From positions 8,052 through 72,051 of the forward strand of contig DAINAR010000003.1 of NCBI GenBank assembly GCA_036733345.1: a DNA stretch of 64,000 bases, given 5' to 3'. Below the pieces are notes generated by a model, which worked only from the letters and a program-made list of their open reading frames with translations, did no database searches and had not been told where the DNA came from. This document shows, piece after piece, positions 1 through 64,000 of the stretch. The stretch comes from Deltaproteobacteria bacterium (GTDB lineage: Bacteria > Desulfobacterota > DSM-4660 > Desulfatiglandales > Desulfatiglandaceae). The stretch's first letter is position 1. The number at the start of each line of letters is the position of its first letter. Made by a program: the position numbers and the translations under genes.

Positions 1-602
1 AGATTTATGATGGCAAAGATAATAAGTGAAATGGGGAAGCGCTTTTTCATAATCCTGTCCAGCAGAACTGGTGCCATATATCTTAAAAGGTTTACTGTTA
101 TAATAGGAACAAAGATTACTATGCATAACATTTGCATCATGCCCAGGAAAGATATCTCAATTTTGTGACCTGCAAGTATATGCACCAGGATAGGAAGGCT
201 AAAAGGGACAATTAAAGAAGATATGACGACTATGACAAGGACAAGGATGCTGTTGGCATTAAGAAGTCCTGAAATAAAAGGTGCAACAACACCGGTTGAA
301 ATGCCGGTCAAAAGAAGGGCAGCCAGGGCATAAGATGGATAGAATATAATAAAAATATAATAGATAACAACAGGCAGGATTATCAATTTGATAAATAAAA
401 TCCATAATACAGTTCGACTGTCATGCCTGACAGAATGCCATATAGAGCCTATTTTAATAGGAAGGAAGCTGAGAAAGAGCAGGAACATCATAAGATACAA
501 AAGGTAAGGCTGGAAAACGGAACTGAAGTCAGGAAACAGGATGCCTGCCAACATTGACAAAAAAATAACCGCAAGAAGTATAATATCATTTTGACGGAAC
601 AT
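1..602 (-). CDS. Putative Na+-dependent membrane transporter (BASS/SBF-like); C-terminus cut by window edge
   Basis: Not in the ORF track because it runs off the window. Reverse-strand ATG at 600-602 with an open frame to position 1. Translation MFRQNDIILLAVIFLSMLAGILFPDF... is a series of hydrophobic helices with an LLLTGISTGVVAPFISG segment resembling bile-acid:Na+ symporter-family proteins. Family call is by eye only. Confidence 0.45.
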   Translation of the reverse strand, partial: MFRQNDIILLAVIFLSMLAGILFPDFSSVFQPYLLYLMMFLLFLSFLPIKIGSIWHSVRHDSRTVLWILFIKLIILPVVIYYIFIIFYPSYALAALLLTGISTGVVAPFISGLLNANSILVLVIVVISSLIVPFSLPILVHILAGHKIEISFLGMMQMLCIVIFVPIITVNLLRYMAPVLLDRIMKKRFPISLIIFAIIN

Positions 603-606
603 TATT

Positions 607-1128
607 TCAGATTAATTTATAAAGATAAGGAATTTCGTTAATTTGTTTTTTACTGAGATTTCTTTGTATTGCCCTTGCAATAGGATTTTTGTGTTTTTCA
701 TCCGTCATTTTATATTTCATGACATCTAAAATATAATTAACTTTCTTATTATATAAATCAGGATAAGCTTTCTTGTCAATTTTACGTAATTCAAAAATTA
801 GCCTCAGTGTTTTGTCGACAGCCCGTATAGAATTAGACATATCATCGACAAGTTTTTTATTTTGCAAAGTTTCATCATAATATGATGTTATCTTTGCTAT
901 AGAGCTTATATGCCCGGATTTTAGATCCAGGGAATCCTGTGTTTTTTGCTGAGGATTTTGATTAGCGTTTTTTGCCATGGATTTGGACCATTTAAAAGAC
1001 AATTCAAATGACCTGTAAAGGATATTAACCAAAGTATTTGCCAATTCGTCAGATAAATCATCAATACCTCCAAGCTTTTGCGCAATTGTTGTCTTGCACA
1101 TAGTCAGAATCTTTCTATCGATTTCCAT
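607..1128 (-). CDS. Hypothetical protein (173 aa), no recognisable domain
   Basis: Only long ORF in this interval. It ends 4 nt before the start of the next minus-strand gene. Hydrophilic, helical-looking sequence; weak SD. Confidence 0.5.
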   Translation of the reverse strand: MEIDRKILTMCKTTIAQKLGGIDDLSDELANTLVNILYRSFELSFKWSKSMAKNANQNPQQKTQDSLDLKSGHISSIAKITSYYDETLQNKKLVDDMSNSIRAVDKTLRLIFELRKIDKKAYPDLYNKKVNYILDVMKYKMTDEKHKNPIARAIQRNLSKKQINEIPYLYKLI

Positions 1129-1423
1129 CCTGTTACCATAATATTAATAAAAACAATGGGATAATTAAAGATGTTATGCTTGATGGTTCATCATATATTG
1201 AAAGAATTAAATATTGTTTGATATATATCATACAATAATGCAATATAAAAAGCATAAAAATCCGATCTCCAAATTAATGATTTCCGATTTTTGTGCTGAA
1301 TATCTATGATTTGAATAAAGTTAACGAAATTCTGGATATGATCAGTTCCTTTTTGCTTTTTTAATAAATTCTGGTAAGTTATAGTGGGTTTTATAATTCG
1401 ATTAAAAAATGTGAGGGTGAATT

Positions 1424-2032
1424 ATGTTTTTACCTAAAGGCCGTAGCATTTGGAAAAATCTAAATAGCTTTTTTATTGATATTGATAGGCTTTTATTATT
1501 TCTCAAACGTGAAGAATTTATTGGTTATATTAATTTTGTGGCTACAGGGTCTCAAAGTACTATTTTTCTACAGGAAGGAGACGCGGTTGCCGGTATAAAG
1601 GAGATAAAGGAAGAAAAAAAATTCGGACCTGAGGCCGTAAAAGAAATTTTGGGCCAGGCACGTCGTGAGAATAATGAAAGGATTAATGTTGTTGAATTAC
1701 CAATGAAAAAAGTAGCTATGATGGCGTTAGCTTTCGGTTTTGGCTGCCATAACCTTTACAAGGACCTTTCTACTGATTTTTCCAGCCTGAAAAAGGTAAT
1801 GTTAAAGCTGGAGAAAGATAGATTCACAGGTTTCATCGATATACACTTCCAGAGAGATAAAAAGGAAGCAATATTATTTCTGGAAGAAGGAAGAACGAAG
1901 GCGGTTTTTACTGATGAAATTCAGGTAGGATTAAATGAAGAAACAGAAATTGATTTAAGGCTACTAACTTCAAAAACTATCGAAGAAGTTGAAAGAACTG
2001 GAGCCCTTTTTGATATATTTGCCCGCGATTAA
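1424..2032 (+). CDS. Hypothetical protein with an internal tandem duplication (two DUF4388/PATAN-like half-domains?)
   Basis: ATG preceded by GAGGGTG. Two similar segments are visible: FIGYINFVATGSQSTIFLQEGDAVAG and FTGFIDIHFQRDKKEAILFLEEGRTKAV. Confidence 0.55.
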   Translation: MFLPKGRSIWKNLNSFFIDIDRLLLFLKREEFIGYINFVATGSQSTIFLQEGDAVAGIKEIKEEKKFGPEAVKEILGQARRENNERINVVELPMKKVAMMALAFGFGCHNLYKDLSTDFSSLKKVMLKLEKDRFTGFIDIHFQRDKKEAILFLEEGRTKAVFTDEIQVGLNEETEIDLRLLTSKTIEEVERTGALFDIFARD

Positions 2033-2141
2033 AAGATCTATTTTGTATTTAACATGTTTATATTTTGAGAATTATTAATCGTCAGGCTGATATAGATTTA
2101 TGAATTTGTATGTTTCTTTCTGAGTTGCGAAGAAATTTTAG

Positions 2142-2161
2142 TTATGTGATAAGTCACATAA
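2142..2161. repeat. 20-bp inverted repeat TTATGTGA-taag-TCACATAA
   Basis: Perfect 8-bp arms with a 4-nt spacer, read directly from the sequence. Lies between convergent genes; function unknown. Confidence 0.6.
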
Positions 2162-2186
2162 ATTGGCCAAATTAGGTAAATTTAAT

Positions 2187-2328
2187 GTCTTCGGGTTAAA
2201 TTCCCCAAAGCTTGTTTCGTCTTGTCATCCCGGACTTGATCCGGGATCCAGTCAAGCATGTTTCTGGATTCCGGCTTTCGCCGGAATGAAGGCTGATACC
2301 CCTTAGCTTGCTGCGGGGTAGTTCATTG
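2187..2328. repeat. Multi-hairpin intergenic repeat, family A, copy 1
   Basis: About 140 bp, near-identical at both ends to 16824-16955. Contains hairpins CTTCGGG/CCCAAAG, ATCCCGGA-cttga-TCCGGGAT, ATTCCGGC-tttc-GCCGGAAT and TACCCC/GGGGTA. Confidence 0.8.
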
Positions 2329-2329
2329 T

Positions 2330-2623
2330 CTATTTAGAAAAAAGTTTTAAACCACCTATGGCTAAACTTACCATTGCTATAATTTTAAATATTACATTAA
2401 TTGTATATGCCGTTAGGAACCCGTAGTTTGGCACAAGAAAAAGCGCGATATCAGCAACAAGAAGAAACCCTATTGTTGTTATAATCAGGTTTATTACCTC
2501 TCCTATTATGCCTCCTCTGTATTTATGCCTTGCATTTATAAAAACGAAAAGGATTATTAGATAGATTGCCACTGTTAGCAGAATTAATATGCATGGTCCC
2601 ATGATATCGATGGTGAATTGCAT
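2330..2623 (-). CDS. Small integral membrane protein (97 aa, about 3 TM helices)
   Basis: Strongly hydrophobic ORF starting 20 nt downstream of the stop of the DUF4388 gene on the same strand. Confidence 0.55.
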   Translation of the reverse strand: MQFTIDIMGPCILILLTVAIYLIILFVFINARHKYRGGIIGEVINLIITTIGFLLVADIALFLVPNYGFLTAYTINVIFKIIAMVSLAIGGLKLFSK

Positions 2624-2643
2624 GGCTTATACCTCCAGCTTTT

Positions 2644-4017
2644 TCAATACCTTTCAATTAATTCAGTCAGTATTTTCAGTGCTCGTTTTTTCGAAGGAGT
2701 GTCTTCTGAAAATGTCTCCATATCAGCTTTTATTGTTTTTATCTTTTTAATCATTTCTTTGACAAGTCCTATGCCCAGGAATAATTTTGCTTCATCCATG
2801 ATGTTTTTGTAAATTTCGTAAAAGGCATCTACAAAGGTGAACCTGTTTTCAGGAGAAGGAAAATGGGAGGCTATGTTTCGAAGAATCATGTTAGCATCAA
2901 CCCTTTCCGGATCATCTAAAGGGATATTTTCGAAAAGCATCTGATTGGCTGCAGTTAGTTTACCTTTTGCTTTCTGAATTATATCCCTGGCTTTTGCTCC
3001 CAGTTCGGATTGCATTTCTTTGGTAATCAATTCATGTATTTCAAGCAGGACTTTTAAAATCCTGGATAATTCTTTAAATTCTATGTCTTCATATTCTCCA
3101 ATTTCTTTTGTTTTTCTTATTAATCCCATGATGCTGAGCCGATATAGGATATTAATCAGGGAAACTTCATCGGCACCGATAAATTTAATAATCTGGTCAA
3201 TATTTCTAACTCCATCAATAAGGGAAAGTATAAATTCTTCATTGGCATTCAGTCTTGGGATGATTTTTTCCTTAGATTCAAGAAAATAAGGGGAATGACG
3301 GAAAATAGTTCTATTATCCAAAACTTCTTTTTTAAAATGGGTGAAGTTAAAACCTCTTTGTGCTGCAATTAATGCGCCCTTTAAAGGAGTATATTTTACA
3401 ATTATTTCTTCGTTTACAGGTTTTTCCACATAATAAAAGAGCCCTTTTTTCCAGAAAAGGCTGTTAGCAATAATTTCTTGAATCTGGAGAGTTAGAATCT
3501 CTTTAAGGGCCTTCGATGAAAGATATCCTTTCTCTACAAGTTGAATTCCCAGTTTCTTTTTCTTGTTTTTTGCCTCAACAGCTTGCCGGTCAAGTTCTTC
3601 GGCCGTGAGCAGTTTTCTCTTCAAAATATAATTCCCTATCCTGTTTTTCTTACTGCTGCTTGCTGCAAAAACAATATTCCCTTTCCTGAAGACAAATTTT
3701 TTGGACACTTCGTCTGATTTTATAAGGCCAACACCGGTAGTCTGGTTTATATAAATAGCATATAAAAAAAATATAAGAGGAACTTCCTCAATCATGCTGC
3801 CAAAGAATATACGTCCATCAATAATCTTCAGATAAATCGGATCTGAGAAATTCATCCTGCTTGCAGCTCCCCATTCTTCAATAGCACGGCCAAAATTGTG
3901 GTTCTGATAAAATTCAGTACCTTTAAACAGGTGATCGAAAAAGGCATTTGCCGGGAATTCATTTTTTTTCAGTACCTGAATTTTCAATTTTATTCCTCGC
4001 AACAAAAAACTTTGCAA
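2644..4017 (-). CDS. DUF4388 (PATAN-like) domain protein
   Basis: The segment GVGLIKSDEVSKKFVFRKGNIVFAASSSKKNRIGNYILKRKLLTAEELDRQ...LGIQLVEKGYLS...LTLQIQEIIANSLFWKKGLFYY matches the DUF4388 pattern as I remember it. The track start is TTG at 4017. An alternative TTG at 3987 has a GAGGA SD, so the start is uncertain. Confidence 0.6.
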   Translation of the reverse strand: MQSFLLRGIKLKIQVLKKNEFPANAFFDHLFKGTEFYQNHNFGRAIEEWGAASRMNFSDPIYLKIIDGRIFFGSMIEEVPLIFFLYAIYINQTTGVGLIKSDEVSKKFVFRKGNIVFAASSSKKNRIGNYILKRKLLTAEELDRQAVEAKNKKKKLGIQLVEKGYLSSKALKEILTLQIQEIIANSLFWKKGLFYYVEKPVNEEIIVKYTPLKGALIAAQRGFNFTHFKKEVLDNRTIFRHSPYFLESKEKIIPRLNANEEFILSLIDGVRNIDQIIKFIGADEVSLINILYRLSIMGLIRKTKEIGEYEDIEFKELSRILKVLLEIHELITKEMQSELGAKARDIIQKAKGKLTAANQMLFENIPLDDPERVDANMILRNIASHFPSPENRFTFVDAFYEIYKNIMDEAKLFLGIGLVKEMIKKIKTIKADMETFSEDTPSKKRALKILTELIERY

Positions 4018-4157
4018 AAGGTTTTATGAGAGAAATTCTGTCTTTAAAGACTTGGCCTGTTGATGTGGAGCTCTTTTTACAATAACATCTGCAGAGATAA
4101 AACTATAAACTTATAATCAAGCTTTACTAAGTTAAAAAGATTAAAGTTGATGGTTTT

Positions 4158-4274
4158 GTGTAAAGTGGGAAGCGCTTTGAAAACCGGAGTCCAAGGTTCC
4201 CATGAGTGTTTGAAAAGACCTGGTTACGGCTTTTGCCGGAATTAGAAGAAGAGAGCATTTTTGACTTTTTACGA
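4158..4274. repeat. Degenerate copy of family B MITE-like repeat
   Basis: Shares AACCGGAGTCCA, a GGTTACGGCttttGCCGGAATTA hairpin module and TGACTTTTTACGAGTTCAT with 17021-17168. Confidence 0.55.
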
Positions 4275-4490
4275 GTTCATCAAGATTGAAGGTAAATATA
4301 TTCTATAAAAAATGATATTTTAATGGTTGAAGTTTGTCAATAATTACTATGTTTAATTATTATGTTTAAATTTTGAAAGGCTGTAAAATTTTATGAAGCC
4401 TGGCTGGATTAGAGGTTAATACAATATACATTTAAGTTGTGTTTTACACTCGTTTCCATAATTAGAAATATTAATCCCTCAGATTTTATC

Positions 4491-4520
4491 TTGACTTGGC
4501 CGGCAACTATTTAATATTTA
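4491..4520 (+). promoter_or_regulatory. Possible sigma-70 promoter of the liv operon
   Basis: TTGACT at 4491-4496 followed 15-18 nt later by overlapping TAATAT/ATATTT/TATTTA hexamers, about 65 nt upstream of livJ. AT-rich context, so weak evidence. Confidence 0.3.
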
Positions 4521-4583
4521 GTGTATGTTAATTAAAAGTTTAAAGGTGATAGAATATCAATTTTAAAGAAGGAGACTTAGATT

Positions 4584-5711
4584 ATGAATCATTTTGGAAA
4601 GCTGTTTGCAAAAATATGTATCGTGATGGTTTTAGCAATTGCCATACCAGGCTTAGCTTTTTCTGCGGACACCATTAAACTTGGCGTAGCCGGTCCTCAT
4701 AGCGGTGACCTCGCATCTTATGGTATCCCATCCGTAAAGGCTGCAGAGCTTGTTGTAAAAGAGATAAATGCGAAAGGCGGTGTTCTTGGAAAGCAGGTCG
4801 AACTCCTTGTTGAAGATGACGTATGCAAGCCGGAAATTGCCACCAATACTGCCACCAAGCTGATATCTCAGGGTGTCCATGTGGTTTTGGGTCATGTCTG
4901 TAGCGGAGCGACAAAGGCTGCTATGGGTCTTTATAAGGATTCAAATATAATTGCCATGTCTCCTTCTGCTACAAATCCAGCTCTGACACAGAGCGGAGAT
5001 TATCCTAATTTTTACAGGACGATTGCCTCAGACGATGCCCAGGCAAGACTTGAGGTTGATTATGCCCTGAATGTTTTGAAGGTCAAAAAAGTCGCTGTCC
5101 TTCATGACAAGGGAGACTATGGTAAAGGCCTCGCTGAATTTGCCAAGAAATTCCTGGAAGATTCCGGCAAAGCTGAAGTAGTATTGTACGAAGGTATTAC
5201 GCCTGGTGCTGTAGATTATTCAGCTGTAGTTCAGAAGATAAAACGCTCAAAGGCTGAAGCTGTAATATTCGGCGGCTACCATCCAGAGGCATCAAAGATA
5301 GTTGGCCAGATGCGAAGGAAAAAGATGGATACTGTCTTTATTTCTGATGATGGAGTGAAGGATGATACCTTTATCAAGGTTGCCGGAAAAAATGCTGAAG
5401 GCGTTTACGCAACCGGCCCTATGGATACATCAACAAATCCTATGACTATTGCTGCAAATGAGGCTCATAGGAAGGCATACGGTTCGGATCCTGGCGCCTT
5501 TTACCTCAATGCATATGCTGGTGCGCTGGCGTTGCTCAATGCCATCGAAAAGGCAGGTTCAACTGATTATGATGCCGTTTCAAAGGCTCTTAAGACAGAA
5601 TACGTTGAGACGCCTCTTGGAAAAATCCGTTTTGATGAACGTGGCGATGCAACAGGCATTGGTTTTTCAATTTATCAGGTGCAAAATGGCGTTTATGTAG
5701 AATTAAAGTAG
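4584..5711 (+). CDS. livJ: Branched-chain amino acid ABC transporter, periplasmic substrate-binding protein
   Basis: Signal peptide, then TIKLGVAGPHSGDLASYG...EINAKGGVLGK...VLGHVCSGAT, closely resembling E. coli LivJ/LivK. Strong SD GGAG. Confidence 0.9.
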   Translation: MNHFGKLFAKICIVMVLAIAIPGLAFSADTIKLGVAGPHSGDLASYGIPSVKAAELVVKEINAKGGVLGKQVELLVEDDVCKPEIATNTATKLISQGVHVVLGHVCSGATKAAMGLYKDSNIIAMSPSATNPALTQSGDYPNFYRTIASDDAQARLEVDYALNVLKVKKVAVLHDKGDYGKGLAEFAKKFLEDSGKAEVVLYEGITPGAVDYSAVVQKIKRSKAEAVIFGGYHPEASKIVGQMRRKKMDTVFISDDGVKDDTFIKVAGKNAEGVYATGPMDTSTNPMTIAANEAHRKAYGSDPGAFYLNAYAGALALLNAIEKAGSTDYDAVSKALKTEYVETPLGKIRFDERGDATGIGFSIYQVQNGVYVELK

Positions 5712-5725
5712 ATGAGGATTAATAA

Positions 5726-5757
5726 GGGGCAGGCAAATTAACCTGCCCCTTTTTTTA
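5726..5757 (+). terminator. Intrinsic terminator/attenuator between livJ and livH
   Basis: GGGGCAGG-caaattaa-CCTGCCCC followed by T8. Confidence 0.75.
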
Positions 5758-5841
5758 ATACCTGTTATGCAAAAGATTCAACTGAACATTTTTGTATATT
5801 ATTAACTAATTCATATTCCAAGACTGAGAAAGTAGCTAAAT

Positions 5842-6744
5842 ATGGAATATTTCTTAGAGCTTTTTTTAGGAGGGCTTACGCGCGGCAGTATCTATGCGCT
5901 TATAGCCCTTGGCTATACAATGGTCTATGGCATAATTCAGCTTATAAATTTTGCTCATGGTGAAATATATATGATCGGGGCATTTACTGCTCTGATTGTT
6001 TCGAGTGTGTTGAGCATGCTGGGACTGAACACTATAGCTATACTTGTGATTGCTTCTTTTATAGCTGTAATCTATTCATCTGCATATGGCTTCACTGTTG
6101 AGAAAATTGCATATAAGCCGCTGCGCCATGCCCCGAGACTCTCGGCCCTTATAAGCGCCATAGGGATGTCCATGTTCCTTTATAACTATGTACTGCTGGC
6201 CCAGACATCAGATTTCCTTCCATTTCCCAACAATATTCCTGAATTTGAATTTATGGAGCCATATTCGCATATCTTCAGCTCAACGGAACTTGTTATCCTT
6301 TTAACAACCACGATAGTTATGATATTGCTGGGATTACTGATCAAGTTTACAAGGATTGGAAAGGCTATGCGGGCTACAGCCCAGGACAGGGATATGGCCA
6401 TGCTTGTTGGCATTGATGTTAACCGTGTAATATCTGTAACATTTATTATTGGATCTGCTACGGCTGCATTAGGCGGCGTACTTATTGCCTCACATATCGG
6501 CCAGATAAATTATTTTATTGGTTTTATAGCAGGGATAAAGGCCTTTGTGGCAGCGGTGCTTGGGGGAATTGGCAGTATTCCCGGCGCTGTTTTAGGCAGT
6601 TTTGTTCTTGGCTGGACTGAGAGCTTCGCCACAGGGTACGTCTCAAGTGATTACGAAGATGTTTTTGCGTTTATTTTCCTTGTGCTTATCCTGATATTCA
6701 GGCCTGCAGGTATTCTGGGAAGGTCTACGACTGATAAGGTCTGA
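5842..6744 (+). CDS. livH: Branched-chain amino acid ABC transporter permease
   Basis: GSIYALIALGYTMVYGIIQLINFAHGE motif typical of LivH; multi-TM. Confidence 0.9.
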   Translation: MEYFLELFLGGLTRGSIYALIALGYTMVYGIIQLINFAHGEIYMIGAFTALIVSSVLSMLGLNTIAILVIASFIAVIYSSAYGFTVEKIAYKPLRHAPRLSALISAIGMSMFLYNYVLLAQTSDFLPFPNNIPEFEFMEPYSHIFSSTELVILLTTTIVMILLGLLIKFTRIGKAMRATAQDRDMAMLVGIDVNRVISVTFIIGSATAALGGVLIASHIGQINYFIGFIAGIKAFVAAVLGGIGSIPGAVLGSFVLGWTESFATGYVSSDYEDVFAFIFLVLILIFRPAGILGRSTTDKV

Positions 6745-6786
6745 TGAATACTAAAGCACTAAACATGATTAGAATTAACGATTAAA

Positions 6787-8013
6787 ATGATTAAACTATC
6801 AGAAATAAAAAAGTCATTTTTTGTATCATTGTGGTTCATGTTTTTAACCTTTCCTATCATGGTAATACGTGTAAACCCGATAGAGAAAATAGTCGAATGG
6901 CGTTGGAAAAATCTATTTTTTATTGGAATTGGAAGCTTTCTGCTTTCCTTTGTATGGCGTTATCTTTTCAAGAGAAAAGAAGCTGGAATGAAAAAGGCCG
7001 AAGCAGGAGACGATACTGTTAAAATATCTTTTTATCAAAAGATATTTGAAGAGCCGAAGATCTATATACCGGGCTTAATTGTGGTTGCCGTTGTGGTATT
7101 TGCGTTTCCATTTGTATTTTCCATATATCAAACCAATATTATGACAACCGCACTTATCTATGTAATGCTGGGCTTGGGTCTTAACATTGTTGTAGGACTC
7201 GCTGGTTTGCTTGATCTGGGATATGTAGCGTTTTATGCAGTTGGTGCCTACAGTTATGCGCTCCTTAACTATCACTTTGGTCTTAGCTTCTGGCTGGCAC
7301 TTCCTGTCGGTGCAGGCCTCGGTGCATTATTCGGAATACTTTTAGGGTTTCCCGTACTTCGACTGCGGGGGGATTATCTGGCAATTGTTACTCTTGGCTT
7401 TGGAGAAATAATAAGGATCATACTTGAAAACTGGAATGAATTCTCTTTTGGGCCAAGCGGAATTGCAAATATACCAAGACCTGGCTTTTTCGGAATTGAG
7501 TTTTCCATTGAGGGTGCTACCATGTTTATGTATTTTCTTATGATAGCACTTACCCTGTTTACGATATTTGTAGTAAACCGACTTCAGAATTCCAGGATTG
7601 GGAGGGCATGGATTGCCCTCAGGGAAGATGAGGTCGCCTGCCAGGCCATGGGTATTGATAAAACAAAGACTAAGCTCACCGCATTTGCCCTTGGCGCCAC
7701 CTGGGCAGGCATGGTAGGTGTCGTATTTGCAGCAAAAACCACCTTCATCAATCCTGCAAGTTTTACTGTATGGGAGTCAATTATTATACTTTGTATTGTT
7801 GTGCTTGGAGGAATGGGTTCCATAGTCGGCGTTATTTTTGGAGCCCTTATCCTTATTCTCCTTCCGGAATATTTGAGGGCCTTTTCAGAATTTCGGATGC
7901 TGCTTTTTGGGGCTGTACTGATAATTATGATGGTCTTTCGCCCTGGAGGTGTAATAAGCTCAGTACGCAGGACATACCGTTTCGAGGGCTTGACCCAAAA
8001 GAGTGAAAAATAG
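6787..8013 (+). CDS. livM: Branched-chain amino acid ABC transporter permease
   Basis: LivM-like core (GLNIVVGLAGLLDLGYVAFYAVGAY) with an N-terminal extension of about 100 aa, as in long LivM forms. Confidence 0.88.
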   Translation: MIKLSEIKKSFFVSLWFMFLTFPIMVIRVNPIEKIVEWRWKNLFFIGIGSFLLSFVWRYLFKRKEAGMKKAEAGDDTVKISFYQKIFEEPKIYIPGLIVVAVVVFAFPFVFSIYQTNIMTTALIYVMLGLGLNIVVGLAGLLDLGYVAFYAVGAYSYALLNYHFGLSFWLALPVGAGLGALFGILLGFPVLRLRGDYLAIVTLGFGEIIRIILENWNEFSFGPSGIANIPRPGFFGIEFSIEGATMFMYFLMIALTLFTIFVVNRLQNSRIGRAWIALREDEVACQAMGIDKTKTKLTAFALGATWAGMVGVVFAAKTTFINPASFTVWESIIILCIVVLGGMGSIVGVIFGALILILLPEYLRAFSEFRMLLFGAVLIIMMVFRPGGVISSVRRTYRFEGLTQKSEK

Positions 8014-8806
8014 GCAGATGAAAAAGATACTTGAAGTTAAGAATCTAACCATGAACTTTGGAGGGCTATGTGCCCTTGACAGAATTGATCTGGATATCTC
8101 TGAAGGAGAAATTGTTGCCCTTATAGGCCCTAATGGTGCAGGCAAGACTACTTTTTTCAACTGCATAACAGGAATTTACCCTCCAACAGAAGGCAAGATG
8201 TTTATATTCCCTCCGGGGAAAGCTCGAAAAAGCATAAAGGGTTTAAAGCCTAATCAGGTAACGGAAAAAGGATTGGCGCGCACTTTCCAGAATATTCGTC
8301 TTTTTCCCAACATGACAGTGCTTGAAAATGTAATGATTGGACGTCATTGCCGTATGTCTTCAGGTATTGCAGGTGCTGTTTTTAGAAATAAGGCAACAGT
8401 CAGAGAAGAAAATGCGATTGTAGAGGAAAGTTATATTATTCTTCAAAAGATAGGGCTTTCAGAATATGTAAATGAATTCGCGAAAAATCTGCCATATGGC
8501 GCTCAAAGGCGCCTGGAAATTGCCAGGGCTATGGCTACTGAACCTTTTCTCCTTTTATTAGATGAACCGGCTGCGGGAATGAATCTCCGTGAGACAAAGG
8601 AACTTGATGAATTGATTGTAAAGATAAGAAATACTGAAGGTATATCAATACTGCTTATTGAGCATGATATGAAGCTGGTAATGAGCCTGTCCGACCGTAT
8701 TTTTGTTGTAGATTACGGGAAGAAGATTGCGCAGGGAACACCGGAAGAAATTCAAAAGAATCCTGTTGTGATAAAGGCATATCTCGGAGAGGATTTCGAT
8801 GCTTGA
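8003..8806 (+). CDS. livG: Branched-chain amino acid ABC transporter ATP-binding protein
   Basis: Walker A GPNGAGKTT, signature and Walker B LLLLDEPAAGMN. Overlaps the livM stop; the start could be the ATG at 8018. Confidence 0.9.
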   Translation: MKNRQMKKILEVKNLTMNFGGLCALDRIDLDISEGEIVALIGPNGAGKTTFFNCITGIYPPTEGKMFIFPPGKARKSIKGLKPNQVTEKGLARTFQNIRLFPNMTVLENVMIGRHCRMSSGIAGAVFRNKATVREENAIVEESYIILQKIGLSEYVNEFAKNLPYGAQRRLEIARAMATEPFLLLLDEPAAGMNLRETKELDELIVKIRNTEGISILLIEHDMKLVMSLSDRIFVVDYGKKIAQGTPEEIQKNPVVIKAYLGEDFDA

Positions 8807-9506
8807 GGTCAGGAATATAAAGACCTTTTACGGAGGCATACAGGCCTTAAAAGATATCAGTATACAGATATCTGAAGGAGAGATTATTACTCTTATCGGA
8901 GCTAACGGTGCAGGAAAGACAACAACCCTGATGTCAATTTCCGGCATAGTGCCACCCAAATCCGGAGAGATTTATTTTCTGGGTGAACCTATTCATAATA
9001 TGAATCCTGATAAAATAGTGTCTCGTGGAATTTCTCAGGTTCCTGAAGGTCGCCGTATATTTCCATATCTTACTGTCCTGGAAAATCTGGATATGGGAGC
9101 GTTCCTGAGAAATGATACTGAGGATATCAAAAGGGATATAGAATACATTTTTGAGCTTTTTCCTCTTTTAGCTGAAAGACGTCGCCAACCTGGCGGAACT
9201 TTAAGCGGAGGAGAGCAACAAATGCTGGCTATATCAAGGGCAATTATGGCCAGGCCTCGGCTGCTTTTACTTGATGAGCCATCATTGGGCCTTGCTCCGA
9301 TAATTATAAGGCAGATTTTCGATATAATACAAAAGATAAATAAAGAAAATAAAACCACCATTTTCCTTGTAGAGCAGAATGCCAACCTGGCGCTTAAGGT
9401 TGCGAACAGGGGGTACGTTATGGAAAACGGACGTATAACTCTTATGGATTCAGCTCAAAATCTCCTTTCAAATGAAAAGGTAAAGAAGGCCTATCTTGGC
9501 CTGTAG
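8799..9506 (+). CDS. livF: Branched-chain amino acid ABC transporter ATP-binding protein
   Basis: GANGAGKTT, LSGGEQQMLAI and LLLLDEPSLGLAP motifs. 8-nt overlap with livG. Confidence 0.9.
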   Translation: MLEVRNIKTFYGGIQALKDISIQISEGEIITLIGANGAGKTTTLMSISGIVPPKSGEIYFLGEPIHNMNPDKIVSRGISQVPEGRRIFPYLTVLENLDMGAFLRNDTEDIKRDIEYIFELFPLLAERRRQPGGTLSGGEQQMLAISRAIMARPRLLLLDEPSLGLAPIIIRQIFDIIQKINKENKTTIFLVEQNANLALKVANRGYVMENGRITLMDSAQNLLSNEKVKKAYLGL

Positions 9507-9522
9507 CCTTTTCACAAATTAT

Positions 9523-9551
9523 AACAGGCAGGCAGTGTGCTGTTCTTTTTT
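9523..9551 (+). terminator. Probable intrinsic terminator after livF
   Basis: AACAG...CTGTT stem followed by CTTTTTT. The stem is short. Confidence 0.45.
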
Positions 9552-9671
9552 ATGTTAATTATACAAGACAAATGACGATCAACCACTGAGCTGAAACTGT
9601 ATTTTGTCCTGTTAATATCTTGACATGTAATAACTGTTGCCGAAAACAAAATAAATGGAGGTAGCTTTTCT

Positions 9672-10094
9672 GTGCAGATAAAAAAGATACTTGTTCCTGT
9701 CGACGGATCAGAGCATTCCATGCGTTCAGCCATGTATGCTATGGAATTGGCCGGGATGGTAGATGCTGATGTTGTGATACTATACTGCCATAGACCATTT
9801 CCTGTTGTCCTTGGTGAACCTTATTATCAGAAGGCAGTAGATGATCTTATGGAAGAATCAAACGCCCTGCTTGATCCGTACAGGGATCTTTTTAAGAAAG
9901 GAGGGGTTAAATTTGGAGATAGAATACTTTCAGGATCACCTCATGAAATTATTCCGGAAGTCGCCGAAATTGAGAAGTTTGACATAATTGTTATGGGCTC
10001 ACGCGGCTGCACAGATCTTGAAGGTTTGTTTTTGGGAAGCGTAACGCACAGGGTTTTGCATACAGCTAAATGTCCTGTGTTGATAGTTAAGTAA
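9672..10094 (+). CDS. Universal stress protein (UspA family)
   Basis: ILVPVDGSEHS ... IIVMGSRG...GSVTHRVLHTAKCPVLIV, the classic USP motifs. GTG start with GGAGG SD. Confidence 0.85.
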   Translation: MQIKKILVPVDGSEHSMRSAMYAMELAGMVDADVVILYCHRPFPVVLGEPYYQKAVDDLMEESNALLDPYRDLFKKGGVKFGDRILSGSPHEIIPEVAEIEKFDIIVMGSRGCTDLEGLFLGSVTHRVLHTAKCPVLIVK

Positions 10095-10166
10095 TATCAA
10101 TTCATAAATAATTATTTTTTCAGAATCTGCCTTAGCCTCAAGTTCATTAGTTATCTTTCAAATAAT

Positions 10167-11108
10167 TTATTCTACACTTTGCTTACTTATTTGCGGACGA
10201 GGCAGCAACCCGGCTCGTTCGATTATCTCGGCAGTATTTGCCTTTGGCCCTGGAGCCATAATGTGAATTCCTTTAACCTCTTTCATATCCCCGAGTTCTT
10301 TTATCTGATCTATACAGATTTTGATGCCTTCTTCACGCTGTTTATCTTTGGGTACTCCATTTAGACGGTCAATGACAAAGTCCGGGATGATTATTCCGGG
10401 GAGATTGTTGCTCATATACTGCGCCATTCCAATGGATTTTATCGCAATAATGCCTGGAATAATATAGCACTTTTCAGTTATGCCATGGTCTTTTGCCATG
10501 TTCAGCCAGATTCCAAACCGCTTGGTATCAAATACAGGTTGAGTTTGAATAAATTCAGCGCCTGCCCTGACTTTCTTTTTAAGTTTTATGATGTGTAATT
10601 CTTGTGATTCGACAAATGGATTCGCAACGCAACCTATAAAAAATCCTGGGATTCCTTCTACTTTATTACCATTAATCAACCGTCCTTCATCCCTTATACG
10701 TTTTACCGCTTCAATCCACTGGATAGAATCAAGATCAAATACTTTTTTTGCCTGTGGATGATCTCCTTTTACAGGGTGGTCTCCTGTCATGCAAACAACG
10801 TTTTTAATATCCAATGCAGAAGCCCCCAGGAGGTCGCTTTGAAGGGCAATCCGATTCCGGTCGCGTGTTGTCATTTGCATTACTGGCTCAATTCCTGAAT
10901 CAAGCAGGATCTTGCAAATAGCCCAACTTGACATTCTTACGTTTGCGCTGGGGTTGTCGTTTACATTTACAGCGTCCACATTCCCCAACAGTTCGGAGGC
11001 AATAAGACTTATTGAATCCAGATTCGCTCCGAGAGGAGGTGTGACCTCACATGTTACAGCAAAATGTCCTCTGCCGAGTATAGTTTGGAGATTTGTCTGG
11101 CTTTTCAT
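10167..11108 (-). CDS. metF: Methylenetetrahydrofolate reductase, acetogen/sulfate-reducer type
   Basis: MTHFR-family sequence (TRDRNRIALQSDLLGA..., VCMTGDHP). 4-nt overlap with upstream metV. Confidence 0.85.
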   Translation of the reverse strand: MKSQTNLQTILGRGHFAVTCEVTPPLGANLDSISLIASELLGNVDAVNVNDNPSANVRMSSWAICKILLDSGIEPVMQMTTRDRNRIALQSDLLGASALDIKNVVCMTGDHPVKGDHPQAKKVFDLDSIQWIEAVKRIRDEGRLINGNKVEGIPGFFIGCVANPFVESQELHIIKLKKKVRAGAEFIQTQPVFDTKRFGIWLNMAKDHGITEKCYIIPGIIAIKSIGMAQYMSNNLPGIIIPDFVIDRLNGVPKDKQREEGIKICIDQIKELGDMKEVKGIHIMAPGPKANTAEIIERAGLLPRPQISKQSVE

Positions 11109-11785
11109 AGCATCAAATCCTCTCTAATCATTTTACGGGGACCTCCTGAAAGACTTTTTGACCAGTCTTTAGGTCTGATAAGCTCTGATAAAAGATCAAG
11201 CTGGCCCAGTTTTTTAAGCCTTTTGTAGATAAGTTCCCATACGCAGTCAGTTGTATTATCAATTTCGCATTTTCCATTAAAGGAGCCTCCACAGGGACCG
11301 TTGAGAAGACCTTTTGCACAGCGTGTAACAGGGCACATCCCTCCAAAATTATGTATTTGACATTCTCCGCAGGCTGAACAATATTCAGCCCAAATGCCCT
11401 GCTCAACAGGGCCTCCCATGAAAACCGTGTTTAATCCCGGCAGGACAATAATATTATCAAATTCCTCTGCAATGTACTGGGGCCCAATACTGCAGGCAAG
11501 TGAAACAACAGCGTCATAAGTTTTCTTTTCGAATAAATCCCTAAGTGATGATACAAAATAGTGATCACACTGTCTCTCAAGGGTAATTTCATCAATCATT
11601 ACTGGTTTTCCTTCTTTCCGGCCTGCCATCCGTAAAGCCGATGCAAGTATGGAAACCTCTTTTTCTCCACCTGTATTACACACAGTTACGCATCCCCTGC
11701 AGCCTGCAATCAGTATGGTATTGTACCCATCAATCATCTTAAGCAATTCATCTATTGGTTTGAGTTCTCCAACAATCATATTCAA
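11105..11785 (-). CDS. metV: Methylene-THF reductase-associated Fe-S/zinc-ribbon subunit (MTHFR_C domain)
   Basis: CPVTRCAKGLLNGPCGGSFNGKCE motif characteristic of MetV. Overlaps mvhD and metF by 4 nt each. Confidence 0.8.
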   Translation of the reverse strand: MNMIVGELKPIDELLKMIDGYNTILIAGCRGCVTVCNTGGEKEVSILASALRMAGRKEGKPVMIDEITLERQCDHYFVSSLRDLFEKKTYDAVVSLACSIGPQYIAEEFDNIIVLPGLNTVFMGGPVEQGIWAEYCSACGECQIHNFGGMCPVTRCAKGLLNGPCGGSFNGKCEIDNTTDCVWELIYKRLKKLGQLDLLSELIRPKDWSKSLSGGPRKMIREDLML

Positions 11786-12207
11786 TGATCCCCCTGTTTT
11801 TTTAAAGGGCTCGGCCCTAATGCAGTTATTTTTTCTGTAATCAATTTTGCAACCTTTACAAATTCAGGAGCATCGGATGCCGAGATATTATACATCCCAA
11901 CTCGGTCCTGTTCGATTCCGATTTCACCCAATATCTTTTTTGCATAGTTGACCCTTTTTTTTGCTCTTATATTCCCGTTAATGAAATGGCAGTCCCCCTC
12001 CATGCAACCGGTAACAAATACACCATCAGCCCCTTGTTCGAATGCGTGAAGCAAATGGATGATATCAACTCGTCCGGAGCAGGGAACAATAATAATTTTA
12101 ATATTTGGAGGGTAGTTCATCCTGAGACTGCCCGCCAGATCTGCCGCTGCATAGGAACAGTAATTGCAGCAAAAAAAGATAATTTCAGGTTCAAATTTAG
12201 TGTTCAC
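11782..12207 (-). CDS. mvhD: MvhD/FlpD-like [2Fe-2S] protein (methyl-viologen-reducing hydrogenase delta subunit family)
   Basis: FCCNYCSYAAADLAG...VPCSGRVD...GADGVFVTGCMEGDCHF pattern. Confidence 0.85.
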   Translation of the reverse strand: MNTKFEPEIIFFCCNYCSYAAADLAGSLRMNYPPNIKIIIVPCSGRVDIIHLLHAFEQGADGVFVTGCMEGDCHFINGNIRAKKRVNYAKKILGEIGIEQDRVGMYNISASDAPEFVKVAKLITEKITALGPSPLKKQGDH

Positions 12208-12222
12208 TATAATTATCCATGT

Positions 12223-15200
12223 TTAACAAGTCGGAGCAGAAGGCTCAGGATTAAAAAGTGCTTCTATCATACCCAAGACCTGATTATTGGTGTAATGGTG
12301 CAGTGTTATAGCCTGCGCAGGACATTCGGCAGCACAGATTCCACATCCTTTGCATTGAGCAGGATCAATCTCTGAGATTCCGTCTGTATTGATAAAGGGC
12401 ACATGATAAGGACATATGAGCACACAGGTCATGCAGGCTGAGCAGAGTTCAGGGTTGACCTGTGAATAGGGACCACTGCATGTTATAGTGTCTCTGCATA
12501 GTATAGACATGGCCCTTCCGGCCGCACCTGCAGCCTGCGCGACAGCCTCTTCCATAAGCTTGGGACTGTGTGCATCTCCGCACAGGAACATACCGTCTGC
12601 TGCGAAGTCAAGGGGCCTAAGCTTAATATGAGCTTCAAGAAAAAACCCCTGATTATCTCTGGGGAGCTTGAAAATATCTGCTACCTGTGATGACATTTTG
12701 TGAGGCCTTAACCCTGCACTTAATACAATCCTTTCAGGTAAAAGAGTCACTCGGCGACCTATTGAAAGATCTGTAAAAGACATATGTAAAACTCCGTTTT
12801 CCTCAAATACCTCAGGTGGAGTTTCAGGTGAGTATCTTATGAAAATAACACCATTTTTTCGTGCATCATTATATATAAGCTCATTGAATCCGAATGTTCT
12901 AATATCTCTGTATAAGACAAATACCTGTGCATCCGGGTTTATTTTTTTGAGTTTAAGTGAATTGGTTACGGCCTGCTTACAGCAAATGCGACTGCAATAG
13001 GGATTTTTTTCAGTCCTTGATCCAACGCACTGGATCATCGCAACAGAACGGATTGATTTTATGCTATTCAGGTTTTCGTGAAATTCCCGTATCAGTTCAC
13101 TTTGAGTAATAACATTAGGATTTATTCCATAGAGATATTCAGTTGGATGGTATTCCTCAGCACCGGTTGCGATGATAACTGTTCCATGCCGAACTGTCTC
13201 AAGCATTCCTTTTTCATGTCCGATTTCAGAACAGAAATCTCCGGAACGACCTGTAAAATATTTTACAGTTGATCTGGTGTGAAGTGTAATATTTGGATGT
13301 TTCTTAACCTTTTTAATTAGTTCTTCGACGTTTATATTTGGAGAATTGCCTTCAGGGTTGTACAAAAGGCTGGCATGACGTCCTCCAAGGGTCTCAGACT
13401 GTTCCACAAGATGAGTCTCAATATCATTTTCAGCCAATACAAATGATGCTGTCAAACCGGCAATGCCGCCTCCTACAATAAGACATTTACGCTCAACCTT
13501 TATTTCCCTGCTTAAAATGGGTTGCTGCACCGCGACGCGTCCAACTGACATTCGGATTAGGTCTTTAGCCTTTTGCGTGGCAGTTAAAGGCTGATCTGCG
13601 TGAACCCATGAACATTGGTTCCTGATATTTGCCATTTCAAGCAGGTAGGGATTGATTCCGGCCTCTTTAAGAGTATTTCTGAAAAGCTGTTCATGTGTCC
13701 TGGGGGAACATGATGCAATAACAATGCGGTTAAGGTCTTTTTTTAAAATTAATTCCTTTATTTTTTCCTTTGAATCGGTGGAGCAGGCAAAAAGAAAGAC
13801 GTGGGAAGCAACAACGCCTGGAAGTCCTTTTGAATAATCAGCTGTTTCCTCGACATCTACAACTCCGGAAATATTGGTTCCGCAGCAACAGACAAAAACA
13901 CCAATTCGAGGTTCACAATAAATATCATAACGCTCGGCGGGATAAGAAGGCTTGGTAGATGTTTTCCCTCTAGCATTTTTTATAGGAAGAGACGCCAGAG
14001 CTGCTGCTCCGCTGGCCTGCGCAACAGTTTCGGGTATGTCCTTTGGTCCTTCAAACATTCCACAAACATAAATTCCTTCACGCGATGTACATAAAATACT
14101 ATCGGACTGCGTTTTGGCAAACCCGAATCTATTAAGATCTATATGAAGACGTTCTGCCATAAGGCTGCTGTCAACGGAAGGAGAAATTCCAACAGACAGG
14201 ACGACCATACCAAATACCTCTTCATTCATTTCATTTGTGTCAGGATCAACGTACGTAAGTACAAGCTCTTTTGTTGCCGGATTCTCGGCTACACGAGAGA
14301 TCATTGACCTGATATAGCGGACATTGCCCTGTTGCTCGGCACGCTGGCAGTATGCGTCAAATCCCTTGCCCTGTGCTCTCAGATCCAGGTAGAAAATTGT
14401 GGAACTAAGGCCATCATGATGCTCCGTCGCTAAAAGGGCTTCTTTTGTAGCTGACATGCAGCATATTGAAGAGCAGAACTCCCTTCCATTTCTTATGGAT
14501 TCTCTGGATCCGACGCACTGTATCCACGCAACTTTTTCGGGAACTTCCTTATCAGAAGGGCGGAGTACCTTCCCGTTATATGGGCCTGTTGCTGAAAGGA
14601 TCCTCTCGAACTCCATATTTGTAATTACATTCTGATATCGTCCATAACCATACTCGGGAGTATTTTCGGGGTTGAACAATTCAAACCCGGGAGCAAGAAT
14701 GACTGTACCCACTTTTATTGAAATATCTTCTTCCTGCTGATCAAAGCTAATTGCATTGCTTTTACAAAATTTTTCACATGCCCTGCACTTACCGTTTTTG
14801 AAGTAGATACAGTACTCTGGATCGATTGCATATACTAAAGGGGAGGCCTGAGGATAATCAATATATATGGCCTTACGATTCATTAATCCTTCATTGTAGT
14901 TGTCTTTCACTGTTACAGGGCATTTCTGGGCGCATAAACCGCAGCCAGTGCATTTATCTTCATCAACAAAACGAGGATGTTTTTTAATCCTTGCAGTAAA
15001 ATTCCCGACCGATCCATCAAGATCGATCAATTCGGCCATAGTAATTATATCAATATCAGGATGGCTTTCACATGCTATCAGCTTGGGAGAGAGCATGCAC
15101 ATTGAGCAGTCATTGGTTGGAAATGTCTTATCCAGTTTGCTCATGCTGCCTCCGATGGAACCTTTTCGTTCCACAATATATACCTTAAAGCCCGATTCGG

Positions 15201-15288
15201 CTAAGTCAAGGGAGGCCTGAATGCCCGCAATTCCCGCACCTAGTATCAAAACGCTGCCAATTTGCTCTGTTGACGATATTTTTGTCAT
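12223..15288 (-). CDS. hdrA: Heterodisulfide reductase subunit A-like flavoprotein, tandem (double-module) form, 1021 aa
   Basis: Two Rossmann GxGxxG sites (ILGAGIAGIQ; IVGGGIAGLT). Two QCVGSR...C..ICC motifs. CxxCxxCxxxCP ferredoxin motifs internally and at the C-terminus. Confidence 0.88.
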   Translation of the reverse strand: MTKISSTEQIGSVLILGAGIAGIQASLDLAESGFKVYIVERKGSIGGSMSKLDKTFPTNDCSMCMLSPKLIACESHPDIDIITMAELIDLDGSVGNFTARIKKHPRFVDEDKCTGCGLCAQKCPVTVKDNYNEGLMNRKAIYIDYPQASPLVYAIDPEYCIYFKNGKCRACEKFCKSNAISFDQQEEDISIKVGTVILAPGFELFNPENTPEYGYGRYQNVITNMEFERILSATGPYNGKVLRPSDKEVPEKVAWIQCVGSRESIRNGREFCSSICCMSATKEALLATEHHDGLSSTIFYLDLRAQGKGFDAYCQRAEQQGNVRYIRSMISRVAENPATKELVLTYVDPDTNEMNEEVFGMVVLSVGISPSVDSSLMAERLHIDLNRFGFAKTQSDSILCTSREGIYVCGMFEGPKDIPETVAQASGAAALASLPIKNARGKTSTKPSYPAERYDIYCEPRIGVFVCCCGTNISGVVDVEETADYSKGLPGVVASHVFLFACSTDSKEKIKELILKKDLNRIVIASCSPRTHEQLFRNTLKEAGINPYLLEMANIRNQCSWVHADQPLTATQKAKDLIRMSVGRVAVQQPILSREIKVERKCLIVGGGIAGLTASFVLAENDIETHLVEQSETLGGRHASLLYNPEGNSPNINVEELIKKVKKHPNITLHTRSTVKYFTGRSGDFCSEIGHEKGMLETVRHGTVIIATGAEEYHPTEYLYGINPNVITQSELIREFHENLNSIKSIRSVAMIQCVGSRTEKNPYCSRICCKQAVTNSLKLKKINPDAQVFVLYRDIRTFGFNELIYNDARKNGVIFIRYSPETPPEVFEENGVLHMSFTDLSIGRRVTLLPERIVLSAGLRPHKMSSQVADIFKLPRDNQGFFLEAHIKLRPLDFAADGMFLCGDAHSPKLMEEAVAQAAGAAGRAMSILCRDTITCSGPYSQVNPELCSACMTCVLICPYHVPFINTDGISEIDPAQCKGCGICAAECPAQAITLHHYTNNQVLGMIEALFNPEPSAPTC

Positions 15289-15404
15289 TTATTCGTTTAT
15301 CGCTTTCCGTTGTGGCTGATTATCTAATGTATTGTGGAAAAGCCGGCCTTTCAATATGCCTTTATGCCTTAGGTATTCTGCTATTCATGGGATAGCACCT
15401 GAAT

Positions 15405-16217
15405 TCAATAAAGCTTTGTTTTCAAAAGGGGAACAGGATCAACAATATGGCTCCTCAGCCATTTAAAAGTTCCTTTGAGCCCGAGTGCAAGTCCGATTAG
15501 TTCAGTAAAATAAAAGATCGGAATATAATATTTCTGTCCGAATTGCTCTGAGATATCATGCTGGTATAGATCAAGGTTATTATGGCACATCTGACAGGAT
15601 ACAATAATACATTCAGCTCCCGCTTCGATGGCTTTATCGTAGAGCTTTTTAACAAGTTTATTCACTATATCCTGGCGCGAGATGGAAAGGCTTGCTCCGC
15701 AGCAGTCTGTTTTATAAGACCATTCAATTACGTTAATTCCCAAGGCTTTTGCAATTCTATCCATATCGCAGGGATTTTCATATTCTTTACTCCGGGTAAT
15801 TGCTGGTGGACGATTTGCCATACATCCATAATAGCAGACAGCTTTTAAGGAACTGAGAGGCTTGATAACACGGGATTGTATCTTTTTGAGCCATTCATTT
15901 TTTCCCATAAATGATGAGATGTTATATATCACAATATCTGACAAAGAAGCTCGATGTGCCCTTGCAAGACGGTTGTAGCAAAGAGGACACGGAACTAACA
16001 TATCGTTAGATAGTTTTTCAGCCTGTTTAACATTATATGCAGATAGGGAAAGAGCAAGTTTTTCATCGAGAGTATGTGCTGATGTGGACCCACAACAGAT
16101 CCAGTCAGGTAGTTCATGCAGGTCTATGCCTATTGCTTTACACACTGACCTGATTGATTGGTCATAGTGCCTTGCAGATGATTTTAAGGAGCACCCTGGG
16201 TAATATGTTAAATCCAT
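15405..16217 (-). CDS. hdrB: Heterodisulfide reductase subunit B-like (two CCG domains)
   Basis: PDWICCGSTSAH and KTDCCGASLS CCG motifs. Confidence 0.85.
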   Translation of the reverse strand: MDLTYYPGCSLKSSARHYDQSIRSVCKAIGIDLHELPDWICCGSTSAHTLDEKLALSLSAYNVKQAEKLSNDMLVPCPLCYNRLARAHRASLSDIVIYNISSFMGKNEWLKKIQSRVIKPLSSLKAVCYYGCMANRPPAITRSKEYENPCDMDRIAKALGINVIEWSYKTDCCGASLSISRQDIVNKLVKKLYDKAIEAGAECIIVSCQMCHNNLDLYQHDISEQFGQKYYIPIFYFTELIGLALGLKGTFKWLRSHIVDPVPLLKTKLY

Positions 16218-16227
16218 TTGCTTGCTA

Positions 16228-16803
16228 TCAAGAACCGAAAAGTCTGTTTATTGCGCGATTTCTGTTTCGTTTAAAGTTTAAAGGCAGTAAGGAGAGGCGG
16301 CCTTTTTTAAGTAATTTTAATCCTAACCGAAAGATGTTGAGAATATTCTGAAACTGTATCCTTTTTTCCCTTCTTGCTGTTTTTAAATGATAATCTATCA
16401 TAAGGATAGTTTCATTTGCTCTGCCAAATCTTTTGATGTTGCTCAGGAAAGCCTCGTGAAAAGAAGCGGTTGGAATTTCTGCCGGCTTTTTCCCATGAGC
16501 CAGACATCGGTGTTTAAGGTAATCCATCAGCTTCGGAATATCTATCTGATTCGGACATCTGGTGAAGCATGTCTCACACGCTGAACACAGCCAGATGCTT
16601 TTTGAAGAATTAATCTCATCAATAAAACCGAGTTGAACCATCCTGATGATCTGATGTGGATAATAATCCATGGCAAAGGTAACAGGGCAGCCATTGGTAC
16701 ATTTCCGGCACTGATAACAGGAAAAGAGATCCAGCCCGCTTTCCGAAGCTACTGTTTTAGCAAAGCTGTAGTTTATTTTTTTTGGATCTTTGTTTGAGCT
16801 CAT
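16228..16803 (-). CDS. hdrC: Heterodisulfide reductase subunit C-like 4Fe-4S dicluster protein
   Basis: CYQCRKCTNGCP and CSACETCFTRCP motifs; sits directly upstream of hdrB. Confidence 0.85.
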   Translation of the reverse strand: MSSNKDPKKINYSFAKTVASESGLDLFSCYQCRKCTNGCPVTFAMDYYPHQIIRMVQLGFIDEINSSKSIWLCSACETCFTRCPNQIDIPKLMDYLKHRCLAHGKKPAEIPTASFHEAFLSNIKRFGRANETILMIDYHLKTARREKRIQFQNILNIFRLGLKLLKKGRLSLLPLNFKRNRNRAINRLFGS

Positions 16804-16823
16804 GAGATCTTATTGATTCAATC

Positions 16824-16955
16824 TCTTCGGGTTAAATTCCCCGAAGCTTGCTTCGCCTTGTCATCCCGGACTTGATAAGCCTGCCCCGGACCTCGTTTCG
16901 GGGGGACCCAGCCAAGCATGTTTCTAGACGGTTGATACCCCTAGCTTGCTGCGGG
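16824..16955. repeat. Multi-hairpin intergenic repeat, family A, copy 2
   Basis: Ends match 2187-2328 (TCTTCGGGTTAAATTCCCCGAAGCTTG...GTCATCCCGGACTTGAT ... CAAGCATGTTTCT ... GATACCCCTAGCTTGCTGCGGGGTAGTTCATT). The internal hairpin modules differ. Lies 21 nt upstream of the hdrC ATG. Confidence 0.8.
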
Positions 16956-17020
16956 GTAGTTCATTTAAGTACAAAAAAAACTTAAAATGCAAAAAAATGT
17001 GTAGACCATATTTAAAGCCA

Positions 17021-17162
17021 TCGTAAAAAGTCGTCACACCGGCCCCGCGTCAAGTTCGGGATAAATTCCAACCGGAGTCCAGATACCACTTAACTACCTA
17101 AAAACACTGGATTCCGACTTTCGTCGGAATGACGAAAAGTGGTGCTTTTCGACTTTTTACGA
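17021..17162. repeat. MITE-like element, family B, with 13-bp perfect terminal inverted repeats
   Basis: TCGTAAAAAGTCG at 17021-17033 and CGACTTTTTACGA at 17150-17162. Internal hairpin GGATTCCGACtttcGTCGGAATGA at 17109-17132. No coding capacity. Confidence 0.65.
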
Positions 17163-17243
17163 GTTCATAATATTTGGTTAACATGTCAGCAACTGCGTTT
17201 GCAAGCTCTTTTGATTAAATTTTTCATATCCTGATTGGAACTT

Positions 17244-17285
17244 AAAAAAAGGCCTTCAGAAGATTTTTCTACTGAAGGCCTTTTT
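17244..17285 (-). terminator. Intrinsic terminator of gdhA (structurally bidirectional)
   Basis: A7-GGCCTTCAG-(12 nt)-CTGAAGGCC-T5, located 38 nt downstream of the gdhA stop. Confidence 0.85.
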
Positions 17286-17322
17286 AATGGGATAATAGAT
17301 TCCAGAGAATATAAACGCAGTT

Positions 17323-18672
17323 CTATACCAGACCTTGATCCAGCATAGCATTTACAACCTTGACAAAACCGGCAATATTAGCACCTGCCATGTAATTGCC
17401 CTGCATTCCATATTCCGCAGACGCATCCAGACAAGTTTGATGAATACTTCTCATTATCATCTTAAGACGACTATCTACTTCTTCCCTTGGCCAGTTTAAA
17501 CGCATACTGTTCTGTGCCATCTCAAGACCTGATACTGCCACACCGCCGGCATTGGCTGCCTTGCCCGGGGCATAAAAGAGTTTATTATCAAGGAAGATGT
17601 TAATAGCCTCTGGCGTTGACGGCATATTTGATCCTTCACTAACAAGTCTGACGCCGTTATTGACTAGATTTTGTGCATCTTTTCCGTTTATTTCATTCTG
17701 GGTTGCACAGGGAAAGGCGCAATAGGCATTGTGGTTCCATAGGGGATTATAGTCAAGTGATGTGTCCACCTCCGTGAAAACTGCTTCCGAGTATTTGTCA
17801 ACATACTCACTGATCCTGCCGCGCCTGATATTTTTCAGCCTTTTTACAAACGCAAGCTTATCACTGTCTATTCCTTCTTCATCATAAATATAGCCCGATG
17901 AATCGGAAAGCGTGACAACCTTGCCACCCAGTTCAATGATTTTCTCAGCAGTATGTTGCGCTACATTTCCAGATCCGGAAACCAGACATACTTTCTCTTC
18001 CATACTGTCATTCTGAGTGGACAGCATCTCTGCAGCAAAATATACACAACCATAACCCGTTGCTTCGGGACGAATAAGGCTGCCGCCCCAGCCAAGGCTC
18101 TTGCCGGTAAGAACACCGGTAAACTCATTTCGGAGTCTTTTATACATACCGAAAAGATAACCAATTTCTCTGGCTCCAACGCCTATATCTCCTGCAGGCA
18201 CATCGGTGTCCGGACCAATATGACGATAGAGTTCAGCCATGAAACTCTGACAGAAATGCATAACCTCATTATCTGATTTTCCCTTGGGGTCAAAATCCGA
18301 TCCGCCTTTTCCACCTCCCATTGAAAGAGTAGTAAGGGCGTTTTTAAATACCTGTTCAAATGCAAGGAATTTAAGGATGCTTAAGTTAACGGACGGGTGA
18401 AACCGTATACCCCCTTTATAAGGTCCTATAGCACTATTCATCTGGATCCTGAATCCACGGTTAACCTGTACCTGTCCCTGGTCATCCATCCAGGGAACTC
18501 TGAACATTATAACGCGTTCAGGTTCCGTAATTCTTTCCAGAATTGCAGCCTGGCGATATTCCGGGTTTCGGTCAAGGACAGGCTGGACGGTTTCGAGTAC
18601 CTCTTGTACTGCCTGGTGAAATTCCTTTTCATAAGGATCTCTTGAAATTATTGTTTTTAAAAATTCAGACAT
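17323..18672 (-). CDS. gdhA: NADP-specific glutamate dehydrogenase
   Basis: KGGIRFHPSVNLSILKFLAFEQVFKNALTTLSMGGGKGGSDFDPKGKS motif. 449 aa, like E. coli GdhA. SD GGGAGG. Confidence 0.93.
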   Translation of the reverse strand: MSEFLKTIISRDPYEKEFHQAVQEVLETVQPVLDRNPEYRQAAILERITEPERVIMFRVPWMDDQGQVQVNRGFRIQMNSAIGPYKGGIRFHPSVNLSILKFLAFEQVFKNALTTLSMGGGKGGSDFDPKGKSDNEVMHFCQSFMAELYRHIGPDTDVPAGDIGVGAREIGYLFGMYKRLRNEFTGVLTGKSLGWGGSLIRPEATGYGCVYFAAEMLSTQNDSMEEKVCLVSGSGNVAQHTAEKIIELGGKVVTLSDSSGYIYDEEGIDSDKLAFVKRLKNIRRGRISEYVDKYSEAVFTEVDTSLDYNPLWNHNAYCAFPCATQNEINGKDAQNLVNNGVRLVSEGSNMPSTPEAINIFLDNKLFYAPGKAANAGGVAVSGLEMAQNSMRLNWPREEVDSRLKMIMRSIHQTCLDASAEYGMQGNYMAGANIAGFVKVVNAMLDQGLV

Positions 18673-18751
18673 TATTACCTCCCTGTTTTTAATAAGTTAA
18701 AATCTATACAATCAAATATGTTTTCAGCTTTAGAATGTCAGTTAAGATGTC

Positions 18752-21718
18752 CTAAGTCGCCACGATCACGCACTGTGATTTTCTGCCATCGATTTTAACA
18801 GTCAAAGGCTTTTTTAATCTTACATGCCTTAAATAGTCAGTCTCGTTTGAAGTTGGCAAAGACGTTAACCATTCCCAGTCTAAAAAATCCTCTGAATTTT
18901 CGGTAATGGTTATATATTGTATGCCTAATGAAGTTATATTTTGAAAAAAATGGGATCCCTGAGAAGGATCGGCCTTGAGTTTTTCGGTTCTTAGCTCAAC
19001 AATTGCCCCTACTCCTGAAATGTGTCTCCATTGAACAGGTATGCCAAGCCATCTGTCAGCAGAACCCCATCTCCCGGGGCCGATCAGGAGATATGGTCTT
19101 TTTTCAGCAAGCAGGATTGAATTTATCCTGCTTATTTCTTCAGCAATGATAACGGTTGATTCAGTTTTAAATGTATCGGGATTTACATATACAATATCCG
19201 AGATATTCTCATTCTTACCATTTCCAAGGGCCTGGCGGGATCGGCAGAAAGCCTTTTCAATATCGCGCGGAGTTATTTGTACATCAAATAATTCCTCATC
19301 AGCAACCATAGGTCTCATTTGAAGGAAATAGAAATTACTTTTATGTTGTTTGTTATTGCTGAGATTGACTGTAAATTCTATTTCAATTGGGCACCCCATG
19401 CCTTTTTGTCCGAGTTCAAGCAAGTCAGTAAGCAAATGAGGCAGCGGAAAGCTATTGTATTTCAAAACCTGTGCAAATGTTAAAATTTTAGGTCCAGGGA
19501 TATATCCCGTATCTCTGATGCGGTGTTCCTCAGACACATATGTGCTCGCAAGTGTTCTGACAGGGTGTTCATTTTCTGCTTCATCCAGATCTCTTCTTTC
19601 GAGATTTGAATATACTTCGAAATTAAGCTCGTCAGGATAGTTCTTTATTTTTAAGGCATAGAAAAAACGCTGTGCATTAGCCAGCATATCATCAACCGTT
19701 GAAAACTGCGGCATTAAATTAGGATATTTGGGCGAAAAGCGGAGCGTCTTTTCTCCTTCCACAACTATTTTGCCGAAACCAAGGGCAATATGTGCAATTC
19801 CCTCTTCAGATTTCATCGGGGAGATAGGATAGAAATTGTGGGATTGAGCTACACCCGAAATGGAGGGATAGAAGTATCTGCCGTATTCCTGTCCTGCCAA
19901 CTGCTGGATAATAACAGCCATGGCCTCATTTTGGGGCTGATTTGAAGTGCTTCTTGCAAACGCCTTGGGACCTTCATAATATGTAGAGGCATAGACCAGT
20001 TTGATGGCCGCAATAAGCTGCTGAAGCCTTCTGTATGGATCGGGATTATTATTGGGTACCATATATGTTTCATAAAGCCCTGCATAAGGCTGGAACTGCG
20101 CATCTTCAAGCAGGCTTGAGGATCGTACTGAAAGTGGTATTTTTACGCTGGACACAAAAGCTTCCAGATCTTTAATAAGCCATTCAGGCATGTTGGCTTT
20201 CAGGAAGGCAGCCGCCACTTCTTTGTCGGAAAAATCCTCTCTGGCAAATCGCTGAAGGCGGTTTTGTGTTACGAATGATTCAAAGCCATCGGTAGTAATA
20301 ACAAGAGTCTTTGGAATTATTATATTTGTTTCAGGATAATTGCTGTAGATTGCAGGAGTCTGCTGGAGCTGTGCAGACATGAAGGCCAGTCCCCTTGCTT
20401 TACCTCCGAGGGAGCCTTCTCCGATTTTAAGGAAATCCATGATGTATGGATCAAAAGTGGAGGAGTTGAATTTTGCAACTATTCCTTTTTGCCGCCACCT
20501 CCGAAGTTCACGTATATTTGATACAATATAGAACCTCATATCTTCAGGGCTTTTTAATTCTCCGGAACGCAAAATTCTAAATTTGGATGCAAGAGCAATC
20601 TCTGAACGCGCCATAATCCAGTTGGAAAACTGGTCTCTTTTTGCATGATATAGAAGGGATTCATCAGGTATCCCTGAAACCTTTTTTTCAAGGGATCGAA
20701 GGTCGGATGCACGGGCAATTTCAGAACCATCCGGCATCCGAAAAATGAAATCTCCGAACCCAAGATGGGTCAGAAAGAAATCATGAAGCTCAGTGAGTAA
20801 ATCCGGGGAATTCTTATCAAGAAAAACCGCCTGAATATTCTCTGCCTTATTCCTGTTTTTTGACTCAGCACTAAAGAGAAGAAGGGGCAGATAAGGCAAT
20901 TCATTCCTTATTTTTTTAAGGAGCTTAACCCCTCCAGTGTTATCAATTTTACCATTCTTTGGGATTCTGGTGTCGGATATGATGCCGATTAGAAAATCCC
21001 GAAATCTATCGTACAAATGTAGACCCTGTTCATAGGTTTCAGCCAGGAGAATCTTGGGTCTTGCGCGCATTTTTAGAAGACGGTGTTCTTCATTTAGGCC
21101 GACTTGCAGCACGGCCTGTGTCTGCTTGACGATTTCCCTGTAGATAAGAGGCAGAAAATATGAATAATAGACAGGTGAGTCCTCCACCAGAATCAATACG
21201 CGTACCTGAGCCTGTTTTGTGTCAGGTTCAACATTAAGATGGTCTTCAGCATTCTTGACAAGAGCAAGGAGCAGATCGGAGTTCCCGGACCATACAAAGA
21301 TTTTGTCAATTCCGCTGCAGTCTTTGTTTTCGGGAAGGGGATAGATTCCTCTGATGCTGTGGGTCAGGAGAAATACGGGTAATTCCGGCCTCATATTTTT
21401 TATTTCCAGGCCCAGAGAAAAACCATCCATATTATCCAGGTGAGGCATGGTAATAACCATGTCAAATTCTTTTTCGGCCAAAAGTTTCAGTGCATCATAG
21501 GCCGAAGACGTTCTTGTTACTCTGGGTGGCAGGCTCAGGTTTAATCCACTGTATTCGTTGACAATTCTGGATGCAAGGCTTCCATCTTCCTCCAGGATGA
21601 AGGCATCGTAGGGACTGGAGACAAGGAGTATTTCCCTCACCTTGATTTTCATGAGTTCATGAAATGTCTTGAAGTGAGAATAAAACTCACCGGGAAGACT
21701 GCTGTTTTCCATAACCAC
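18752..21718 (-). CDS. Receiver-like domains fused to a PEP/pyruvate-binding (PPDK_N, ATP-grasp) domain; function unknown
   Basis: N-terminal ILLVSSPYDAFILEEDG and a second CheY-like block (VRVLILVED...IISDTRIP). Central LGGKARGLAF and VRSSSLLEDAQFQPYAGLYETY typical of PPDK_N. C-terminal LLIGPGRWGSADRWLGIPV block. Confidence 0.7.
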   Translation of the reverse strand: MVMENSSLPGEFYSHFKTFHELMKIKVREILLVSSPYDAFILEEDGSLASRIVNEYSGLNLSLPPRVTRTSSAYDALKLLAEKEFDMVITMPHLDNMDGFSLGLEIKNMRPELPVFLLTHSIRGIYPLPENKDCSGIDKIFVWSGNSDLLLALVKNAEDHLNVEPDTKQAQVRVLILVEDSPVYYSYFLPLIYREIVKQTQAVLQVGLNEEHRLLKMRARPKILLAETYEQGLHLYDRFRDFLIGIISDTRIPKNGKIDNTGGVKLLKKIRNELPYLPLLLFSAESKNRNKAENIQAVFLDKNSPDLLTELHDFFLTHLGFGDFIFRMPDGSEIARASDLRSLEKKVSGIPDESLLYHAKRDQFSNWIMARSEIALASKFRILRSGELKSPEDMRFYIVSNIRELRRWRQKGIVAKFNSSTFDPYIMDFLKIGEGSLGGKARGLAFMSAQLQQTPAIYSNYPETNIIIPKTLVITTDGFESFVTQNRLQRFAREDFSDKEVAAAFLKANMPEWLIKDLEAFVSSVKIPLSVRSSSLLEDAQFQPYAGLYETYMVPNNNPDPYRRLQQLIAAIKLVYASTYYEGPKAFARSTSNQPQNEAMAVIIQQLAGQEYGRYFYPSISGVAQSHNFYPISPMKSEEGIAHIALGFGKIVVEGEKTLRFSPKYPNLMPQFSTVDDMLANAQRFFYALKIKNYPDELNFEVYSNLERRDLDEAENEHPVRTLASTYVSEEHRIRDTGYIPGPKILTFAQVLKYNSFPLPHLLTDLLELGQKGMGCPIEIEFTVNLSNNKQHKSNFYFLQMRPMVADEELFDVQITPRDIEKAFCRSRQALGNGKNENISDIVYVNPDTFKTESTVIIAEEISRINSILLAEKRPYLLIGPGRWGSADRWLGIPVQWRHISGVGAIVELRTEKLKADPSQGSHFFQNITSLGIQYITITENSEDFLDWEWLTSLPTSNETDYLRHVRLKKPLTVKIDGRKSQCVIVAT

Positions 21719-21853
21719 CGCTTTTGATATCCCTGGTTCATCAACAAGGCATCATTTATCGACAGAAAATCTCTGCTCTAAAACTGCAGGTCTGACTTTT
21801 TCTGGCGCCTTAATTGCTGATGAATCAGGGAATACGTTTTCAGGTTTATATTT

Positions 21854-23437
21854 TTATGAATCAATTATATTAAGTGCTTCTTCCCTGTAGGCATCCATAA
21901 CATAGGGAATCCCTGTTATTTTTGCACATTCTTCGGTAAGGGAAAAGATGTCCTGCCTGCTGATATATTTTATTTCCCAGTTTCTTGATCCGGCCATTAT
22001 CTGCTGGAGACCCACCTTTATCTTGTCTGTTGCGCTGAAGATTCCTATAGCGCCTAATGGAAGATCATCCGCTTCAGATCCGTATTTTTCCTTAAGAACT
22101 TCATAGTTCATAAAGATTTCAGCCTTTGTAGATCCGAATCTTGAGACTGTTGCAGGAAGTCCGCCATTTTCTCCTCTCAACCATTTTTCAGTGTTTTTGC
22201 CAACCATGCCGGGGATCATCAATGCACGGCCCATGCATACGGCTTTGCAGTAAGGTGCGCCAAGGGCCAATGCCTTAAATACATGGTCTTCAGAGGAAAA
22301 TCCTCCTGCAAAAGCTATATCAGGCACAAATTTGCCTCTTTTTGCTAAACGTTCACATAACTCATAAGTCATTGAATGCAAATAGATGGAAGGAATGCCC
22401 CATTCGTTCATCATTCGCCAGGGGCTCATTCCTGTGCCGCCGGGAGCTCCATCTACGGTTAAAAGGTCTATGCCTGCATCACTTGACCAGCGTATGGCCA
22501 TGGCCAGCTCCCTCATCGGGTAAGCGCCCGTTTTGAGAGTTACTCTCTTTGCCCCCAGCTTTCGAATCCTTTCAACTTCATTCATAAAGCCTTCCTGGTC
22601 AACGAATCCGAGGCGGGAGTGACGTTCAAAATGCTTAAGAGGGCCGGCCTTGAAAGATGCCTGAAATGCCGGGTCTTCAGGGTCGGGAGTCACGATGTAG
22701 CCGCGTCTTTTGAGTTCAATCGCCCTTTCAATAGAATCAACCTTGATTTCTCCTCCAATACACTTTGCACCCTGACCCCATTTTAGTTCGATAGTCTCAA
22801 CCCCTAATTTTTCTATTACGTATTCAGCAACACCGTTTCGTGTATCCTCAACATTCATTTGAACAAGTATATCCCCGTAACCTTCATGATAGCGACGATA
22901 TTCTTTTACACGACGGTCCATTTCAGGTGATTTTTTTATTAATCCATTGCTGTTATATTCCAGTTCAGGATCTATTCCACAGACATTTTCACCACAAACC
23001 AGGCTGATACCGCTTATTGCCGCTCCTATTGCAAAATGGCTCCAGTTTTTTCGTGCAATATCAGTGCTGCCGAGTGCGCCGGTAAATATTGGCACCTTCA
23101 TCCTGACTTTTTCATTAACGCCATAGGATGTTTCTGTGCTGACGTTTGGAAAAGTTGCTTTATCCGGGTCTGCTTCCACCCCTTTTGCTCCCATGGCATA
23201 ACCCATTATATTCAAATGAGAATAATCTACCGGATAATCTTTATCAGCTCCGGCAGTAACGCTTCCAAAGGGCTCTGGATAAAGCAGTTCCCTGCCACGG
23301 AATGTGGCTCTGAACATGTCACAGTTTCCCTTGCATCCGTCAACACACCTGCTGCATATTCCAGATTGAGGTGCTATATCGCGTGAACGATTTTTGGTTT
23401 CAAGTGCTTCATTGGCGTTTGGTCTTTGTAAGTTCAT
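21854..23437 (-). CDS. Glutamate synthase-related FMN-binding protein (stand-alone GltB domain-2-like) with N-terminal Cys cluster
   Basis: KWGQGAKCIGGEIK and DGAPGGTGMSP match GltB FMN-domain motifs. CSRCVDGCKGNC near the N-terminus. I place the start at ATG 23437 (AGGAGG 5 nt upstream) rather than the track start at 23485. Confidence 0.8.
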   Translation of the reverse strand: MNLQRPNANEALETKNRSRDIAPQSGICSRCVDGCKGNCDMFRATFRGRELLYPEPFGSVTAGADKDYPVDYSHLNIMGYAMGAKGVEADPDKATFPNVSTETSYGVNEKVRMKVPIFTGALGSTDIARKNWSHFAIGAAISGISLVCGENVCGIDPELEYNSNGLIKKSPEMDRRVKEYRRYHEGYGDILVQMNVEDTRNGVAEYVIEKLGVETIELKWGQGAKCIGGEIKVDSIERAIELKRRGYIVTPDPEDPAFQASFKAGPLKHFERHSRLGFVDQEGFMNEVERIRKLGAKRVTLKTGAYPMRELAMAIRWSSDAGIDLLTVDGAPGGTGMSPWRMMNEWGIPSIYLHSMTYELCERLAKRGKFVPDIAFAGGFSSEDHVFKALALGAPYCKAVCMGRALMIPGMVGKNTEKWLRGENGGLPATVSRFGSTKAEIFMNYEVLKEKYGSEADDLPLGAIGIFSATDKIKVGLQQIMAGSRNWEIKYISRQDIFSLTEECAKITGIPYVMDAYREEALNIIDS

Positions 23438-23473
23438 AATTCCTCCTGATTGATAAAAAACTGTTATTAAATG

Positions 23474-23489
23474 TCCAAATTGCATGCCT
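23474..23489 (-). promoter_or_regulatory. Sigma-54-like element with non-canonical -12 (AGGCAT-N5-TTGGA)
   Basis: Minus strand reads AGGCATGCAATTTGGA. GG and the -12 G have canonical spacing, but the -12 GC is GG. Lies about 40 nt upstream of the GltB-like ATG. Confidence 0.25.
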
Positions 23490-23556
23490 CATTTTGTCTC
23501 ACTAAGATTAACAGCGAGCAACAGATTAAAGGACATGAGATGAGGAAAAACGCCGT

Positions 23557-23601
23557 AAAATAAAAAAGGGCACCAATCCCCATCAGGAAAAAGACACCCT
23601 T
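23557..23601 (-). terminator. Intrinsic terminator-like hairpin in the ANTAR / GltB-like intergenic leader
   Basis: Minus-strand RNA: AAGGGUGUCUUUUUCC-UGAU-GGGGAUUGGUGCCCUU (16 positions, 2x2 internal loop, several G-U pairs) followed by UUUUUUAUUUU. Confidence 0.6.
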
Positions 23602-23638
23602 GTCTATTCACATATATAAGACCGCACGCCATTGTGCG
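23592..23638 (-). promoter_or_regulatory. Candidate ANTAR-binding dual hairpin (two hexaloops, A1/G4)
   Basis: P1 is CGCAC-AAUGGC-GUGCG (23638-23623). P2 is AGAC-AAGGGU-GUCU (23605-23592). P2 overlaps the 5' arm of the terminator. Confidence 0.45.
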
Positions 23639-23656
23639 CTTTTTCAGTAAAAAATC

Positions 23657-23685
23657 AGAATAAATAAGGAATAATTGCTTGTCAA
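23657..23685 (-). promoter_or_regulatory. Possible sigma-70 promoter (TTGACA-N17-TATTCT)
   Basis: Perfect -35 TTGACA (23685-23680), 17-nt spacer, then TATTCT (23662-23657). Lies about 40 nt downstream of the ANTAR gene stop. Confidence 0.4.
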
Positions 23686-23726
23686 GAAAAAAAGAATTCG
23701 GAAAGGCAGAAATAGGGTTTGGAGAA

Positions 23727-24470
23727 TTATTTTATGGCGTGAGGTATGCTGGAGTAATACCCCAGTTCTTCAGAAAGAAGTATCGCTTCGGCAACGTCGC
23801 GCATGGATTTTCTGGAATCCATGCTTCTTTTCTGGAGCCACCGGTAAGCCTCGTCAGCCTTCATATTTCTTTGGTGCATAAGGATCTCTTTAGCCCGCTC
23901 AACTACCTTTCGGGTCTCCAGCTCTTCCTGGATAACTTTTGTTTTAACCATGAGTTCCGTATTGAGTATTGCAATTGCCGCCTGGTTAGCAACAGCTGTT
24001 ATCAAGTTGACTTCTGTTTCAGAAAAATCATGAGGAACGGCTGTGAAACAGTTTAATACTCCGATTACTTTTTCATCCTTTACCTGAAGAGGAACACTTA
24101 CCATTGATACGAGGCCCAGTTTCCGGGCCATTTCCTTCTCTTTGAACAGTGCCTCTTTCAGAACTTCCTTAACGATAAGCGGCTTGTTATTGGAGGCCAC
24201 AAATCCGACTATTCCTTCATTCATATTCAAGGAACGGTCTTTAACATAGGCCTGGTCAATTGCCTGGGTAGCTTTAAGCCTGATTACGGGAGGCTTTTGA
24301 CTTTCATCTACAAGCCACAGGGAACAGATTTCAACACCTGTTACTTTGGCAGTCACCATTACAATAAGCTTCAGGATATCTTCCAGATAAAGGTCAGAAG
24401 TGATAGCGCGGCCTATATCGGTTATAGCCTTAATATACTTATCATAGGTTTCGGGAATAGCTTTTTCCAT
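23727..24470 (-). CDS. GAF domain / ANTAR domain RNA-binding antiterminator-type regulator
   Basis: C-terminal LETRKVVERAKEILMHQRNMKADEAYRWLQKRSMDSRKSMRDVAEAIL is a clear ANTAR motif, and the N-terminal part is GAF-like. The start is ambiguous: the track gives 24536, and I prefer ATG 24470 (MEKAIPE...). Confidence 0.8.
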   Translation of the reverse strand: MEKAIPETYDKYIKAITDIGRAITSDLYLEDILKLIVMVTAKVTGVEICSLWLVDESQKPPVIRLKATQAIDQAYVKDRSLNMNEGIVGFVASNNKPLIVKEVLKEALFKEKEMARKLGLVSMVSVPLQVKDEKVIGVLNCFTAVPHDFSETEVNLITAVANQAAIAILNTELMVKTKVIQEELETRKVVERAKEILMHQRNMKADEAYRWLQKRSMDSRKSMRDVAEAILLSEELGYYSSIPHAIK

Positions 24471-24603
24471 AAAAGAGGCAACCTCAGATTCTTTTGTAAT
24501 AATATAAAGAATAATAAAAAATATTCTGGTGCACATAAGTCAAAGGTGCATAGGTAAAAAGTAAGAATTAGGATATATTTATGGGCTTTATCTGTTAAGC
24601 CGA

Positions 24604-24636
24604 GAAAAAGAAAAAATCCTGGACAGTCTATCAGGA
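24604..24636 (-). terminator. Orphan intrinsic terminator-like hairpin in a 600-bp spacer
   Basis: Minus strand reads UCCUG-(10 nt)-CAGGA followed by UUUUUUCUUUUUC. Lies about 135 nt upstream of the ANTAR gene ATG and 500 nt downstream of the Fe-ADH stop. Confidence 0.4.
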
Positions 24637-25001
24637 AATTTAACAGAAAACAGATTCTGTGGCTTTGTGTTTTTGTACCCTTGACCCTGTAACTATGGAT
24701 AATAAAGAATAATATTGATTTAAGCGTTTAAAAGCAATAAAAATAATAATTGTTTTAAGAGAGCCCAATCAGAACAGGTGAAGAAGAAAATCAGATGAGG
24801 ACTGCAAGAATTGGAATGGCACAGATCAATACTGCTACTCCGTACTGTGGAAGATCTAAAAGGAAATACAAAAAAGATATTGTGCTTCCGGATTCCGGGT
24901 AAAGAGACTGTGTCATAATTCATTTTTTTGTCCCAGCCAGAGGCTGGTAAAATTTCGATGCGAAGCGAGAAATCTTTGTTTCAGTAATTTTATAGCGTTA
25001 A

Positions 25002-25092
25002 GATTCCTCATCACGCCATAGCGTGATTCGGAATGACATTTTTTATAATTTCGAAACATTCTGCAAGCCCGTAAGGCTTTTTACAATTTCAT
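25002..25092. repeat. Remnant related to family B / GGAATGA hairpin module
   Basis: GATTCCTCATCACGCcatAGCGTGATTCGGAATGAC plus GGCTTTTTACAATTTCATCAA, resembling CGACTTTTTACGAGTTCATCAA of the other copies. Confidence 0.4.
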
Positions 25093-25135
25093 CAATGTTA
25101 GATTGTGAATTTGATCCTGCTGAAACTTGGGCTGT

Positions 25136-26224
<1,089 letters not shown>

Positions 26225-26277
26225 TTATTTCTTTAAACATAATAGAGTCACGAATGGGGGTGGTTTCATGAATAACT

Positions 26278-27465
26278 TCAACCCGCCAATATAGATAACA
26301 TTTTTTCAATACGCTCATGGATTGCTTCGTCTGTCCATGAAAGTTTTATCTGCATTGAAATAGCTCTGCTTATAATACCATCTGACTGTGGAAGCGATAT
26401 ATTTACATAGTCCGGCAATTCTTTAAGCAGGCTGACAGAAATCTTAGAAGCGGATTTTAGATTCCTGATATGATCCCATTTTTTTATATAATGCCAGTTA
26501 TTGTCATACCAATAAAAGCATGAGTCAACACCTGCATTTGTTAGAGAACCGGCAACCTCTCTGGCCCTTTTTTCATCGGGTAAAAGGAATGAAAGGAAAG
26601 TTGCAGAGTCTCCTCCTTCATCGGGAATTGTTCGGAAGGTGATTTCCGGTGATTTTTCAAGGGCCCTTTTAATGATTGATTTGTTTTTACGCTGTTTTGT
26701 TAAAATAAAATCAAGCTTTCTCAGCTGAGCCAGACCCACTGCCGCATTTAACTCGCTGATTCTGAAATTTGAACCGATAATGGCATGGCCCTCAAGACCC
26801 CTGTCATTACCCACATGATCATGCCCATGATCGGCATAGGCATCGGCTGTTTTATAAAGTTCCTGTGACTTGGTTACTATCGCACCGCCCTCTCCACAGG
26901 TGATAGTTTTTACTGGATCAAAAGAAAAACAACCCATCTGGCCGAAGGTACCTAAAAATTTACCTTCGAATGTGGCACCGATTGCCTGGCATGCATCTTC
27001 TATAAGAACAAGCCCCCTTTTTTCACAAAGGTCACGTATCTCTTTTATGCGAGCCATTGCTCCGCACATATGAACAGGCAATACGGCCTTTGTCCGGGGA
27101 GTAATTGCTGTCTCAATACCTTGAGGGTCAAGGCACAATGTTTCATCGATTTCGGCAAATACAGGTATTGCGCCGGTATGTAAGACGGCTTCGACCGTTG
27201 CTACAAAAGTAAAGGGAGGAACAATAACCTCATCTCCGGCTCCAATCCCGCATGAAGCAAGGGCAGTATAAAGGGCAGTGGTACCGCTGGAACAAAGGTG
27301 GCAGTATCCTGCTCCGATACGCTCAGCTAATTCTTTTTCAAAGGTTTTCGCCTTCCAGTTTCCCTTTCGTACCTGATCAAAACCATAGCGGAACAGGACT
27401 CCTGTATCAAGGACATCTTGAACTTCCTTTCTTTCCTCCTCACCAAATATTTCAAAGCCTGGCAT
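26278..27465 (-). CDS. DegT/DnrJ/EryC1/StrS-family PLP-dependent aminotransferase
   Basis: Family-typical FSFDPVKTITCGEGGAIVT (Lys for PLP) and HGHDH region. SD AGGAGG. Confidence 0.82.
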   Translation of the reverse strand: MPGFEIFGEEERKEVQDVLDTGVLFRYGFDQVRKGNWKAKTFEKELAERIGAGYCHLCSSGTTALYTALASCGIGAGDEVIVPPFTFVATVEAVLHTGAIPVFAEIDETLCLDPQGIETAITPRTKAVLPVHMCGAMARIKEIRDLCEKRGLVLIEDACQAIGATFEGKFLGTFGQMGCFSFDPVKTITCGEGGAIVTKSQELYKTADAYADHGHDHVGNDRGLEGHAIIGSNFRISELNAAVGLAQLRKLDFILTKQRKNKSIIKRALEKSPEITFRTIPDEGGDSATFLSFLLPDEKRAREVAGSLTNAGVDSCFYWYDNNWHYIKKWDHIRNLKSASKISVSLLKELPDYVNISLPQSDGIISRAISMQIKLSWTDEAIHERIEKMLSILAG

Positions 27466-27645
27466 ATGTAAATTCCTCCTGAAAATATTAGTTCTTTATA
27501 AAGGGCATTTTTGTAAGATTATTCTTCTATCAGTTATGCTTTATTTATAGGGAAGCTGAACTGACCTCATTTTGTAGTGAATAATAGAAAAAAACTTATA
27601 ATAAATCATCTTTAAAAAATACATATGGAACATAAGGATTGATAC

Positions 27646-29223
27646 CTACTTGTAATGTTTTGGATTTACGTCATGTTTTTTGACCTTGTATCCAAAAATA
27701 CGTTCAGTCGTCTTAAGGGCTATAGCAGCCTGTCTTATATTACCCCTGCTGCTTTTCAGGGCGTCAATGAGCAAATCTTTTTCGAATCTATCAACGGCAT
27801 CGACAAATGACTGGGTCTGTTGAGTGCCTGTATCCTGAGCCGTTTGAAGTGTGGGAGGTAAATGGTAGCTGTGAATTACCTGATCATCACAAAGCAAGAC
27901 TGCCCTTTCCATACAGTTTTCAAGTTCCCTGACATTACCCGGCCAGTGGTACTGAGTTAATGCGTCAATTGCGGGCGTTGAAATCCTTTTAATATCTTTG
28001 TTGTACTCGCGTGAATATTTTTCCAGGAAATAGTCTGCCAGCAAAAGAAGGTCAGCCTCTCTTTCCCTTAAAGGAGGAAGGTATATTGGGTATACGTTCA
28101 GACGATAAAAAAGGTCCTCTCGAAAAAGTCCGGAATCAACCGCCTTAGCCAGGTCCTGATTTGAAGCTGCAATAAGGCGGATATTGACTTGCATGGTTGT
28201 GGTCCCGCCTAATCTCTCAAGTTCTCTTTCCTGAAGTATCCTGAGCAGCTTTCCCTGGCTTTCAAGGGCAAGCGAACCGATTTCATCTAAAAAGATAGAA
28301 CCTCCATTGGCCAGTTCAAACTTGCCTGCCTTTTGACGGCTGGCACCTGTAAATGCCCCCTTTTCATAACCGAACAGTTCCGCTTCGACCAGATTAGCCG
28401 GTAATGCTGCACAGTTAATTTTTATCAATGGCTTGTCTGAGCGCAGGCTGTTAAAGTGAATAGCATTGGCAACGAGTTCCTTGCCTGTTCCGCTTTCTCC
28501 AAGAAGGAGGACATTGGCATTGCTTTTGGCCACCTGTGTTATCAGGTAGAACACCTCCTGCATCTTTCGGCTGTTGCCAATAATATTAGTGAAGCTGTAT
28601 TTTTTATCGAGTGTTTTTTTTAGCCGCATATTTTCCTGCCTTAGTTGTTCCGTTTCTCTGTTCAACTTCTCCAGCAGGGATACCTTCTGAGCAATCAGGC
28701 CGCTGATTACTGTTAACAGTCTAACATCTTCATCCAAAGGGCTGTCACTGTCAAAGACACGGTCAACACTGAGAGTACCGATTACTCTTCGGCCTTCCTT
28801 TATGGGCACACATATAAATGAAATTTTTGATTTATCTATCTGGCTCCTGGCCCCTGTCTTATCAAGAAAAAGCGGTTCAGCATCAATATGTGGAACAACC
28901 ATTGATCTTCCCGATTCAATAACTCGTCCTGTAATGCCTTCACCTAATTTGTATCTGCCCCTTGTTTTCTCTTTTTGTGAAATACCATGAGCGAGCTCAA
29001 TATGGGTCTCGGATGCATCACGGTTTAATAGGGTAATGGATCCACGTTTCATGCCGAGAAGTTCTGATAACATGTCGAGGATTTTATAAAGGGATTTTCT
29101 CATGTCAAGGGTGGCATGAATAGCCTTTGTTATTTCGTAAAGGCATGCAATTCTATCCGGTCCGGATTTATTACTTTTTCCAGTCGTAATTTTTCTTTGA
29201 TTTTTCATATCCTTTTTACCCAT
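27646..29223 (-). CDS. Sigma-54-dependent transcriptional activator, GAF-AAA+-HTH (NifA-like architecture)
   Basis: N-terminal GAF-like region, then GESGTGKE Walker A, GAFTGA loop (EKGAFTGA), ELFGYEKG, and a C-terminal Fis-type HTH ([17 protein letters not shown]). Exact start uncertain. Confidence 0.88.
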
Positions 29224-29483
29224 TAGGAGTTATAGTGCCTCTTATATGTCTGTATACCTATTTTGCCCATGGTTAAAGGCTGAATAGCTTAGCTTATGAA
29301 CAACGGAGATATTGTTGTTTTCAGCATAGAAGATATGCAAAATGCTAAAAGCCTTTCTGATATTTACATTTTTGTCATTAATATATATACATTACTACAA
29401 TATTGTAAATTAAATTTTTACTCCGCCAGGTATAAAAAAAGCAACCTATTGATAAAAGGCTATAATAAGGCTTTTTGATAATC

Positions 29484-29499
29484 TGGCATCATAATTGCT
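29484..29499 (+). promoter_or_regulatory. Sigma-54 promoter (TGGCAT-N5-TTGCT) of glnA
   Basis: CTGGCATCATAATTGCTT has GG-N10-GC spacing and matches the TGGCAC-N5-TTGCW consensus at all but one position. Lies 57 nt upstream of the ATG at 29556. Confidence 0.8.
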
Positions 29500-29555
29500 T
29501 TTGTAGAGATTATCGAGTTCATTTAATAAAAATATTTTCTTTTGGAGGAAGACAA

Positions 29556-30884
29556 ATGATATGTCGAACTATTGAGGATGTTAAAAAAGTCGTTAATGAT
29601 AAAAAAATCAGCTTTATACAGTTCTGGTTTACTGATGTACTGGGCTATCTGAAAAGTTTCGCTGTCACGCCATCGGAACTGGAGGAGGGTTTGACAGAAG
29701 GAATGGGTTTTGATGGTTCATCCATTGAAGGATTTGCGAGGATCCATGAAAGCGATATGATCGCAAAGCCTGATCCAACCACATTTGAGATGGTACCCTG
29801 GAGAAATAATGAGCGCCCTGTAGGAAGAATGTTCTGCGATATTCTTAATCCGGACGGCAGTCCTTATGAGGGAGACCCGCGCTATGTGTTCAAGCGGCTT
29901 CTGAAGCAGGTAGCTGAAAAAGGATACACTTTTTATTTGGGGCCGGAGCTTGAATATTTCTATTTCAAAGATTCAAAATGCACTGAGGTCCTTGATATGG
30001 CAGGCTATTTTGATTCACGCCCCATAGATATGGGCGGAAACCTGCGGAGAGAGACAATATTCGCATTGCAGGACATGGGTATTCAGGTCGAGTACAGCCA
30101 TCACGAAGTTGCCCCAAGTCAGCATGAGATTGACCTTCGCTATGATGAGGGACTCAGGATGGCTGATAAAACAATGACATATCGTGTGGTTGTAAAGGAA
30201 ATAGCAAGGCAGAACGGTGTGTATGCCACCTTTATGCCTAAGCCTATTTTCGGCCAGAACGGCAGTGGAATGCATGTCCATCAGTCATTATTCAAGGGAG
30301 ATAGAAACGCATTCTATGATCCTGGTGATAAATATCAGCTGTCAGAAATAGCCAGGTATTACATAGCCGGCTTGATGCGCCATGCTCCGGAGATTACAGC
30401 TGTGACAAATCAGTGGGTGAACTCCTACAAACGTTTGGTACCTGGCTATGAGGCCCCTGTATATGTGTCATGGGCAAGGAGAAACCGCTCTGCCATGATC
30501 AGAGTGCCTATGTATAAGCCAGGAAAAGAAAAGGCGACCAGGGTTGAATTTCGTTCTCCTGATCCTTCCTGCAATCCGTATCTTGCATTTGCTGTAATGC
30601 TGGGTGCAGGACTTGAGGGTATAGAAAAAAAATACGATTTGACAGACCCTATTGAAGAAGACATCTATGAAATGAAGCCTTCAGAGAGAAAGGCACATGG
30701 AATTAAGGATTTGCCGGGCAATCTCTATGCCGCAATCCTTGAAACAGAGAAAAGTGAACTGGTCAAAAAGGTCTTAGGAGATCATGTCTTCAATAAATTC
30801 ATTGAAAACAAAAAGATCGAGTGGGATACGTACAGGGTTCATGTAAGCCGGTTCGAACTTGATAAATATTTACCCGTTTTATAG
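29556..30884 (+). CDS. glnA: Glutamine synthetase, type I
   Basis: ISFIQFWFTDVLG, GFDGSSIEGF, KPIFGQNGSGMHVHQS and NSYKRLVPGYEAP motifs. Start moved to ATG 29556 (GGAGG SD) because the track start at 29475 lies upstream of the sigma-54 promoter. Confidence 0.93.
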   Translation: MICRTIEDVKKVVNDKKISFIQFWFTDVLGYLKSFAVTPSELEEGLTEGMGFDGSSIEGFARIHESDMIAKPDPTTFEMVPWRNNERPVGRMFCDILNPDGSPYEGDPRYVFKRLLKQVAEKGYTFYLGPELEYFYFKDSKCTEVLDMAGYFDSRPIDMGGNLRRETIFALQDMGIQVEYSHHEVAPSQHEIDLRYDEGLRMADKTMTYRVVVKEIARQNGVYATFMPKPIFGQNGSGMHVHQSLFKGDRNAFYDPGDKYQLSEIARYYIAGLMRHAPEITAVTNQWVNSYKRLVPGYEAPVYVSWARRNRSAMIRVPMYKPGKEKATRVEFRSPDPSCNPYLAFAVMLGAGLEGIEKKYDLTDPIEEDIYEMKPSERKAHGIKDLPGNLYAAILETEKSELVKKVLGDHVFNKFIENKKIEWDTYRVHVSRFELDKYLPVL

Positions 30885-30906
30885 GCACAGGTATTTTAGT
30901 ATTTGA

Positions 30907-30936
30907 ATAGCTGACCGGTATATGCCGGTCAGCTAT
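30907..30936 (+). terminator. 12-bp stem-loop after glnA (weak terminator / processing site)
   Basis: ATAGCTGACCGG-tatatg-CCGGTCAGCTAT, followed by only TT. Confidence 0.4.
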
Positions 30937-31010
30937 TTAGCAGGCTGATTAATAACATCAATTATAACTTGAACATTTAACAACTCAACAACAGGGAGAA
31001 AAAGAGAAAA

Positions 31011-32243
31011 ATGAAAGACGAGGCAACAACCATTGTAGGCCAGAACCTCTTTGGCTTCCAGGCGGCCTTGCAGGAGGCCGGCTCAAGTCTGGAGGAATAT
31101 CTTGATAAATATTATCTCAACAACTGGATGGGGGAAACACTGTATGCAGCCATGGCAATAAGGACAACCTTTGTCAATGCCATGCAGCAGTTTCTGGCGG
31201 ATGAAGGGTTGTTCAACCTTGAACGGGTACAGATGAGCCCTATGACCGACCCATTGGCCCATGATGTGGAGCATGTACCGAATATTCATTACAAAGGCCA
31301 GCTTTATGTTACGACTCACAGCATGATTTATTCAAAGTTCCTTGCATGTTTTAATCCCAGGATAAAGGGAGTTTTTGTTGATTCACCCAACATAAGGCTC
31401 GAAATCGAAAGCCCTGACAGGATTCAGAGGGGAAAGTACCTTGTGGATTTCAGCCAGATGGATGTGGAAGTAAGAAGAAACAGAGGCATAGATCTGGAAA
31501 CCTATTTGAGTAAACCGGACAGAGTAAAGGCCATTCTGAGAGAGGATATGGAAAAGGGGCTGGATCTGTTTGAGCGTTTAATCATCAATTCCATGACAAG
31601 GATTTTGGAGAAGAATAAGGACGAATTAAAGGCCCTTGGTGTAACCATTGAAGTGCCTGAACAACCTTTCCCTCGTTTTTTGTGTGACAGGGCAAAGGAG
31701 AAGTATGGCCGGGATTATGAAGTAAAGGCAGGAGAAGAGACAGACAAACAGTTTTTCTGGATTACCGGGATATTGAGGGAGAATTATGATCTTATATACC
31801 CATATCTGAAGTCGGATGGAAAGGTCTCTCCGTCTGAGATAACCTCTGATATGATATACAACTATGACCTTTGTGCAAAGAGCATTATCAGGGATACAGG
31901 GAAGCAGACCTCTACACTGGAGATTTTGTCTGGCGCTGTCAGGGAATGGCTTCATGAGGCAATAGTGGAGAGGCTGCTTGACAATGGGATAATTCCTTGC
32001 AGCCCTGTTTTCAGTGATGGAAATATCACAAACATTGATGAACTCGGAGGCTACGGTCCTTTTCTGATGATGACCGCAAAAAGAGATGCTCAGGCAAGGT
32101 CTCTGTTTCCTGAAACTTATGGTGGAGGAGTAGGTGTTGAGAGAACTCTTTATGCTATCCTCCGCGGACCGGTACTTGATAAAATCGATAATATCACCTG
32201 TTTCGGTAAAAATCCCGATAGCCATCAGCTATACCTGTTTTAA
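31011..32243 (+). CDS. Class II aminoacyl-tRNA-synthetase catalytic-core paralogue (possible AsnA-type amide synthetase); no room for an anticodon-binding domain
   Basis: Motif-1-like FNLERVQMSPMTDP, motif-2-like SPNIRLE...RGKYLVDFSQMDVEV, motif-3-like GGGVGVERTLYAIL. SD GGGAG. Product assignment is tentative. Confidence 0.55.
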   Translation: MKDEATTIVGQNLFGFQAALQEAGSSLEEYLDKYYLNNWMGETLYAAMAIRTTFVNAMQQFLADEGLFNLERVQMSPMTDPLAHDVEHVPNIHYKGQLYVTTHSMIYSKFLACFNPRIKGVFVDSPNIRLEIESPDRIQRGKYLVDFSQMDVEVRRNRGIDLETYLSKPDRVKAILREDMEKGLDLFERLIINSMTRILEKNKDELKALGVTIEVPEQPFPRFLCDRAKEKYGRDYEVKAGEETDKQFFWITGILRENYDLIYPYLKSDGKVSPSEITSDMIYNYDLCAKSIIRDTGKQTSTLEILSGAVREWLHEAIVERLLDNGIIPCSPVFSDGNITNIDELGGYGPFLMMTAKRDAQARSLFPETYGGGVGVERTLYAILRGPVLDKIDNITCFGKNPDSHQLYLF

Positions 32244-32284
32244 ACGAGAAATATAGAAAAAATAGACCAGAAAGGTTAAGACCT

Positions 32285-35200
32285 GTGAAGGGCCTATATG
32301 ACAAAAAATTTGAGCATGATGCTTGCGGGGTCGGATTTGTAGTCAATATTGAAGGCACCAAAAGCCATGCCATTGTGGAAAAGGGGATTGAAGTCCTTAA
32401 GAACCTGGAACACCGCGGTGCTATAGGCGCTGATATGAATACAGGTGACGGTGCCGGTATCCTGTTTCAGATCCCTGATGCTTTTTTCAGGCGCGAAGGC
32501 GAGATGCTGGGCTATCATTTGCCGGAGACTGGATGCTACGGAATCGGTATGATTTTTATGCACCGTTCATCGAATCTGGCTGAAAAATGCCGTGCCATCA
32601 TAGAAAAGACTATAAATGAGGAGGGCCTCGGGTTTATTGGCTGGCGAAATGTCCCTGTTGACGAAGGAGCGATTGCCGGTCAGGCAAAAGACAGGCAGCC
32701 GATCATTCTTCAATGCCTTATTGACGGAAAGGGCCTGAAATGGGCAGGTCTTGAACGCAGGCTTTTTATTGTCCGCAGAGAGATTGAAAGGCTGGTATCA
32801 AGTACAACAGGAAATGAGATCCCTTTCTATATCCCAAGCATGTCCTGCAGAACTATTGTCTATAAGGGGCTCTTCACTGCTACACAGTTGCCGCTTTTTT
32901 ACAGGGACCTGAATGACCCTGATGTTACAAGTTCACTTGCCGTTGTCCACCAAAGATACAGCACAAATACTTTTCCTTCGTGGGAACTTGCCCAGCCTTT
33001 CAGGTATCTTGCTCATAACGGGGAAATAAACACCCTGCGGGGCAATCTAAACCTGATAAGATCGCGTGAGTCATGCCTTAAATCGGATCTGTTTGGAGAT
33101 GAAATAGGAAAAGTCCTCCCTGTTATAAATGAAACAGGAAGCGATTCTTCATGTCTGGATAATGTCCTGGAATTACTTGTAAACGCAGGGCGGTCTCTCC
33201 CCCACTCGATGCTGATGCTTGTACCCGAGGCATGGGGAGATAAATACCCGATGGGGCATGATCAGCGCGGGTTCTTTGAGTACCATGCAGGGCTTATGGA
33301 GCCCTGGGACGGACCGGCGGCGATAGCCTTTTCCAATGGAGATCAGGTAGGCGCAATGCTTGACAGAAACGGCTTGAGGCCTGCCCGTTATACAATGACA
33401 AAATCAGGCTTTATGGTTTTTGCCTCTGAAGCTGGTGTGCTGGATATTCCTCCTTCCGATGTGGTCGAAAAGGGTGCTTTGCGGCCGGGTCAGTTGATTC
33501 TGGTTGATCTTGACAAGAAACGCGTGATTAAAAACTCTGAAATAAAGACAATATGTGCCAGACAACAGCCTTATCGCAGATGGGTCGAGGAAAATAGAAT
33601 TACACTGAGGGGATTTTACGGTGATGTGGCCTCTATTAAACCTGATCTTGATAGAATTTTATTCATGCAGAAGATGTTCGGATATACCAGGGAAGACCTT
33701 GAGATGATCCTTGGCCCGATGGCCTTAAACGGATATGAACCGGTCGGTTCAATGGGCGCTGATACGCCTCTGGCTGTTTTGTCTGAAAGAAATCAACTGT
33801 TATATTCCTACTTCAAGCAGCTTTTCGCACAGGTTACCAATCCTCCTATTGACCCGGTGCGTGAGGAGCTTGTCATGTCATTAATGACCTTTATCGGCAA
33901 TCCAGGTAATATACTTTCCGAGGTACCGCGGAACAGCCGCCTGATAAAACTGAGGCACCCGATACTTGCAAACGAAGACCTGGTTCGCCTAAGGGACATG
34001 AATGTGCATGAATTCCGATCCGCGACCATGGCCCTCGGTTTTCCTGCCGGAGGTTCCGGCAGATATCTGGCCTCAGCTATTGATCAGCTTTGCAGGACGA
34101 GCGAAGAAAACCTAAGAAAGGGTTGCAGGATACTTATTCTGAGCGACCGCGGTCTTGCTGGCAGCCTTACGCCTATTCCTGCCCTGCTTGCCGTATCTGC
34201 AATCAACCAGCACCTGCTTAAAAAAGGCATGAGAACAAAGGCCGGACTTATAATTGAAACCGGTGAGGCCAGAGAAGTTATGCATATGGCAATGCTTCTT
34301 GGTTTCGGTGCTACTGCGGTAAATCCTTACCTTGCATTCGAAACTATAGCAGAGATGGTTTTAAAAGATGAACTCAAACAAGGCATAGGTATTGCTGAAG
34401 CCCTTGAGAATTATATCAGAGCCCTTTGCAAGGGGCTTTTAAAAATCATGTCCAAAATGGGGATATCTACCCTACGGAGCTACAGGAGTGCGCAGGTTTT
34501 TGAGGCGGTGGGGCTTGGCAGGGATTTGGTTGACAAGTACTTCCCGGGGACATCCTCACGCATAGGAGGGATAGGCCTTAATGAAATCGCAGCGGAGGCG
34601 AATGCAAGGCATGAGAGTGCACACAATAAAATTCACGGCACACATGAAATCCTGCCGAGCGGGGGTCATTACAGATATCGGAGGGATGGAGAAAGGCATC
34701 TGTGGTCTCCGGGATCAATCACCCTGCTTCAGAAGGCGACAAGGAATAATGATTACAGCCTGTATAGTGAGTATGCCGGGCTGATCAACAACCAGGCTAA
34801 AGCCCTTTATACCCTTCGCGGCATGTTCAGGTTCAGGAATACAAAGCCTGTCCCTGTTGACGAAGTTGAACCAGCATCGGAGATAGTAAAGAGATTTGTA
34901 ACAGGCGCCATGTCATTTGGCTCCATAAGCAGGGAGGCTCATGAGACTATTGCTATCGCCATGAACCGCATAGGAGCTAAGAGCAACAGCGGCGAGGGCG
35001 GGGAGGATTCAGCCCGTTACAAACCCCTGCCGAACGGCGACAGACGGTCAAGTGCAGTTAAACAGGTTGCGAGCGGCAGATTCGGTGTTACCACAGAATA
35101 CCTGGTTAATGCCAGGGAACTTCAGATAAAGATCGCACAGGGAGCCAAGCCAGGAGAAGGAGGTCAACTGCCCGGACACAAAGTAAACGAGGAAATTGCG

Positions 35201-36799
35201 AAGGTGCGTCATTCTACACCTGGAGTGACACTTATTTCGCCTCCCCCTCACCATGATATTTACTCAATTGAAGACCTGTCTGAGCTTATCTTTGACCTGA
35301 AAAATGTGAATCCGGAAGCTCGTATTTCGGTCAAGCTTGTATCAGAAGTCGGGGTTGGTACGATTGCCGCAGGTGTATCAAAGGCGCATGCCGACATGGT
35401 TCTGATAAGCGGATATGACGGCGGTACGGGCGCATCGCCTCTTTCATCCATCAGACATGCAGGAATGCCCTGGGAACTGGGACTTGCAGACACACATCAG
35501 ACACTTGTATTAAATAATCTTCGAAGCCGGATCAGGGTCCAGGTTGACGGTCAGATGAAGACAGGCAGGGATGTAATTATTGCAGCGCTGCTGGGGGCGG
35601 AAGAATATGGTTTTGCCACCGCTGTGTTAATCGTCCTTGGTTGTGTAATGCTAAGAAAGTGCAACAGCAATGCATGTCCTGTGGGTATTGCTACTCAGGA
35701 TCCTGATCTTAGAAAATATTTCAAAGGGAAACCGGAATACGTAGTCAATTATTTCAACATGATCGCTGAGGAAGTACGTGAACTTATGGCATTGCTGGGA
35801 TTCAGGAGAATGGATGATCTCATCGGCAGGTCTGATCTGCTTGAAATGAACAGTGCCCTGGATTTCTGGAAGGCAAAGGGGCTTGATTTCTCAGGTATAT
35901 TTTACCGACCGGAGGTTAAAGGTGACATGCCCTGCAGATGTGTTGAGATGCAGAGACACGATATTGAAAAAGTTCTGGACAGAGAACTTATTTCACTCTC
36001 ATGGGAATCTCTCGAAACAAAGAAAAAGACTGCTATTCAGCTCCCTGTACACAACACCGACAGGGCTGTAGGGGCAATGATATCAGGCGAGGTTGCTAAA
36101 CGGTTTGGAAATGAGGGCCTGCCGGATGACACGATTACCTGCAAATTTGCTGGTGCTGCGGGTCAGAGTTTTGGGGCTTTTCTGGCAAAGGGTTTGACTT
36201 TCATACTTGAAGGGGAAGCAAATGATTATCTGGGTAAGGGACTGTCAGGCGGAAAGATAGTTGTTAAACCATATCCAGGTTCAGATTATAATCCATCAGA
36301 GAACATAATTGCAGGCAACATAATCCTCTACGGTGCAACTGCCGGCCAGGTGTATATACATGGAAAGGCCGGAGAGAGGTTTGGAGTCAGAAACAGCGGT
36401 GTATATGCCGTGGTGGAGGGTGTAGGGGATCATGGCTGTGAATATATGACAGGCGGAAGGGTCGTTGTTTTAGGGGAAACCGGTATAAATTTTGCCGCCG
36501 GGATGAGCGGGGGGATTGCTTACGTCTATGATCCCGAGCGGCTCTTTGACAACCGCTGCAATCTGGACATGGTGGACCTGGAACTGGTAGCGGATGAAAA
36601 TGATATCCAGGAATTAAAGGAGATGATCAGCTGGCACCTTATATATACATACAGCGCAAAGGCACAGTCAATCCTGGACAACTGGGAAGCATGCCTCCCG
36701 TTTTTTGTTAAGGTCTTTCCCATGGAGTACCGGAGAGTACTCGGAAAGATGAGCAGGGAAGACGTTGCCATTGAGCGACAGGAGATACAGCATGGATGA
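32285..36799 (+). CDS. gltB: Glutamate synthase large subunit
   Basis: Ntn Cys (HDACGVGFV), FMN domain (QGAKPGEGGQLPGHKV, DGGTGASP), C-terminal GXGXG domain. 1504 aa, GTG start. Confidence 0.95.
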   Translation: MKGLYDKKFEHDACGVGFVVNIEGTKSHAIVEKGIEVLKNLEHRGAIGADMNTGDGAGILFQIPDAFFRREGEMLGYHLPETGCYGIGMIFMHRSSNLAEKCRAIIEKTINEEGLGFIGWRNVPVDEGAIAGQAKDRQPIILQCLIDGKGLKWAGLERRLFIVRREIERLVSSTTGNEIPFYIPSMSCRTIVYKGLFTATQLPLFYRDLNDPDVTSSLAVVHQRYSTNTFPSWELAQPFRYLAHNGEINTLRGNLNLIRSRESCLKSDLFGDEIGKVLPVINETGSDSSCLDNVLELLVNAGRSLPHSMLMLVPEAWGDKYPMGHDQRGFFEYHAGLMEPWDGPAAIAFSNGDQVGAMLDRNGLRPARYTMTKSGFMVFASEAGVLDIPPSDVVEKGALRPGQLILVDLDKKRVIKNSEIKTICARQQPYRRWVEENRITLRGFYGDVASIKPDLDRILFMQKMFGYTREDLEMILGPMALNGYEPVGSMGADTPLAVLSERNQLLYSYFKQLFAQVTNPPIDPVREELVMSLMTFIGNPGNILSEVPRNSRLIKLRHPILANEDLVRLRDMNVHEFRSATMALGFPAGGSGRYLASAIDQLCRTSEENLRKGCRILILSDRGLAGSLTPIPALLAVSAINQHLLKKGMRTKAGLIIETGEAREVMHMAMLLGFGATAVNPYLAFETIAEMVLKDELKQGIGIAEALENYIRALCKGLLKIMSKMGISTLRSYRSAQVFEAVGLGRDLVDKYFPGTSSRIGGIGLNEIAAEANARHESAHNKIHGTHEILPSGGHYRYRRDGERHLWSPGSITLLQKATRNNDYSLYSEYAGLINNQAKALYTLRGMFRFRNTKPVPVDEVEPASEIVKRFVTGAMSFGSISREAHETIAIAMNRIGAKSNSGEGGEDSARYKPLPNGDRRSSAVKQVASGRFGVTTEYLVNARELQIKIAQGAKPGEGGQLPGHKVNEEIAKVRHSTPGVTLISPPPHHDIYSIEDLSELIFDLKNVNPEARISVKLVSEVGVGTIAAGVSKAHADMVLISGYDGGTGASPLSSIRHAGMPWELGLADTHQTLVLNNLRSRIRVQVDGQMKTGRDVIIAALLGAEEYGFATAVLIVLGCVMLRKCNSNACPVGIATQDPDLRKYFKGKPEYVVNYFNMIAEEVRELMALLGFRRMDDLIGRSDLLEMNSALDFWKAKGLDFSGIFYRPEVKGDMPCRCVEMQRHDIEKVLDRELISLSWESLETKKKTAIQLPVHNTDRAVGAMISGEVAKRFGNEGLPDDTITCKFAGAAGQSFGAFLAKGLTFILEGEANDYLGKGLSGGKIVVKPYPGSDYNPSENIIAGNIILYGATAGQVYIHGKAGERFGVRNSGVYAVVEGVGDHGCEYMTGGRVVVLGETGINFAAGMSGGIAYVYDPERLFDNRCNLDMVDLELVADENDIQELKEMISWHLIYTYSAKAQSILDNWEACLPFFVKVFPMEYRRVLGKMSREDVAIERQEIQHG

Positions 36800-38234
36800 G
36801 AAGGCGTCATTTATCAGGTATCCACGGAGAGACGCTTCATATCGTCCAGTATATGAACGTCTGAGGGATTACAACGCCGTAGAGTTGTCCCTGACCTTTG
36901 AAGATACCCTTATGCAGGCTGAACGGTGCATGGAGTGCGGCACGCCTTTCTGCCATGCCTACGGGTGTCCTCTGGGAAATATTGTTCCTGAATTCAATAA
37001 TGCTGCACGAATGGCAAACTGGAAGAAGGCTCTTGATCTTTTACTGTCAACCAACAACTTTCCGGAATTTACAGGCCGTATCTGTCCTGCACCCTGTGAA
37101 GCCTCGTGCGTTGCAGGAATCAATCGAGATCCTGTGAATATAAGGCAGATCGAACTGGCAATTATTGAAAAGGGTTTTGAGAATGGCTATATACATGCGG
37201 AATTGCCTTCTATCAGATTCAAGGAGAAAGTGGCCATTGTTGGTTCGGGCCCGGCCGGGCTTGCTGCAGCCGATATGCTGAACAGATCAGGGTATGATGT
37301 GACTGTCTTTGAAAGCAGTAAGAAGCCGGGAGGCCTTCTCAGATATGGGGTGCCTGATTTCAAGCTTGAAAAGTGGGTAGTTGAACGTCGCATAGACCTG
37401 ATGAAAAAACAGGGGATTGTTTTTGAAACCGGTGTGAAAGTCGGGAAGGATATTTCATACGGTTATCTATCAGGGCATTTTGATGCAATATGCCTTGCAT
37501 GCGGGCCCGGTGAGCCTCGGGATTTGCCTGTTCAGGGACGAAGTTTAAAAGGTATCTATTTTGCAATGGACTATCTGGTTCAGCAGAACAGGAGGATTTC
37601 AGGCGAGAAAGCAGACCCGTCACAGGAAATTACTGCCTCAGGAAAGACAGTTGTAGTTATAGGCGGCGGAGATACCGGCTCAGACTGCCTTGGAACAGCC
37701 CTGCGTCAGGGTGCAGAAAAGGTATATCAGTTTGAGATCATGCCTGAACCTCCGACTGAAAGGCCTGAATCAACTCCGTGGCCAGAATGGCCTGCAATAC
37801 TGCGCGAAACTCATGCACACAAGGAGGGAGGGGAAAGACGCTGGTCTGTTATGACCAAGGAATTCATGGGTGAAAACGGAATCCTGAAAGGGCTGCGATG
37901 TGCTGAAGTGGAGTGGAAGACAACCGAAGAAGGAAGGGTTCATGTGCCTGAAGAAATACCCGGAACGGAATTTGATGTAAAAGCCGATCTTGTTATCCTT
38001 GCAATGGGTTTTGTGGGCCGGAAAAAGACCGGTATTGTTGAAAGATTTGGAATTGAACTGGACAGCAGGGGAAACATCAGGGCTGATGAGCGTAATATGA
38101 CAAAGGTAAGCGGGTTGTTTATTGCGGGAGACATGAATATGGGGCAGTCACTGGTTGTCAGTGCGATAGCGGATGGCAGAAGGGCGGCTCAGGGAATTAT
38201 GGCATATTTGGCAAAAAGGGCAGGAAAAAAGTGA
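36792..38234 (+). CDS. gltD: Glutamate synthase small subunit (NADPH)
   Basis: CMECGTPFC...CPLGN Fe-S motifs and VAIVGSGPAGLAAA. The ATG at 36792 overlaps the gltB stop (ATGGATGA); the track start is 36765. Confidence 0.92.
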   Translation: MDEKASFIRYPRRDASYRPVYERLRDYNAVELSLTFEDTLMQAERCMECGTPFCHAYGCPLGNIVPEFNNAARMANWKKALDLLLSTNNFPEFTGRICPAPCEASCVAGINRDPVNIRQIELAIIEKGFENGYIHAELPSIRFKEKVAIVGSGPAGLAAADMLNRSGYDVTVFESSKKPGGLLRYGVPDFKLEKWVVERRIDLMKKQGIVFETGVKVGKDISYGYLSGHFDAICLACGPGEPRDLPVQGRSLKGIYFAMDYLVQQNRRISGEKADPSQEITASGKTVVVIGGGDTGSDCLGTALRQGAEKVYQFEIMPEPPTERPESTPWPEWPAILRETHAHKEGGERRWSVMTKEFMGENGILKGLRCAEVEWKTTEEGRVHVPEEIPGTEFDVKADLVILAMGFVGRKKTGIVERFGIELDSRGNIRADERNMTKVSGLFIAGDMNMGQSLVVSAIADGRRAAQGIMAYLAKRAGKK

Positions 38235-38869
38235 TTTCAATTATTGATTATGAAGCCGGAAACCTGAAAAGCGTTGAGCGTGCCCTGAAAAAACTTGGAT
38301 TTGCCTGCATTATAACTCAGAATAAGGAAGAAATTAACAGATCCGAAAGGATCATATTCCCCGGGGTAGGGGCAGCAGGGAAGGCAATTGCTGATTTAAG
38401 AAGGCTTGGTCTTGATAATGTTCTGATAAAAGCATTTGAGGAGGGTAAGCCCATTCTCGGGATTTGTCTGGGTGCCCAGATAATACTTGAAAAGAGCGAA
38501 GAAAATCTCACTAAATGCCTTGGATTGATTCCAGGAGAGGTAAGATTATTTCCCCGTCCTCTATTCTCATCTGATAAAGAGCGTCTCAAAATTCCCCACA
38601 TGGGCTGGAACGGCATAGAGATAATAAAAAGGCATCCGGTTTTAAATGGAGTCGGGCCGGATGATGAATTCTATTTTGTTCATTCATATTATGTTAAACC
38701 CGCTTCAGACGAATATTTAATCGGAGTTACCGAATACGGGATAGAGTTTTGTTCCATAATAGGATACAGAAATTTGATTGCCGTACAATTTCATCTGGAA
38801 AAGAGCGGCTCCCCCGGTCTGAGAATACTGAAAAATTTCTGCAAATGGGATGGAACCTATAATGCTTAG
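38231..38869 (+). CDS. hisH: Imidazole glycerol phosphate synthase, glutamine amidotransferase subunit
   Basis: [28 protein letters not shown] and FVHSYY motifs. GTG start overlapping the gltD stop (GTGA). Confidence 0.9.
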
Positions 38870-39641
38870 CAAAAGGATCATACCCTGCCTGGATGTAAGG
38901 GATGGTAAGACCACCAAGGGAATAAAATTTAAAGAAAATATAGATATTGGTGATCCTGTGGAGATGGCCAGATTCTATTATGAAGAGGGGGCTGATGAGA
39001 TTGTCTTTTATGATATTACAGCGTCGAGTGATCGCCGTGATATTATGATTGACGTAGTTCGTCGCGTAGCTGAAACTATTTTTATACCCTTTTCTGTTGG
39101 AGGGGGGATCAGGACAATTCAGGATATGCGCAGTGTTCTTCTGGCAGGTGCCGAGAAGGTAAGCGTCAACAGCGGGGCTGTTGAAAATCCAGGGATCATA
39201 TCACAAGGGGCTCTTGCCTTTGGAAGCCAGTGCATTGTGCTCGGAATGGATGTAAAAAAGGTCAAAAAATCAAAAGAAATCCCTTCAGGTTATGAGATAG
39301 TAATTCATGGCGGAAGAAAAAATACAGGCATTGATGCACTTTATTGGGCCAAAAAGGCTGAAGAATTGGGCGCAGGAGAAATATGCCTGAATTCCATTGA
39401 TGCGGACGGCACTAAAGAAGGATATGAGTTGATACTGACCTCACTTATCTCTGATAATGTAAATATCCCGGTAATAGCATCAGGAGGTGCGGGTAGCATA
39501 GAACATATTTATGAAGCGCTGGTAAATGCGAGAGCGGATGCGGCCCTGATAGCTTCTGTTGTACACTATGAAACCTTTTCAATCAGAAATATCAAAGAGG
39601 AACTGAATTCCCGCGGGGTTAAGGTACGCAGGGTATGGTAA
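38862..39641 (+). CDS. hisF: Imidazole glycerol phosphate synthase, cyclase subunit
   Basis: [16 protein letters not shown]..., SVGGGIR and ASGGAG motifs. The ATG overlaps the hisH stop. Confidence 0.92.
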
Positions 39642-39657
39642 GAATCAGAAAAATAAT

Positions 39658-40791
39658 ATGAAAGCATTACTGGCATTGGAAGATGGGAAGGTTTTTACCG
39701 GCAGATCCTTTACCGGTCACGGAGAGACAGCAGGAGAGGTCGTTTTCAATACGAGCATGTGCGGTTATCAGGAGATATTGACTGATCCTTCATACTGCGG
39801 CCAGATGGTTAATATGACATATCCTTTGATCGGCAACTATGGCGTCAATGAAAATGATGTCGAATCTGAAAGGATACAGGTCAAGGCAATGCTGGTAAAA
39901 GAATACCAGAGATATCCCAGCAACTTCAGATCGCAGGGAGATCTCTCGTATTATCTTCAGTCAGGACATGTGCTTGGAATTGAAGGAATTGATACAAGAG
40001 CCCTCACAAGACATATAAGAGTACAGGGGGCAATGAAGGCTGCGATTTCAACATTGGACCTGAATCCTGTCTCAATGGTGGAAAAGGCAAGGCGGTCACC
40101 AGCTATGGCCGGCCGTGACCTGGCCTGTGAAGTTACATGCAGGGAGCCCATGGCCTGGATGAACAATCGGTTGGTAAGGATTCCTGGAGGGCTTGAAGGA
40201 TTTAAATGGCCTGAAGGTAAAAATACATGGCGTGTAGTGGCCATAGACTTTGGAGTTAAACTTAATATACTCAGGGAGTTGGATAAGAGAGGGTGTTCCG
40301 TCATTCTCCTGCCGGCATATGCGGATAGTGAGGCTGTTAAAAGGCTAAAACCGCATGGGCTTTTTCTGAGTAACGGGCCCGGAGACCCTGCCGCAGTGAC
40401 CTATGCAGTAAAGACTATCAGAGACCTGATAGGCAGTATTCCTATATTCGGGATATGCCTCGGACATCAGCTGATTGGACTGGCCCTTGGAGGTAAGACA
40501 TTTAAACTGAAATTCGGTCATCGCGGAGCAAACCAGCCTGTCCTTAATCTTGCAACAGGCCGGGTTGAGATAACCTCTCAGAATCATGGCTTCTGTGTGG
40601 ACATAGAGTCACTAAATGATCCTGATATCGAAGTAAGCCATATTAACCTCAATGACAGGACAGTTGAAGGGCTTGTACATAAGAAATTCCCATTGTTTTC
40701 AGTCCAGTATCACCCTGAGGCCTCCCCCGGACCTAATGATGCTACATATCTCTTTGACAGGTTCATAGGGATGATGGAACATACTTTATGA
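39658..40791 (+). CDS. carA: Carbamoyl-phosphate synthase small (glutaminase) subunit
   Basis: FNTSMCGYQEILTDPSY, GICLGHQ, GHRGANQPV and VQYHPEA motifs. Confidence 0.94.
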   Translation: MKALLALEDGKVFTGRSFTGHGETAGEVVFNTSMCGYQEILTDPSYCGQMVNMTYPLIGNYGVNENDVESERIQVKAMLVKEYQRYPSNFRSQGDLSYYLQSGHVLGIEGIDTRALTRHIRVQGAMKAAISTLDLNPVSMVEKARRSPAMAGRDLACEVTCREPMAWMNNRLVRIPGGLEGFKWPEGKNTWRVVAIDFGVKLNILRELDKRGCSVILLPAYADSEAVKRLKPHGLFLSNGPGDPAAVTYAVKTIRDLIGSIPIFGICLGHQLIGLALGGKTFKLKFGHRGANQPVLNLATGRVEITSQNHGFCVDIESLNDPDIEVSHINLNDRTVEGLVHKKFPLFSVQYHPEASPGPNDATYLFDRFIGMMEHTL

Positions 40792-40846
40792 ACCTCTAAT
40801 AACTCTAATATCAGATAATTGTCCATAGACAGGACTTTAAATAATT

Positions 40847-43800
40847 ATGCCTAAACGCTCCGATATAAAAAAGATTCTTATAATCGGCTCAGGTCCGATA
40901 GTAATAGGGCAGGCATGTGAGTTCGACTATTCGGGAACCCAGGCATGCAAGGCTTTGATGGAAGAAGGGTTTGAGGTAGTGCTGGTAAACAGCAATCCCG
41001 CAACCATAATGACTGATCCCGGAACCGCACATCGCACTTATATTGAACCGATCACTCCTGAGATTGTGGCAAAGGTTATAGAGCGAGAACGTCCTGATGC
41101 TGTTTTGCCCACCCTTGGTGGTCAGACCGGTTTGAACGTTGTGGTGCAAGTTGCACAGTCCGGGCTCCTGGATGAGCTGGGTGTGGAGGTTATCGGGGCC
41201 TCAATTCCCGTAATACTAAAGGCGGAAGATCGTGAGCAGTTCCGAAATGCTATGAATCGTATAGGTCTGCGTGTGCCTAAAAACGGCATCGCAAGAGACA
41301 TGGATCAGGCCAGGCAGGTGGCTGAAGAAATAGGTTATCCGCTGATTGTCAGGGCAAGCTTTACCCTGGGAGGGATAGGCAGCGGCGTTGCCTATAATCG
41401 TGAGGAGTTTGAAACACTTGCAAGCTCAGGCCTTGATGCAAGTATGATTTCCGAAATCATAATTGAAGAGTCCCTTATTGGCTGGAAGGAATTTGAACTG
41501 GAAGTAATGAGAGACCGCATGGACAATGTGGTTATTATTTGTTCCATCGAAAATTTTGATCCAATGGGAATCCATACGGGAGACAGCATTACCGTCGCTC
41601 CGGCTCAGACCCTTTCAGACAAAGAATACCAGGCCATGCGTAATGCAGCCATATCAATCATAAGAGAGATAGGCGTTGAAACAGGCGGTTCCAATATCCA
41701 GTTTGCTGTTCATCCTCAAAATGGAGAGATGGTAGTTATAGAGATGAATCCCAGGGTATCCAGAAGCTCGGCACTGGCTTCAAAGGCTACAGGATTCCCC
41801 ATTGCAAAGATTGCAGCCAAGCTTGCCGTAGGATATTCCCTTAACGAGATCCCGAATGATATCACACGCGAAACATTTGCTTCCTTTGAACCGGCAATTG
41901 ATTACTGCGTTGTCAAGATACCCCGGTGGACGTTTGAAAAATTCCACGGATCTGAAGACATATTGACTACCTCGATGAAGTCGGTCGGTGAAACCATGGC
42001 TATAGGCAGGACCTTCAAGGAAGCCCTGCAAAAGGCTGTCAGATCCCTGGAGGTGGGGCGATTCGGCCTTGGTTCCGCAATCATGTCCTCAGGAAAAAAT
42101 TCCAGCCCTGATCTGAACGCAATTGAAAAGGGGCTTATATATCCAAACTCAAATCGATTATTCAATATTTATAATGCCATTGGATCAGGGATCAGCCTGG
42201 AAAGAATTAATGAACTGACCTCAATCGATATATGGTTTCTATATAATATTAAACAGATATATGAGTTAGAAGAGAAGTTGAATGATACGGCACGGAATGG
42301 AATTCAGCTTGAATCTGTGGAGCATGAATTCCTGAAAAAGGTAAAAGAATATGGCTTTTCCGATATCCAGATAGCAAAGACCTTTAATGCCAGTGAACAG
42401 AACGTGCGGGAAATTAGAAGGGAAAAGGCAGTAGCTCCGGTCTTTAAATTAGTTGACACATGTGCAGCAGAGTTTGAAGCCTACACCCCATATTATTATT
42501 CAAGCTATGATCAGGAGAATGAGATTCGCAGGTCGGAAAAAAGGAAGGTAATGATTCTTGGAGGAGGCCCTAACAGGATAGGGCAGGGCATTGAATTTGA
42601 CTACTGCTGTGTGCAGGCATCATTCGCTTTAAAAGAGATAGGGGTAGAGAGCATAATGGTCAACAGTAATCCGGAGACGGTAAGTACGGATTATGATACC
42701 TCTGACAAACTTTATTTCGAACCATTGACCAGGGAGGATGTGCTGAATATATACGAGCAGGAAAAGGCAGAAGGCATAATCGTACAGTTCGGAGGACAGA
42801 CCCCTCTCAATATTTCTGTTCAACTGGCTGAGGCCGGAGCAACGATTCTTGGAACAAGCCCTGACAGCATAGACATGGCAGAAGACAGGGAACGTTTTCA
42901 GGACCTGCTCATTAAATTAAACATATTACAGCCGAAAAACGGGATCGCATTTACCGAGGAGGAAGCAGCCGGTATAGCGGAAGAGGTGGGTTACCCTGTG
43001 ATAGTAAGACCGTCATTTGTGCTGGGCGGTCGAGGAATGGAAATTGTTTATGATAAGGAAGACCTGATGCGTTATATTGAAACGGCTGTTCTTGTAACTC
43101 CCGGCAAACCCATATTGATTGACAGATTCCTTGACAACGCCATAGAGGTGGATGTTGATGCCATCTCGGATGGAACCGATACCATAATAGGCGGGATTAT
43201 GGAACATATTGAAGAGGCAGGCATACACAGCGGAGACAGCGCCTGTGTCCTTCCACCTATTTCCATTAAAGCCGAAACGCTTGAAAAAATCAAGGATCAT
43301 ACAAGAGCTATTGCCAGAGAGCTCAAAGTGATAGGCCTGATGAATATACAGTATGCCATAAAAGATAATGATGTCTATGTGCTTGAAGTTAATCCCAGGG
43401 CGTCAAGAACCATACCATTTGTGAGCAAGGCTACCGGTGTTCCTTTAGCAAAGCTTGCCACCAAGGTAATAATGGGGAGCCTTCTGAGGGATCTGGGTAT
43501 TACTGATGAAGTTGATCCGCCATATATTTCCTGCAAGGAAGCTGTTTTTCCTTTTGCCAGATTTTCAGGAGTTGATACGGTTCTGGGGCCTGAAATGAGA
43601 TCCACAGGAGAGGTGATGGGTGTTGACAGGTCTTTTGGACTTGCTTTTGCCAAGTCACAAATAGCTGCAGGCCAGAGACTTCCGCTTTCCGGAACGGTTT
43701 TTATAAGCGTAAGGGATGAAGACAAGATTAAAATACCTGAAACTGCAAAAATCCTTTATGATCTTGGTTTTAAGATCGTTGCAACTCGAGGGACATCTAC

Positions 43801-44095
43801 ATTTCTTTCATCTTATGGAATATTAAATGAAGCGGTCAAAAAGGTCAGGGAAGGAAGACCTCATACTGTAGACATGATAAAGAACGGCAATATTGACCTT
43901 GTAATAAACACAACAGGAAATAAGAAAGCGGTATCCGAATCCTACTCGATCAGGCGTACGGCACTGATGTTTAATATACCCTATACAACTACAACCGCAG
44001 GCGCACTCGCAACGGCAAGGGCTATCAAATCTCTGAAAGAAGGCAGTCTTGAGGTAAAGACGATACAGGAATATCATACCCTGCTTAGTAGTTAA
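40847..44095 (+). CDS. carB: Carbamoyl-phosphate synthase large subunit
   Basis: Duplicated ATP-grasp halves ([24 protein letters not shown]; [21 protein letters not shown]) and an MGS-like C-terminus. 1082 aa. Confidence 0.95.
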
Positions 44096-44153
44096 TTTTT
44101 ATCAGTTAATAGTCAACTGTTGATAGTTACTACATAAGTGGAAAGAGATAGAA

Positions 44154-45584
44154 ATGAACAGAAACGACAAACAAATAACCAATCCAGGGAATTTGCTTTC
44201 CCGCAGGCCAAGAGAGGAATGCGGGATTTTTGCAGTATATGGCCATGAGGATGCTGCCAAACTCACCTATTTCGGGCTCTATGCCTTGCAGCACAGGGGT
44301 CAGGAAAGTGCCGGCATTGTCATATCCAATGAAAAGATCGTTTCTGAACATAAGGACATGGGCCTTGTTCCTGATGTGTTTGACGAAGATACCCTGAACA
44401 GACTCAAAGGGCATATAGGTATCGGGCATGTGAGGTATTCCACAACAGGTTCATCCCTTCTTGTAAACGCTCAGCCGTTCAGGATTAAATTTTCCGGAAA
44501 GTCCCTTGCAATCGCACATAACGGCAACCTTGTAAATGCCCAAAATATTAGATCTGAGCTGGAAGATAATGGATCTATATTCCAGACAACCATGGACAGT
44601 GAAGTTGTGCTGCATCTGATTGCAAAACATCTCAGAATGGGACTGGAACAGGCAATGGTTGAAACCATGGGCCGGATCAGAGGGGCCTATTCAATGCTTA
44701 TTATGACTGAAGATACTATAATCGCGGCCAGGGATCCAAACGGCTTCAGGCCGCTTTGCCTTGGAAAGATTAACGGGGGTTATGTCATAGCCTCGGAAAC
44801 CTGCGCATTTGATCTGGTGGAAGCCGAATATATAAGAGATGTTGAGCCGGGAGAGATCCTGATAATCAATAAGGATGGCCTTTTAAGTATTCCTTCTGTT
44901 GTAAAAACTAGAAAGAGCCACTGCATATTTGAGCTGATCTATTTTGCAAGGCCGGACAGTACGGTGTTCGGACGAAATGTATACATGTTTCGCAAAAAAC
45001 AGGGTGAACTGCTTGCGGAACAATTTCCACTGGAAGTTGATCTTGTCATGCCTTTCCCGGATTCCGGCAACTACGCTGCTATCGGCTATGCGAAGGCATC
45101 CGGTGTCCCTATGGAGATGGGCATGATAAGAAACCATTATATTGGCAGAACTTTTATCCAGCCGTCTCAGAGCATGAGAGACTTCGGGGTAAAGGTCAAA
45201 CTTAACCCTGTAAAGGAATTATTGAAAAATAAGCGGGTCCTGATCATAGAGGACTCGATTATTCGTGGGACCACTGCTCGAAGCAGAATTAAGACTTTGA
45301 GGAAGATGGGTACACGGGAAATCCATATGCTTGTCAGTTGCCCACCGCACAGGTTCCCCTGTTTCTATGGAATAGATTTTTCAACAAAGGGTGAATTGAT
45401 TGCATCCAGGAAATCAGTTGAAGAGATACGGGATTTTATAGGCCTGGACAGCCTTGGATATTTAAGCATGGAAAATCTGGTTAAATCTGCATCTATTTCT
45501 GAAGACGAACTCTGCCTTGCCTGTTTTAACGGCGAATATCCGGTTCCTGTTGACGAGAATTACTGCAAATACTGCCTTGAATGA
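44154..45584 (+). CDS. purF: Amidophosphoribosyltransferase (glutamine PRPP amidotransferase), propeptide / Fe-S type
   Basis: ECGIFAVYGH Ntn Cys after a propeptide of about 23 aa, PRT motif VLIIEDSIIRGTT, C-terminal Cys cluster (CLACFNGEYP). Confidence 0.93.
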   Translation: MNRNDKQITNPGNLLSRRPREECGIFAVYGHEDAAKLTYFGLYALQHRGQESAGIVISNEKIVSEHKDMGLVPDVFDEDTLNRLKGHIGIGHVRYSTTGSSLLVNAQPFRIKFSGKSLAIAHNGNLVNAQNIRSELEDNGSIFQTTMDSEVVLHLIAKHLRMGLEQAMVETMGRIRGAYSMLIMTEDTIIAARDPNGFRPLCLGKINGGYVIASETCAFDLVEAEYIRDVEPGEILIINKDGLLSIPSVVKTRKSHCIFELIYFARPDSTVFGRNVYMFRKKQGELLAEQFPLEVDLVMPFPDSGNYAAIGYAKASGVPMEMGMIRNHYIGRTFIQPSQSMRDFGVKVKLNPVKELLKNKRVLIIEDSIIRGTTARSRIKTLRKMGTREIHMLVSCPPHRFPCFYGIDFSTKGELIASRKSVEEIRDFIGLDSLGYLSMENLVKSASISEDELCLACFNGEYPVPVDENYCKYCLE

Positions 45585-45599
45585 CAAAATATGAATTAA

Positions 45600-46076
45600 T
45601 TAGATATTTTCTTCTCTATTTTTTATGGAGTCTCCATTTCTTGAATGTGCCCCGGCTCGCAGGCTTGAAAACCTGTTTTCGATTACCCCGATGCCAAACA
45701 GAAATAATAATGTAATTACTGCAATAACAATTGCTTCCAGGAAATGATTGAATCCTATCATTGAACCTATTCCGGCCAGTACCCAGATTACGGACGCGGA
45801 TGTAATTCCTACTACCAATCCTTCGCGGGCAATGATGACGCCTGCTCCGAGAAATCCAATGCCTGTAACAACCTGGCCCAGGACACGTGTTACATCCACA
45901 TTTGCGCCTGAGTTTGCTGCTCCCAAGCTGATAAAGATATTTGTGCCAAGACAGATAAAGATGCTTGTCCGGATCCCTGATGGCTTTCCTTTTAATTGCC
46001 TTTCAAGGCCTATAATACCCCCGCATAAAATGGATAGAACGATTTTTATCCAGAATTCTATTGTAGTAATATCCAT
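45600..46076 (-). CDS. mgtC: MgtC/SapB family membrane protein
   Basis: GLERQLKGKPSGIRTSIFICLG motif; 4-5 TM helices. Confidence 0.8.
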   Translation of the reverse strand: MDITTIEFWIKIVLSILCGGIIGLERQLKGKPSGIRTSIFICLGTNIFISLGAANSGANVDVTRVLGQVVTGIGFLGAGVIIAREGLVVGITSASVIWVLAGIGSMIGFNHFLEAIVIAVITLLFLFGIGVIENRFSSLRAGAHSRNGDSIKNREENI

Positions 46077-46408
46077 TGTTTTATATTCTTACTGAATTTG
46101 TAATTTATCTTTAAAATAATAGTACTGTTAAATAATGCTCATGTTAAAAAAAGAATAAACTTTGACTGAATTGACAATCAATCAACAGTCGAGCAACCGC
46201 AAGAAAACTATATTATATTAAACCCTCATAAATCAGTAGTCCATAATAAAGTTGGAACCATGACATGGGTAGTATCCGCAGGCAGATCATGATGAAACCT
46301 TGGTTAGGGGAGGTGCAGATATTTCAATGAAAAGGCAAGCGTAGTTTCGCTCTGATCAGCCGGCAGATGCAGGCCCGGCATATCGAAATCACAGAGCTGG
46401 GATATGAA

Positions 46409-47629
46409 TTAGCCGGTTCTAAATCCCTTAAAATCGCTTCCTGCTGGATTCTGAAAAATCTTTAATTCAAAATGAGGTACAACAGCAAATATATGGTCGA
46501 ATATGTCCGACTGAATATCTTCATATTTGGCCCATTCAGTTGTATTGGCAAACACATATATTTCTATCGGAAGGCCGGTTGGTCCGGGATCGAGCTGGCG
46601 CACTAAAAAAGTCAGGTTGGTATTTATATCCTCTCTCCGTTTGAGGTATTCCTTTAAATAGGCCCTGAACGTACCTATGTTAGTAAGCCTTCTACCGTTT
46701 ACCGGGACAGTGACATCTATATTGTATTTTTTGTTGTATTCTTCAATTTCACTTTTTCTGGTCTTAAGATATTCTGAAAGTGATTGTATCTTTGAAAGCC
46801 TTTCATAAAGATCATCATCCAGAAACTTAACGCTTGAAAGGTCGATATAAATAGAACGCTTAATCCTCCTTCCGCCTGTTTCTTTCATGCCGCGCCAGTT
46901 TTTGAAGGATTCTTCAATCAGTTTATAGGTAGGAATGACAGTAATAGTCTTGTCCCAGTTCTGGATTTTGACAGTATGAAGCGCGATATCTATAACATCA
47001 CCGTCAGCACCGTATTTCTGAACCTCAATCCAGTCGCCTTTTTTTATCAGATCATAGGAAGATATCTGAATGCTTGCAACAAATGAGAGTATTGTATCTC
47101 GAAATACAAGAATAATAACAGCAGTCAGAGCGCCAAGCCCGGTGATAAGGGTCCATGGCTTCTGAGCTGTTAAAATTCCGACGACTATTATTACACCAAA
47201 TATATAAATGAATATCTTAATGAGTTGAACATAACCTTTTATCGGACGGTCACGGAATCTGGGTATCCTTTCATAAATATTATTCAGGGAGTTTGTTAAT
47301 GAGCCGAATATGAGCAGGAATATCAGAACCATCAGGGCATTAAGAATCTTTCCGATAAGGCTCCCTGCGTCCGGGAGAAGATAAACAAACTGCTGCAGAA
47401 CAAGAACGGGCGGAATATATGATATCCTCCTGAGCAGCTTCTCATTTAATACTATGTCATCCCATTCAATGCTTGTTTTGCTGACGACTTTTGATATGTA
47501 TTTCAGAATAATTTTTTTTGTAATTACATAAGAAATAAACGCAAGAAAGAGGATACCCAGAAATTTTATGTTTTCAATCAATACCGGGTATTGTTCAAGC
47601 CATTTATTGATATTGAAGATGGTTTCCAA
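46409..47629 (-). CDS. Mechanosensitive ion channel (MscS family) protein
   Basis: TM helices followed by GDWIEV...GDVIDIALHTVKIQNWDKTITVIPTYKLIEESFKNW (MscS beta-domain pattern). Confidence 0.82.
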   Translation of the reverse strand: METIFNINKWLEQYPVLIENIKFLGILFLAFISYVITKKIILKYISKVVSKTSIEWDDIVLNEKLLRRISYIPPVLVLQQFVYLLPDAGSLIGKILNALMVLIFLLIFGSLTNSLNNIYERIPRFRDRPIKGYVQLIKIFIYIFGVIIVVGILTAQKPWTLITGLGALTAVIILVFRDTILSFVASIQISSYDLIKKGDWIEVQKYGADGDVIDIALHTVKIQNWDKTITVIPTYKLIEESFKNWRGMKETGGRRIKRSIYIDLSSVKFLDDDLYERLSKIQSLSEYLKTRKSEIEEYNKKYNIDVTVPVNGRRLTNIGTFRAYLKEYLKRREDINTNLTFLVRQLDPGPTGLPIEIYVFANTTEWAKYEDIQSDIFDHIFAVVPHFELKIFQNPAGSDFKGFRTG

Positions 47630-47811
47630 TTTAGCATGTTCCTTCCATATTGCTGAATATTCTTTTTGAACAAATTAACAGAAGTAGGTGCCAAAGACAA
47701 GTCGAAGATACCGCTCTCTTATCCAAGGAAAGAGTTATTAGAATCCGCAGAGAAAATGTTTGTTCAAAGCAATGATCAGATCTGTTTCCTGTTGACCAAA
47801 TCCCTACGATA

Positions 47812-48915
47812 TCAGGCGTTGACGCCCGCCAGTTCTTCCAGCAAACCAAGGTATAACCGCGCTGCGTCTATCACCTGCGGAACGGAAATCGACTCCTCAT
47901 TGGTATGGGCCACAGAAAGATGGCCGGGTCCAAGAACAACCGGCTTGATGCCGGACTGCCATAGAAGCGGGGCGTCAGAATCGCTTCGAAACGTATCGGC
48001 ATTGAAATCAAGTTCAGCATTGTGAAACGCAGATTCAATGACTCTTGCCATTTCGCCGCGTAATGGTAGACGGTATCCGTTATGGATGGTTGACAGAGAG
48101 AATTGCTTTCTGTCCCCTTCCATGCGGCTTTCCACCATTTCTTCCAGTTCGGCTGTCAGCTCGCCAATCGAATACTGGGTAGGCATATGGAGATCCAGAT
48201 AGGCTGTGCAGAAATCCGGTGCAGCGAATCCCGCCTGGGAACTCTGCATGTCTCTTACGTTATAGAGTATGTCACTTTTGTGCTGTTCAACATGTTCTAT
48301 TAATATATTCAGCAGATCCAGCATGTTCTTGACGGCATTTTGTCCAGGACGGGATACTGATGCGTGAGAACGTTTTCCCCGTGTAGTCAAGGCAATTTCC
48401 ACATAGCTGAAATGAGCAAAGCATGCCTTCAGATCAGTTGGTTCGCCGATAACTGCCCAGTTGAAACGAAAATCCCTGCACAGGGCTATTGCTCCGTCAC
48501 CGGTTTCTTCTTCTCCCACCACCAGGGCCAGCGCGGCAGGAAAATCATGGTCGGGATATGATTGTCGGAATGAAAGAAAGGCCTCAACCATTGCGGCGCA
48601 GCCGCCTTTCATATCTGCAGATCCCAGGCCATACAGAATGTTTTCATCAAGATCAGAACGGTAGTTGTCATAATCAAACGCTGGAACGGTATCCACATGA
48701 CCAACCATCACGACTGGTGGAGGCTCTTTTCCTGACAGGAGTATAAGATTATACCTGTCTTCTGAAACTACCTGCTTTTGTACCACTATTCCACTGAGTT
48801 CAAGGTAATTCCGAAGATATTCAATAATTTCTTCCTCTTTACCGGAAGGACTGTAAATGTCCACGAGGTCAGTCAGCAGGTTTTGAAGCCGATCTCTGTT
48901 TATTTTAACTGGCAT
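47812..48915 (-). CDS. M20 family metallo-hydrolase (ArgE/DapE-like deacylase)
   Basis: VGHVDTVP, GLGSADMKGG and VVGEEETGDG motifs. The start overlaps the upstream GNAT stop by 11 nt. Confidence 0.82.
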   Translation of the reverse strand: MPVKINRDRLQNLLTDLVDIYSPSGKEEEIIEYLRNYLELSGIVVQKQVVSEDRYNLILLSGKEPPPVVMVGHVDTVPAFDYDNYRSDLDENILYGLGSADMKGGCAAMVEAFLSFRQSYPDHDFPAALALVVGEEETGDGAIALCRDFRFNWAVIGEPTDLKACFAHFSYVEIALTTRGKRSHASVSRPGQNAVKNMLDLLNILIEHVEQHKSDILYNVRDMQSSQAGFAAPDFCTAYLDLHMPTQYSIGELTAELEEMVESRMEGDRKQFSLSTIHNGYRLPLRGEMARVIESAFHNAELDFNADTFRSDSDAPLLWQSGIKPVVLGPGHLSVAHTNEESISVPQVIDAARLYLGLLEELAGVNA

Positions 48916-49390
48916 GTTTGGGCTCCAGGTTCATGGTGAGATATATCTGGCTGGTTGGTCGGGAAAAACCTTTGCTGGTGAAGAATTCCAGGGCTTTGTC
49001 ATTTCTGGCTTCTACATCCACCAGCAGCATGGGAACCTTTTTTTCCTGCATGTATGCCAGGAATTTATCAAACAGGAGCGATGCCAATCCTTCTCTCTGG
49101 TGATCCGGGTGTATGCCAAGCCATTCCAGGTAACCATAAAACCTGGAAGATTTATATTTATCCACAACATATGATAAGAGAAATCCAACAATCTCTCCTT
49201 TTAAGTCTGCGACAAAACACCCTTCCGGATCCGAAGTGAAATAATCAGTAACCTGGGTTTCATCCCAGATTCGATACAGATTTGGGTTTTCCTGCAATGT
49301 ATAGAGTTTTTCACCGAGGTGAAATACAGGAGCCAGGTCGTCAATTCCCAGGTTCCTGATACTGTAAATAGATTCTGGTTTTTTCGACAT
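48905..49390 (-). CDS. GNAT family N-acetyltransferase (161 aa)
   Basis: LEWLGIHPDHQREGLASLLF motif A-like block. Confidence 0.8.
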   Translation of the reverse strand: MSKKPESIYSIRNLGIDDLAPVFHLGEKLYTLQENPNLYRIWDETQVTDYFTSDPEGCFVADLKGEIVGFLLSYVVDKYKSSRFYGYLEWLGIHPDHQREGLASLLFDKFLAYMQEKKVPMLLVDVEARNDKALEFFTSKGFSRPTSQIYLTMNLEPKHAS

Positions 49391-49459
49391 AACTGATTTC
49401 CCTCATTCTGTATTTGCGTTTTGATCATAATACGGGATCAGTATATCACAGTGAAAAAC

Positions 49460-50491
49460 TTATGTCTCCCGAAGTGATCTGTAATTGCGCTTGAAAGTAA
49501 TTTTATTAGTTCTATTATCCTCTTTGAATTCAATTCTTGAAGGATTGCCTTCTGCCCTGTAAATTTTACCATTTGATATATTAAAAACCGAAGACCATAT
49601 AGTATCGAAATTTAATACCCTATGGTACTGACACATAAATCCATGTTTTCCGCTGAGTATATTTTCAGCATGTTCAATGCCGTTAATATAGTCAACATTT
49701 TTTAAGGCATCGTACGCCGTTTGATATCTAATGTCAGATGAAAAAATAAGACATGCATTATAACAGGTCATTTCCCTTGAAATAAAATGGTTGGCTGCTA
49801 CGATAAAGTTATCATCTGATGCTGGTTCTCTAAAAAATATGTTTTTTGGCGTACACTCTGCAACTGCCATATCACCCACTTTATCTGCCAGTATTATGCT
49901 GCAGGCTGAAGCTATTGGCAGGCTTTTTAAGGCGTTTATTGCTTCCTTTGTGGTTGCACATTTTTCAAGCAGATAGCGGACCAGGAATACGGAATTAATA
50001 CCCGGCACAATAAAGGTGGGTACAATAAATTCCATGGCAACGGCTAAACCATATTCATTCAATCCCTCTTCAAAATTAATCATGGAGGAGGTGTTGCCAA
50101 TGAATGAGTATCCGCTGTCAAGTTTATATAATACACTTTTACTTGCTTTTTTAAGGAACGGAGGCAGGTCATTATTCCTGCCGTAAATGACGTTACCATT
50201 TTTAGTAAAACAAAAGGTGGTACAGCCATGGAGATCGTGACAGCACCCCATGCATAACAGCCATGAAGCAAACTCTTCATAGGAAAAATTCAATCCATCT
50301 GTAATTCCGCGGATTTCATCACAAACTTCGGGAAAGACCTCTGATAATATTTTTTGGGATTTCGCACCAAAATCTTTCTGAAACCTGTTGAGATCTATCA
50401 GTTTATAAAAATCGACATGTTGCTTTTTTAACATTTTACCGAAATGTAAACCGATTTCATAATGGCCGCCTTTTAATCTTGGGTGGTACAT
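49460..50491 (-). CDS. C45 family Ntn-hydrolase / acyl-CoA:6-APA acyltransferase-like protein
   Basis: HGCTTFCF (candidate autoprocessing Cys) followed by GRNNDLP. Start set to ATG 50491 (AAAGGAGGAATTACT upstream) rather than the track start at 50578. Confidence 0.65.
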   Translation of the reverse strand: MYHPRLKGGHYEIGLHFGKMLKKQHVDFYKLIDLNRFQKDFGAKSQKILSEVFPEVCDEIRGITDGLNFSYEEFASWLLCMGCCHDLHGCTTFCFTKNGNVIYGRNNDLPPFLKKASKSVLYKLDSGYSFIGNTSSMINFEEGLNEYGLAVAMEFIVPTFIVPGINSVFLVRYLLEKCATTKEAINALKSLPIASACSIILADKVGDMAVAECTPKNIFFREPASDDNFIVAANHFISREMTCYNACLIFSSDIRYQTAYDALKNVDYINGIEHAENILSGKHGFMCQYHRVLNFDTIWSSVFNISNGKIYRAEGNPSRIEFKEDNRTNKITFKRNYRSLRET

Positions 50492-50643
50492 AGTAATTCC
50501 TCCTTTTAAAAGATTACAGAGGAATAAAAATTTAATGTCAATATTGAAAATACTATATTTTGCAAGTTGGCAGGGCATTATGAAATATAAGGTTAAAAGA
50601 GCAGGGGGGCAGGGTGGATCATTTCGAATTGTCAGAAATCCAC

Positions 50644-51438
50644 TCAGGCATTTTGAATCAGGCTTTCAATCGCTTCCATATATTCGTTCAGGCCGATCAT
50701 CATTATATCGTTATGGCCGGCTTCGGGTATAAAAAGGGAATATTTTCTGGCGGCTCCTGAAAGTTCGTAAAGTGCTTTTCCCTCGGTTGCAGGAATGATC
50801 TCATCCCATTGGCCATGGATGATGAGAGTGGGGATTGTCACATCTTTAATCTTCAGGTCATTGCCGAATCCGATGGGGTTTTCAATATCCTTAAAGAGGT
50901 GCAGAACTCCTATTCTCTCAAGCTGGTTTCTGGCACTTGCAAAACCGCTTTCAATAATAAGTCCATTAAGTTCTTTCTGATAATTGTATGCGATTTCTAT
51001 AGCAGGTGCACTTCCCAGAGATCTGCCCATAACAAAAATTCCGCCGTTGAACCCCTGTTCCTTTAAAAATTCCTTAAAGTCATGGAATATGGGGTGGGTG
51101 TCCTTAATCATGGCTGTACAGGTAGGGCTTCCATCGCTCATTCCATATCCGCGGTAGTCGGTCACATAGAGATTGAGGCCACATTGGCTATACACAGGTG
51201 CTACGTAGTCATAATCAGGAGCTGTTTCACCATTGCCGTGAAAAAAGATTATATTGGGTGCATCGCTGCTGGACGGATAGAAACGGCAGCAGACAGATAC
51301 TCCATTATCTACAGTGACAAAACGATTCACAGCTTTCGGACTTTCCGATTCTCTGGAAATTTCCCTTCGAGGGAAAAAAATTCTGTAGAGGATCTCTGGA
51401 TGGTCATGGAGCGCAAGGCCTTTATCAAAATCTATCAT
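50644..51438 (-). CDS. Alpha/beta hydrolase
   Basis: HGNGE oxyanion region, nucleophile elbow GRSLGS, and a C-terminal GHND catalytic His region. Confidence 0.8.
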   Translation of the reverse strand: MIDFDKGLALHDHPEILYRIFFPRREISRESESPKAVNRFVTVDNGVSVCCRFYPSSSDAPNIIFFHGNGETAPDYDYVAPVYSQCGLNLYVTDYRGYGMSDGSPTCTAMIKDTHPIFHDFKEFLKEQGFNGGIFVMGRSLGSAPAIEIAYNYQKELNGLIIESGFASARNQLERIGVLHLFKDIENPIGFGNDLKIKDVTIPTLIIHGQWDEIIPATEGKALYELSGAARKYSLFIPEAGHNDIMMIGLNEYMEAIESLIQNA

Positions 51439-51559
51439 AATTATCTCCCATTGTTTCCTGCTGTCTGGAGTAGATCAAGATCGGGATATTGATATACAAA
51501 CAATAATTTTCAAATAACAGATTTTTAAAAACAGTGAAAGCCCATTTTCAGGAATAATA

Positions 51560-51988
51560 TCAGAAAACTTCCCAATCCTCTATATCTCCGATGACTGCAT
51601 TGAATATTGGATGGGGTTTGATGGTTTTGGTTTTATTCAGCTTTATATATAATTCAGTGTTTCTTTGTTTAAGCTTGCCGAGCAGGTGTAGGAATTCATA
51701 TTCCAATTGTCCGGTTGTTACAGGAATTCTGTCATCAAATGCTGAATTAGTAATTTTACTTCTGTCAAAGTGATAGCCTCGTTTGTCAGCTTCATCAGCT
51801 ATATGTTTTAAGTATGCGGCGATAGCTCCGACCGGATTTATTGCAGCTTTAAAACGTATTAACTGGGGATGATTTCTGTATCCTCTGGTATTTCCCTGCA
51901 GGACTTTCTGTGCCAAAAGACCCTCCCTCCAGAGTGCGACCAGTCCCCTGGAATCTAAATTGCACGGATGAATTGACCAGAGCCTCAT
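51560..51988 (-). CDS. Pyrimidine dimer DNA glycosylase / endonuclease V-like protein
   Basis: MRLWSIHPCNLDSRGLVALWREGLLAQKVL...GYRNHPQLIRF matches my memory of the bacterial Pyr_excise-like family. Not verified by search. Confidence 0.6.
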   Translation of the reverse strand: MRLWSIHPCNLDSRGLVALWREGLLAQKVLQGNTRGYRNHPQLIRFKAAINPVGAIAAYLKHIADEADKRGYHFDRSKITNSAFDDRIPVTTGQLEYEFLHLLGKLKQRNTELYIKLNKTKTIKPHPIFNAVIGDIEDWEVF

Positions 51989-52043
51989 GCTTTTTCCTGA
52001 TATAACTCCAGGTTAAAATTCATATTTAAGGCCCTCGTATTCC

Positions 52044-52649
52044 TCAATTTGTTTCGCTTTCAATGACAGAACGAATACTGCAATACCTGTTGGCGCTGAG
52101 CCTGCCGAGGACATCCAGGCCGAACCAGTCAATTTCTTTCTGGTTCTTCAATAAATTATCCTGCACATGAACAAGCTGTACCCGTCCAAGAATCAAATTA
52201 CCTGCATCAGGACCTTCACTCACAGTGACAATTTGTTCAAGGGTACATTCAAATGAAATCCTGGCCTCCTGGACTCTGAAAGGTTTTATCTTTTTTGAGG
52301 GAATCCAGTGGATACCCTTTATTGAATCCTTATCGCTTCCATAAGGCAATGGCCTGGCTGAGAACTCCATGACGGAAAGGAGATCTACCGAAACAATGTT
52401 TATGACAAACTCAGGAACCTTTCGGATGTTTATCGCTGTATCTTTCATTGATCCATCTGAACGGTTGACCAGTGAGAAGGCAAGGACAGGAGGCGACCAC
52501 GATACTCCTGTGAAAAAACTGAATGGGGCCAGATTTGTCTGGCCGTCCGTATTAATGGTGGATACCCACGCTATAGGTCTGGGTATTATCGAACTTGTAA
52601 TGAAATCATGAGCGTCTCTTGGTTTAAAATCTTTCAAGTCAATTTCCAT
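52044..52649 (-). CDS. Flavin reductase-like (FMN-binding split-barrel) protein
   Basis: IIPRPIAWVSTINTDGQTNLAPFSFFTGVSWSPPVLAFSL pattern. Confidence 0.82.
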   Translation of the reverse strand: MEIDLKDFKPRDAHDFITSSIIPRPIAWVSTINTDGQTNLAPFSFFTGVSWSPPVLAFSLVNRSDGSMKDTAINIRKVPEFVINIVSVDLLSVMEFSARPLPYGSDKDSIKGIHWIPSKKIKPFRVQEARISFECTLEQIVTVSEGPDAGNLILGRVQLVHVQDNLLKNQKEIDWFGLDVLGRLSANRYCSIRSVIESETN

Positions 52650-52716
52650 AGCTGAAAAACTCCTGGTTAGGTTCGGTTAGGAAAAAATATTGAATACAGT
52701 AGCGGGATTTTTCTGA

Positions 52717-53211
52717 TTAGGGAAAATAACATTCAAATCGTTGTTCCTTTACTTGAGTTCCCCACTGGCTTCCTTTATGTTCCTCAACAAGATTGAAACC
52801 GGCCTTCTCATACAGATGCCTTGCTGCGCCGAGCCCCTCAAATGTCCATAAATAAGCCTTTTTATACCCTTTATCCCTGCAAAAATTCATGGCGGTTTTT
52901 ATGAGAAGGTTACCTGCTCCCTTTCCCTGCAGCGCCTCAGAGATTATAAACCAGCGTAGATGTGCACCGTCATTTTCCGCATGAATGCCGTCAATACAAA
53001 TAGATCCTTCTATGCGGCCGTTTGCCGAAACAGTCCAGAACCCATCCCGGTTTTCATCAAAACGCCTAAGAAAATCAGAGAGTTCATTAGCGACCTTGGC
53101 TTCAAAAAAGAGCCCGAATCCCCAGTGGTTATAGTAATAATCGCCATGGAGTTCAGCAACACGTCCTAATGATCCGGGTATATAACCCCTGACTATTTTG
53201 ATATCTGACAT
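52717..53211 (-). CDS. GNAT family N-acetyltransferase (164 aa)
   Basis: RWFIISEALQGKGAGNLLIK...HLYEKAGF motif A/B. Confidence 0.82.
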   Translation of the reverse strand: MSDIKIVRGYIPGSLGRVAELHGDYYYNHWGFGLFFEAKVANELSDFLRRFDENRDGFWTVSANGRIEGSICIDGIHAENDGAHLRWFIISEALQGKGAGNLLIKTAMNFCRDKGYKKAYLWTFEGLGAARHLYEKAGFNLVEEHKGSQWGTQVKEQRFECYFP

Positions 53212-53264
53212 CTTAATACATGCTTCATTACAATAATTTATTTTTTATATGTTTGTTTCCAGTA

Positions 53265-56186
53265 TCAATCCAGAATCTCACGAACTTTAACAGCTATATC
53301 TTTTAACAGGAATGGTTTTTGAATGAATTTTATGTCCTGGTCCGATATGCCCTGGTGCGAGATAAGCTCTTCAGAGTAGCCCGACATGAAAAGGTATTTC
53401 ATTTTGGGCCGAAGCTCCTTAATCCTGTTGGACAATGCCCGTCCGTTCATTCTGGGCATTACTACATCTGTGATAAGCAGATGAATTTCGGATTTGTTTC
53501 CTTCTGCTATGCGGACAGCATCTTCCGGTGTGCCTGCCGCCAAAACCGAATAGCCGAGCTTCTGTAGCATAATGACACTCATTTCAAGAGCGGTCGGATC
53601 ATCATCAACTATCAGTAATGTTTCACCACGGCTTCGAAGAATTTCATCATTGAATTCTGATCTTAAACTTTCAGGTTTAACTTCATTCATTGGAATGAAG
53701 ATCTTAAAGGTGGTTCCCTTTCCCGATTCGCTGTTAACATTTATGAATCCTTTGTTCTGCTTCACAATGCCATAAACAGTTGCCAGCCCCATGCCGGTTC
53801 CCTTCCCAACATCTTTGGTTGTGAAAAATGGTTCAAAGATATGGTCCAGAGTCTGTTTGTCCATACCGCAGCCATTATCGCTTACGGAAAGGAGTACATA
53901 ATTCCCGGGCATAACTTCAGCTTTGGAGCTACAATAAGATTCATCCAGATAAACTGCATCAGTTTCAATAGTAATTCTTCCGAAATCTGAAATGGCATCT
54001 CTGGCATTGATACACAGATTGACCAGAATCTGGTCGAATTGACTGGGGTCCATCATTACTGTGCATGGTTTTTCGCCTGGAAACCATTTCAATTCAATAT
54101 TTTTTTGAATCAGCTTCCGTATCATTTTCAGAATGTTTTCAACGGCCTCATTTAAATCAAATACAATGGGTTCAATTTTCTGTTTGCTGGCAAAGGCCAG
54201 TAATTGACGTGTTAGTTTACTCGAAAGCTGTGCTGCTTCCATAATCCTGTCAAGATTATTGCGTCGCGGATCTTCAGAACTCATTTCCTGCATTTCAAGC
54301 TCTGCGTATCCCATGATTGCACCGAGCATGTTATTGAAATCGTGGGCGACACCTCCTGCAAGTATACCTACTGCCTCGAGCTTCTGTGACTGGTGAAGCT
54401 GCCATTGCAGTTTTTCCTTTTCTTTTTCAGCCTCTTTGCGTTCAGTAATATCAAAAAAACTTACGATGATGCCTTTCCCGATCAACCTGCTGCTGATAAT
54501 CATGGCACGATAGGTGCCATCCTTGCAGAGTACACGGGATTCTGATGATTCCAGATTGGAATCATCTTTTACAGGGCTTTCCGTACCTGGCCTCCATTCT
54601 GATGTCTTCTGTTTTCTGGAATAAGGGTCCGGGAAGGAAAGGTGCCATGCATGCTCAAGGGCGGGCAGATCGTGGGTTGTATATCCCATGGATTGTGTCA
54701 GGCGGTCATTTACATCGAGTATTTTTCCATCCATGGAAATATGACACATTGGAATCGGGGCTTTTTTAAAGAGTATGCGGAAACGTTTTTCACTCTCTTT
54801 TAATGCCCTTTTCTCCTTTTTGTATTCGGAACGGTATTTCAGGATGGTCAGGAATATGTAATTGCAGATAACAGATGCAATTGGAAAGGAGGTCCCGATA
54901 AACAGACCGGTGCGGAAAAAAACCTGTTGAGTAGCCAGCCAAAGCCCGGTGATGAGGAAAAAAGTTAAAATCAGGCTGAATGGACCGCTTCTGAAGCCGA
55001 TAAGCAGGCTTAGTAACACCCCGGGCAAGAGAATAAACAGCAGCAGTACAAGGCCGTTGCTGTAGGGAGGCAGGCTGATGAATTCACCACTCAACAGGTT
55101 ATCGGCAACGGTGACGTGTGCCTCAATACCGGGGTACGTGGGGTCAAAAGGGGTTGTATGTAATTCTCTTAATCCTGCTGCTGAAGAGCCTACAAAAGCT
55201 ATTCTTCCCTCCAGTTGTTCAGACGAAACCCTGTTGGCCATAATATCTGCTGCCGATATGTATTCATAGCTTCTCTTGGGCCCCCTGAATTTGATAAGCA
55301 ACCGGCTATGCGCATCAACAGGGATGGTAGTCCCACTGTAGCTGATTGACTGAAGTGATTTCCCTGTTTTTTTAAGGAGGAGGTTGTCATTTCCCTGTAA
55401 TTTTAGAACGGTGGCAAGAGCGAGGCTGGCATAGAACTCGCCGCCGTACCCGATGAGAAGGGGCAGCCTTCTGAGCATGCCGTCGGGGTCCGGGCTGAAA
55501 TTACAGAAACCTGAGGCGTCAACCCTTTCTGAAAGTACTTTTAGATTGCACAGGACAGAACTTCCTTCAGGAATCCCGGTGCTGTCTCCCTGAACTGTTG
55601 AATCCTGCAAAAGGGATGTTTTGACCGGATGAAGAGCGCATTGATCCGAGCTTTTTTGAAGACTGTTGAAATGGAACTGATTGCCCAGGACAAAGGGCCC
55701 CTTTGAGAGTGATTCAGCAAGGATCAGGTCGTTGTCTCTTAATTCATCGGGAAGCCGGTCAAATTTTATATCAAGTTCATATGCATCTTTAAGATCTTTC
55801 AGAAGCCGTCCCGCAGATGTCCGGTCGGGTTCTGAGAAAATCATGTCAAGACCAATGACAGCCGGCTCCATGAGGGCAATTTTATTAAATAATTCGGCTA
55901 CTCGGTACCTGGGCCAGGGCCACTGGCCGTAACGATTCAGGCTTTTTTCATCTATATCAATGATTAAAAATCTTGTACTTGCGTAATTGTCGGGAAAATT
56001 TTTCAGAAGCAGGTCGTAGTTTATAAAGTCAATCCTCTGCAGCAGGGATGGCTTAACTGCAAAGAAAGCTGCAAAAAACAGGGTGAAAATAAGCCCGAAG
56101 AGAATTATTCGGAGCTTTTCAGTCCTGCCTGCTGAGATAGAATTGCTGGAATCAAACGCTGGAATTCTTATCGACTCTGTTTTCAT
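53265..56186 (-). CDS. CHASE2-domain hybrid sensor histidine kinase (CHASE2-TM-PAS-HisKA-HATPase-REC)
   Basis: CHASE2 signature ([13 protein letters not shown]), TM block, PAS, H-box GVAHDFNN, G-boxes (DNGCGM, GTGMGLA), and C-terminal receiver (LLIVDDD...ITDVVMP). Confidence 0.88.
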
Positions 56187-56213
56187 GAAAACTTTGCTGT
56201 GACTGCCGGGCAG

Positions 56214-56816
56214 TTACTTTATAACCACCTCAACTCTTCTGTTTCTTGGTTCCGCAACATTATCATCTGTTTTTATAAGAGGATTCCCTTCACCGTGAGA
56301 AGTGACTGTGATGCTGGAAGAATCTGCCCCGTTTTCAAGAAGGATCCCGTACAGAACTTTTGCCCTTTCAAGCGACAGCCTGTAATTATAATCGTTCGAG
56401 CCGACCGTGTCAGTATGGCCGGAGATCACAATATCGCTGGAGCTCCTGTCCTGGATTGTCTGAATAATTTGAGGGAGAAGGGCCCTGGATTCATTTGTCA
56501 GTTCGTTTGAATCCTGGAGAAAATAGAGAATAAATTTTGCCGGCGGCAAAGGCTGAGCGGACAATGCATTGGAAAAGGCCCTGCGGATTTCTTCTTCAGT
56601 GAGAATTTTAACTTCACCCGGAGGTGCCATTCTGTCCGTTACCTGTACCGACTGATTAGGTTTATTCAGGACCTGCATCCCGCCTTCGTTCTCCACTACA
56701 AGCTGCCCGACATGACCGTCAGGGTCGGGTATCAATACTACCATGCTTCTGGTTCCGCATCCTGCCTGAAACAGTATAAAAAATAAACCGATTATTATGT
56801 AGGTAATATTTTTCAT
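56214..56816 (-). CDS. OmpA/MotB-domain (lipo)protein
   Basis: Signal peptide ending FQAGC. C-terminal ISGHTDTVGSNDYNYRLSLERA...NRRVEV OmpA_C motif. Confidence 0.85.
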   Translation of the reverse strand: MKNITYIIIGLFFILFQAGCGTRSMVVLIPDPDGHVGQLVVENEGGMQVLNKPNQSVQVTDRMAPPGEVKILTEEEIRRAFSNALSAQPLPPAKFILYFLQDSNELTNESRALLPQIIQTIQDRSSSDIVISGHTDTVGSNDYNYRLSLERAKVLYGILLENGADSSSITVTSHGEGNPLIKTDDNVAEPRNRRVEVVIK

Positions 56817-56895
56817 ATTTGCCTCGTTGAGCCTGGATTAGCTGAAAAATAAACCGGTAATTGCCGCCGCAGATTGCAGGCTGGATGATTGTGGG

Positions 56896-57342
56896 TCAGT
56901 AGCCTTCAACCTTGACAAGAAACTGTGTGCCGCGCAAAGCTATTGTTGCATCAGGAGTATGAAATTTAACCGATTCGGGCGACTGCCGGCCTATGATGCC
57001 TGACAGGTATGAGGCTGTTCCCTTAAGCATACGCGTAATCATAGACAGTATGCCTTTTTCAGGGGCAAAAACATATTCTTCAATTGCTATTTCGCTTTCA
57101 GGACCCATTGACAGGATCGTATTATCTTCGAAAATAATTCCAACCGAGCTGTCCGTACCGGTCCGTATGATATCTTTCTGAAAAAGGCTGTCACCGGTAT
57201 TCAGGCTGATTTCTTTGCCGTTTCGCATTACAGCAATATCGCCGCTGGATGTCTTAATTTTTCCTATTGATGGTTCTTCGGCTGCTGAAAGGAACGGAGG
57301 CAGAATCACCATTGCAAGAAAGAGGATTAAGAGTCTTTTCAT
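56896..57342 (-). CDS. FecR-domain protein, secreted
   Basis: Signal peptide MKRLLILFLAMVILPPFLSAAEE, then the FecR-like block GDIAVMRNGKEISLNTGDSLFQKDIIRTGTDSSVGIIFEDNT. Start set to ATG 57342 (AGGAGG SD) rather than the track start at 57390. Confidence 0.78.
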   Translation of the reverse strand: MKRLLILFLAMVILPPFLSAAEEPSIGKIKTSSGDIAVMRNGKEISLNTGDSLFQKDIIRTGTDSSVGIIFEDNTILSMGPESEIAIEEYVFAPEKGILSMITRMLKGTASYLSGIIGRQSPESVKFHTPDATIALRGTQFLVKVEGY

Positions 57343-57578
57343 AGTGGCCTTCCTCCTAACAATATGGGGTGTTTGTATATTTTCACCCATGGTTTCTTAT
57401 TTTAACTGAAATCTGGAAATACCTTCTTTCAAAACGGATTTTTTCTTCAAAATAGACTATATAAAAACAAGGATATTTTCTCAACAGAATAATCTGATTG
57501 GATTTAAGCAAAAGATATTTCCTGGTATTTTAAATAGTTGTGTCATTATAATAGAGACGTTAATAAATTACAGGGACA

Positions 57579-59069
57579 CTATCGGCGCCGGGATCCTCCT
57601 AAAATGCCTCCGAGCAGTCCTCGGAATATCTGCCTGCCGATCTGATTGCCGACTGTTCTGGCTGCCTGCTTGGCAAGTGTTTCAGCCATACCCTGCCTGC
57701 GTTTTGTACCCCACATCCACTCACTGAATTTGCCTCTGCTTTCAGACGGTTTTCTCTCCTCAGCCTGATTTGCTTCCGACTCGGCTTCCTGTTTCTCCGT
57801 GGTCCGCCGACCAAGTATCTCATAGGCTGATTCACGGTTTACAGGAAAGTCATACTTGCCGCTTATGGGGCTCCGCATACGAACGGTTGTTCGTTCTTCA
57901 GGCGTGATTGCTCCCATACGGCAGCGCGGCGGGCAGATCATGGTTCGTTCTACCGGCATGGGGATGCCTTTTTCCTGAAGTGTTGAAACCAGCGCCTCTC
58001 CGACGCCGAGCTGTGATATTGCTTCGGCAACACTGAATTTCGGGTTTGAAACAAATGTTTCAGCAGCAGTTTTAACCGCCTTCTGATCGCGAGGGGTATA
58101 GGCCCTCAGTGCGTGCTGTATCCGGTTGCCGAGCTGACCCAGGATTTCATTGGGGATATCATCCGGGAATTGAGAACAGAAGTATATCCCAACTCCCTTT
58201 GAGCGGATAATACGAACGACCTGCTCTACTCTCTGGCGAAGAATTGCAGGAGCATCTTCAAACAGCAGGTGGGCTTCATCAAAGAAAAATACGAGTCTGG
58301 GTCTGTCAAGGTCGCCAACTTCAGGGAGATTTTCGAACAGCTCTGACAGCAGCCACAGAAGGAAACTTGAGTATAATCGCGGCTTCAGGATGAGCTGGTC
58401 TGCAGCAAGAATGTTAATTATTCCGCGCCCGCTGAGGTCGGTCCGCATCAAATCATTAAGATCCAGTGCCGGCTCACCGAAAAAGGCTTCTCCGCCTTCA
58501 CGTTCAAGTGATAAAAGTGCACGCTGAATTGCAGCGATGGACTGTGTACTTACCAGGCCATATTCAGCCGAGATTTTTTTGCGGTTTTCAGCGACGAAGC
58601 TAAGAAGAGCACGAAGGTCATCAAGATCAAGCAGCAGAAGACCCTCATCGTCTGCCAGTTTGAAGGCGATTTCAAGGAGTCCGATCTGGGTATCATTTAT
58701 TTCAAGGATCCTGCCCAGCAGGTTTGGACCTATTTCACTTACTGTAGTGCGTACAGGATGTCCGGAATTTCCGAACATATCCCAGAACAGGACAGGATTG
58801 GCTTCATTCGTATAACCACCAATGCCTATTTTTGCAACACGCTGCTGGATTTTTTCATTGGAAATACCAGCCATTGCGAGTCCGGCGACATCGCCCTTTA
58901 CGTCAGCCATAAATACCGGAACGCCAAGACGGGAGAAGCCTTCTGCCAGCACCAGGAGTGAAATTGTTTTACCAGTACCGGTGGCCCCGGCAATCAAACC
59001 ATGGCGGTTCCCATATTTGGCGAGCAGATTAACAGGCATCTCGCCTTTTCCGACAAGTATCCGGCTCAT
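57579..59069 (-). CDS. DUF853 / YjgR-like HerA-FtsK-superfamily P-loop ATPase
   Basis: RHGLIAGATGTGKT Walker A and VFFFDEAH Walker B. The ATG at 59069 has an AGAGGAGG SD; the track start is 59099. Confidence 0.75.
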   Translation of the reverse strand: MSRILVGKGEMPVNLLAKYGNRHGLIAGATGTGKTISLLVLAEGFSRLGVPVFMADVKGDVAGLAMAGISNEKIQQRVAKIGIGGYTNEANPVLFWDMFGNSGHPVRTTVSEIGPNLLGRILEINDTQIGLLEIAFKLADDEGLLLLDLDDLRALLSFVAENRKKISAEYGLVSTQSIAAIQRALLSLEREGGEAFFGEPALDLNDLMRTDLSGRGIINILAADQLILKPRLYSSFLLWLLSELFENLPEVGDLDRPRLVFFFDEAHLLFEDAPAILRQRVEQVVRIIRSKGVGIYFCSQFPDDIPNEILGQLGNRIQHALRAYTPRDQKAVKTAAETFVSNPKFSVAEAISQLGVGEALVSTLQEKGIPMPVERTMICPPRCRMGAITPEERTTVRMRSPISGKYDFPVNRESAYEILGRRTTEKQEAESEANQAEERKPSESRGKFSEWMWGTKRRQGMAETLAKQAARTVGNQIGRQIFRGLLGGILGGSRRR

Positions 59070-59109
59070 ACGCTGCCTCCTCTTAATGAATGCAGGCATT
59101 ATCGCTCTG

Positions 59110-59175
59110 CTGCAGAAATATTACGCTCTTTATTAATAAACTAAAAGAAAAAACAGAATGAACGACATGAGGCAT
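59110..59175. repeat. Promoter-like repeat, copy 1 (upstream of DUF853 gene)
   Basis: About 65 nt, similar to 59993-60060, with an identical 16-nt core AAACTAAAAGAAAAAA (59138-59153 and 60020-60035). Confidence 0.5.
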
Positions 59176-59180
59176 GATGA

Positions 59181-59576
59181 TTATAATACTCTTTCAATCT
59201 TAGCCCCTCTTTCGGCCAACAGCTCCCTCAGTATGGACCTGTGACACCGTTCCTCATTCTCGCAGTAACATCCCACAGAGAAATCTGCCTGGTGAGACAG
59301 TGCGGCAAGCAGGTCAAGAATTCTGCTCTTGTCAGGATCTGCCATCTCGGCCCTGTATTTCCTGACAAATACCGCCCAGTCCTTATCGGATTCAGCAGTT
59401 TTTCCAAGTTTCATGAGCTCAGCAGAAGGAGCTATGTTAGGAAGCCACACATCATACCAGTTCCGTGATGCATACTCGGTCCTGGGTACACCGCGTGGCG
59501 GACGCCTCACTGTTCCTATGCGCGTTCCTTCTTTTGCTGATCTTTCTGTTCCCAGACGCACAATTCGGATTGCCAT
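59181..59576 (-). CDS. DUF488 (YeaO-like) family protein
   Basis: MAIRIVRLGT...GTRIGTVRRPPRGV...WLPNIAPSAEL...CYCENEERCHRSIL typical of DUF488. Confidence 0.75.
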   Translation of the reverse strand: MAIRIVRLGTERSAKEGTRIGTVRRPPRGVPRTEYASRNWYDVWLPNIAPSAELMKLGKTAESDKDWAVFVRKYRAEMADPDKSRILDLLAALSHQADFSVGCYCENEERCHRSILRELLAERGAKIERVL

Positions 59577-59639
59577 GATATGCCTCTCAAGCTTAATTAT
59601 AATGCTTCTCTATATATTTTTTATCAGCTTGCTATTATG

Positions 59640-59987
59640 TCAATGGGGCATTGTCTGGCAGTTTACTGAAAGCATATTTATTGCCTTTTCCAATGCACGA
59701 TTGAATTCTTCCAGCCGGTTCATCATCAGGAAGTGATCCGCATCTTTCAGAACAATGGCATCAAAGGAAAACATGTGCCGCCGGTTTGCCTCATAGTTAA
59801 CAGGCCACATATCTCCGTTCACCGTTATAACGGGGATGCGGAGCTTATCGAATATCCTGGCTGCTTCTCCTGTGATATACTGTGTCATCATCTCGTTCAT
59901 CGCACTTAAGGCTACCGCAGATGGTGCGGCTGAGATATCCGAGAGTATCCACTTGCGGAGCTGAGGATCTGTTTTAGGTGAAATCAT
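59640..59987 (-). pseudogene. C-terminal remnant of an alpha/beta hydrolase gene
   Basis: The 115-aa ORF contains only the C-terminal part (…IPVITVNGDMWPV…DADHFLMMNRLEEFNRAL, catalytic His region). No nucleophile-elbow region upstream, and repeat copy 2 abuts its ATG. Confidence 0.5.
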
Positions 59988-59992
59988 TTCCC

Positions 59993-60060
59993 CTGCGAAA
60001 TCTTATACGCTTAATATAAAAACTAAAAGAAAAAATCAAAAATGAATAACAATGGAATCA
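59993..60060. repeat. Promoter-like repeat, copy 2 (upstream of hydrolase remnant)
   Basis: See copy 1. On the minus strand both copies end in ...TTTC(T)GCAG, 5-10 nt before an ATG. Confidence 0.5.
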
Positions 60061-60237
60061 ATCCACTCATGCGATAATGAATCGTTACAGGATCAGAATG
60101 CCAAATTCTGATTATGAGGGGGCGATTGAAAAAATCATTTTTCCAAGTCAAAAATGGTAATTGAATCAAAAAGGGTTATCTGCCCAGGTGCTATCTCCTA
60201 TATAAAAGAAAATTACAGGTAATGATGTATGAAATTA

Positions 60238-63200
60238 TCAATCAAATGTATAATTTTTGTCATGAAAAAGCCGTAAACAGGCATCTACAACTTCGGGATC
60301 GTACAGGGTGCCTCTGTTCCTGGCAATTTCATCCAATGCTGCATCTACTCCAAGGGCAGGACGGTAAGGTCGATGCGAGCATATTGCCTCAACCACGTCG
60401 GCAACGGCCAGAATTCTTGACTCAAGAAGTATTTCATCTCCCTTGAGACAGTTCGGATAACCGGACCCGTCCATCCTTTCATGGTGCTCAAGGATCATTC
60501 TCGCAACCGGCCATGGAAAATCGATGTTCTTTAAAATATTGAACCCTGCCTGGGGGTGATCTTTTATTAGGGCGAACTCTATATCTGTCAATCTGGCTGG
60601 CTTGCTGAGAATCTCGGCAGGAATGGAAATTTTACCCAGATCATGAATAGTGGCTGCCGTGCGGAGGCCTTCGATCTTGTCTTTGGACATTTTCATTTCG
60701 GTGGCGATGGCTCGGGCCAGATCGGATACGTTCAGCTGATGGCCAGCGGTATATGGATCTCTCGATTCAACTGTTTCGGCCATCGCCCGAACGGTGGCAC
60801 TTAATCCCTTACGTATCTGTTGAAAGCTCTGTTTGAGATCTTCTGCCAATTTTGTACGCTCGGTGATATCGATACCGACGCCGAAAAAGTAGTCGAACAC
60901 TCCCGCTTCTTTGAAGACAGACCTGCCATGCCATTCCACCAGTAGCCTCTTTCCGTTTTTGGTCAAGACGGTATTATTAGTATATGTAGAGTAATTGGTG
61001 GTGGTGAGTTGCTTGAAAACTTTCGAGACGGATTGCCGTTCTGATTCCGGGACAAAGGTGGTCAGATAGTCAGTGCCCTGAACCTCATCTTCCGTATAAC
61101 CAAGTGCCTGGAGGAGAGCCTCATTCATCATGATCGTCTTTCCGTGCGCACTGATGGCGAAGAAGAATGCGGGGGAGTTCTGGATGAGTGATTCATTAAA
61201 CTCTTTCTCATGCCGGAGTTCCCTAATTGCAGCCTCGCGCTGAAACTCAATGTTCTTTAGATCCGTGATGTCCGCGTTGAATCCATGCCAGATAATGCTC
61301 CCGTCCTCATGTTTTTCCGGCGTTGATCTGCCGAACAGCCATTTGAGGGGTTGACCGGGAACCTGCACCCGGTATTCACATTCCCAGGTGGTCATTTGTT
61401 CGGCAGACGATTCGATGGAAGCAATAAATCTATCCAGATCCTCGGGCAGGACTACCTTCCGTATGGTAGAGAAGTCCTCGCGTACATCTTCAGGCGAACA
61501 CCCGAAGAGATCCCTGATCGCTTCCGTGGTGAAGGGTACGCAATAGGTTCCGTCAGGTTTCCGTATGAACTGATAGATCATTCCAGGAACCTGGGAAGAC
61601 AGCTTCCGAAACCGTTCATCCCGTTCCCGCAATGCCTCTTCCGCCTGTTTCCGCTCGGTGATGTCTCGGATGATCATGCTTGTTCTCTGCTGGCCATAGG
61701 CGTCTGTGAAGATGGTTGATGTGACTTCAACGGGAAAGCCTTCTCCATTGGATCGAAGCATGGTGAACTCTGCATTCAGGCTTTTTCCCGTTCTTGCCCT
61801 TTCCTCCAGCGCTGTCTTCAATCGCGGATCGGATTGATCAACCAGCCCGTTACGCCCAGCTTCCCTGATGTCGTCCACTGATCGGCCGAGCATATTACAT
61901 GCTGCCGGATTGGCGTCAAGGATGGATCCGTCAGGGGCCGTCAGCAGGATGGCATCATTTGATTCTTCGAAGATGGAGCGGTATTTCCTCTCGCTGACCT
62001 TGAGGGACTCTTCAGCCTCCTTGCGGCGTATCGCCTCCACAAAAAAGGTGGCAAGGGTCTGCAGGTCTTCCGCATGTTCCATCGTGTAGCCTGATTCGTT
62101 GTTGGCCATGGCGATCATACCAATCACCGTATCCTGTTCTTTCAGGGGCACGCCCAGGAATGCATTGATTGGGGGGTGACCATCCGGAACACCAACACGC
62201 TCAGGAAAGGATTCCGGATCATTAATGATGAGAGTGTGCTCATGCAGTATAACCTCTCCCCACATACCCCGTATGTCCATGTCCTTGATTTGGGAAACGG
62301 CCTGATCTTCAGCAATCCGACATTCATTCCACTCCGGATTACCCAAAGCGATCGTCGTAAAGCGCCTATCCGAAGTAATCTTACCGATAAAGCCGAATGT
62401 GCTTCCTGTGAGTTCTTGCCCGACATTCAGACACACCTCTGCTACGGACTCGGGAGTGGTTGCTGCCAGGGCTTCTGATAAAACGCGATTAATGGCCCCC
62501 AGCAATCGTTCGTGATGGCGGATTCCTTCTTCCGCTATTGTGCGGGCAGTCACGTCGCGTGCGACAGAGATCAGTCCGACAATCTCTTCATCCCGGATAA
62601 CTGGGGCTCCACTGATTTCGATGTATAGCTTTGATTCATTTTGCGCGATAAACTCATAGGTTGCTGAGGGGATGGTTTTCCCTTTTTGTAAGACCTGATG
62701 GATGTTAGCCATAAGTCGTTCGAAAGATTCCGGCTTGAAAAACTTTTCAAGGATTTTAACAGGCCTTCCGATGAAATAGTGCGGTTTGATCCCTGTGAGT
62801 CTCTCGATGCTCGGAGACATGTTGGTGATTACAAGATCGGCTCCGAGCGTGCATATAACATCCGTAACATTTTCAAAACTCAGTCGGTAACGCTCCTCGA
62901 GTATGCTGAGATTCTGATTTGCAGTTTCCAGATCGGATATCTTTTTTTCAAGTTTGCTGAAAAGGATTTCATTGTATTGCCTGAAAAACTCCATTTCATC
63001 GCCGAGAGGTTTAATCTCTGCCTTACTGTCAGTATGTTTTTTTTCCAGCACCTCATTTAATATATTTATCAGAATATCCGGTTCCTGTGGTTTAAGAATA
63101 AATCTATCAGCCCCAAGGCTCAGTGCAAAGTCCTTGTTTTTAGATTCAGTATATGTGGCGGTGTAAAACACCACAGGTATGTTTTTAAGTGTATCGTCTG

Positions 63201-63408
63201 ATTTCACCTGTCGGCATAAGGTGTAGCCGTCCATTACCGGCATAAGAATATCTGTTACAATCAGATCAGGAGGATTTTCAAGAGCCTTGTCCAGTGCCTC
63301 TTTGCCGTTATTAGCAGAAATTACCTCAAAACCATATCCTTTAAGTATGGTTTCGAACATGTACAGGTTGGTGCTGTTATCATCGACAATTAATACTCGT
63401 TTCGTCAT
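60238..63408 (-). CDS. Response-regulator receiver / multi-PAS-GAF / HD-GYP domain protein (probable c-di-GMP phosphodiesterase)
   Basis: N-terminal REC (VLIVDDN...VTDILMPVMDG), several PAS-like blocks and a GAF-like block, and a C-terminal HD-GYP (IHDLGKI...HHERMDGSGYP). SD GAGGTGAT. Confidence 0.88.
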   Translation of the reverse strand: MTKRVLIVDDNSTNLYMFETILKGYGFEVISANNGKEALDKALENPPDLIVTDILMPVMDGYTLCRQVKSDDTLKNIPVVFYTATYTESKNKDFALSLGADRFILKPQEPDILINILNEVLEKKHTDSKAEIKPLGDEMEFFRQYNEILFSKLEKKISDLETANQNLSILEERYRLSFENVTDVICTLGADLVITNMSPSIERLTGIKPHYFIGRPVKILEKFFKPESFERLMANIHQVLQKGKTIPSATYEFIAQNESKLYIEISGAPVIRDEEIVGLISVARDVTARTIAEEGIRHHERLLGAINRVLSEALAATTPESVAEVCLNVGQELTGSTFGFIGKITSDRRFTTIALGNPEWNECRIAEDQAVSQIKDMDIRGMWGEVILHEHTLIINDPESFPERVGVPDGHPPINAFLGVPLKEQDTVIGMIAMANNESGYTMEHAEDLQTLATFFVEAIRRKEAEESLKVSERKYRSIFEESNDAILLTAPDGSILDANPAACNMLGRSVDDIREAGRNGLVDQSDPRLKTALEERARTGKSLNAEFTMLRSNGEGFPVEVTSTIFTDAYGQQRTSMIIRDITERKQAEEALRERDERFRKLSSQVPGMIYQFIRKPDGTYCVPFTTEAIRDLFGCSPEDVREDFSTIRKVVLPEDLDRFIASIESSAEQMTTWECEYRVQVPGQPLKWLFGRSTPEKHEDGSIIWHGFNADITDLKNIEFQREAAIRELRHEKEFNESLIQNSPAFFFAISAHGKTIMMNEALLQALGYTEDEVQGTDYLTTFVPESERQSVSKVFKQLTTTNYSTYTNNTVLTKNGKRLLVEWHGRSVFKEAGVFDYFFGVGIDITERTKLAEDLKQSFQQIRKGLSATVRAMAETVESRDPYTAGHQLNVSDLARAIATEMKMSKDKIEGLRTAATIHDLGKISIPAEILSKPARLTDIEFALIKDHPQAGFNILKNIDFPWPVARMILEHHERMDGSGYPNCLKGDEILLESRILAVADVVEAICSHRPYRPALGVDAALDEIARNRGTLYDPEVVDACLRLFHDKNYTFD

Positions 63409-63488
63409 ATTTAATCACCTCTTGTCCTTGTGGGAAAAAATCCTGCTTTTTAAATATCTGATTCCTGTCGATTTAACTGATAAGGTTC

Positions 63489-64000
63489 TTACCTTCCGGT
63501 TCGGCTTGCTATAAGCCCAAATGTCACTAGACCGGCTGATATAAAACGCCAGATCCCGAAACCTTCCTTCAGAACGAATGTAGAGATGACCGCAGCTATT
63601 AGAACGCTGGTTTCTCTCAGCGCAGAAACCATAGCCATTGGGGCCAGGGCCAATGCCCAAACTATGATCCAGTATGTCCCAGTCTGCATAGCTCCTCCCA
63701 GAATTCCGATTCGGAAATTATCTCTAACCATCGATAGCATCTTTCGCCCTTTCCAGCAGAATACTACGAGGAAGGTAAGGAGACCGTCACCAATTGTCAG
63801 CCACATGGCAAATCCCAGGACTGACCCGGCCTTTCTGGCTCCCAGACCGTCTGCTACCGTGTAACACGCAATAAATCCTCCTGTCAGTATAGCATAAAAG
63901 ACTGCTTTGGAATTTATCCACAGTCCCTGTCCCTTATCAAAAACCAGGGCCATGACTCCCGACGCGAGGCATAAAACACCGACTAAGGACAAAGGCGCCA
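63489..64000 (-). CDS. EamA/DMT-family transporter, N-terminus beyond window edge
   Basis: Hydrophobic EamA-like repeat (…ALRETSVLIAAVISTFVLKE…). Only about half the length of a typical two-domain EamA protein is present, and the frame stays open to the window end. Confidence 0.65.
   Translation of the reverse strand, partial: APLSLVGVLCLASGVMALVFDKGQGLWINSKAVFYAILTGGFIACYTVADGLGARKAGSVLGFAMWLTIGDGLLTFLVVFCWKGRKMLSMVRDNFRIGILGGAMQTGTYWIIVWALALAPMAMVSALRETSVLIAAVISTFVLKEGFGIWRFISAGLVTFGLIASRTGR

Follow-up and report, generated by a model that had tools for sequence, protein, structure and literature searches.

We asked whether a string of nine co-directional genes in a Desulfatiglandales bacterium, in which the glutamine synthetase (GS) gene is followed by genes for glutamine-consuming enzymes of unrelated pathways, could be regulated as a unit. 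Textbook bacteria have the genes for glutamine synthesis and for the glutamine-dependent steps toward histidine, purines, pyrimidines-arginine and glutamate at different loci, each under its own regulation. The host belongs to a lineage of sediment sulfate-reducers. The window, i.e. the whole stretch of DNA that was analysed, is 64,000 nucleotides long, and the string occupies positions 29556-45584 of its plus strand.

The gene string and its order in relatives

The nine genes and a profile score for each are as follows.

29556-30884, plus strand: glnA, 442-aa type I glutamine synthetase (TIGR00653, 550 bits)
31011-32243, plus strand: x, 410-aa class IIb aminoacyl-tRNA synthetase (aaRS) catalytic-core paralogue (AsnRS/AspRS core), archaeal AsnA-like (tRNA-synt_2, 25 bits)
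32285-36799, plus strand: gltB, glutamate synthase (GOGAT) large subunit, Ntn amidotransferase (NF008730, 1786 bits)
36792-38234, plus strand: gltD, glutamate synthase small subunit (TIGR01317, 600 bits)
38231-38869, plus strand: hisH, IGP synthase glutaminase, triad type (TIGR01855, 212 bits)
38862-39641, plus strand: hisF, IGP synthase cyclase (TIGR00735, 362 bits)
39658-40791, plus strand: carA, carbamoyl-phosphate synthase (CPSase) glutaminase subunit (TIGR01368, 498 bits)
40847-44095, plus strand: carB, carbamoyl-phosphate synthase large subunit (NF003671, 1692 bits)
44154-45584, plus strand: purF, amidophosphoribosyltransferase, Ntn type (TIGR01134, 527 bits)

All nine identities given in the preliminary description were thus borne out by the profile scores, and both HisH and HisF exceeded their equivalog cut-offs (212 versus 105 bits and 362 versus 295 bits). 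The amidotransferase systems of the string are only four of the many in the cell. purF marks the limit of the region; the genes past it have no relation to nitrogen.

The preliminary description had proposed this gene order for comparison among relatives, and the order recurs in other genera of the Desulfatiglandales, which marks it as more than chance: six further species-level genomes keep the first seven genes, glnA-x-gltBD-hisHF-carA, and the full nine through purF were confirmed in order in two genomes (G016 and G011). In the complete genome G012 and in G007 the string runs from glnA-x to hisHF-carAB (with purF confirmed in G012), and a split archaeal-type GOGAT plus glnD/PII lies between glnA-x and hisHF, while at three loci glnA-x is followed directly by hisHF-carA without GOGAT. 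Across the family the clustered genes are syntenic, at 60-90% protein identity. At one locus (L037) hisHF is divergent from glnA, and in G003 and G026 carAB-purF lies apart from glnA-x or runs convergently to it. Because of these rearrangements and of long gaps in some relatives (200-570 nt, with repeat insertions), cotranscription is not obligatory.

Outside the phylum, a Phycisphaerales MAG (Planctomycetota) has the order amtB-amtB-glnN-x-gltB-gltD-nadE-carB, in which the genes from glnN onward are spaced by -8 to 79 nt. This locus is an independent, convergent analogue built from different parts, and the recurrence of the design in another phylum argues for selection and not accident.

The promoter region, the divergent activator and the minus-strand genes

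The region upstream of glnA contains the following features.

29365-29376, no strand assigned: upstream palindrome 1, TACATTTTTGTC, of the TACA-N4-TGTA type (conserved alignment block)
29396-29407, no strand assigned: upstream palindrome 2, TACAATATTGTA, of the same type (conserved alignment block)
29484-29499, plus strand: sigma-54 -24/-12 promoter, TGGCATcataaTTGCT (exact pattern match)
27646-29223, minus strand: GAF - sigma-54 AAA+ - HTH enhancer-binding protein, divergent from glnA (Sigma54_activat 235 bits, GAF, HTH_8)

The sigma-54 promoter that had been placed at the head of the string is present, 57 nt before the glnA ATG and with canonical spacing of the -24 GG and -12 GC, and it is conserved in relatives together with the two palindromes. 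A sigma-54 motif lies 71-192 nt upstream of glnA (mostly 71-83 nt) in 18 of the 23 closest relatives as well as in the window. The palindromes are 31 bp apart, at -119 and -88 from the -24 box (activator sites of such promoters are expected some 80-150 bp before them), and in an alignment of 14 species both palindromes and the -24/-12 boxes are the only conserved blocks in the otherwise unalignable 350 nt upstream of glnA. A genome-wide search for the palindrome combined with a sigma-54 promoter, intended to define the regulon, returned just glnA and one gene encoding a 288-aa putative outer-membrane protein.

The divergent activator, which carries GAFTGA at residue 289 (motif search), had been described as NifA-like, and this name is misleading. 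Its score against TIGR01817 (nifA) was 503.5 bits, below the cut-off of 528.85; nifH had no match in any of the eight genomes tested (G000 and seven relatives); and the sites conserved upstream of glnA in the 14-species alignment are TACA-N4-TGTA and not the NifA-type TGT-N10-ACA. With nifH absent from all eight genomes, a role as nif regulator is out, and the host is a non-diazotrophic bacterium.

The other minus-strand genes of the preliminary description, confirmed by Pfam and NCBIfam matches, are listed here together with a candidate leader.

17323-18672, minus strand: gdhA, NADP-specific glutamate dehydrogenase (NF006929, 751 bits, cut-off 536; Pfam ELFV_dehydrog)
18752-21718, minus strand: receiver and PPDK_N (ATP-grasp) protein, 988 aa (PPDK_N 129 bits, Response_reg 38 bits)
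21854-23437, minus strand: stand-alone GltB FMN-domain protein (Pfam Glu_synthase, 59 bits, the sole match)
23560-23650, minus strand: candidate ANTAR-type leader with two hexaloop hairpins, AAUGGC and AAGGGU (read by eye, weak evidence)
23727-24536, minus strand: GAF-ANTAR RNA-binding regulator (Pfam ANTAR 78 bits, GAF 68 bits)
25136-26203, minus strand: iron-containing alcohol dehydrogenase family protein (Pfam Fe-ADH, 90 bits)
26278-27465, minus strand: DegT/DnrJ/EryC1-type PLP aminotransferase (Pfam, 309 bits)

The DegT and Fe-ADH pair lies beside glnA also in G016 and at two other loci (L045 and L049). The GAF-ANTAR regulator is 96% identical in G001, and its gene adjoins the GltB-FMN gene in several genomes. 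The GltB-FMN protein, whose gene has its ATG at 23437 preceded by AGGAGG, had no NCBIfam family match and is 91-94% identical in G001 and G005. Other genomes, too, have the receiver-PPDK_N gene together with x, gdhA and the GltB-FMN gene. An ANTAR leader was taken to consist of two hairpins, each with a hexaloop that has A at position 1 and G at position 4, and formation of the second hairpin should compete with that of a terminator. In the candidate the second hairpin overlaps, by eye, a terminator-like stem with a U-tract; the whole leader folded no better than shuffled sequences (z = -0.76), and an Rfam scan of positions 15000-48000 (E <= 1) gave no match, so no known riboswitch or leader was found there. 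The genes for the GAF-ANTAR regulator, the GltB-FMN protein, the receiver-PPDK_N protein and GdhA are probably a second, antitermination-controlled unit of the same nitrogen regulon.

One message or several

The string had been described as packed with short or no gaps, and this holds for most of its length. Neighbouring genes overlap at gltB/gltD (8 nt), gltD/hisH (4 nt) and hisH/hisF (8 nt): the gltD ATG overlaps the gltB stop (ATGGATGA), hisH starts with a GTG that overlaps the gltD stop (GTGA), and the hisF ATG overlaps the hisH stop. The other gaps measure 41 nt (x-gltB), 16 nt (hisF-carA), 55 nt (carA-carB) and 58 nt (carB-purF), except for the glnA-x spacer, which at 126 nt is the widest and holds a strong hairpin.

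30903-30940, plus strand: 17-bp hairpin 3' of glnA, followed by UUUAGCAGG, which is no proper U-tract (RNAfold of the spacer, -31.7 kcal/mol)

The hairpin is also found in the closest relative (L036) and is absent where the glnA-x spacer is 11-40 nt. It could end most transcripts, and it is possibly an attenuator or an RNA-stabilising element. In the plus-strand intergenic spacers downstream of x we found no terminator-like site, and in the short spacers no convincing sigma-70 site or terminator; a consensus scan for sigma-70 promoters and terminators gave counts not above those in shuffled sequence.

On balance we favour, as fairly probable, a lineage-conserved nitrogen-assimilation cluster in which an activator-driven sigma-54 promoter has GS expressed in step with the main glutamine sinks. 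The divergent GAF-AAA+-HTH protein would bind the TACA-N4-TGTA palindromes, and its GAF domain may sense a nitrogen or carbon signal such as 2-oxoglutarate, by analogy with other GAF-containing enhancer-binding proteins. The activator would then drive high glnA expression from the sigma-54 promoter, and part of the transcript would pass the hairpin into the eight genes downstream of glnA. GS would in this way be kept in step with its largest sinks, namely GOGAT (glutamate), IGP synthase (histidine), CPSase (arginine and pyrimidines) and PurF (purines). Housekeeping genes for purines, pyrimidines, arginine and histidine cannot rest solely on a nitrogen-limitation signal, so this scheme calls for internal promoters that escaped recognition, or for an activator that is always active.

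The same demand speaks for another arrangement, possible although not likely, in which the order is conserved but several transcription units exist: glnA alone would be the sigma-54 target, with its transcript ending at the hairpin, and the rest would be transcribed from ordinary, unrecognised promoters, since the sole-copy housekeeping genes downstream must be on under nitrogen excess. Clustering would then reflect descent and weak selection for co-location, and not unit regulation of glutamine flux. The strong hairpin directly 3' of glnA speaks for this arrangement, but it has no U-tract and is missing in many relatives. Internal spacers in relatives are variable and sometimes long, and the modules glnA-x, GOGAT, hisHF and carAB-purF recombine between genomes; on the other hand, the start/stop overlaps from gltB to hisF would tie GOGAT and histidine synthesis to one message, the short spacers lack convincing sigma-70 sites and terminators, and the Planctomycetota locus has the same design made from different parts.

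Partial read-through from a sigma-54-driven glnA has a counterpart in the enterobacterial glnALG (glnA-ntrBC) operon of the NtrC-sigma-54 regulon, in which glnA likewise lies behind a -24/-12 promoter. Two activator sites lie upstream of that promoter, to which the palindromes may correspond, and a hairpin after glnA, to which the hairpin described here may be likened, allows some transcription of the downstream genes. The two differ in that glnA here has a divergently encoded, one-component GAF protein as its putative activator, whereas the glnALG activator is a response regulator encoded downstream; in that a motif search of the 442-aa GlnA did not find the NLYDLP adenylylation motif; and in that the genes downstream are not regulators but encode GOGAT, three biosynthetic amidotransferase systems and an aaRS-like protein. 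The Bacillus subtilis aromatic trp-his-tyr-aro supraoperon is also a co-directional unit with partial read-through, in which genes of several pathways are joined through a common metabolite. In the present string it is glutamine amide nitrogen that the pathways have in common, and a sigma-54-dependent promoter stands at the head. RpoN of Geobacter sulfurreducens governs glnB-glnA, a GOGAT operon and GDH, and the rpoN gene is essential, ammonia assimilation being dependent on it (PMC2725144). This deltaproteobacterial-type anaerobe is a precedent for housekeeping nitrogen genes under sigma-54, although the Geobacter operons are separate and his, car and pur genes are not reported in them (PMC2725144). 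We found no published description of the present arrangement in the literature on the gene combination, on Desulfatiglans nitrogen assimilation or on sigma-54 regulons.

Gene x and the copy number of the clustered genes

The product of x has a class IIb aaRS catalytic core in which motifs 1-3 are invariant, and it lacks an anticodon-binding domain. It scored below the cut-offs of NF005054 'asparagine synthetase A' (131 versus 309 bits) and NF005052 (56 versus 368 bits), and its best Foldseek matches were archaeal AspRS, archaeal asparagine synthetase A (AS-AR) and AsnRS. AS-AR is its nearest relative (25-26% identity; TM-score 0.67 normalised to AS-AR). Like AS-AR (PDB 3P8T, 3REU, 1NNH), x has the same core without the anticodon-binding domain, and it carries the blocks TDPL, SMI, SPNIRLE, FxQxDxE, FW, RExYD, NYD, SG..RE and GxGxGxER. 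Unlike AS-AR, which has ~295 aa, x has 410 aa with an N-terminal helical extension and four insertions; positions that are consistent across the AS-AR-like sequences are altered (GRH to GKY, HKQ to SKF, GGERE to GA(V/I)RE); and x is bacterial and always in a nitrogen-gene context. The family is narrow, very conserved and unnamed; sequences from the four phylum labels sampled are at least 59% identical. Linkage to nitrogen genes is seen in several phyla, and x often has its own sigma-54 promoter, as in other lineages (L096, L082).

The most likely role of x is that of an ATP-dependent amidoligase akin to the ammonia-dependent asparagine synthetase of archaea, which would make it a further entry point for ammonia. 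Free asparagine is needed, given that 38 of 41 relatives have AsnRS. The phyletic pattern was uninformative on x as the sole asparagine route: AsnB-like genes occur both with and without x, with no signal of complementarity. A more doubtful reading makes x not an asparagine synthetase but a new aaRS-derived enzyme for glutamine/ammonia homeostasis, with GS-x-GOGAT-amidotransferase as a recurrent 'glutamine module'. Such an enzyme might be an ATP-dependent ligase whose product is another amide or a signal of nitrogen status, or a ligase whose target or partner is GS. Several phyla would each have put the module together separately, out of non-orthologous parts (GSI or GSIII, bacterial or split GOGAT, HisHF/CarAB/PurF or NadE/CarB).

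The preliminary description had also raised the possibility that the clustered amidotransferase genes are nitrogen-status-specific paralogues of housekeeping genes elsewhere. Diverged second copies do exist for hisF (46% identity) and carB (52% identity), both here and in every one of the six relatives tested, and they exist only for these two; further hisH/hisF pairs lie on contig C39 (with a WbuZ-like hisF below the hisF cut-off) and on the 1.8-kb contig C127, which may be a binning contaminant. The suggestion fails for hisH, carA and true purF. carA is single-copy in seven of seven genomes, purF gave one match above cut-off in each of seven, hisH is single-copy in all six relatives tested, among them the complete genome G012, and in relatives the lone copy is the clustered gene or its ortholog. 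The clustered hisF and carB outscore their second copies against the equivalog models (362 versus 320 bits and 1540 versus 1353 bits), and the second carB has no carA partner. hisH, carA and purF of the cluster are therefore housekeeping genes, and the paralogue explanation, which we now hold to be very improbable, is largely refuted. Equally slim is the chance that the region is a horizontally acquired island: gltB-carB have a G+C of 0.44-0.49 and the flanks one of 0.39-0.42, but the higher value fits conserved, highly expressed genes, and we reject transfer given sole-copy core metabolism genes, the family-wide synteny and the absence of mobility genes (no integrase, tRNA or repeat boundary was seen).

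The cluster is real and conserved, a variant among sigma-54 nitrogen operons. Its gene content and promoter suggest joint regulation of glutamine supply and demand: a conserved string with the sole-copy hisH, carA and purF behind a nitrogen-type promoter points to expression of the amide-nitrogen sinks being tied to that of their source. The cluster also draws attention to a very conserved, unnamed aaRS-like family among nitrogen genes.

Gene content, promoter and activator of the cluster

The cluster of glutamine-related genes in the preliminary description is real and conserved. ORF listing and profile searches placed every gene named there where it had been put, and the limits proposed for the island were also right, as the genes past purF (MgtC, MscS-like, an ArgE/DapE-type deacylase, GNATs, a CHASE2 kinase and others) are unrelated to nitrogen. 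All plus-strand genes of the cluster passed NCBIfam equivalog or subfamily cut-offs except x, a class II aaRS-core paralogue.

Features of the island and its promoter region
17323 to 29223, minus: gdhA, receiver + PPDK_N, GltB-FMN (stand-alone protein with only the GltB FMN domain), GAF-ANTAR, Fe-ADH, DegT aminotransferase and activator (GAF, sigma-54-AAA+ and HTH domains) genes (profile searches)
29365-29376: palindrome 1, TACA-N4-TGTA form, conserved alignment block
29396-29407: palindrome 2, TACA-N4-TGTA form, conserved alignment block
29484-29499, plus: sigma-54 promoter TGGCATcataaTTGCT, exact pattern match, 57 nt before the glnA ATG
29556-30884, plus: glnA, with a GGAGGA ribosome-binding site preceding the ATG
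31011-32243, plus: x, 410 aa
After x, last end at 45584, plus: gltB, gltD, hisH, hisF, carA, carB, purF

The glnA product is a 442-aa type I GS in which a motif search for the NLYDLP adenylylation motif found no match. A DegT-type aminotransferase and Fe-ADH pair (25136-27465, minus strand) adjoins the activator gene and glnA, an arrangement shared by at least four genera (the window's, G016, L045 and L049).

The activator gene and glnA diverge from a 332-bp spacer. The sigma-54 promoter proposed ahead of the cluster is borne out by the exact match in the window and by its recurrence in relatives: of the 23 closest, 18 have the strict motif within the 350 nt 5' of glnA, as does the window, 71-192 nt (mostly 71-83 nt) before the glnA start codon. 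An alignment of 14 such regions contained only four conserved blocks, namely the ribosome-binding site, the -24/-12 boxes and the two palindromes, and the rest was unalignable. A distance of 31 bp separates the palindromes, and another 88 bp lead from the second to the -24 box, a layout that is classical for an enhancer-dependent promoter. The adjoining activator carries the GAFTGA loop by motif search. It had been called NifA-like; functionally it is not NifA, because its TIGR01817 score is just under the cut-off, its putative sites are not of the TGT-N10-ACA form and nifH was not found in the window's genome or in seven relatives. The only other place in the window's genome with a strict sigma-54 promoter and a TACA-N4-TGTR palindrome ∼100 bp upstream is on contig C18 (∼29659, minus strand). 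The gene that follows encodes a 288-aa putative outer-membrane beta-barrel protein, and could be another target of this activator.

Gene order and junctions

Matches to x were found in 13 of 40 relatives, and 11 of these were full-length. The comparison of synteny that the preliminary description had called for showed that the order of the cluster is kept across relatives, with variants.

Gene orders in related genomes (G) and extracted loci (L)
glnA-x-gltB-gltD-hisH-hisF-carA: L042, L045, L048, L055, L056, L057
The same, then carB-purF: G016, G011
glnA-x, mvhD-metVF, three-gene split archaeal-type GOGAT, glnD + PII, hisH-hisF-carA-carB: G012 (complete genome), G007
glnA-x-hisH-hisF-carA, no GOGAT in between: L038, L039, L040
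carA-carB-purF together, but separate from or convergent with glnA-x: G003, G026

In the arrangement of G012 and G007 the glnD-like and PII genes run opposite, and purF was confirmed in G012. At the G012 locus (L021, C1:1204000-1223999; 5315-16647 of the locus), mvhD, metV/metF-like genes, the split GOGAT and the glnD-like and PII genes replace gltBD between x and hisH. The window has an hdr-mvhD-metVF cluster at 10167-16803, just past gdhA and not between x and hisH as in G012.

Across the relatives the minus-strand genes travel as two more modules, activator - DegT - Fe-ADH and GAF-ANTAR - GltB-FMN - receiver/PPDK_N - gdhA. In the second, a candidate leader lies between the GAF-ANTAR and GltB-FMN genes, directly 3' of the former, where we recognised by eye two hexaloop hairpins (23560-23650, minus strand; loops AAUGGC and AAGGGU), the second overlapping a U-tract terminator-like stem. 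Neither fold energy nor an Rfam scan supported this leader; its sequence is compatible with a candidate ANTAR antitermination site ahead of the GltB-FMN gene.

Within the cluster, plus-strand genes overlap at gltB/gltD (ATGGATGA), gltD/hisH (GTGA) and hisH/hisF (ATGCTTAG), and are separated by 16 nt at hisF-carA, 41 nt at x-gltB, 55 nt at carA-carB and 58 nt at carB-purF. A consensus scan of the plus-strand spacers gave no terminator-like sites. The exception among the spacers is that between glnA and x (126 nt, fold of -31.7 kcal/mol), which contains a 17-bp hairpin at 30903-30940, followed by UUUAGCAGG and not by a U-tract. The hairpin is common to the window and its closest relative; in many other species the glnA-x gap is just 11-40 nt and has no hairpin. 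We read glnA-x as a putative ancestral co-transcribed pair, and the hairpin in this genus may set the ratio of the glnA message to the downstream message. In L045 and L049 this spacer measures 441-574 nt and holds long, highly structured MITE-like repeat insertions (fold energies of -160 to -220 kcal/mol).

The x family

Databases name x 'hypothetical', 'amino acid--tRNA ligase-related' or 'aspartyl/asparaginyl-tRNA synthetase'. Its family is narrow and extremely conserved, with 75% mean column identity and no large indels in an alignment of 35 members, whose records are labelled Thermodesulfobacteriota, Fibrobacterota, Planctomycetota or Bacteriovoracaceae (the last as given in the record). 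Among the 1.8 billion representatives of the library searched, no more than seven full-length 50%-identity clusters matched x below 1e-80, and the next full-length relatives were roughly 300-aa proteins resembling archaeal asparagine synthetase A (AS-AR), at 27-38% identity. An AlphaFold model of x (pLDDT 77, pTM 0.81) matched AspRS and asparagine synthetase A of archaea, the latter at 25-26% identity and with a TM-score of 0.67 on target, as well as AsnRS. The arginines of class II motifs 2 and 3 are invariant, as is an E304...R311 pair; we read the pair as the equivalents of the AspRS Mg/ATP glutamate and side-chain-binding arginine.

Most AS-AR sequence blocks are found in x too, but x is extended at its N terminus by three helices, carries four insertions and is changed at three family-typical positions, and it falls below the AsnA equivalog cut-offs; we therefore call it AS-AR-like and not a demonstrated member. 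The likeliest activity predicted for x, which we hold at not quite an even chance, is that of an ammonia-dependent Asp-to-Asn amidoligase. The presence of AsnRS means that free asparagine is required; genome content is not decisive on the activity of x, as AsnB-like genes occur alongside it.

Second copies, analogues and the proposed role of the cluster

The suggestion that the clustered genes might be paralogues specific to nitrogen status proved wrong for three systems out of four: diverged second copies of carB and hisF exist, whereas each of the six relatives tested, the closed genome included, has just one hisH, one carA and one true purF, and these are the clustered ones. The second full-length carB of the window's genome is 52% identical to the clustered one and passes the CPSase cut-offs. 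It has no carA, and a PurF-like Ntn-amidotransferase/PRTase protein always comes next (C1:97911-102598, L001 7717-12668; in G012 C1:2643499-2648030, L117). This PurF-like protein shares ∼25% identity with the clustered PurF, and its 130 bits fall short of the purF cut-off of 350. The pair, kept in 6/6 relatives, may stem from an ancient duplication, or it may form a CPSase with a non-canonical glutaminase partner; its adjacency mirrors the carB-purF neighbourhood of the cluster. The second hisF (C29:21741-22487, L003 6736-7515) is an orphan, 46% identical to the clustered one and above the TIGR00735 cut-off, with ampG and trkH and no hisH as neighbours; it is present in four of six relatives tested, being kept in G012, G016 and G026. 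An extra hisH/hisF pair on C39 is a WbuZ-type sugar-amidation pair. The 1776-bp contig C127 has a hisH-hisA-hisF' fragment, the hisF of which shares no more than 54% identity with the clustered copy; since relatives have one hisH each, this contig may be a contaminant from binning.

Analogues occur in other lineages. A Phycisphaerales MAG (L110, PLLP01000016.1, 3968-21212) carries a tightly packed amtB-amtB-glnN(GSIII)-x-gltB-gltD-nadE-carB string, with gaps from glnN on of 63, 79, -8, 15 and 29 nt, nadE for a glutamine-dependent NAD synthetase and, upstream, a related activator. This is a convergent, independent 'glutamine module' of another phylum. Pirellulales-labelled loci link x-gltBD with the activator and a receiver/PPDK_N gene, and Syntrophales- and Desulfomonilia-type genomes have purF followed by x. 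From these loci, a design of source - x - GOGAT - amidotransferase recurs with non-orthologous parts, which is the strongest support for the functional idea of the preliminary description. In L096 and L082, x has its own TTGGCAT-N5-GTTGCT promoter ∼120 nt upstream.

Co-regulation of glutamine production and consumption by the cluster is plausible. In favour of this reading are the conserved promoter, translational coupling, synteny across the family and the convergent analogue; transcription of the cluster as a single unit is putative. Because hisH, carA and purF are single-copy and clustered, the clustered genes are housekeeping enzymes, and their expression therefore cannot be confined to nitrogen limitation. 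This leaves two options, an activator that works under most conditions or additional promoters inside the cluster. The RpoN of Geobacter sulfurreducens, which has GS, GOGAT and GDH under its control, is an essential protein (PMC2725144). The cluster represents a new form of a known kind of operon, that for nitrogen assimilation under sigma-54; its housekeeping status puts it at the physiological centre, and it brings along in x an uncharacterised enzyme family worth testing.

Follow-up and report, generated by a model that had tools for sequence, protein, structure and literature searches.

The question raised by this locus is whether the gap between a gene for a GAF-ANTAR protein and the co-directional gene for an FMN-binding, GltB-like protein holds an RNA switch acting on the genes downstream. 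Such a switch had been predicted from the sequence of the window, by which we mean the whole 64-kb stretch of DNA that was analysed. Our results lead us to conclude that the element is probably (we would say at about 0.8, judging from sequence and comparative data) an ANTAR-type transcription attenuator in the 5' leader of an operon for the FMN protein, a REC-PPDK_N protein and gdhA.

The regulator gene and the downstream operon

Pfam searches bore out the same-strand gene content of the original prediction, namely GAF plus ANTAR, Glu_synthase, REC plus PPDK_N, and Glu/Leu/Phe/Val dehydrogenase (gdhA). The genes and the end of the operon are as follows.

23727..24470, minus strand: gene for the GAF-ANTAR one-component regulator, 247 aa (Pfam; TAA stop at 23729-23727)
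21854..23437, minus strand: first gene, FMN-binding glutamate-synthase-family protein, 527 aa (PF01645, 59.5 bits)
18752..21718, minus strand: second gene, REC plus PPDK_N (PEP-utilising, ATP-grasp type), 988 aa (Pfam)
17323..18672, minus strand: third gene, gdhA, NADP-specific glutamate dehydrogenase (NCBIfam NF006929, 751 bits against a cut-off of 536)
17244..17280, minus strand: operon-closing intrinsic terminator, GGCCUUCAG...CUGAAGGCC followed by UUUUUUU

The regulator most likely starts at 24470 (MEKAIPETY..., with GAGG 12 nt upstream) and not at the first ATG of the open reading frame at 24536, since all homologues are 236-251 aa long. By its sequence it holds a bona fide ANTAR domain (PF03861, 77.6 bits, cut-off 27.3), accompanied by a GAF_2 domain (68.8 bits). 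In an alignment with EutV (6wsh), Rv1626 and NasR, in which a 2-residue chain offset was allowed for, the Y and M of its EAYRWLQKRSM stretch align with Tyr164 and Met172, through which EutV contacts RNA (Walshe et al. 2022, PMC8934654). RNA binding by the GAF-ANTAR protein, its binding as a dimer and the direction of regulation are predictions. Since the nearest counterparts of the GAF domain are those of NifA and PtsP/EI-Ntr, our guess is that its ligand could be a metabolite that reports nitrogen status, for example 2-oxoglutarate or glutamine.

The first gene of the operon encodes a protein of the domain-2 type only, which is named in the sources either 'FMN-binding glutamate synthase family protein' or 'archaeal-type glutamate synthase', and its start codon at 23437 follows a strong Shine-Dalgarno sequence, AGGAGGA. 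Nothing resembling a terminator was found on the minus strand in the 135 nt before the REC-PPDK_N gene, and the 79-nt gap before gdhA has no terminator-like site either. The order of the FMN-protein and REC-PPDK_N genes recurs in L105, L110, L129, L149, L193 and others. A PDB sequence search returned no relatives of either protein among solved structures, and the idea that the FMN protein might serve an alternative glutamate-forming branch, which formed part of the original prediction, is speculative.

Anatomy of the leader

Every element that had been placed in the gap, from the promoter to the U-tract, proved to be base-exact when checked against the sequence. The leader reads as follows, in the order of transcription.

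23657..23685, minus strand: predicted sigma-70-type promoter, TTGACA (23685-23680), N17, TATTCT (23662-23657)
23623..23638, minus strand: P1 hairpin, CGCAC (23638-23634), hexaloop AAUGGC (DNA AATGGC, 23633-23628), GUGCG (23627-23623)
23606..23622, minus strand: P1-P2 linker, 17 nt, not conserved in sequence in the alignment
23592..23605, minus strand: P2 hairpin, the proposed antiterminator, AGAC (23605-23602), AAGGGU (23601-23596), GUCU (23595-23592)
23566..23601, minus strand: long imperfect hairpin of an intrinsic terminator, AAGGGTGTC..TTTCC-TGAT-GGGGA..GGTGCCCTT
23557..23565, minus strand: terminator U-tract, TTTTATTTT in DNA and UUUUAUUUU as RNA
23586..23643, minus strand: match of a covariance model (R2) for the dual hexaloop element, 41.0 bits, E = 1.1e-11

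Both hexaloops, AAUGGC in P1 and AAGGGU in P2, carry the A at position 1 and the G at position 4 that had been claimed for them, and their stems (5 bp and 4 bp) reach the minimum of 3 bp used by Ramesh et al. (2012). Together with the terminator overlap and an ANTAR protein in the same genome, these dual stems and A1/G4 loops correspond to the motif definition given by those authors. Base 6 of the P2 loop is U in the window and in its relative L001, where the family consensus has C, so that A-U closure and an AGGG tetraloop are possible in the free RNA of the window.

Folding and mutual exclusivity of P2 and the terminator

The 5' arm of the terminator (23601-23593) consists of the loop and the 3' arm of P2. 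When the minus-strand leader was folded with RNAfold, as the original prediction had proposed, the minimum-free-energy structure contained P1 and the terminator. P1, at -7.6 kcal/mol, is present in both alternative folds, while P2 alone reaches -2.8 kcal/mol against -15.1 kcal/mol for the terminator, a G+C-containing hairpin with a U-run directly 3', as is characteristic of intrinsic terminators. A simple terminator scanner does not list the hairpin at 23601-23566 because of its internal loops.

The mutual exclusivity of the two structures extends to related leaders, as the P2 loop is base-paired to the terminator's 3' arm in the RNAfold structures of 43 of 44 orthologues. RNAalifold independently made the same pairing, with compensatory changes in the consensus; the pair at P2 loop position 3, for example, is AU in 33 leaders, GC in 3 and CG in 3. 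At least four U residues directly follow the hairpin in the orthologous leaders folded.

Conservation and covariation

The comparison set comprised 80 species-level genomes, mostly Desulfobacterales, each of which encodes an orthologue of the regulator (73-96% identical). An equivalent dual hairpin was found in the same place and in exactly one copy at 46 of the 80 loci, always just 3' of the regulator gene and 5' of the next co-directional gene. This gene encodes the FMN-binding glutamate-synthase-family protein in 44 of the 46 cases and is otherwise gdhA or the REC-PPDK_N gene. Viewed from the target side, a co-directional GltB-like gene is present at 45 loci, of which 44 carry the element and the remaining one (L041) has a variant of it. 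Cultivable carriers include Desulfosarcina alkanivorans PL12 (L007) and D. widdelii PP31 (L017). The remaining 34 genomes have no leader adjoining the regulator gene, in most cases because a convergent gene follows it there. No autoregulatory copy was found 5' of the regulator gene in the 80 loci, covering up to 4 kb on each side.

Covariation in P1, which had been named as a check on the prediction, is clearly present in the orthologues: six of eight pairs show compensatory double changes, and 90% of cells are paired. The covariation score is 0.348, compared with 0.188 in shuffles (none of 500 reached the observed value) and 0.09-0.15 in slid controls, and one P1 pair occurs as GC (19), AU (7), CG (5), UA (4) and GU (3). 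P1 extends up to 8-13 bp in the orthologues, and the P2 core measures 3-6 bp. In a seed of 41 sequences, G4 never varies in either loop; A1 never varies in P1, and position 1 of the P2 loop is A in 38 sequences and G in 3. The P2 core GAC-A.xG..-GUC is invariant in these 41 seed leaders, and the loops share the consensus AA(A/U/C)GGC with AC/GU closing pairs. A strict motif scan missed L055, L066, L056 and L041, in which the P2 loop starts with G (ACGAAGGCGT) or P1 differs; relaxed patterns and the covariance model regained most of the loci missed in this way.

Model R2 was our own and was built from other genomes only, with the window and L001, a 96%-identical relative, left out, so the 41.0 bits of the window site come from a model that had not seen it. 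This score lies well above noise, which had been a further check proposed for the element: with both strands searched and filters off, the next-best match in the 64 kb reached 12.6 bits, and the same search revealed no further copies in the window that could form a local regulon. A 12-bit match at 25602-25663 on the plus strand is a long inverted repeat within an Fe-ADH open reading frame and was treated as noise. An exact search for ACAANGGCGT-N16-30-GACAANGGNGTC gave one match in the window and none in 100 dinucleotide-preserving shuffles. Rfam 15 gave no match at the gathering threshold in the whole window; since Rfam apparently holds no ANTAR-target model, this null says nothing either way.

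In the window the loop cores of P1 and P2 lie 32 nt apart, within the 28-39 nt seen in the family (median, 33 nt). In the Enterococcus faecalis eut leaders the linker measures 5-12 nt, linkers of 3 or 14 nt are non-functional for EutV, and a change of the eutP linker to 14 nt abolished control by EutV (Ramesh et al. 2012, PMC3369931). The 17-nt linker of the window lies beyond that range. The tightness of the loop-to-loop distance across the family speaks for a spacing rule particular to the family and against an absence of constraint, and such a rule would depart from the eut paradigm.

Promoter and the place of the terminator

The terminator could in principle belong to the regulator gene, in which case the hairpin and U-tract would simply end the GAF-ANTAR transcript, the downstream genes would have a separate promoter, and P1 and P2 would be incidental. 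The hairpin does stand 3' of the regulator gene, read-through out of that gene would stop there as well, and in the window the U-tract lies 119 nt from the ATG of the FMN-protein gene. Several observations nevertheless speak against this view. The promoter that precedes P1 is the best sigma-70-like site in 21500-25200 (10 of 12 matches), and a TTGAC(A) box stands 5' of the element within 120 nt in all 47 leaders and at a distance of 42-65 nt in 40 of them, whereas TTGAC occurs in 14% of random 120-nt windows. In orthologous leaders an A-rich stretch stands 5' of this box and a conserved GCTAAA-like -10 box follows, and we regard the leader promoter as a predicted sigma-70-type promoter that is conserved in orthologues; a sigma-54 promoter, as in the Geobacter nif leaders, was rejected because the conserved box is TTGACA-like. 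The conserved box 5' of P1 places the terminator inside a new transcript. In 20 of 46 loci, moreover, the U-tract is only 25-60 nt from the start codon, leaving no room for a second promoter, and in the window itself no minus-strand promoter-like site was found between 23556 and 23437. An ordinary terminator would need neither the covariation of P1 nor the invariant loops, and the element also precedes the FMN gene at loci that have no ANTAR gene upstream. Because of where the promoter lies and how close the terminator comes to the start codon, we reject the plain-terminator explanation as exceedingly improbable and place the terminator within the leader, as originally predicted.

Metagenome occurrences and the choice of regulator

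The exact loop-core pattern recovered 120 metagenome loci, and the FMN-protein gene comes next after the element in 77 of them, 46 with an ANTAR gene directly upstream. Other metagenome targets are glnA, gdhA and genes for a GATase/GXGXG protein and NrtA-like nitrate-binding proteins, the kind of nitrogen-assimilation genes that ANTAR regulons typically contain, and most of the loci with these other targets show a terminator overlap of the same kind. One match (L113) was discarded as a 20-nt tandem repeat that is not an attenuator. Among the 67 informative metagenome leaders before the FMN gene, 21 have no ANTAR gene directly upstream, which indicates that adjacency is common and not obligatory. 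The pairing of this regulator with this target is thus proposed from linkage only.

This raises the possibility that the leader is a genuine ANTAR attenuator controlled by another ANTAR protein encoded elsewhere, for example a GnfR/NasT-type REC-ANTAR protein, while the neighbouring regulator has other targets. The metagenome leaders that lack an adjacent ANTAR gene and the 34 regulator-carrying genomes that lack an adjoining leader would fit such an arrangement, as would the generic nature of the loop sequences, the same cores of which stand before glnA and nrtA-like genes of other organisms. We consider it unlikely all the same, since regulator and leader adjoin each other in constant order and orientation in 46 of 80 genomes and on 46 metagenome contigs, the 64-kb window shows no second leader or other ANTAR gene, and the unusual conservation of the regulator is in step with the invariant loop cores. 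That the leader is instead a protein-independent riboswitch or some other RNA-only sensor sharing the terminator appears highly improbable: its general architecture, a leader with alternative folds, would suit one, and the 119 nt of leader 3' of the terminator hold no assigned element, but no Rfam family matches 23400-23760 at E <= 10, the conserved part amounts to two small hairpins with a non-conserved linker and lacks a multi-helix junction or pocket, ANTAR domains recognise exactly the bases that are conserved, and linkage of the element to an ANTAR gene is tight. The terminated leader of about 90 nt might also act as a small RNA or a decoy that titrates an ANTAR protein, possibly besides attenuation in cis. 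The default product would be short and stable with a complete predicted ANTAR site, and EutX/Rli55 provides a precedent for a decoy RNA that titrates EutV. Against this, the element always lies directly before a coding gene in sense orientation and nothing indicates a target in trans, so that we think such a function very unlikely.

Proposed mechanism

In the attenuator that we favour, RNA polymerase would start at the sigma-70-type promoter (TTGACA at 23685) between the regulator gene and P1, and P1 would form first and be stable. Without an active regulator, the weak 4-bp P2 would be outcompeted by the far more stable terminator that shares its loop and 3' arm, and transcription would end at the U-tract (23565-23557), approximately 119 nt short of the start codon. 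Once the GAF domain is active, a dimer of the GAF-ANTAR protein may hold the AxxGxx hexaloops of P1 and P2, keeping P2 closed and blocking the terminator, and read-through would then continue to the end of the operon after gdhA (17280-17244).

A broader reading is tentative and, in our view, rather doubtful as a whole. It would make the regulator a one-component sensor of nitrogen or carbon status, with 2-oxoglutarate or glutamine as example signals (compare the GAF domains of NifA and PtsP), which antiterminates a widespread but undescribed ammonium-assimilation module of the Desulfobacterales. The core of this module would be a non-canonical, stand-alone FMN enzyme of the 'glutamate synthase domain 2' type together with the REC-PPDK_N protein and glutamate dehydrogenase, and the regulon may include unlinked leaders of glnA and FlpD/MvhD-like genes. 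If this were true, both the RNA target and the ligand of a GAF-ANTAR protein would be defined for the first time.

Significance

ANTAR proteins with GAF or PAS sensors form a large class, and no GAF-ANTAR protein had been characterised according to the literature of 2012 (Ramesh et al., PMC3369931) and 2020. The locus described here pairs such a regulator with a probable cis-encoded RNA target, supported by covariation in more than 40 species, and the question of the GAF ligand becomes directly testable with the P1-P2 RNA as a read-out. It also marks the FMN-binding glutamate-synthase-family protein and the REC-PPDK_N protein as predicted nitrogen-regulated genes in the Desulfobacterales, a group with a major part in the carbon and sulfur cycles of marine sediments. 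We found no published description of a GAF-ANTAR system in this group, in a literature coverage that is incomplete and leaves room for an earlier one, and a term search of the supplementary tables of Ramesh et al. 2012 gave no entry for Desulfobacterium, Desulfococcus or Desulfatibacillum.

Comparison with known systems

The locus belongs, on well-supported grounds, to the known class of ANTAR attenuators, and its mechanism is not new; it represents an element common to many sulfate-reducing bacteria rather than a new regulatory principle. The E. faecalis eutP, eutG, eutS and eutA leaders, which are controlled by EutV/EutW, likewise contain two tandem short hairpins with A1/G4 hexaloops (PMC3369931, PMC8934654), of which P2 overlaps an intrinsic terminator (PMC3369931), and the Tyr and Met RNA contacts of the ANTAR regulator EutV are conserved here (PMC8934654). 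The eut regulator is a phosphorylated REC-ANTAR protein that serves ethanolamine utilisation, in contrast to the one-component GAF-ANTAR protein and the glutamate-metabolism operon of the present locus. The loop consensus and closing pairs are also much more strictly conserved here than in the eut leaders.

In the Firmicutes, predicted ANTAR leaders stand before glutamate synthase or 'glutamate synthase-like' genes and beside an ANTAR gene, and they include those of Desulfotomaculum reducens, Carboxydothermus and Desulforudis (Ramesh et al. 2012, PMC3369931, Fig. 9A and Table S2). The regulators of these Gram-positive bacteria are REC-ANTAR proteins, unlike the GAF-ANTAR protein considered here.

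The precedent of GnfR in Geobacter, which had been invoked for the prediction, is real, as GnfK/GnfR antiterminate the nif, glnK and amtB leaders of Geobacter sulfurreducens (Ueki & Lovley 2010, PMC2995071). That system comes from a related lineage (formerly Deltaproteobacteria) and acts in nitrogen metabolism; the GnfR-bound site (GGCAAGGGCGCC; GGCAANGGCGCC) carries an AANGGC loop and overlaps a premature terminator, both as observed here (PMC2995071). Unlike the present regulator, GnfR is a response regulator that the kinase GnfK activates; the promoters of its leaders depend on RpoN, whereas the one here is sigma-70-like, and gdhA of Geobacter is controlled at initiation by GnfM and not by antitermination (PMC2995071).

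A further likeness is to NasR and the Klebsiella nasF leader, in which the gene for a one-component sensor-ANTAR protein immediately precedes the leader and operon under its control and a hexaloop hairpin carries A1 and G4. The NasT-controlled nas/nir leaders of the Proteobacteria are grouped with NasR/nasF as related ANTAR systems, and our loop-core pattern also retrieves leaders with an equal terminator overlap before genes for NrtA-like nitrate-binding proteins. NasR senses nitrate and nitrite through a NIT domain whereas the present regulator has a GAF domain, and the targets of the two differ.

Anatomy of the leader

The original prediction had placed a dual-hairpin antitermination leader between the GAF-ANTAR regulator gene and the gene for a GltB-like, FMN-binding glutamate-synthase-family protein (here, FMN protein), and when the minus strand of 23380-23800 was read, all of its elements were found in place. 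The TTGACA/TATTCT site is the top promoter-like site of the region, with 10 of 12 matches.

Features of the leader (P1 and P2, tandem hexaloop hairpins) and the end of the downstream genes
23729-23727, minus: stop codon of the GAF-ANTAR gene
23685-23657, minus: promoter, TTGACA (23685-23680), 17-nt spacer, TATTCT (23662-23657)
23638-23623, minus: P1, CGCAC-AATGGC-GTGCG
23622-23606, minus: linker, 17 nt
23605-23592, minus: P2, AGAC-AAGGGT-GTCT
23601-23566, minus: terminator, a long imperfect hairpin whose 5' arm is the P2 loop plus the P2 3' arm
23565-23557, minus: terminator tail TTTTATTTT, directly 3' of the long hairpin
23437, minus: ATG of the downstream gene, preceded by AGGAGGA
17280-17244, minus: strong intrinsic terminator GGCCTTCAG-N12-CTGAAGGCC plus T7, directly after gdhA

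The minimum-free-energy (MFE) fold of this leader (RNAfold) consists of P1 and the terminator, and since P2 alone (-2.8 kcal/mol) is much weaker than the terminator (-15.1 kcal/mol; P1, -7.6 kcal/mol), the default state appears to be termination, with P2 needing help to form. The 119 nt from the U-tract to the start codon (23437-23556, minus) carry no assigned feature, and because other genomes have anything from 25 to 372 nt here, a conserved element there is unlikely.

Conservation and covariation

Rfam, which seemingly holds no ANTAR-target family, gave no match at the leader even at E <= 10. We retrieved 80 loci from a one-genome-per-species collection with an alignment of GAF-ANTAR homologues (A1), nearly all from Desulfobacterales or Thermodesulfobacteriota and with 73-96% regulator protein identity, and scanned 600 nt 3' of each regulator gene. 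A simple scan found the same arrangement in about half of them: (c)AC-AAnGGC-GU(g), 8-21 nt, GAC-AAAGGC-GUC and then a hairpin, whose 3' arm in the orthologous leaders is GCGCCUUUUU. Among 41 aligned leader sequences (A2), loop positions 1 and 4 of P1 (A1, G4) and G4 of P2 are invariant, and P2 position 1 is A in 38 sequences and G in 3 (at least 90% conserved). The selection pattern itself dictated the two closing pairs of either hairpin, and these are given no weight; the outer pairs were free to vary. P1 shows both-side changes in 6 of 8 pairs with 90% of cells paired, one pair alone occurring as GC 19, AU 7, CG 5, UA 4, GU 3 and UG 1; its covariation score of 0.348 compares with 0.188 +/- 0.014 for shuffled alignments (0 of 500 reach 0.348) and with 0.09-0.15 after shifting the partner by 1-3 columns.

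A covariance model built from A2 (R1) detected the element in 46 of the 80 loci (6 of them outside the seed), a single copy each time and always on the regulator's strand, directly downstream of its gene; the predicted dual hairpin, with its covarying P1 and its retained A1/G4 loops (P2 A1 at the level noted), has thus held up across orthologous regions. A second model (R2), built solely from 43 other genomes, without either the window or L001, its 96%-identical relative, scores 23586-23643 (minus) at 41.0 bits (E = 1.1e-11), against 12.6 bits for the next-best match in the 64 kb (both strands, filters off), and the window has a single instance of the exact loop-core pattern, against none in 100 shuffles. 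The second-best covariance-model match (12-13 bits), at 25602-25663 (plus), is a long inverted repeat (GATTCTATACAATG...GTATAGAATC) inside the Fe-alcohol-dehydrogenase ORF of the opposite strand and is probably noise.

The mutual exclusivity of P2 and the terminator that had been proposed is likewise borne out. In the MFE structures of 44 leaders, each folded from P1 through the U-run, the downstream arm pairs with four or more of the six P2-loop bases in 43 cases and P1 stays intact; the full leaders average -32.7 kcal/mol and their 5' parts by themselves -15.6 kcal/mol. RNAalifold predicts the same P2-loop/3'-arm helix from an independent MAFFT alignment spanning P2 to the U-run, with compensatory pairs at P2 loop position 3 (AU 33, GC 3, CG 3), so the exclusive folds are conserved and are no peculiarity of the window.

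Promoter and operon

TTGAC lies within 120 nt upstream of the element in 47 of 47 leaders, compared with 14% of random 120-nt windows, and in 40 of these it lies 42-65 nt upstream, with an A-rich stretch before it and a conserved GCTAAA-like box at -10 distance after it; in a few genomes it falls within the 3' end of the regulator ORF. The U-run is 25-60 nt from the start codon in 20 of 46 loci, leaving too little room for another promoter, and no minus-strand promoter-like site was seen in the window between the terminator and ATG 23437. Given this conserved upstream promoter, the short gaps and the lack of a promoter between, the hairpin and U-tract are a leader attenuator and not merely the end of the regulator mRNA.

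Pfam confirmed the predicted gene content (GAF plus ANTAR, Glu_synthase FMN domain, REC plus PPDK_N, and glutamate dehydrogenase). No minus-strand terminator-like site was found in the gaps between the FMN gene and the REC-PPDK_N gene (135 nt) or between the latter and gdhA (79 nt), and the same gene order recurs in several other contigs; with the strong terminator after gdhA, we infer from these sequence features that the three genes form one operon and would be co-transcribed.

The stand-alone FMN protein (21854-23437, minus) is the main gene behind the leader; its PF01645 match reaches only 59 bits, and neither an NCBIfam model nor a PDB entry related by sequence exists for it. Two or more FMN-protein subfamilies occur behind this leader in different genomes, sharing about 85-95% and about 48-57% identity with the window copy. 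The 988-aa REC-PPDK_N protein (18752-21718, minus) joins a response-regulator receiver to PPDK_N (PEP-utilising enzyme, ATP-grasp) and has no sequence relative among solved structures; its gene is kept between the FMN gene and gdhA in many Desulfobacterales contigs.

Genes behind the leader in other genomes

Of the 45 genome loci in which a co-directional FMN-protein gene follows the regulator, 44 have the element and one (L041) has a variant; in one locus each, gdhA (L002) or the REC-PPDK_N gene (L024) lies directly behind the element. Where the element is absent (34 loci), the regulator gene is mostly followed by a convergent gene or by the end of the contig. The exact pattern ACAANGGCGT-N16-30-GACAAAGGCGTC matched at least 120 loci in metagenome contigs, with the P2-terminator overlap in nearly all among the matches listed.

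Genes downstream of the element in metagenome loci
FMN-binding glutamate-synthase-family protein: at least 77 (ANTAR gene directly upstream in 46 and absent from that position in 21; contig too short in 10)
FlpD/MvhD-like: at least 8
NMT1_2/NrtA-like nitrate-type binding protein: at least 8
glnA: at least 5
gdhA: at least 2
GATase+GXGXG protein: at least 1
porin: at least 1

Small FlpD/MvhD-like genes (methyl-viologen-reducing hydrogenase delta subunit), which one would not expect behind a nitrogen-type ANTAR leader, follow a dual-hexaloop leader with overlapping terminator in L085, L112, L123, L124, L126, L155, L164 and L185. The glnA leaders (L098, L109, L139, L173, L187) have two GACAAAGGCGUC hexaloop hairpins, and there the terminator 3' arm pairs with the loop of the first hairpin and encloses the second, inverting the usual roles of P1 and P2. 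Variant leaders occur in L055 (4900-4954) and L066 (4904-4961), where P1 is GCCGCCCAGGGTTGTGCGGC without an AxxGxx hexaloop (only 24-25 bits by covariance model), and in L041 (some 130-210 nt past the stop codon of the ANTAR gene), which has an extra hairpin between P1 and the true P2 (GGACGATGGCGTCC). At L113 (5464-5514), ahead of a nicotinate phosphoribosyltransferase-like gene, the ACAAAGGCGTC core belongs to three tandem copies of a 20-nt repeat (GGCAGGATGACAAAGGCGTC) and, with no terminator after it, is probably not an attenuator.

The GAF-ANTAR protein

All regulator homologues are 236-251 aa long, so the start is probably ATG 24470 (MEKAIPETY, GAGG upstream) and not 24536. The ANTAR domain (77.6 bits, Pfam) has Rv1626, EutV (6wsh) and NasR (4akk) as its nearest solved relatives. 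In EutV, Tyr164 stacks on G4 and Met172 acts as a "plug" (Walshe et al., PMC8934654), and both align with the Y and M of the regulator's EAYRWLQKRSM (PDB chain offset, 2 residues). The GAF domain is nearest to those of NifA (NCBIfam, sub-threshold) and PtsP/EI-Ntr (PDB 3ci6, 3trc). These GAF domains respond to 2-oxoglutarate and/or glutamine, and by analogy the same metabolites might be the regulator's ligand, which is only a lead.

Upstream of the GAF-ANTAR gene, at a distance of 3 kb and beyond DegT-type aminotransferase and Fe-ADH genes, lies a gene for a GAF-containing sigma-54 enhancer-binding protein (27646-29223, minus), which might add a second layer of regulation. In L129 and L001 these genes keep their synteny with the operon.

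Mechanism and alternatives

The original reading is supported by what the sequences show: the leader's anatomy and conservation, its covariation, its promoter, the mutually exclusive folds and an ANTAR domain that looks competent. We give a probability of roughly 80% to the leader acting by classical ANTAR antitermination. A sigma-70-type promoter would drive the leader transcript and P1 would fold; without active protein the terminator would beat the 4-bp P2 and the transcript would end at 23557-23565. Active GAF-ANTAR protein, presumably a dimer as in EutV, would bind both hexaloops and stabilise P2, letting polymerase read into the FMN-protein/REC-PPDK_N/gdhA operon. We infer RNA binding, the identity of the regulator, and the sign and signal of regulation.

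The foremost alternative, though an improbable one, is that a different ANTAR protein acts on the leader in trans, as the linkage of regulator and leader is frequent and yet not universal. That the leader yields a functional short RNA or decoy, possibly on top of attenuation, seems quite unlikely. We consider it slightly less probable still that the hairpin is a plain terminator with a separate promoter for the downstream gene, a reading that its position behind the regulator gene invites but that is contradicted by where the promoter lies and by how close the start codon is. A protein-free riboswitch would also account for exclusive folds, but the leader has no complex fold and its conserved bases are the ANTAR contacts, and we hold this equally improbable.

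Comparison with known ANTAR systems

ANTAR-target RNAs are defined by two hairpins of at least 3 bp, A1/G4 hexaloops, a variable linker and a P2-overlapping terminator (Ramesh et al. 2012, PMC3369931), and the window element has all of these features. ANTAR leaders precede glutamate/glutamine synthases, nitrate transporters, P-II and others, a spectrum that our metagenome downstream genes match, and predicted ones precede glutamate-synthase-like genes in Firmicutes (Ramesh et al. 2012, PMC3369931); a text search of the tables of that study gave no Desulfobacterium, Desulfococcus or Desulfatibacillum entry. Our literature search, with its incomplete coverage, found no description of a GAF-ANTAR/dual-hexaloop leader system, and according to published statements (2012, 2020) no GAF-ANTAR protein had been characterised.

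The linker is 17 nt in the window leader, in contrast to 5-12 nt in eut leaders, where a 14-nt linker abolished EutV control (Ramesh et al. 2012, PMC3369931). As loop-to-loop distances among orthologous leaders stay within 28-39 nt (median 33; window, 32), this suggests that the GAF-ANTAR leader family has a spacing geometry different from that of eut and just as strict. The Geobacter precedent cited in the original prediction is apt, since the GnfR site GGCAANGGCGCC has the same loop as the window leader. In architecture NasR comes nearest: it is a one-component sensor-ANTAR protein, and its gene lies immediately upstream of the leader that it controls. A GAF-ANTAR leader would not surprise a specialist, and the locus makes the question of the GAF-ANTAR ligand testable; the leader is a clean, phylogenetically well-supported case of the known ANTAR attenuator class.

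Follow-up and report, generated by a model that had tools for sequence, protein, structure and literature searches.

The glnA-X-gltBD locus

We analysed a 64,000-nucleotide stretch of DNA from a Deltaproteobacteria bacterium (the window), in which an open reading frame on the forward strand, at positions 31,011 to 32,243, is referred to here as gene X. Its ORF, translation, profile scores, AF2 model, Foldseek matches and position in a tree characterised the 410-aa product as a class IIb aminoacyl-tRNA synthetase (aaRS)-like catalytic core of a long AS-AR type (AS-AR, archaeal AsnRS-like asparagine synthetase A) without an anticodon-binding domain. The start codon is ATG, a ribosome-binding site (GGGAG) lies 12 nt upstream, and the protein is acidic, with a pI of 5.07. 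Existing database labels for X are "hypothetical," "amino acid--tRNA ligase-related" or "aspartyl/asparaginyl-tRNA synthetase," and literature searches found no paper on its clade. The family comprises more than 1,000 homologues, almost all of 407 to 414 aa, and the best 120 matches share 74 to 95% identity with X. This abundance, near-constant length and strong identity indicate that X is a real gene.

Immediately upstream on the same strand lies glnA (positions 29,553 to 30,884), which encodes a type I glutamine synthetase (GS) (TIGR00653, 550.3 bits; cut-off, 429) and was the sole GS gene found in the genome by tblastn; the mechanical ORF call for glnA begins at a TTG at 29,475. Ahead of glnA we noted a sigma-54-type -24/-12 element, TGGCATCATAATTGCT (29,484 to 29,499, forward strand), which has one mismatch to TGGCAC-N5-TTGCW and is a consensus match only. 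It is probably the promoter of glnA-X-gltBD. A NifA-like sigma-54 activator (27,646 to 29,223; TIGR01817, 503 bits) is divergently encoded. The 126-nt spacer between glnA and X contains a 17-bp perfect hairpin (30,903 to 30,940, forward strand). RNA folding gave this hairpin a free energy of -32.3 kcal/mol (z = -4.15), none of 200 shuffled sequences was equally stable, and it may act as a partial terminator or an mRNA stabiliser. No sigma-54 promoter and no convincing sigma-70 promoter was seen in the spacer, and an Rfam scan of positions 29,200 to 32,400 for a riboswitch or leader (e.g., glnA RNA) returned noise only. Directly downstream of X, the forward-strand ORFs at 32,285 to 38,234 are gltB (1,504 aa) and gltD (489 aa), encoding glutamate synthase.

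Motifs, fold and relatives of X

A preliminary description, made from the window's sequence alone, had reported class II motifs 1, 2 and 3 in the 410-aa product, and all three were found where it had placed them. The motif 1 region, FNLERVQMSPMTDP (residues 68 to 81; positions 31,212 to 31,253, forward strand), includes a TDPL block common to AS-AR; in the conservation table, T79, D80, P81 and L82 reach 100% conservation in X, against 81 to 96% in AS-AR. Motif 2 spans residues 125 to 154 (31,383 to 31,472, forward strand). In the alignment it consists of SPNIRLE (residues 125 to 131), with the catalytic R129 and E131, the loop RGKYLVDF, and QMDVE, with Q149, D151 and E153; its second part (residues 140 to 154) reads RGKYLVDFSQMDVEV. 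R129, E131, F147 and E153 show 100% conservation in each of the two families, whereas the loop has K142-Y143 in X and R-H in AS-AR, and D146 in X replaces the E of AS-AR. Residues 286 to 312 (31,866 to 31,946, forward strand; alignments A1 and A3 and the conservation table) contain D286 and E304, which flank a hairpin about 10 residues longer than that of AS-AR with an invariant K290 and R294, and also R311. Motif 3, GGGVGVERTLYAIL (residues 371 to 384; 32,121 to 32,162, forward strand, from the conservation table), carries R378, which like G371, G373 and G375 is 100% conserved among 202 X sequences.

The preliminary description had also proposed profile searches, a phylogenetic placement, and a structure prediction with comparison of the pocket residues. 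The AF2 model of X (pLDDT, 90.5) consists of three helices only over residues 1 to 64, followed by a class II core. No OB-fold was present in the model, and the Pfam search gave no PF01336 match. This agrees with the earlier view that there is no room for an OB-fold N-domain, and model and profiles together confirm that X is a class II core paralogue that lacks an anticodon-binding domain. The best Foldseek matches were the AS-AR structures 3rex, 3reu, 3rl6, 1nnh and 3p8t (E of about 1e-21; TM[target], 0.80 to 0.82; 25 to 27% identity), all 50 top fold matches were AS-AR, AspRS or AsnRS, and the best PDB matches by sequence were 1nnh and 3p8t.

In Pfam, X scored 25 bits with PF00152. Its best NCBIfam model was NF005054 ("asparagine synthetase A"), at 130.8 bits, well below the equivalog cut-off of 309 bits and little more than the 114 bits that this model gives to a true AsnRS. 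Divergent X members scored 102 to 147 bits and true AS-AR representatives mostly 313 to 398 bits; one AS-AR representative of about 300 aa (P0175) scored just 262 bits. Scores with the archaeal-type AspRS models were below threshold (TIGR00458, 30.6 bits, cut-off 368; NF003483, 20.7 bits, cut-off 353), and no AsnRS model in NCBIfam matched at an E of 10 or less. At the same limit, there was no match to the AsnA profile PF03590 in Pfam or to tRNA-synt_His and HisZ profiles in Pfam and NCBIfam, nor did the EpmA models TIGR00462 and NF006828 of NCBIfam match. HisRS was not among the top 50 fold matches. The HisRS-like flavour that had been seen in motif 2 was thus not upheld, and a HisRS- or HisZ-like identity, which neither profile nor fold supports, was ruled out. 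An E. coli-type AsnA identity was likewise ruled out, since X shows no similarity to AsnA and a true AsnA is encoded elsewhere in the genome.

In the tree, X and AS-AR formed a clade (support, 100/98) that excluded archaeal AspRS, archaeal and bacterial AsnRS, bacterial AspRS, LysRS and EpmA. X was nested in a group with 14 AS-AR sequences, the characterised Pyrococcus enzymes among them (99/99), and was itself monophyletic (100/100) on a stem branch of 1.66 substitutions per site. EpmA and LysRS formed an outgroup clade distant from X. Within the X family, 105 of 410 columns were at least 99% identical over 202 sequences. By sequence comparison, X descends from the AS-AR lineage and is a separate, tightly conserved bacterial clade inside the AS-AR radiation, on a long stem and apart from AspRS and AsnRS. 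The preliminary description had listed the archaeal AsnRS-like asparagine synthetases among known core paralogues, and these proved to be the nearest characterised relatives. Its suggestion of a distinct, uncharacterised clade is supported by the NF005054 score far under the cut-off, the monophyly and long stem of X, and the lack of a match to E. coli-type AsnA.

Of the known systems, the closest to X is AS-AR itself, also called "AsnRS2," as found in Pyrococcus abyssi and P. furiosus (PDB 3P8T, 3P8V, 3P8Y, 3REU, 3REX, 3RL6 and 1NNH; NCBIfam NF005054). Like X, AS-AR consists of a class IIb core that stands alone, with no anticodon-binding domain, and it is the best match in sequence, profile and fold. 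However, identity is only 25 to 28%, and X, at 410 aa compared with 294 to 318 aa, is longer by about 116 residues, its added elements being a pair of N-terminal helices, an insertion of 21 residues that follows motif 2, the longer D286-E304 hairpin and another insertion, of 20 residues, around residues 330 to 350. X is bacterial (Desulfobacterota) and lies in a nitrogen-assimilation operon, whereas the named AS-AR relatives are archaeal. The additional residues and the altered motif 2 loop suggest that X has acquired a further property, for instance in regulation, oligomerisation or partner binding.

Thirty-one positions are conserved with an identical residue in both X and AS-AR, including K109, R129, E131, Q149, D151, E153, R256, D260, E304, S307, G308, R311, G371, G373, G375 and R378. 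Of these, K109, R129, E131, Q149, D151, E153, E304, R311 and R378 are 99 to 100% conserved in X and are the same as the AS-AR consensus. D286 is 99% conserved in X and is invariant over X and AS-AR in the smaller curated alignments (A1 and A2). All alignable positions conserved in AS-AR are retained in X save for a few mostly conservative changes (e.g., H to Y143 and E to D146). K109, D151 and R311 align with K198, D233 and R489, the aspartate-contacting residues of E. coli AspRS, and the alignments identify D286 and E304 as homologues of the Mg/ATP ligands of AspRS. The predicted structure is AS-AR-like, with catalytic and aspartate-pocket residues intact. The preliminary description had held that loss of the motif 2 and motif 3 arginines would indicate a non-catalytic paralogue; because these arginines are 100% conserved, a non-catalytic reading of X is not favoured.

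Other known systems resemble X less closely. Archaeal-type AspRS and AsnRS (Thermococcus kodakarensis AspRS, 1B8A and 3NEL; P. horikoshii AsnRS, 1X54) have the same catalytic fold (TM, 0.57 to 0.65), and residues 177 to 331 of X are collinear with residues 237 to 388 of AspRS (32% identity; E = 9e-14), but X is without the OB-fold and the hinge domain and falls outside their clade. Bacterial AsnA (PF03590, TIGR00669) is another stand-alone core of class II-like type and catalyses what we propose as the reaction of X, yet a sequence relationship is undetectable. EpmA (GenX/PoxA), a LysRS-like core that beta-lysylates EF-P, is a class IIb paralogue without an anticodon-binding domain, as X is, but groups with LysRS, far from X. 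HisZ, the HisRS-like subunit of ATP-phosphoribosyltransferase, shares with X the character of a class II paralogue without tRNA function in a biosynthetic operon; it is a class IIa protein whose catalytic residues are gone, whereas those of X, a class IIb core of the Asp/Asn/Lys type, are all invariant.

Gene neighbourhoods and distribution

About 65 of 80 related loci have glnA as the gene immediately preceding X on the same strand, with gltBD, purF, glmS, hisHF or carAB nearby. The order glnA-X-gltB-gltD recurs in locus L015 (Pfam GATase_2, Glu_syn_central, Glu_synthase and GXGXG) and in many other loci. The earlier placement of X between glnA and gltB in a glutamine/glutamate operon therefore is correct for the window, with glnA upstream and gltBD downstream; the linkage itself is lineage specific. 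X members of 45 to 63% identity are not adjacent to glnA. Among these more distant relatives, asnS directly follows X in L104 (X at 63% identity), L124 (61%) and L111 (45%). The neighbours of X in L112 encode an asparaginase, an aminotransferase and a racemase for Asp/Glu, and L110 and L115 have X embedded in an amino-acid biosynthesis cluster of the form thrA...thrB-thrC. The neighbourhoods of the divergent members P0127 and P0256 were uninformative.

One genome (G403) has the arrangement purF-asnB-X, in which the gene directly before X is a true asnB. Among the purF/asnB-like neighbours examined, a true asnB adjoined X only in L122. Two genes upstream of X that resembled AsnB (in L106 and L109) were rejected as such, since Pfam showed the amidotransferase and phosphoribosyltransferase domains of PurF, and a third (in L078) was rejected because it had amidotransferase domains alone. 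Similar neighbours in L119, L122, L123, L125 and L128 are PurF (TIGR01134). Over the loci compared, no conserved candidate for an acceptor or partner travels with X other than glnA.

The source genome encodes a bona fide AsnA (contig C26; TIGR00669, 317.6 bits, cut-off 292.8), an AsnB (NF006949, 616 bits, cut-off 499), full-length AspRS and AsnRS, and its own EpmA (contig C88). A blastp comparison of X with this AsnA gave noise only. In a gap-filling test, the presence and absence of X, AsnA, strict AsnB and any TIGR01536 AsnB were compared class-wide. Over 201 genomes of the class, X showed no significant association with AsnA (odds ratio, 1.5; p = 0.18) or with AsnB (odds ratio, 1.25; p = 0.52), and genomes without AsnA and any AsnB-type gene were not enriched for X (8/29 versus 63/172; p = 0.41). 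This independence, with no complementarity, led us to reject X as the filler of a missing asparagine synthetase. Genomes known to carry X number 319. A true AsnRS was found in 19 of the 20 X genomes tested, which agrees with the published rule that AsnRS occurs wherever AsnA does (PMC4206432). Five X genomes, among them one that is 96% complete (G067), have AsnRS and neither AsnA nor an AsnB-type gene. These are suggestive rather than decisive, because genomes without AsnA or AsnB can form asparagine on tRNA via GatCAB (PMC4206432), which could serve them.

Proposed function of X

Our preferred reading, to which we assign a probability of roughly 60%, is that X is an AMP-forming aspartate-ammonia ligase of the nitrogen-assimilation regulon. 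We only infer the substrate, product, activated carboxylate and regulation, as follows. X would bind L-aspartate and ATP-Mg and form an aspartyl-adenylate (the beta-aspartyl adenylate, by analogy with AS-AR and AsnA), which ammonia would attack to yield L-asparagine, AMP and PPi (EC 6.3.1.1); tRNA would play no part. X apparently is cotranscribed with the sole glutamine synthetase gene and gltBD, the likely promoter being the sigma-54-type element served by a NifA/NtrC-like activator, and the strong hairpin after glnA probably reduces read-through into X. Given this putative cotranscription and promoter, X would be the asparagine branch of the ammonia-assimilation regulon. An ATP-dependent amide-forming enzyme, as in ammonia-dependent asparagine synthesis, was also the suggestion of the preliminary description; it remains the best guess and is strengthened by the X-asnS operons in distant members, which are paralleled by the colocation of asnA and asnS in lactobacilli, although the genome already has AsnA and AsnB.

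If X is an asparagine synthetase, it would represent a third structural form of ammonia-dependent asparagine synthesis in bacteria, obtained by acquisition from the archaeal AS-AR lineage and later enlarged, and a further case of aaRS cores recruited into amino-acid metabolism. Current annotation overlooks X, with consequences for the metabolic reconstruction of uncultured Desulfobacterota, both sulfate reducers and syntrophs, and for predictions of asparagine auxotrophy or tRNA-dependent asparagine synthesis.

The presence of AsnA and AsnB, the absence of phyletic complementarity with either and the purF-asnB-X operon speak against a simple asparagine synthetase, and an added or different property is possible. 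The same observations, which would make plain asparagine synthesis redundant, favour a rather unlikely alternative in which X activates aspartate as the adenylate and hands it to a nucleophile other than free ammonia, the X-specific inserts forming the acceptor site. With an amine or amino acid as the acceptor, the product would be an N-substituted asparagine or a beta-aspartyl compound; the acceptor could also be a protein side chain, as for EpmA with EF-P. EpmA is a precedent for such cores acquiring a non-tRNA acceptor. The long stem followed by very tight conservation, the invariant residues within X-only inserts (including the basic K290 and R294) and the replacement of RH by KY in the motif 2 loop also fit, this pattern being common where function has changed. 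However, no conserved acceptor or partner gene besides glnA accompanies X, its distant members lie beside asnS, asparaginase and Asp-family genes, as plain asparagine synthesis would lead one to expect, and nearly all alignable AS-AR-conserved positions are kept.

It is improbable that X acts chiefly as a regulatory or sensing subunit comparable to HisZ in its partnership with HisG, binding Asp, Asn or ATP and modulating GS or the nitrogen regulon by contact with little or no turnover. Class II paralogues have become regulators before, as HisZ did, and the adjacency to the genome's only GS gene, the unusually high surface-wide conservation and the constant length would suit such a role; R129, E131, R378, D286 and E304 are nevertheless 99 to 100% conserved, whereas HisZ-type regulators lost their catalytic residues, and the members of 45 to 63% identity stand apart from glnA. 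We consider it very improbable that X is a genuine tRNA-charging AspRS or AsnRS whose anticodon-binding domain is missing or supplied in trans. The class IIb core has complete motifs 1 to 3 and some members adjoin asnS, but the acidic pI and the lack of an OB-fold argue against nucleic-acid binding. The same genome has full-length AspRS and AsnRS, the AsnRS and archaeal-type AspRS models gave no match or subthreshold scores, and X is nested in AS-AR, a family for which the PDB gives the characterised Pyrococcus proteins the name asparagine synthetase A.

A broader reading, which we hold as a tentative minority view, is that X is a neofunctionalised, nonredundant AS-AR descendant in which clade-specific inserts would couple the aspartyl-adenylate to another nitrogen nucleophile, to a protein or small-molecule acceptor, or to an allosteric or physical link with GS. 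Were this true, nitrogen metabolism would gain a new enzyme or regulator in the X family, one previously unrecognised in the nitrogen assimilation of Desulfobacterota. The inserts in question are the N-terminal helices, the basic D286-E304 hairpin and the loop at residues 330 to 350.

Sequence, fold and phylogeny of X

X, the gene at 31011-32243 (+), begins with ATG, preceded at a distance of 12 nt by a GGGAG ribosome-binding site, and encodes a predicted acidic protein (pI 5.07) of 410 aa. The preliminary description had read three class II synthetase motifs in this product, and all are present: motif 1 at residues 68-81 (FNLERVQMSPMTDP), motif 2 as SPNIRLE (residues 125-131) followed by RGKYLVDFSQMDVEV (residues 140-154), and motif 3 at residues 371-384 (GGGVGVERTLYAIL). 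The HisRS-like character suggested for motif 2 was not borne out. The only Pfam match was tRNA-synt_2 (Asp/Asn/Lys class IIb) at 25 bits, right at threshold, with no match to the AsnA (PF03590), HisRS or OB-fold models. The top NCBIfam match was NF005054, the equivalog model of the archaeal-type 'asparagine synthetase A' (AsnRS-like; here AS-AR). X scored 130.8 bits on this model, whose cut-off is 309, and is therefore not an equivalog.

A PDB sequence search matched residues 42-162 to Pyrococcus AS-AR (1NNH and 3P8T) and residues 177-331 to archaeal AspRS (1B8A and 3NEL). A confident AlphaFold2 model built from a 40-sequence alignment (pLDDT 90.5; pTM 0.90) revealed three N-terminal helices followed by a class II sheet. 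When this model was compared with the PDB using Foldseek, five AS-AR structures ranked on top (E about 1e-21; TM on target, 0.80 to 0.82; 25 to 27% identity), followed by archaeal AspRS and AsnRS. The nearest solved structures share 25 to 28% identity with X, none being closer.

A word-based search across 5.8 billion proteins yielded over 1000 relatives. The top 120 are nearly all exactly 410 aa long and 74 to 95% identical; the names given to them by their sources are 'hypothetical', 'amino acid--tRNA ligase-related' and 'aspartyl/asparaginyl-tRNA synthetase'. Exhaustive phmmer analysis of 1.84 billion 50%-identity representatives found about six full-length clusters (45 to 56% identity), beyond which similarity falls to proteins of about 300 aa. 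The latter made up 8 of the 10 representatives scanned, and 7 of the 8 passed the NF005054 cut-off, whereas the eighth, P0175, fell short at 262 bits; those with names are archaeal 'asparagine synthetase'. Literature searches found no paper on the X clade.

In order to place X, a tree (IQ-TREE, LG+C20) was built from X, AS-AR, the Pyrococcus AS-AR cores, Thermococcus kodakarensis AspRS, Pyrococcus horikoshii AsnRS, and the AspRS, AsnRS, LysRS and EpmA of the host genome. X and AS-AR formed a clade (100/98) separate from AspRS and AsnRS, and X itself was monophyletic (100/100) and nested together with 14 AS-AR sequences (99/99), the characterised Pyrococcus enzymes among them. The stem of X measures 1.66 substitutions per site, the branches within X are very short, and 105 of the 410 alignment columns reach 99% identity or more across 202 sequences. 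Judged from these sequences, X arose within an archaeal enzyme family as a bacterial branch, which diverged sharply and then froze, since it is nested in AS-AR on a long stem with short inner branches. Two AS-AR-clade proteins, P0178 (417 aa) and P0232 (443 aa), carry N-terminal extensions of 125 to 140 aa; one is a Heimdallarchaeota protein named 'asparagine synthetase A'. The extension might be a retained anticodon-binding domain, making these possible intermediates between AspRS/AsnRS and AS-AR.

Genomic setting of X

The position of X between glnA and gltB was upheld: the upstream gene encodes a true type I glutamine synthetase (GS; 550 bits on TIGR00653, cut-off 429), and gltB and gltD lie downstream. 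This is the single GS of the host genome by tblastn (genome 94% complete). A sigma-54-type element (TGGCATCATAATTGCT, 29484-29499), a putative promoter, precedes glnA. The mechanically called glnA ORF begins 5' of this element, at TTG 29475, and overlaps it; translation probably starts instead at ATG 29553, which would yield a 443-aa product with MICRT at its N terminus. Divergent to glnA, a NifA-like sigma-54 activator is encoded (27646-29223, minus strand), which falls slightly short of the NifA model cut-off (503.5 bits against 528.85). With no nif genes in evidence around it, this protein may act on glnA-X-gltBD as a NifA-like regulator. The 126-nt glnA-X spacer has no recognisable promoter or Rfam element; it contains a hairpin with a perfectly paired 17-bp stem and a weak U tail (30903-30940, plus strand; RNA fold, -32.3 kcal/mol; z = -4.15). 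The hairpin probably serves as a partial terminator or as an mRNA stabiliser, setting glnA expression above that of X and gltBD. In other genomes the glnA-X gap is just 13 nt, compared with 126 nt here.

Among 80 named X loci, all from uncultured MAGs (Desulfatiglandales, 'Desulfobacteraceae', Smithellaceae, Syntrophaceae and Desulfomonilia), about 65 have a same-strand glnA immediately 5' of X. Often purF or glmS lies 5' of glnA or X. The gene 3' of X varies (gltBD, hisHF-carAB, an ANTAR regulator with a GltB-like gene, or unrelated genes). More distant members of the family have informative neighbours. A true asnS lies directly 3' of X in loci L104 (63% identity), L124 (61%; asnS, NF003037, 689 bits) and L111 (45%). 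In other distant members X lies among aminotransferase, Asp/Glu racemase and asparaginase genes (L112), within a thrA...thrB-thrC and aromatic amino-acid biosynthesis cluster (L110 and L115), and after purF and a true asnB (L122; NF006949, 944 bits).

The L111 asnS is split into three ORFs (9250-10637 of a long contig), more likely by assembly frameshifts than as a real pseudogene. At L015/L016 (1-8032), a 722-aa AspRS-GatC fusion gene, a first GS, the GlnE adenylyltransferase, a second GS and X follow one another, so that X is linked to the second glnA and not to the one directly 5' of glnE. Genome G013 carries two intact glnA-X pairs (L127 and L128). Split, truncated or stop-interrupted copies of X (G068:C1:497494-498722, G077:C1:1138392-1139228, G194:C7:207003-207632 and G050:C129:2714-3664) may be pseudogenes or assembly errors.

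Active site and predicted function

At 31 positions X and AS-AR both conserve an identical residue. These include the TDPL block, S104-M-I-x-x-K109, S125-P-x-x-R129-x-E131, F147-x-Q149-x-D151-x-E153, R256, D260, E304, S307, G308, R311, G371, G373, G375 and R378. The motif 2 and motif 3 arginines (R129 and R378), the loss of which the preliminary description had considered, are thus conserved. K109, D151 and R311 correspond to the aspartate-holding residues K198, D233 and R489 of E. coli AspRS, and D286 (invariant in the smaller curated alignments A1, A2 and A3) and E304 are counterparts of its Mg/ATP ligands. Family-wide residue differences are few: the motif 2 loop is K142-Y143 in X but R-H in AS-AR, E becomes D146, and P becomes R72. 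X is about 116 residues longer, with two N-terminal helices, a 21-residue insert after motif 2, a D286-E304 hairpin about 10 residues longer with invariant K290 and R294, and about 20 residues at positions 330-350.

The most economical reading (probability, about 0.6) is a long-form AS-AR: a tRNA-independent, AMP-forming aspartate-ammonia ligase. It is supported by the fold and the phylogeny, by a pocket that has not changed, and by neighbouring asnS, asparaginase and Asp-family genes. X would then form Asn from aspartate and ammonia without tRNA, and in the host lineage would be co-expressed with GS and GOGAT (GltBD) as part of an ammonia-assimilation regulon. We hold this reading no higher because the profile score is far under the family cut-off, X would be the third Asn synthetase of the host genome, phyletic complementarity with AsnA/AsnB is absent, and functional shifts often come with features such as a long stem, inserts that do not vary and a changed motif 2 loop. 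Those last features would suit AS-AR-like adenylation with another acceptor, which we consider rather unlikely. Adjacency to glnA might suggest a HisZ-like regulatory partner of GS, but every catalytic residue is intact and linkage to glnA is missing in distant members, making this improbable. A tRNA-charging enzyme we consider highly improbable; the AlphaFold2 model has no OB-fold. The X clade represents an annotation gap and a case of aaRS-core recruitment; its significance would be larger should the inserts prove to specify a new acceptor or a connection to GS.

Distribution and co-occurrence with AsnA and AsnB

Of 201 genomes sampled within the class, 71 carry X, and all 71 belong to three families of one order; in a sample spanning the phylum, 16 of 401 genomes carry it. 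In the 201 genomes, no association was found between X and AsnA (odds ratio, 1.5; P = 0.18) or between X and AsnB (odds ratio, 1.25; P = 0.52). AsnA or some AsnB-type gene occurred in 63 of the 71 X genomes, and X was not enriched in genomes without either (8/29 versus 63/172; P = 0.41). Pointing the other way, AsnRS was present in 19 of 20 X genomes tested. Five tested X genomes, among them G067 (96% complete), have AsnRS but no AsnA or AsnB; these are not decisive, because GatCAB, commonly kept in delta-proteobacterial lineages, could supply Asn-tRNA (PMC4206432).

The host genome encodes AsnRS, a true AsnA (317.6 bits; cut-off, 292.8) and a true AsnB (616 bits; cut-off, 499). Its AsnA is extended at the N terminus by about 35 aa. 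Alongside the true AsnB there are three AsnB paralogues of 643 to 654 aa and a weaker AsnB-like gene (C11, 352 bits), so that the Asn_synthase repertoire is large. These genes, AsnA included, lie on contigs C26, C5, C51, C21 and C11 (loci L017, L009, L006, L008, L007 and L010).
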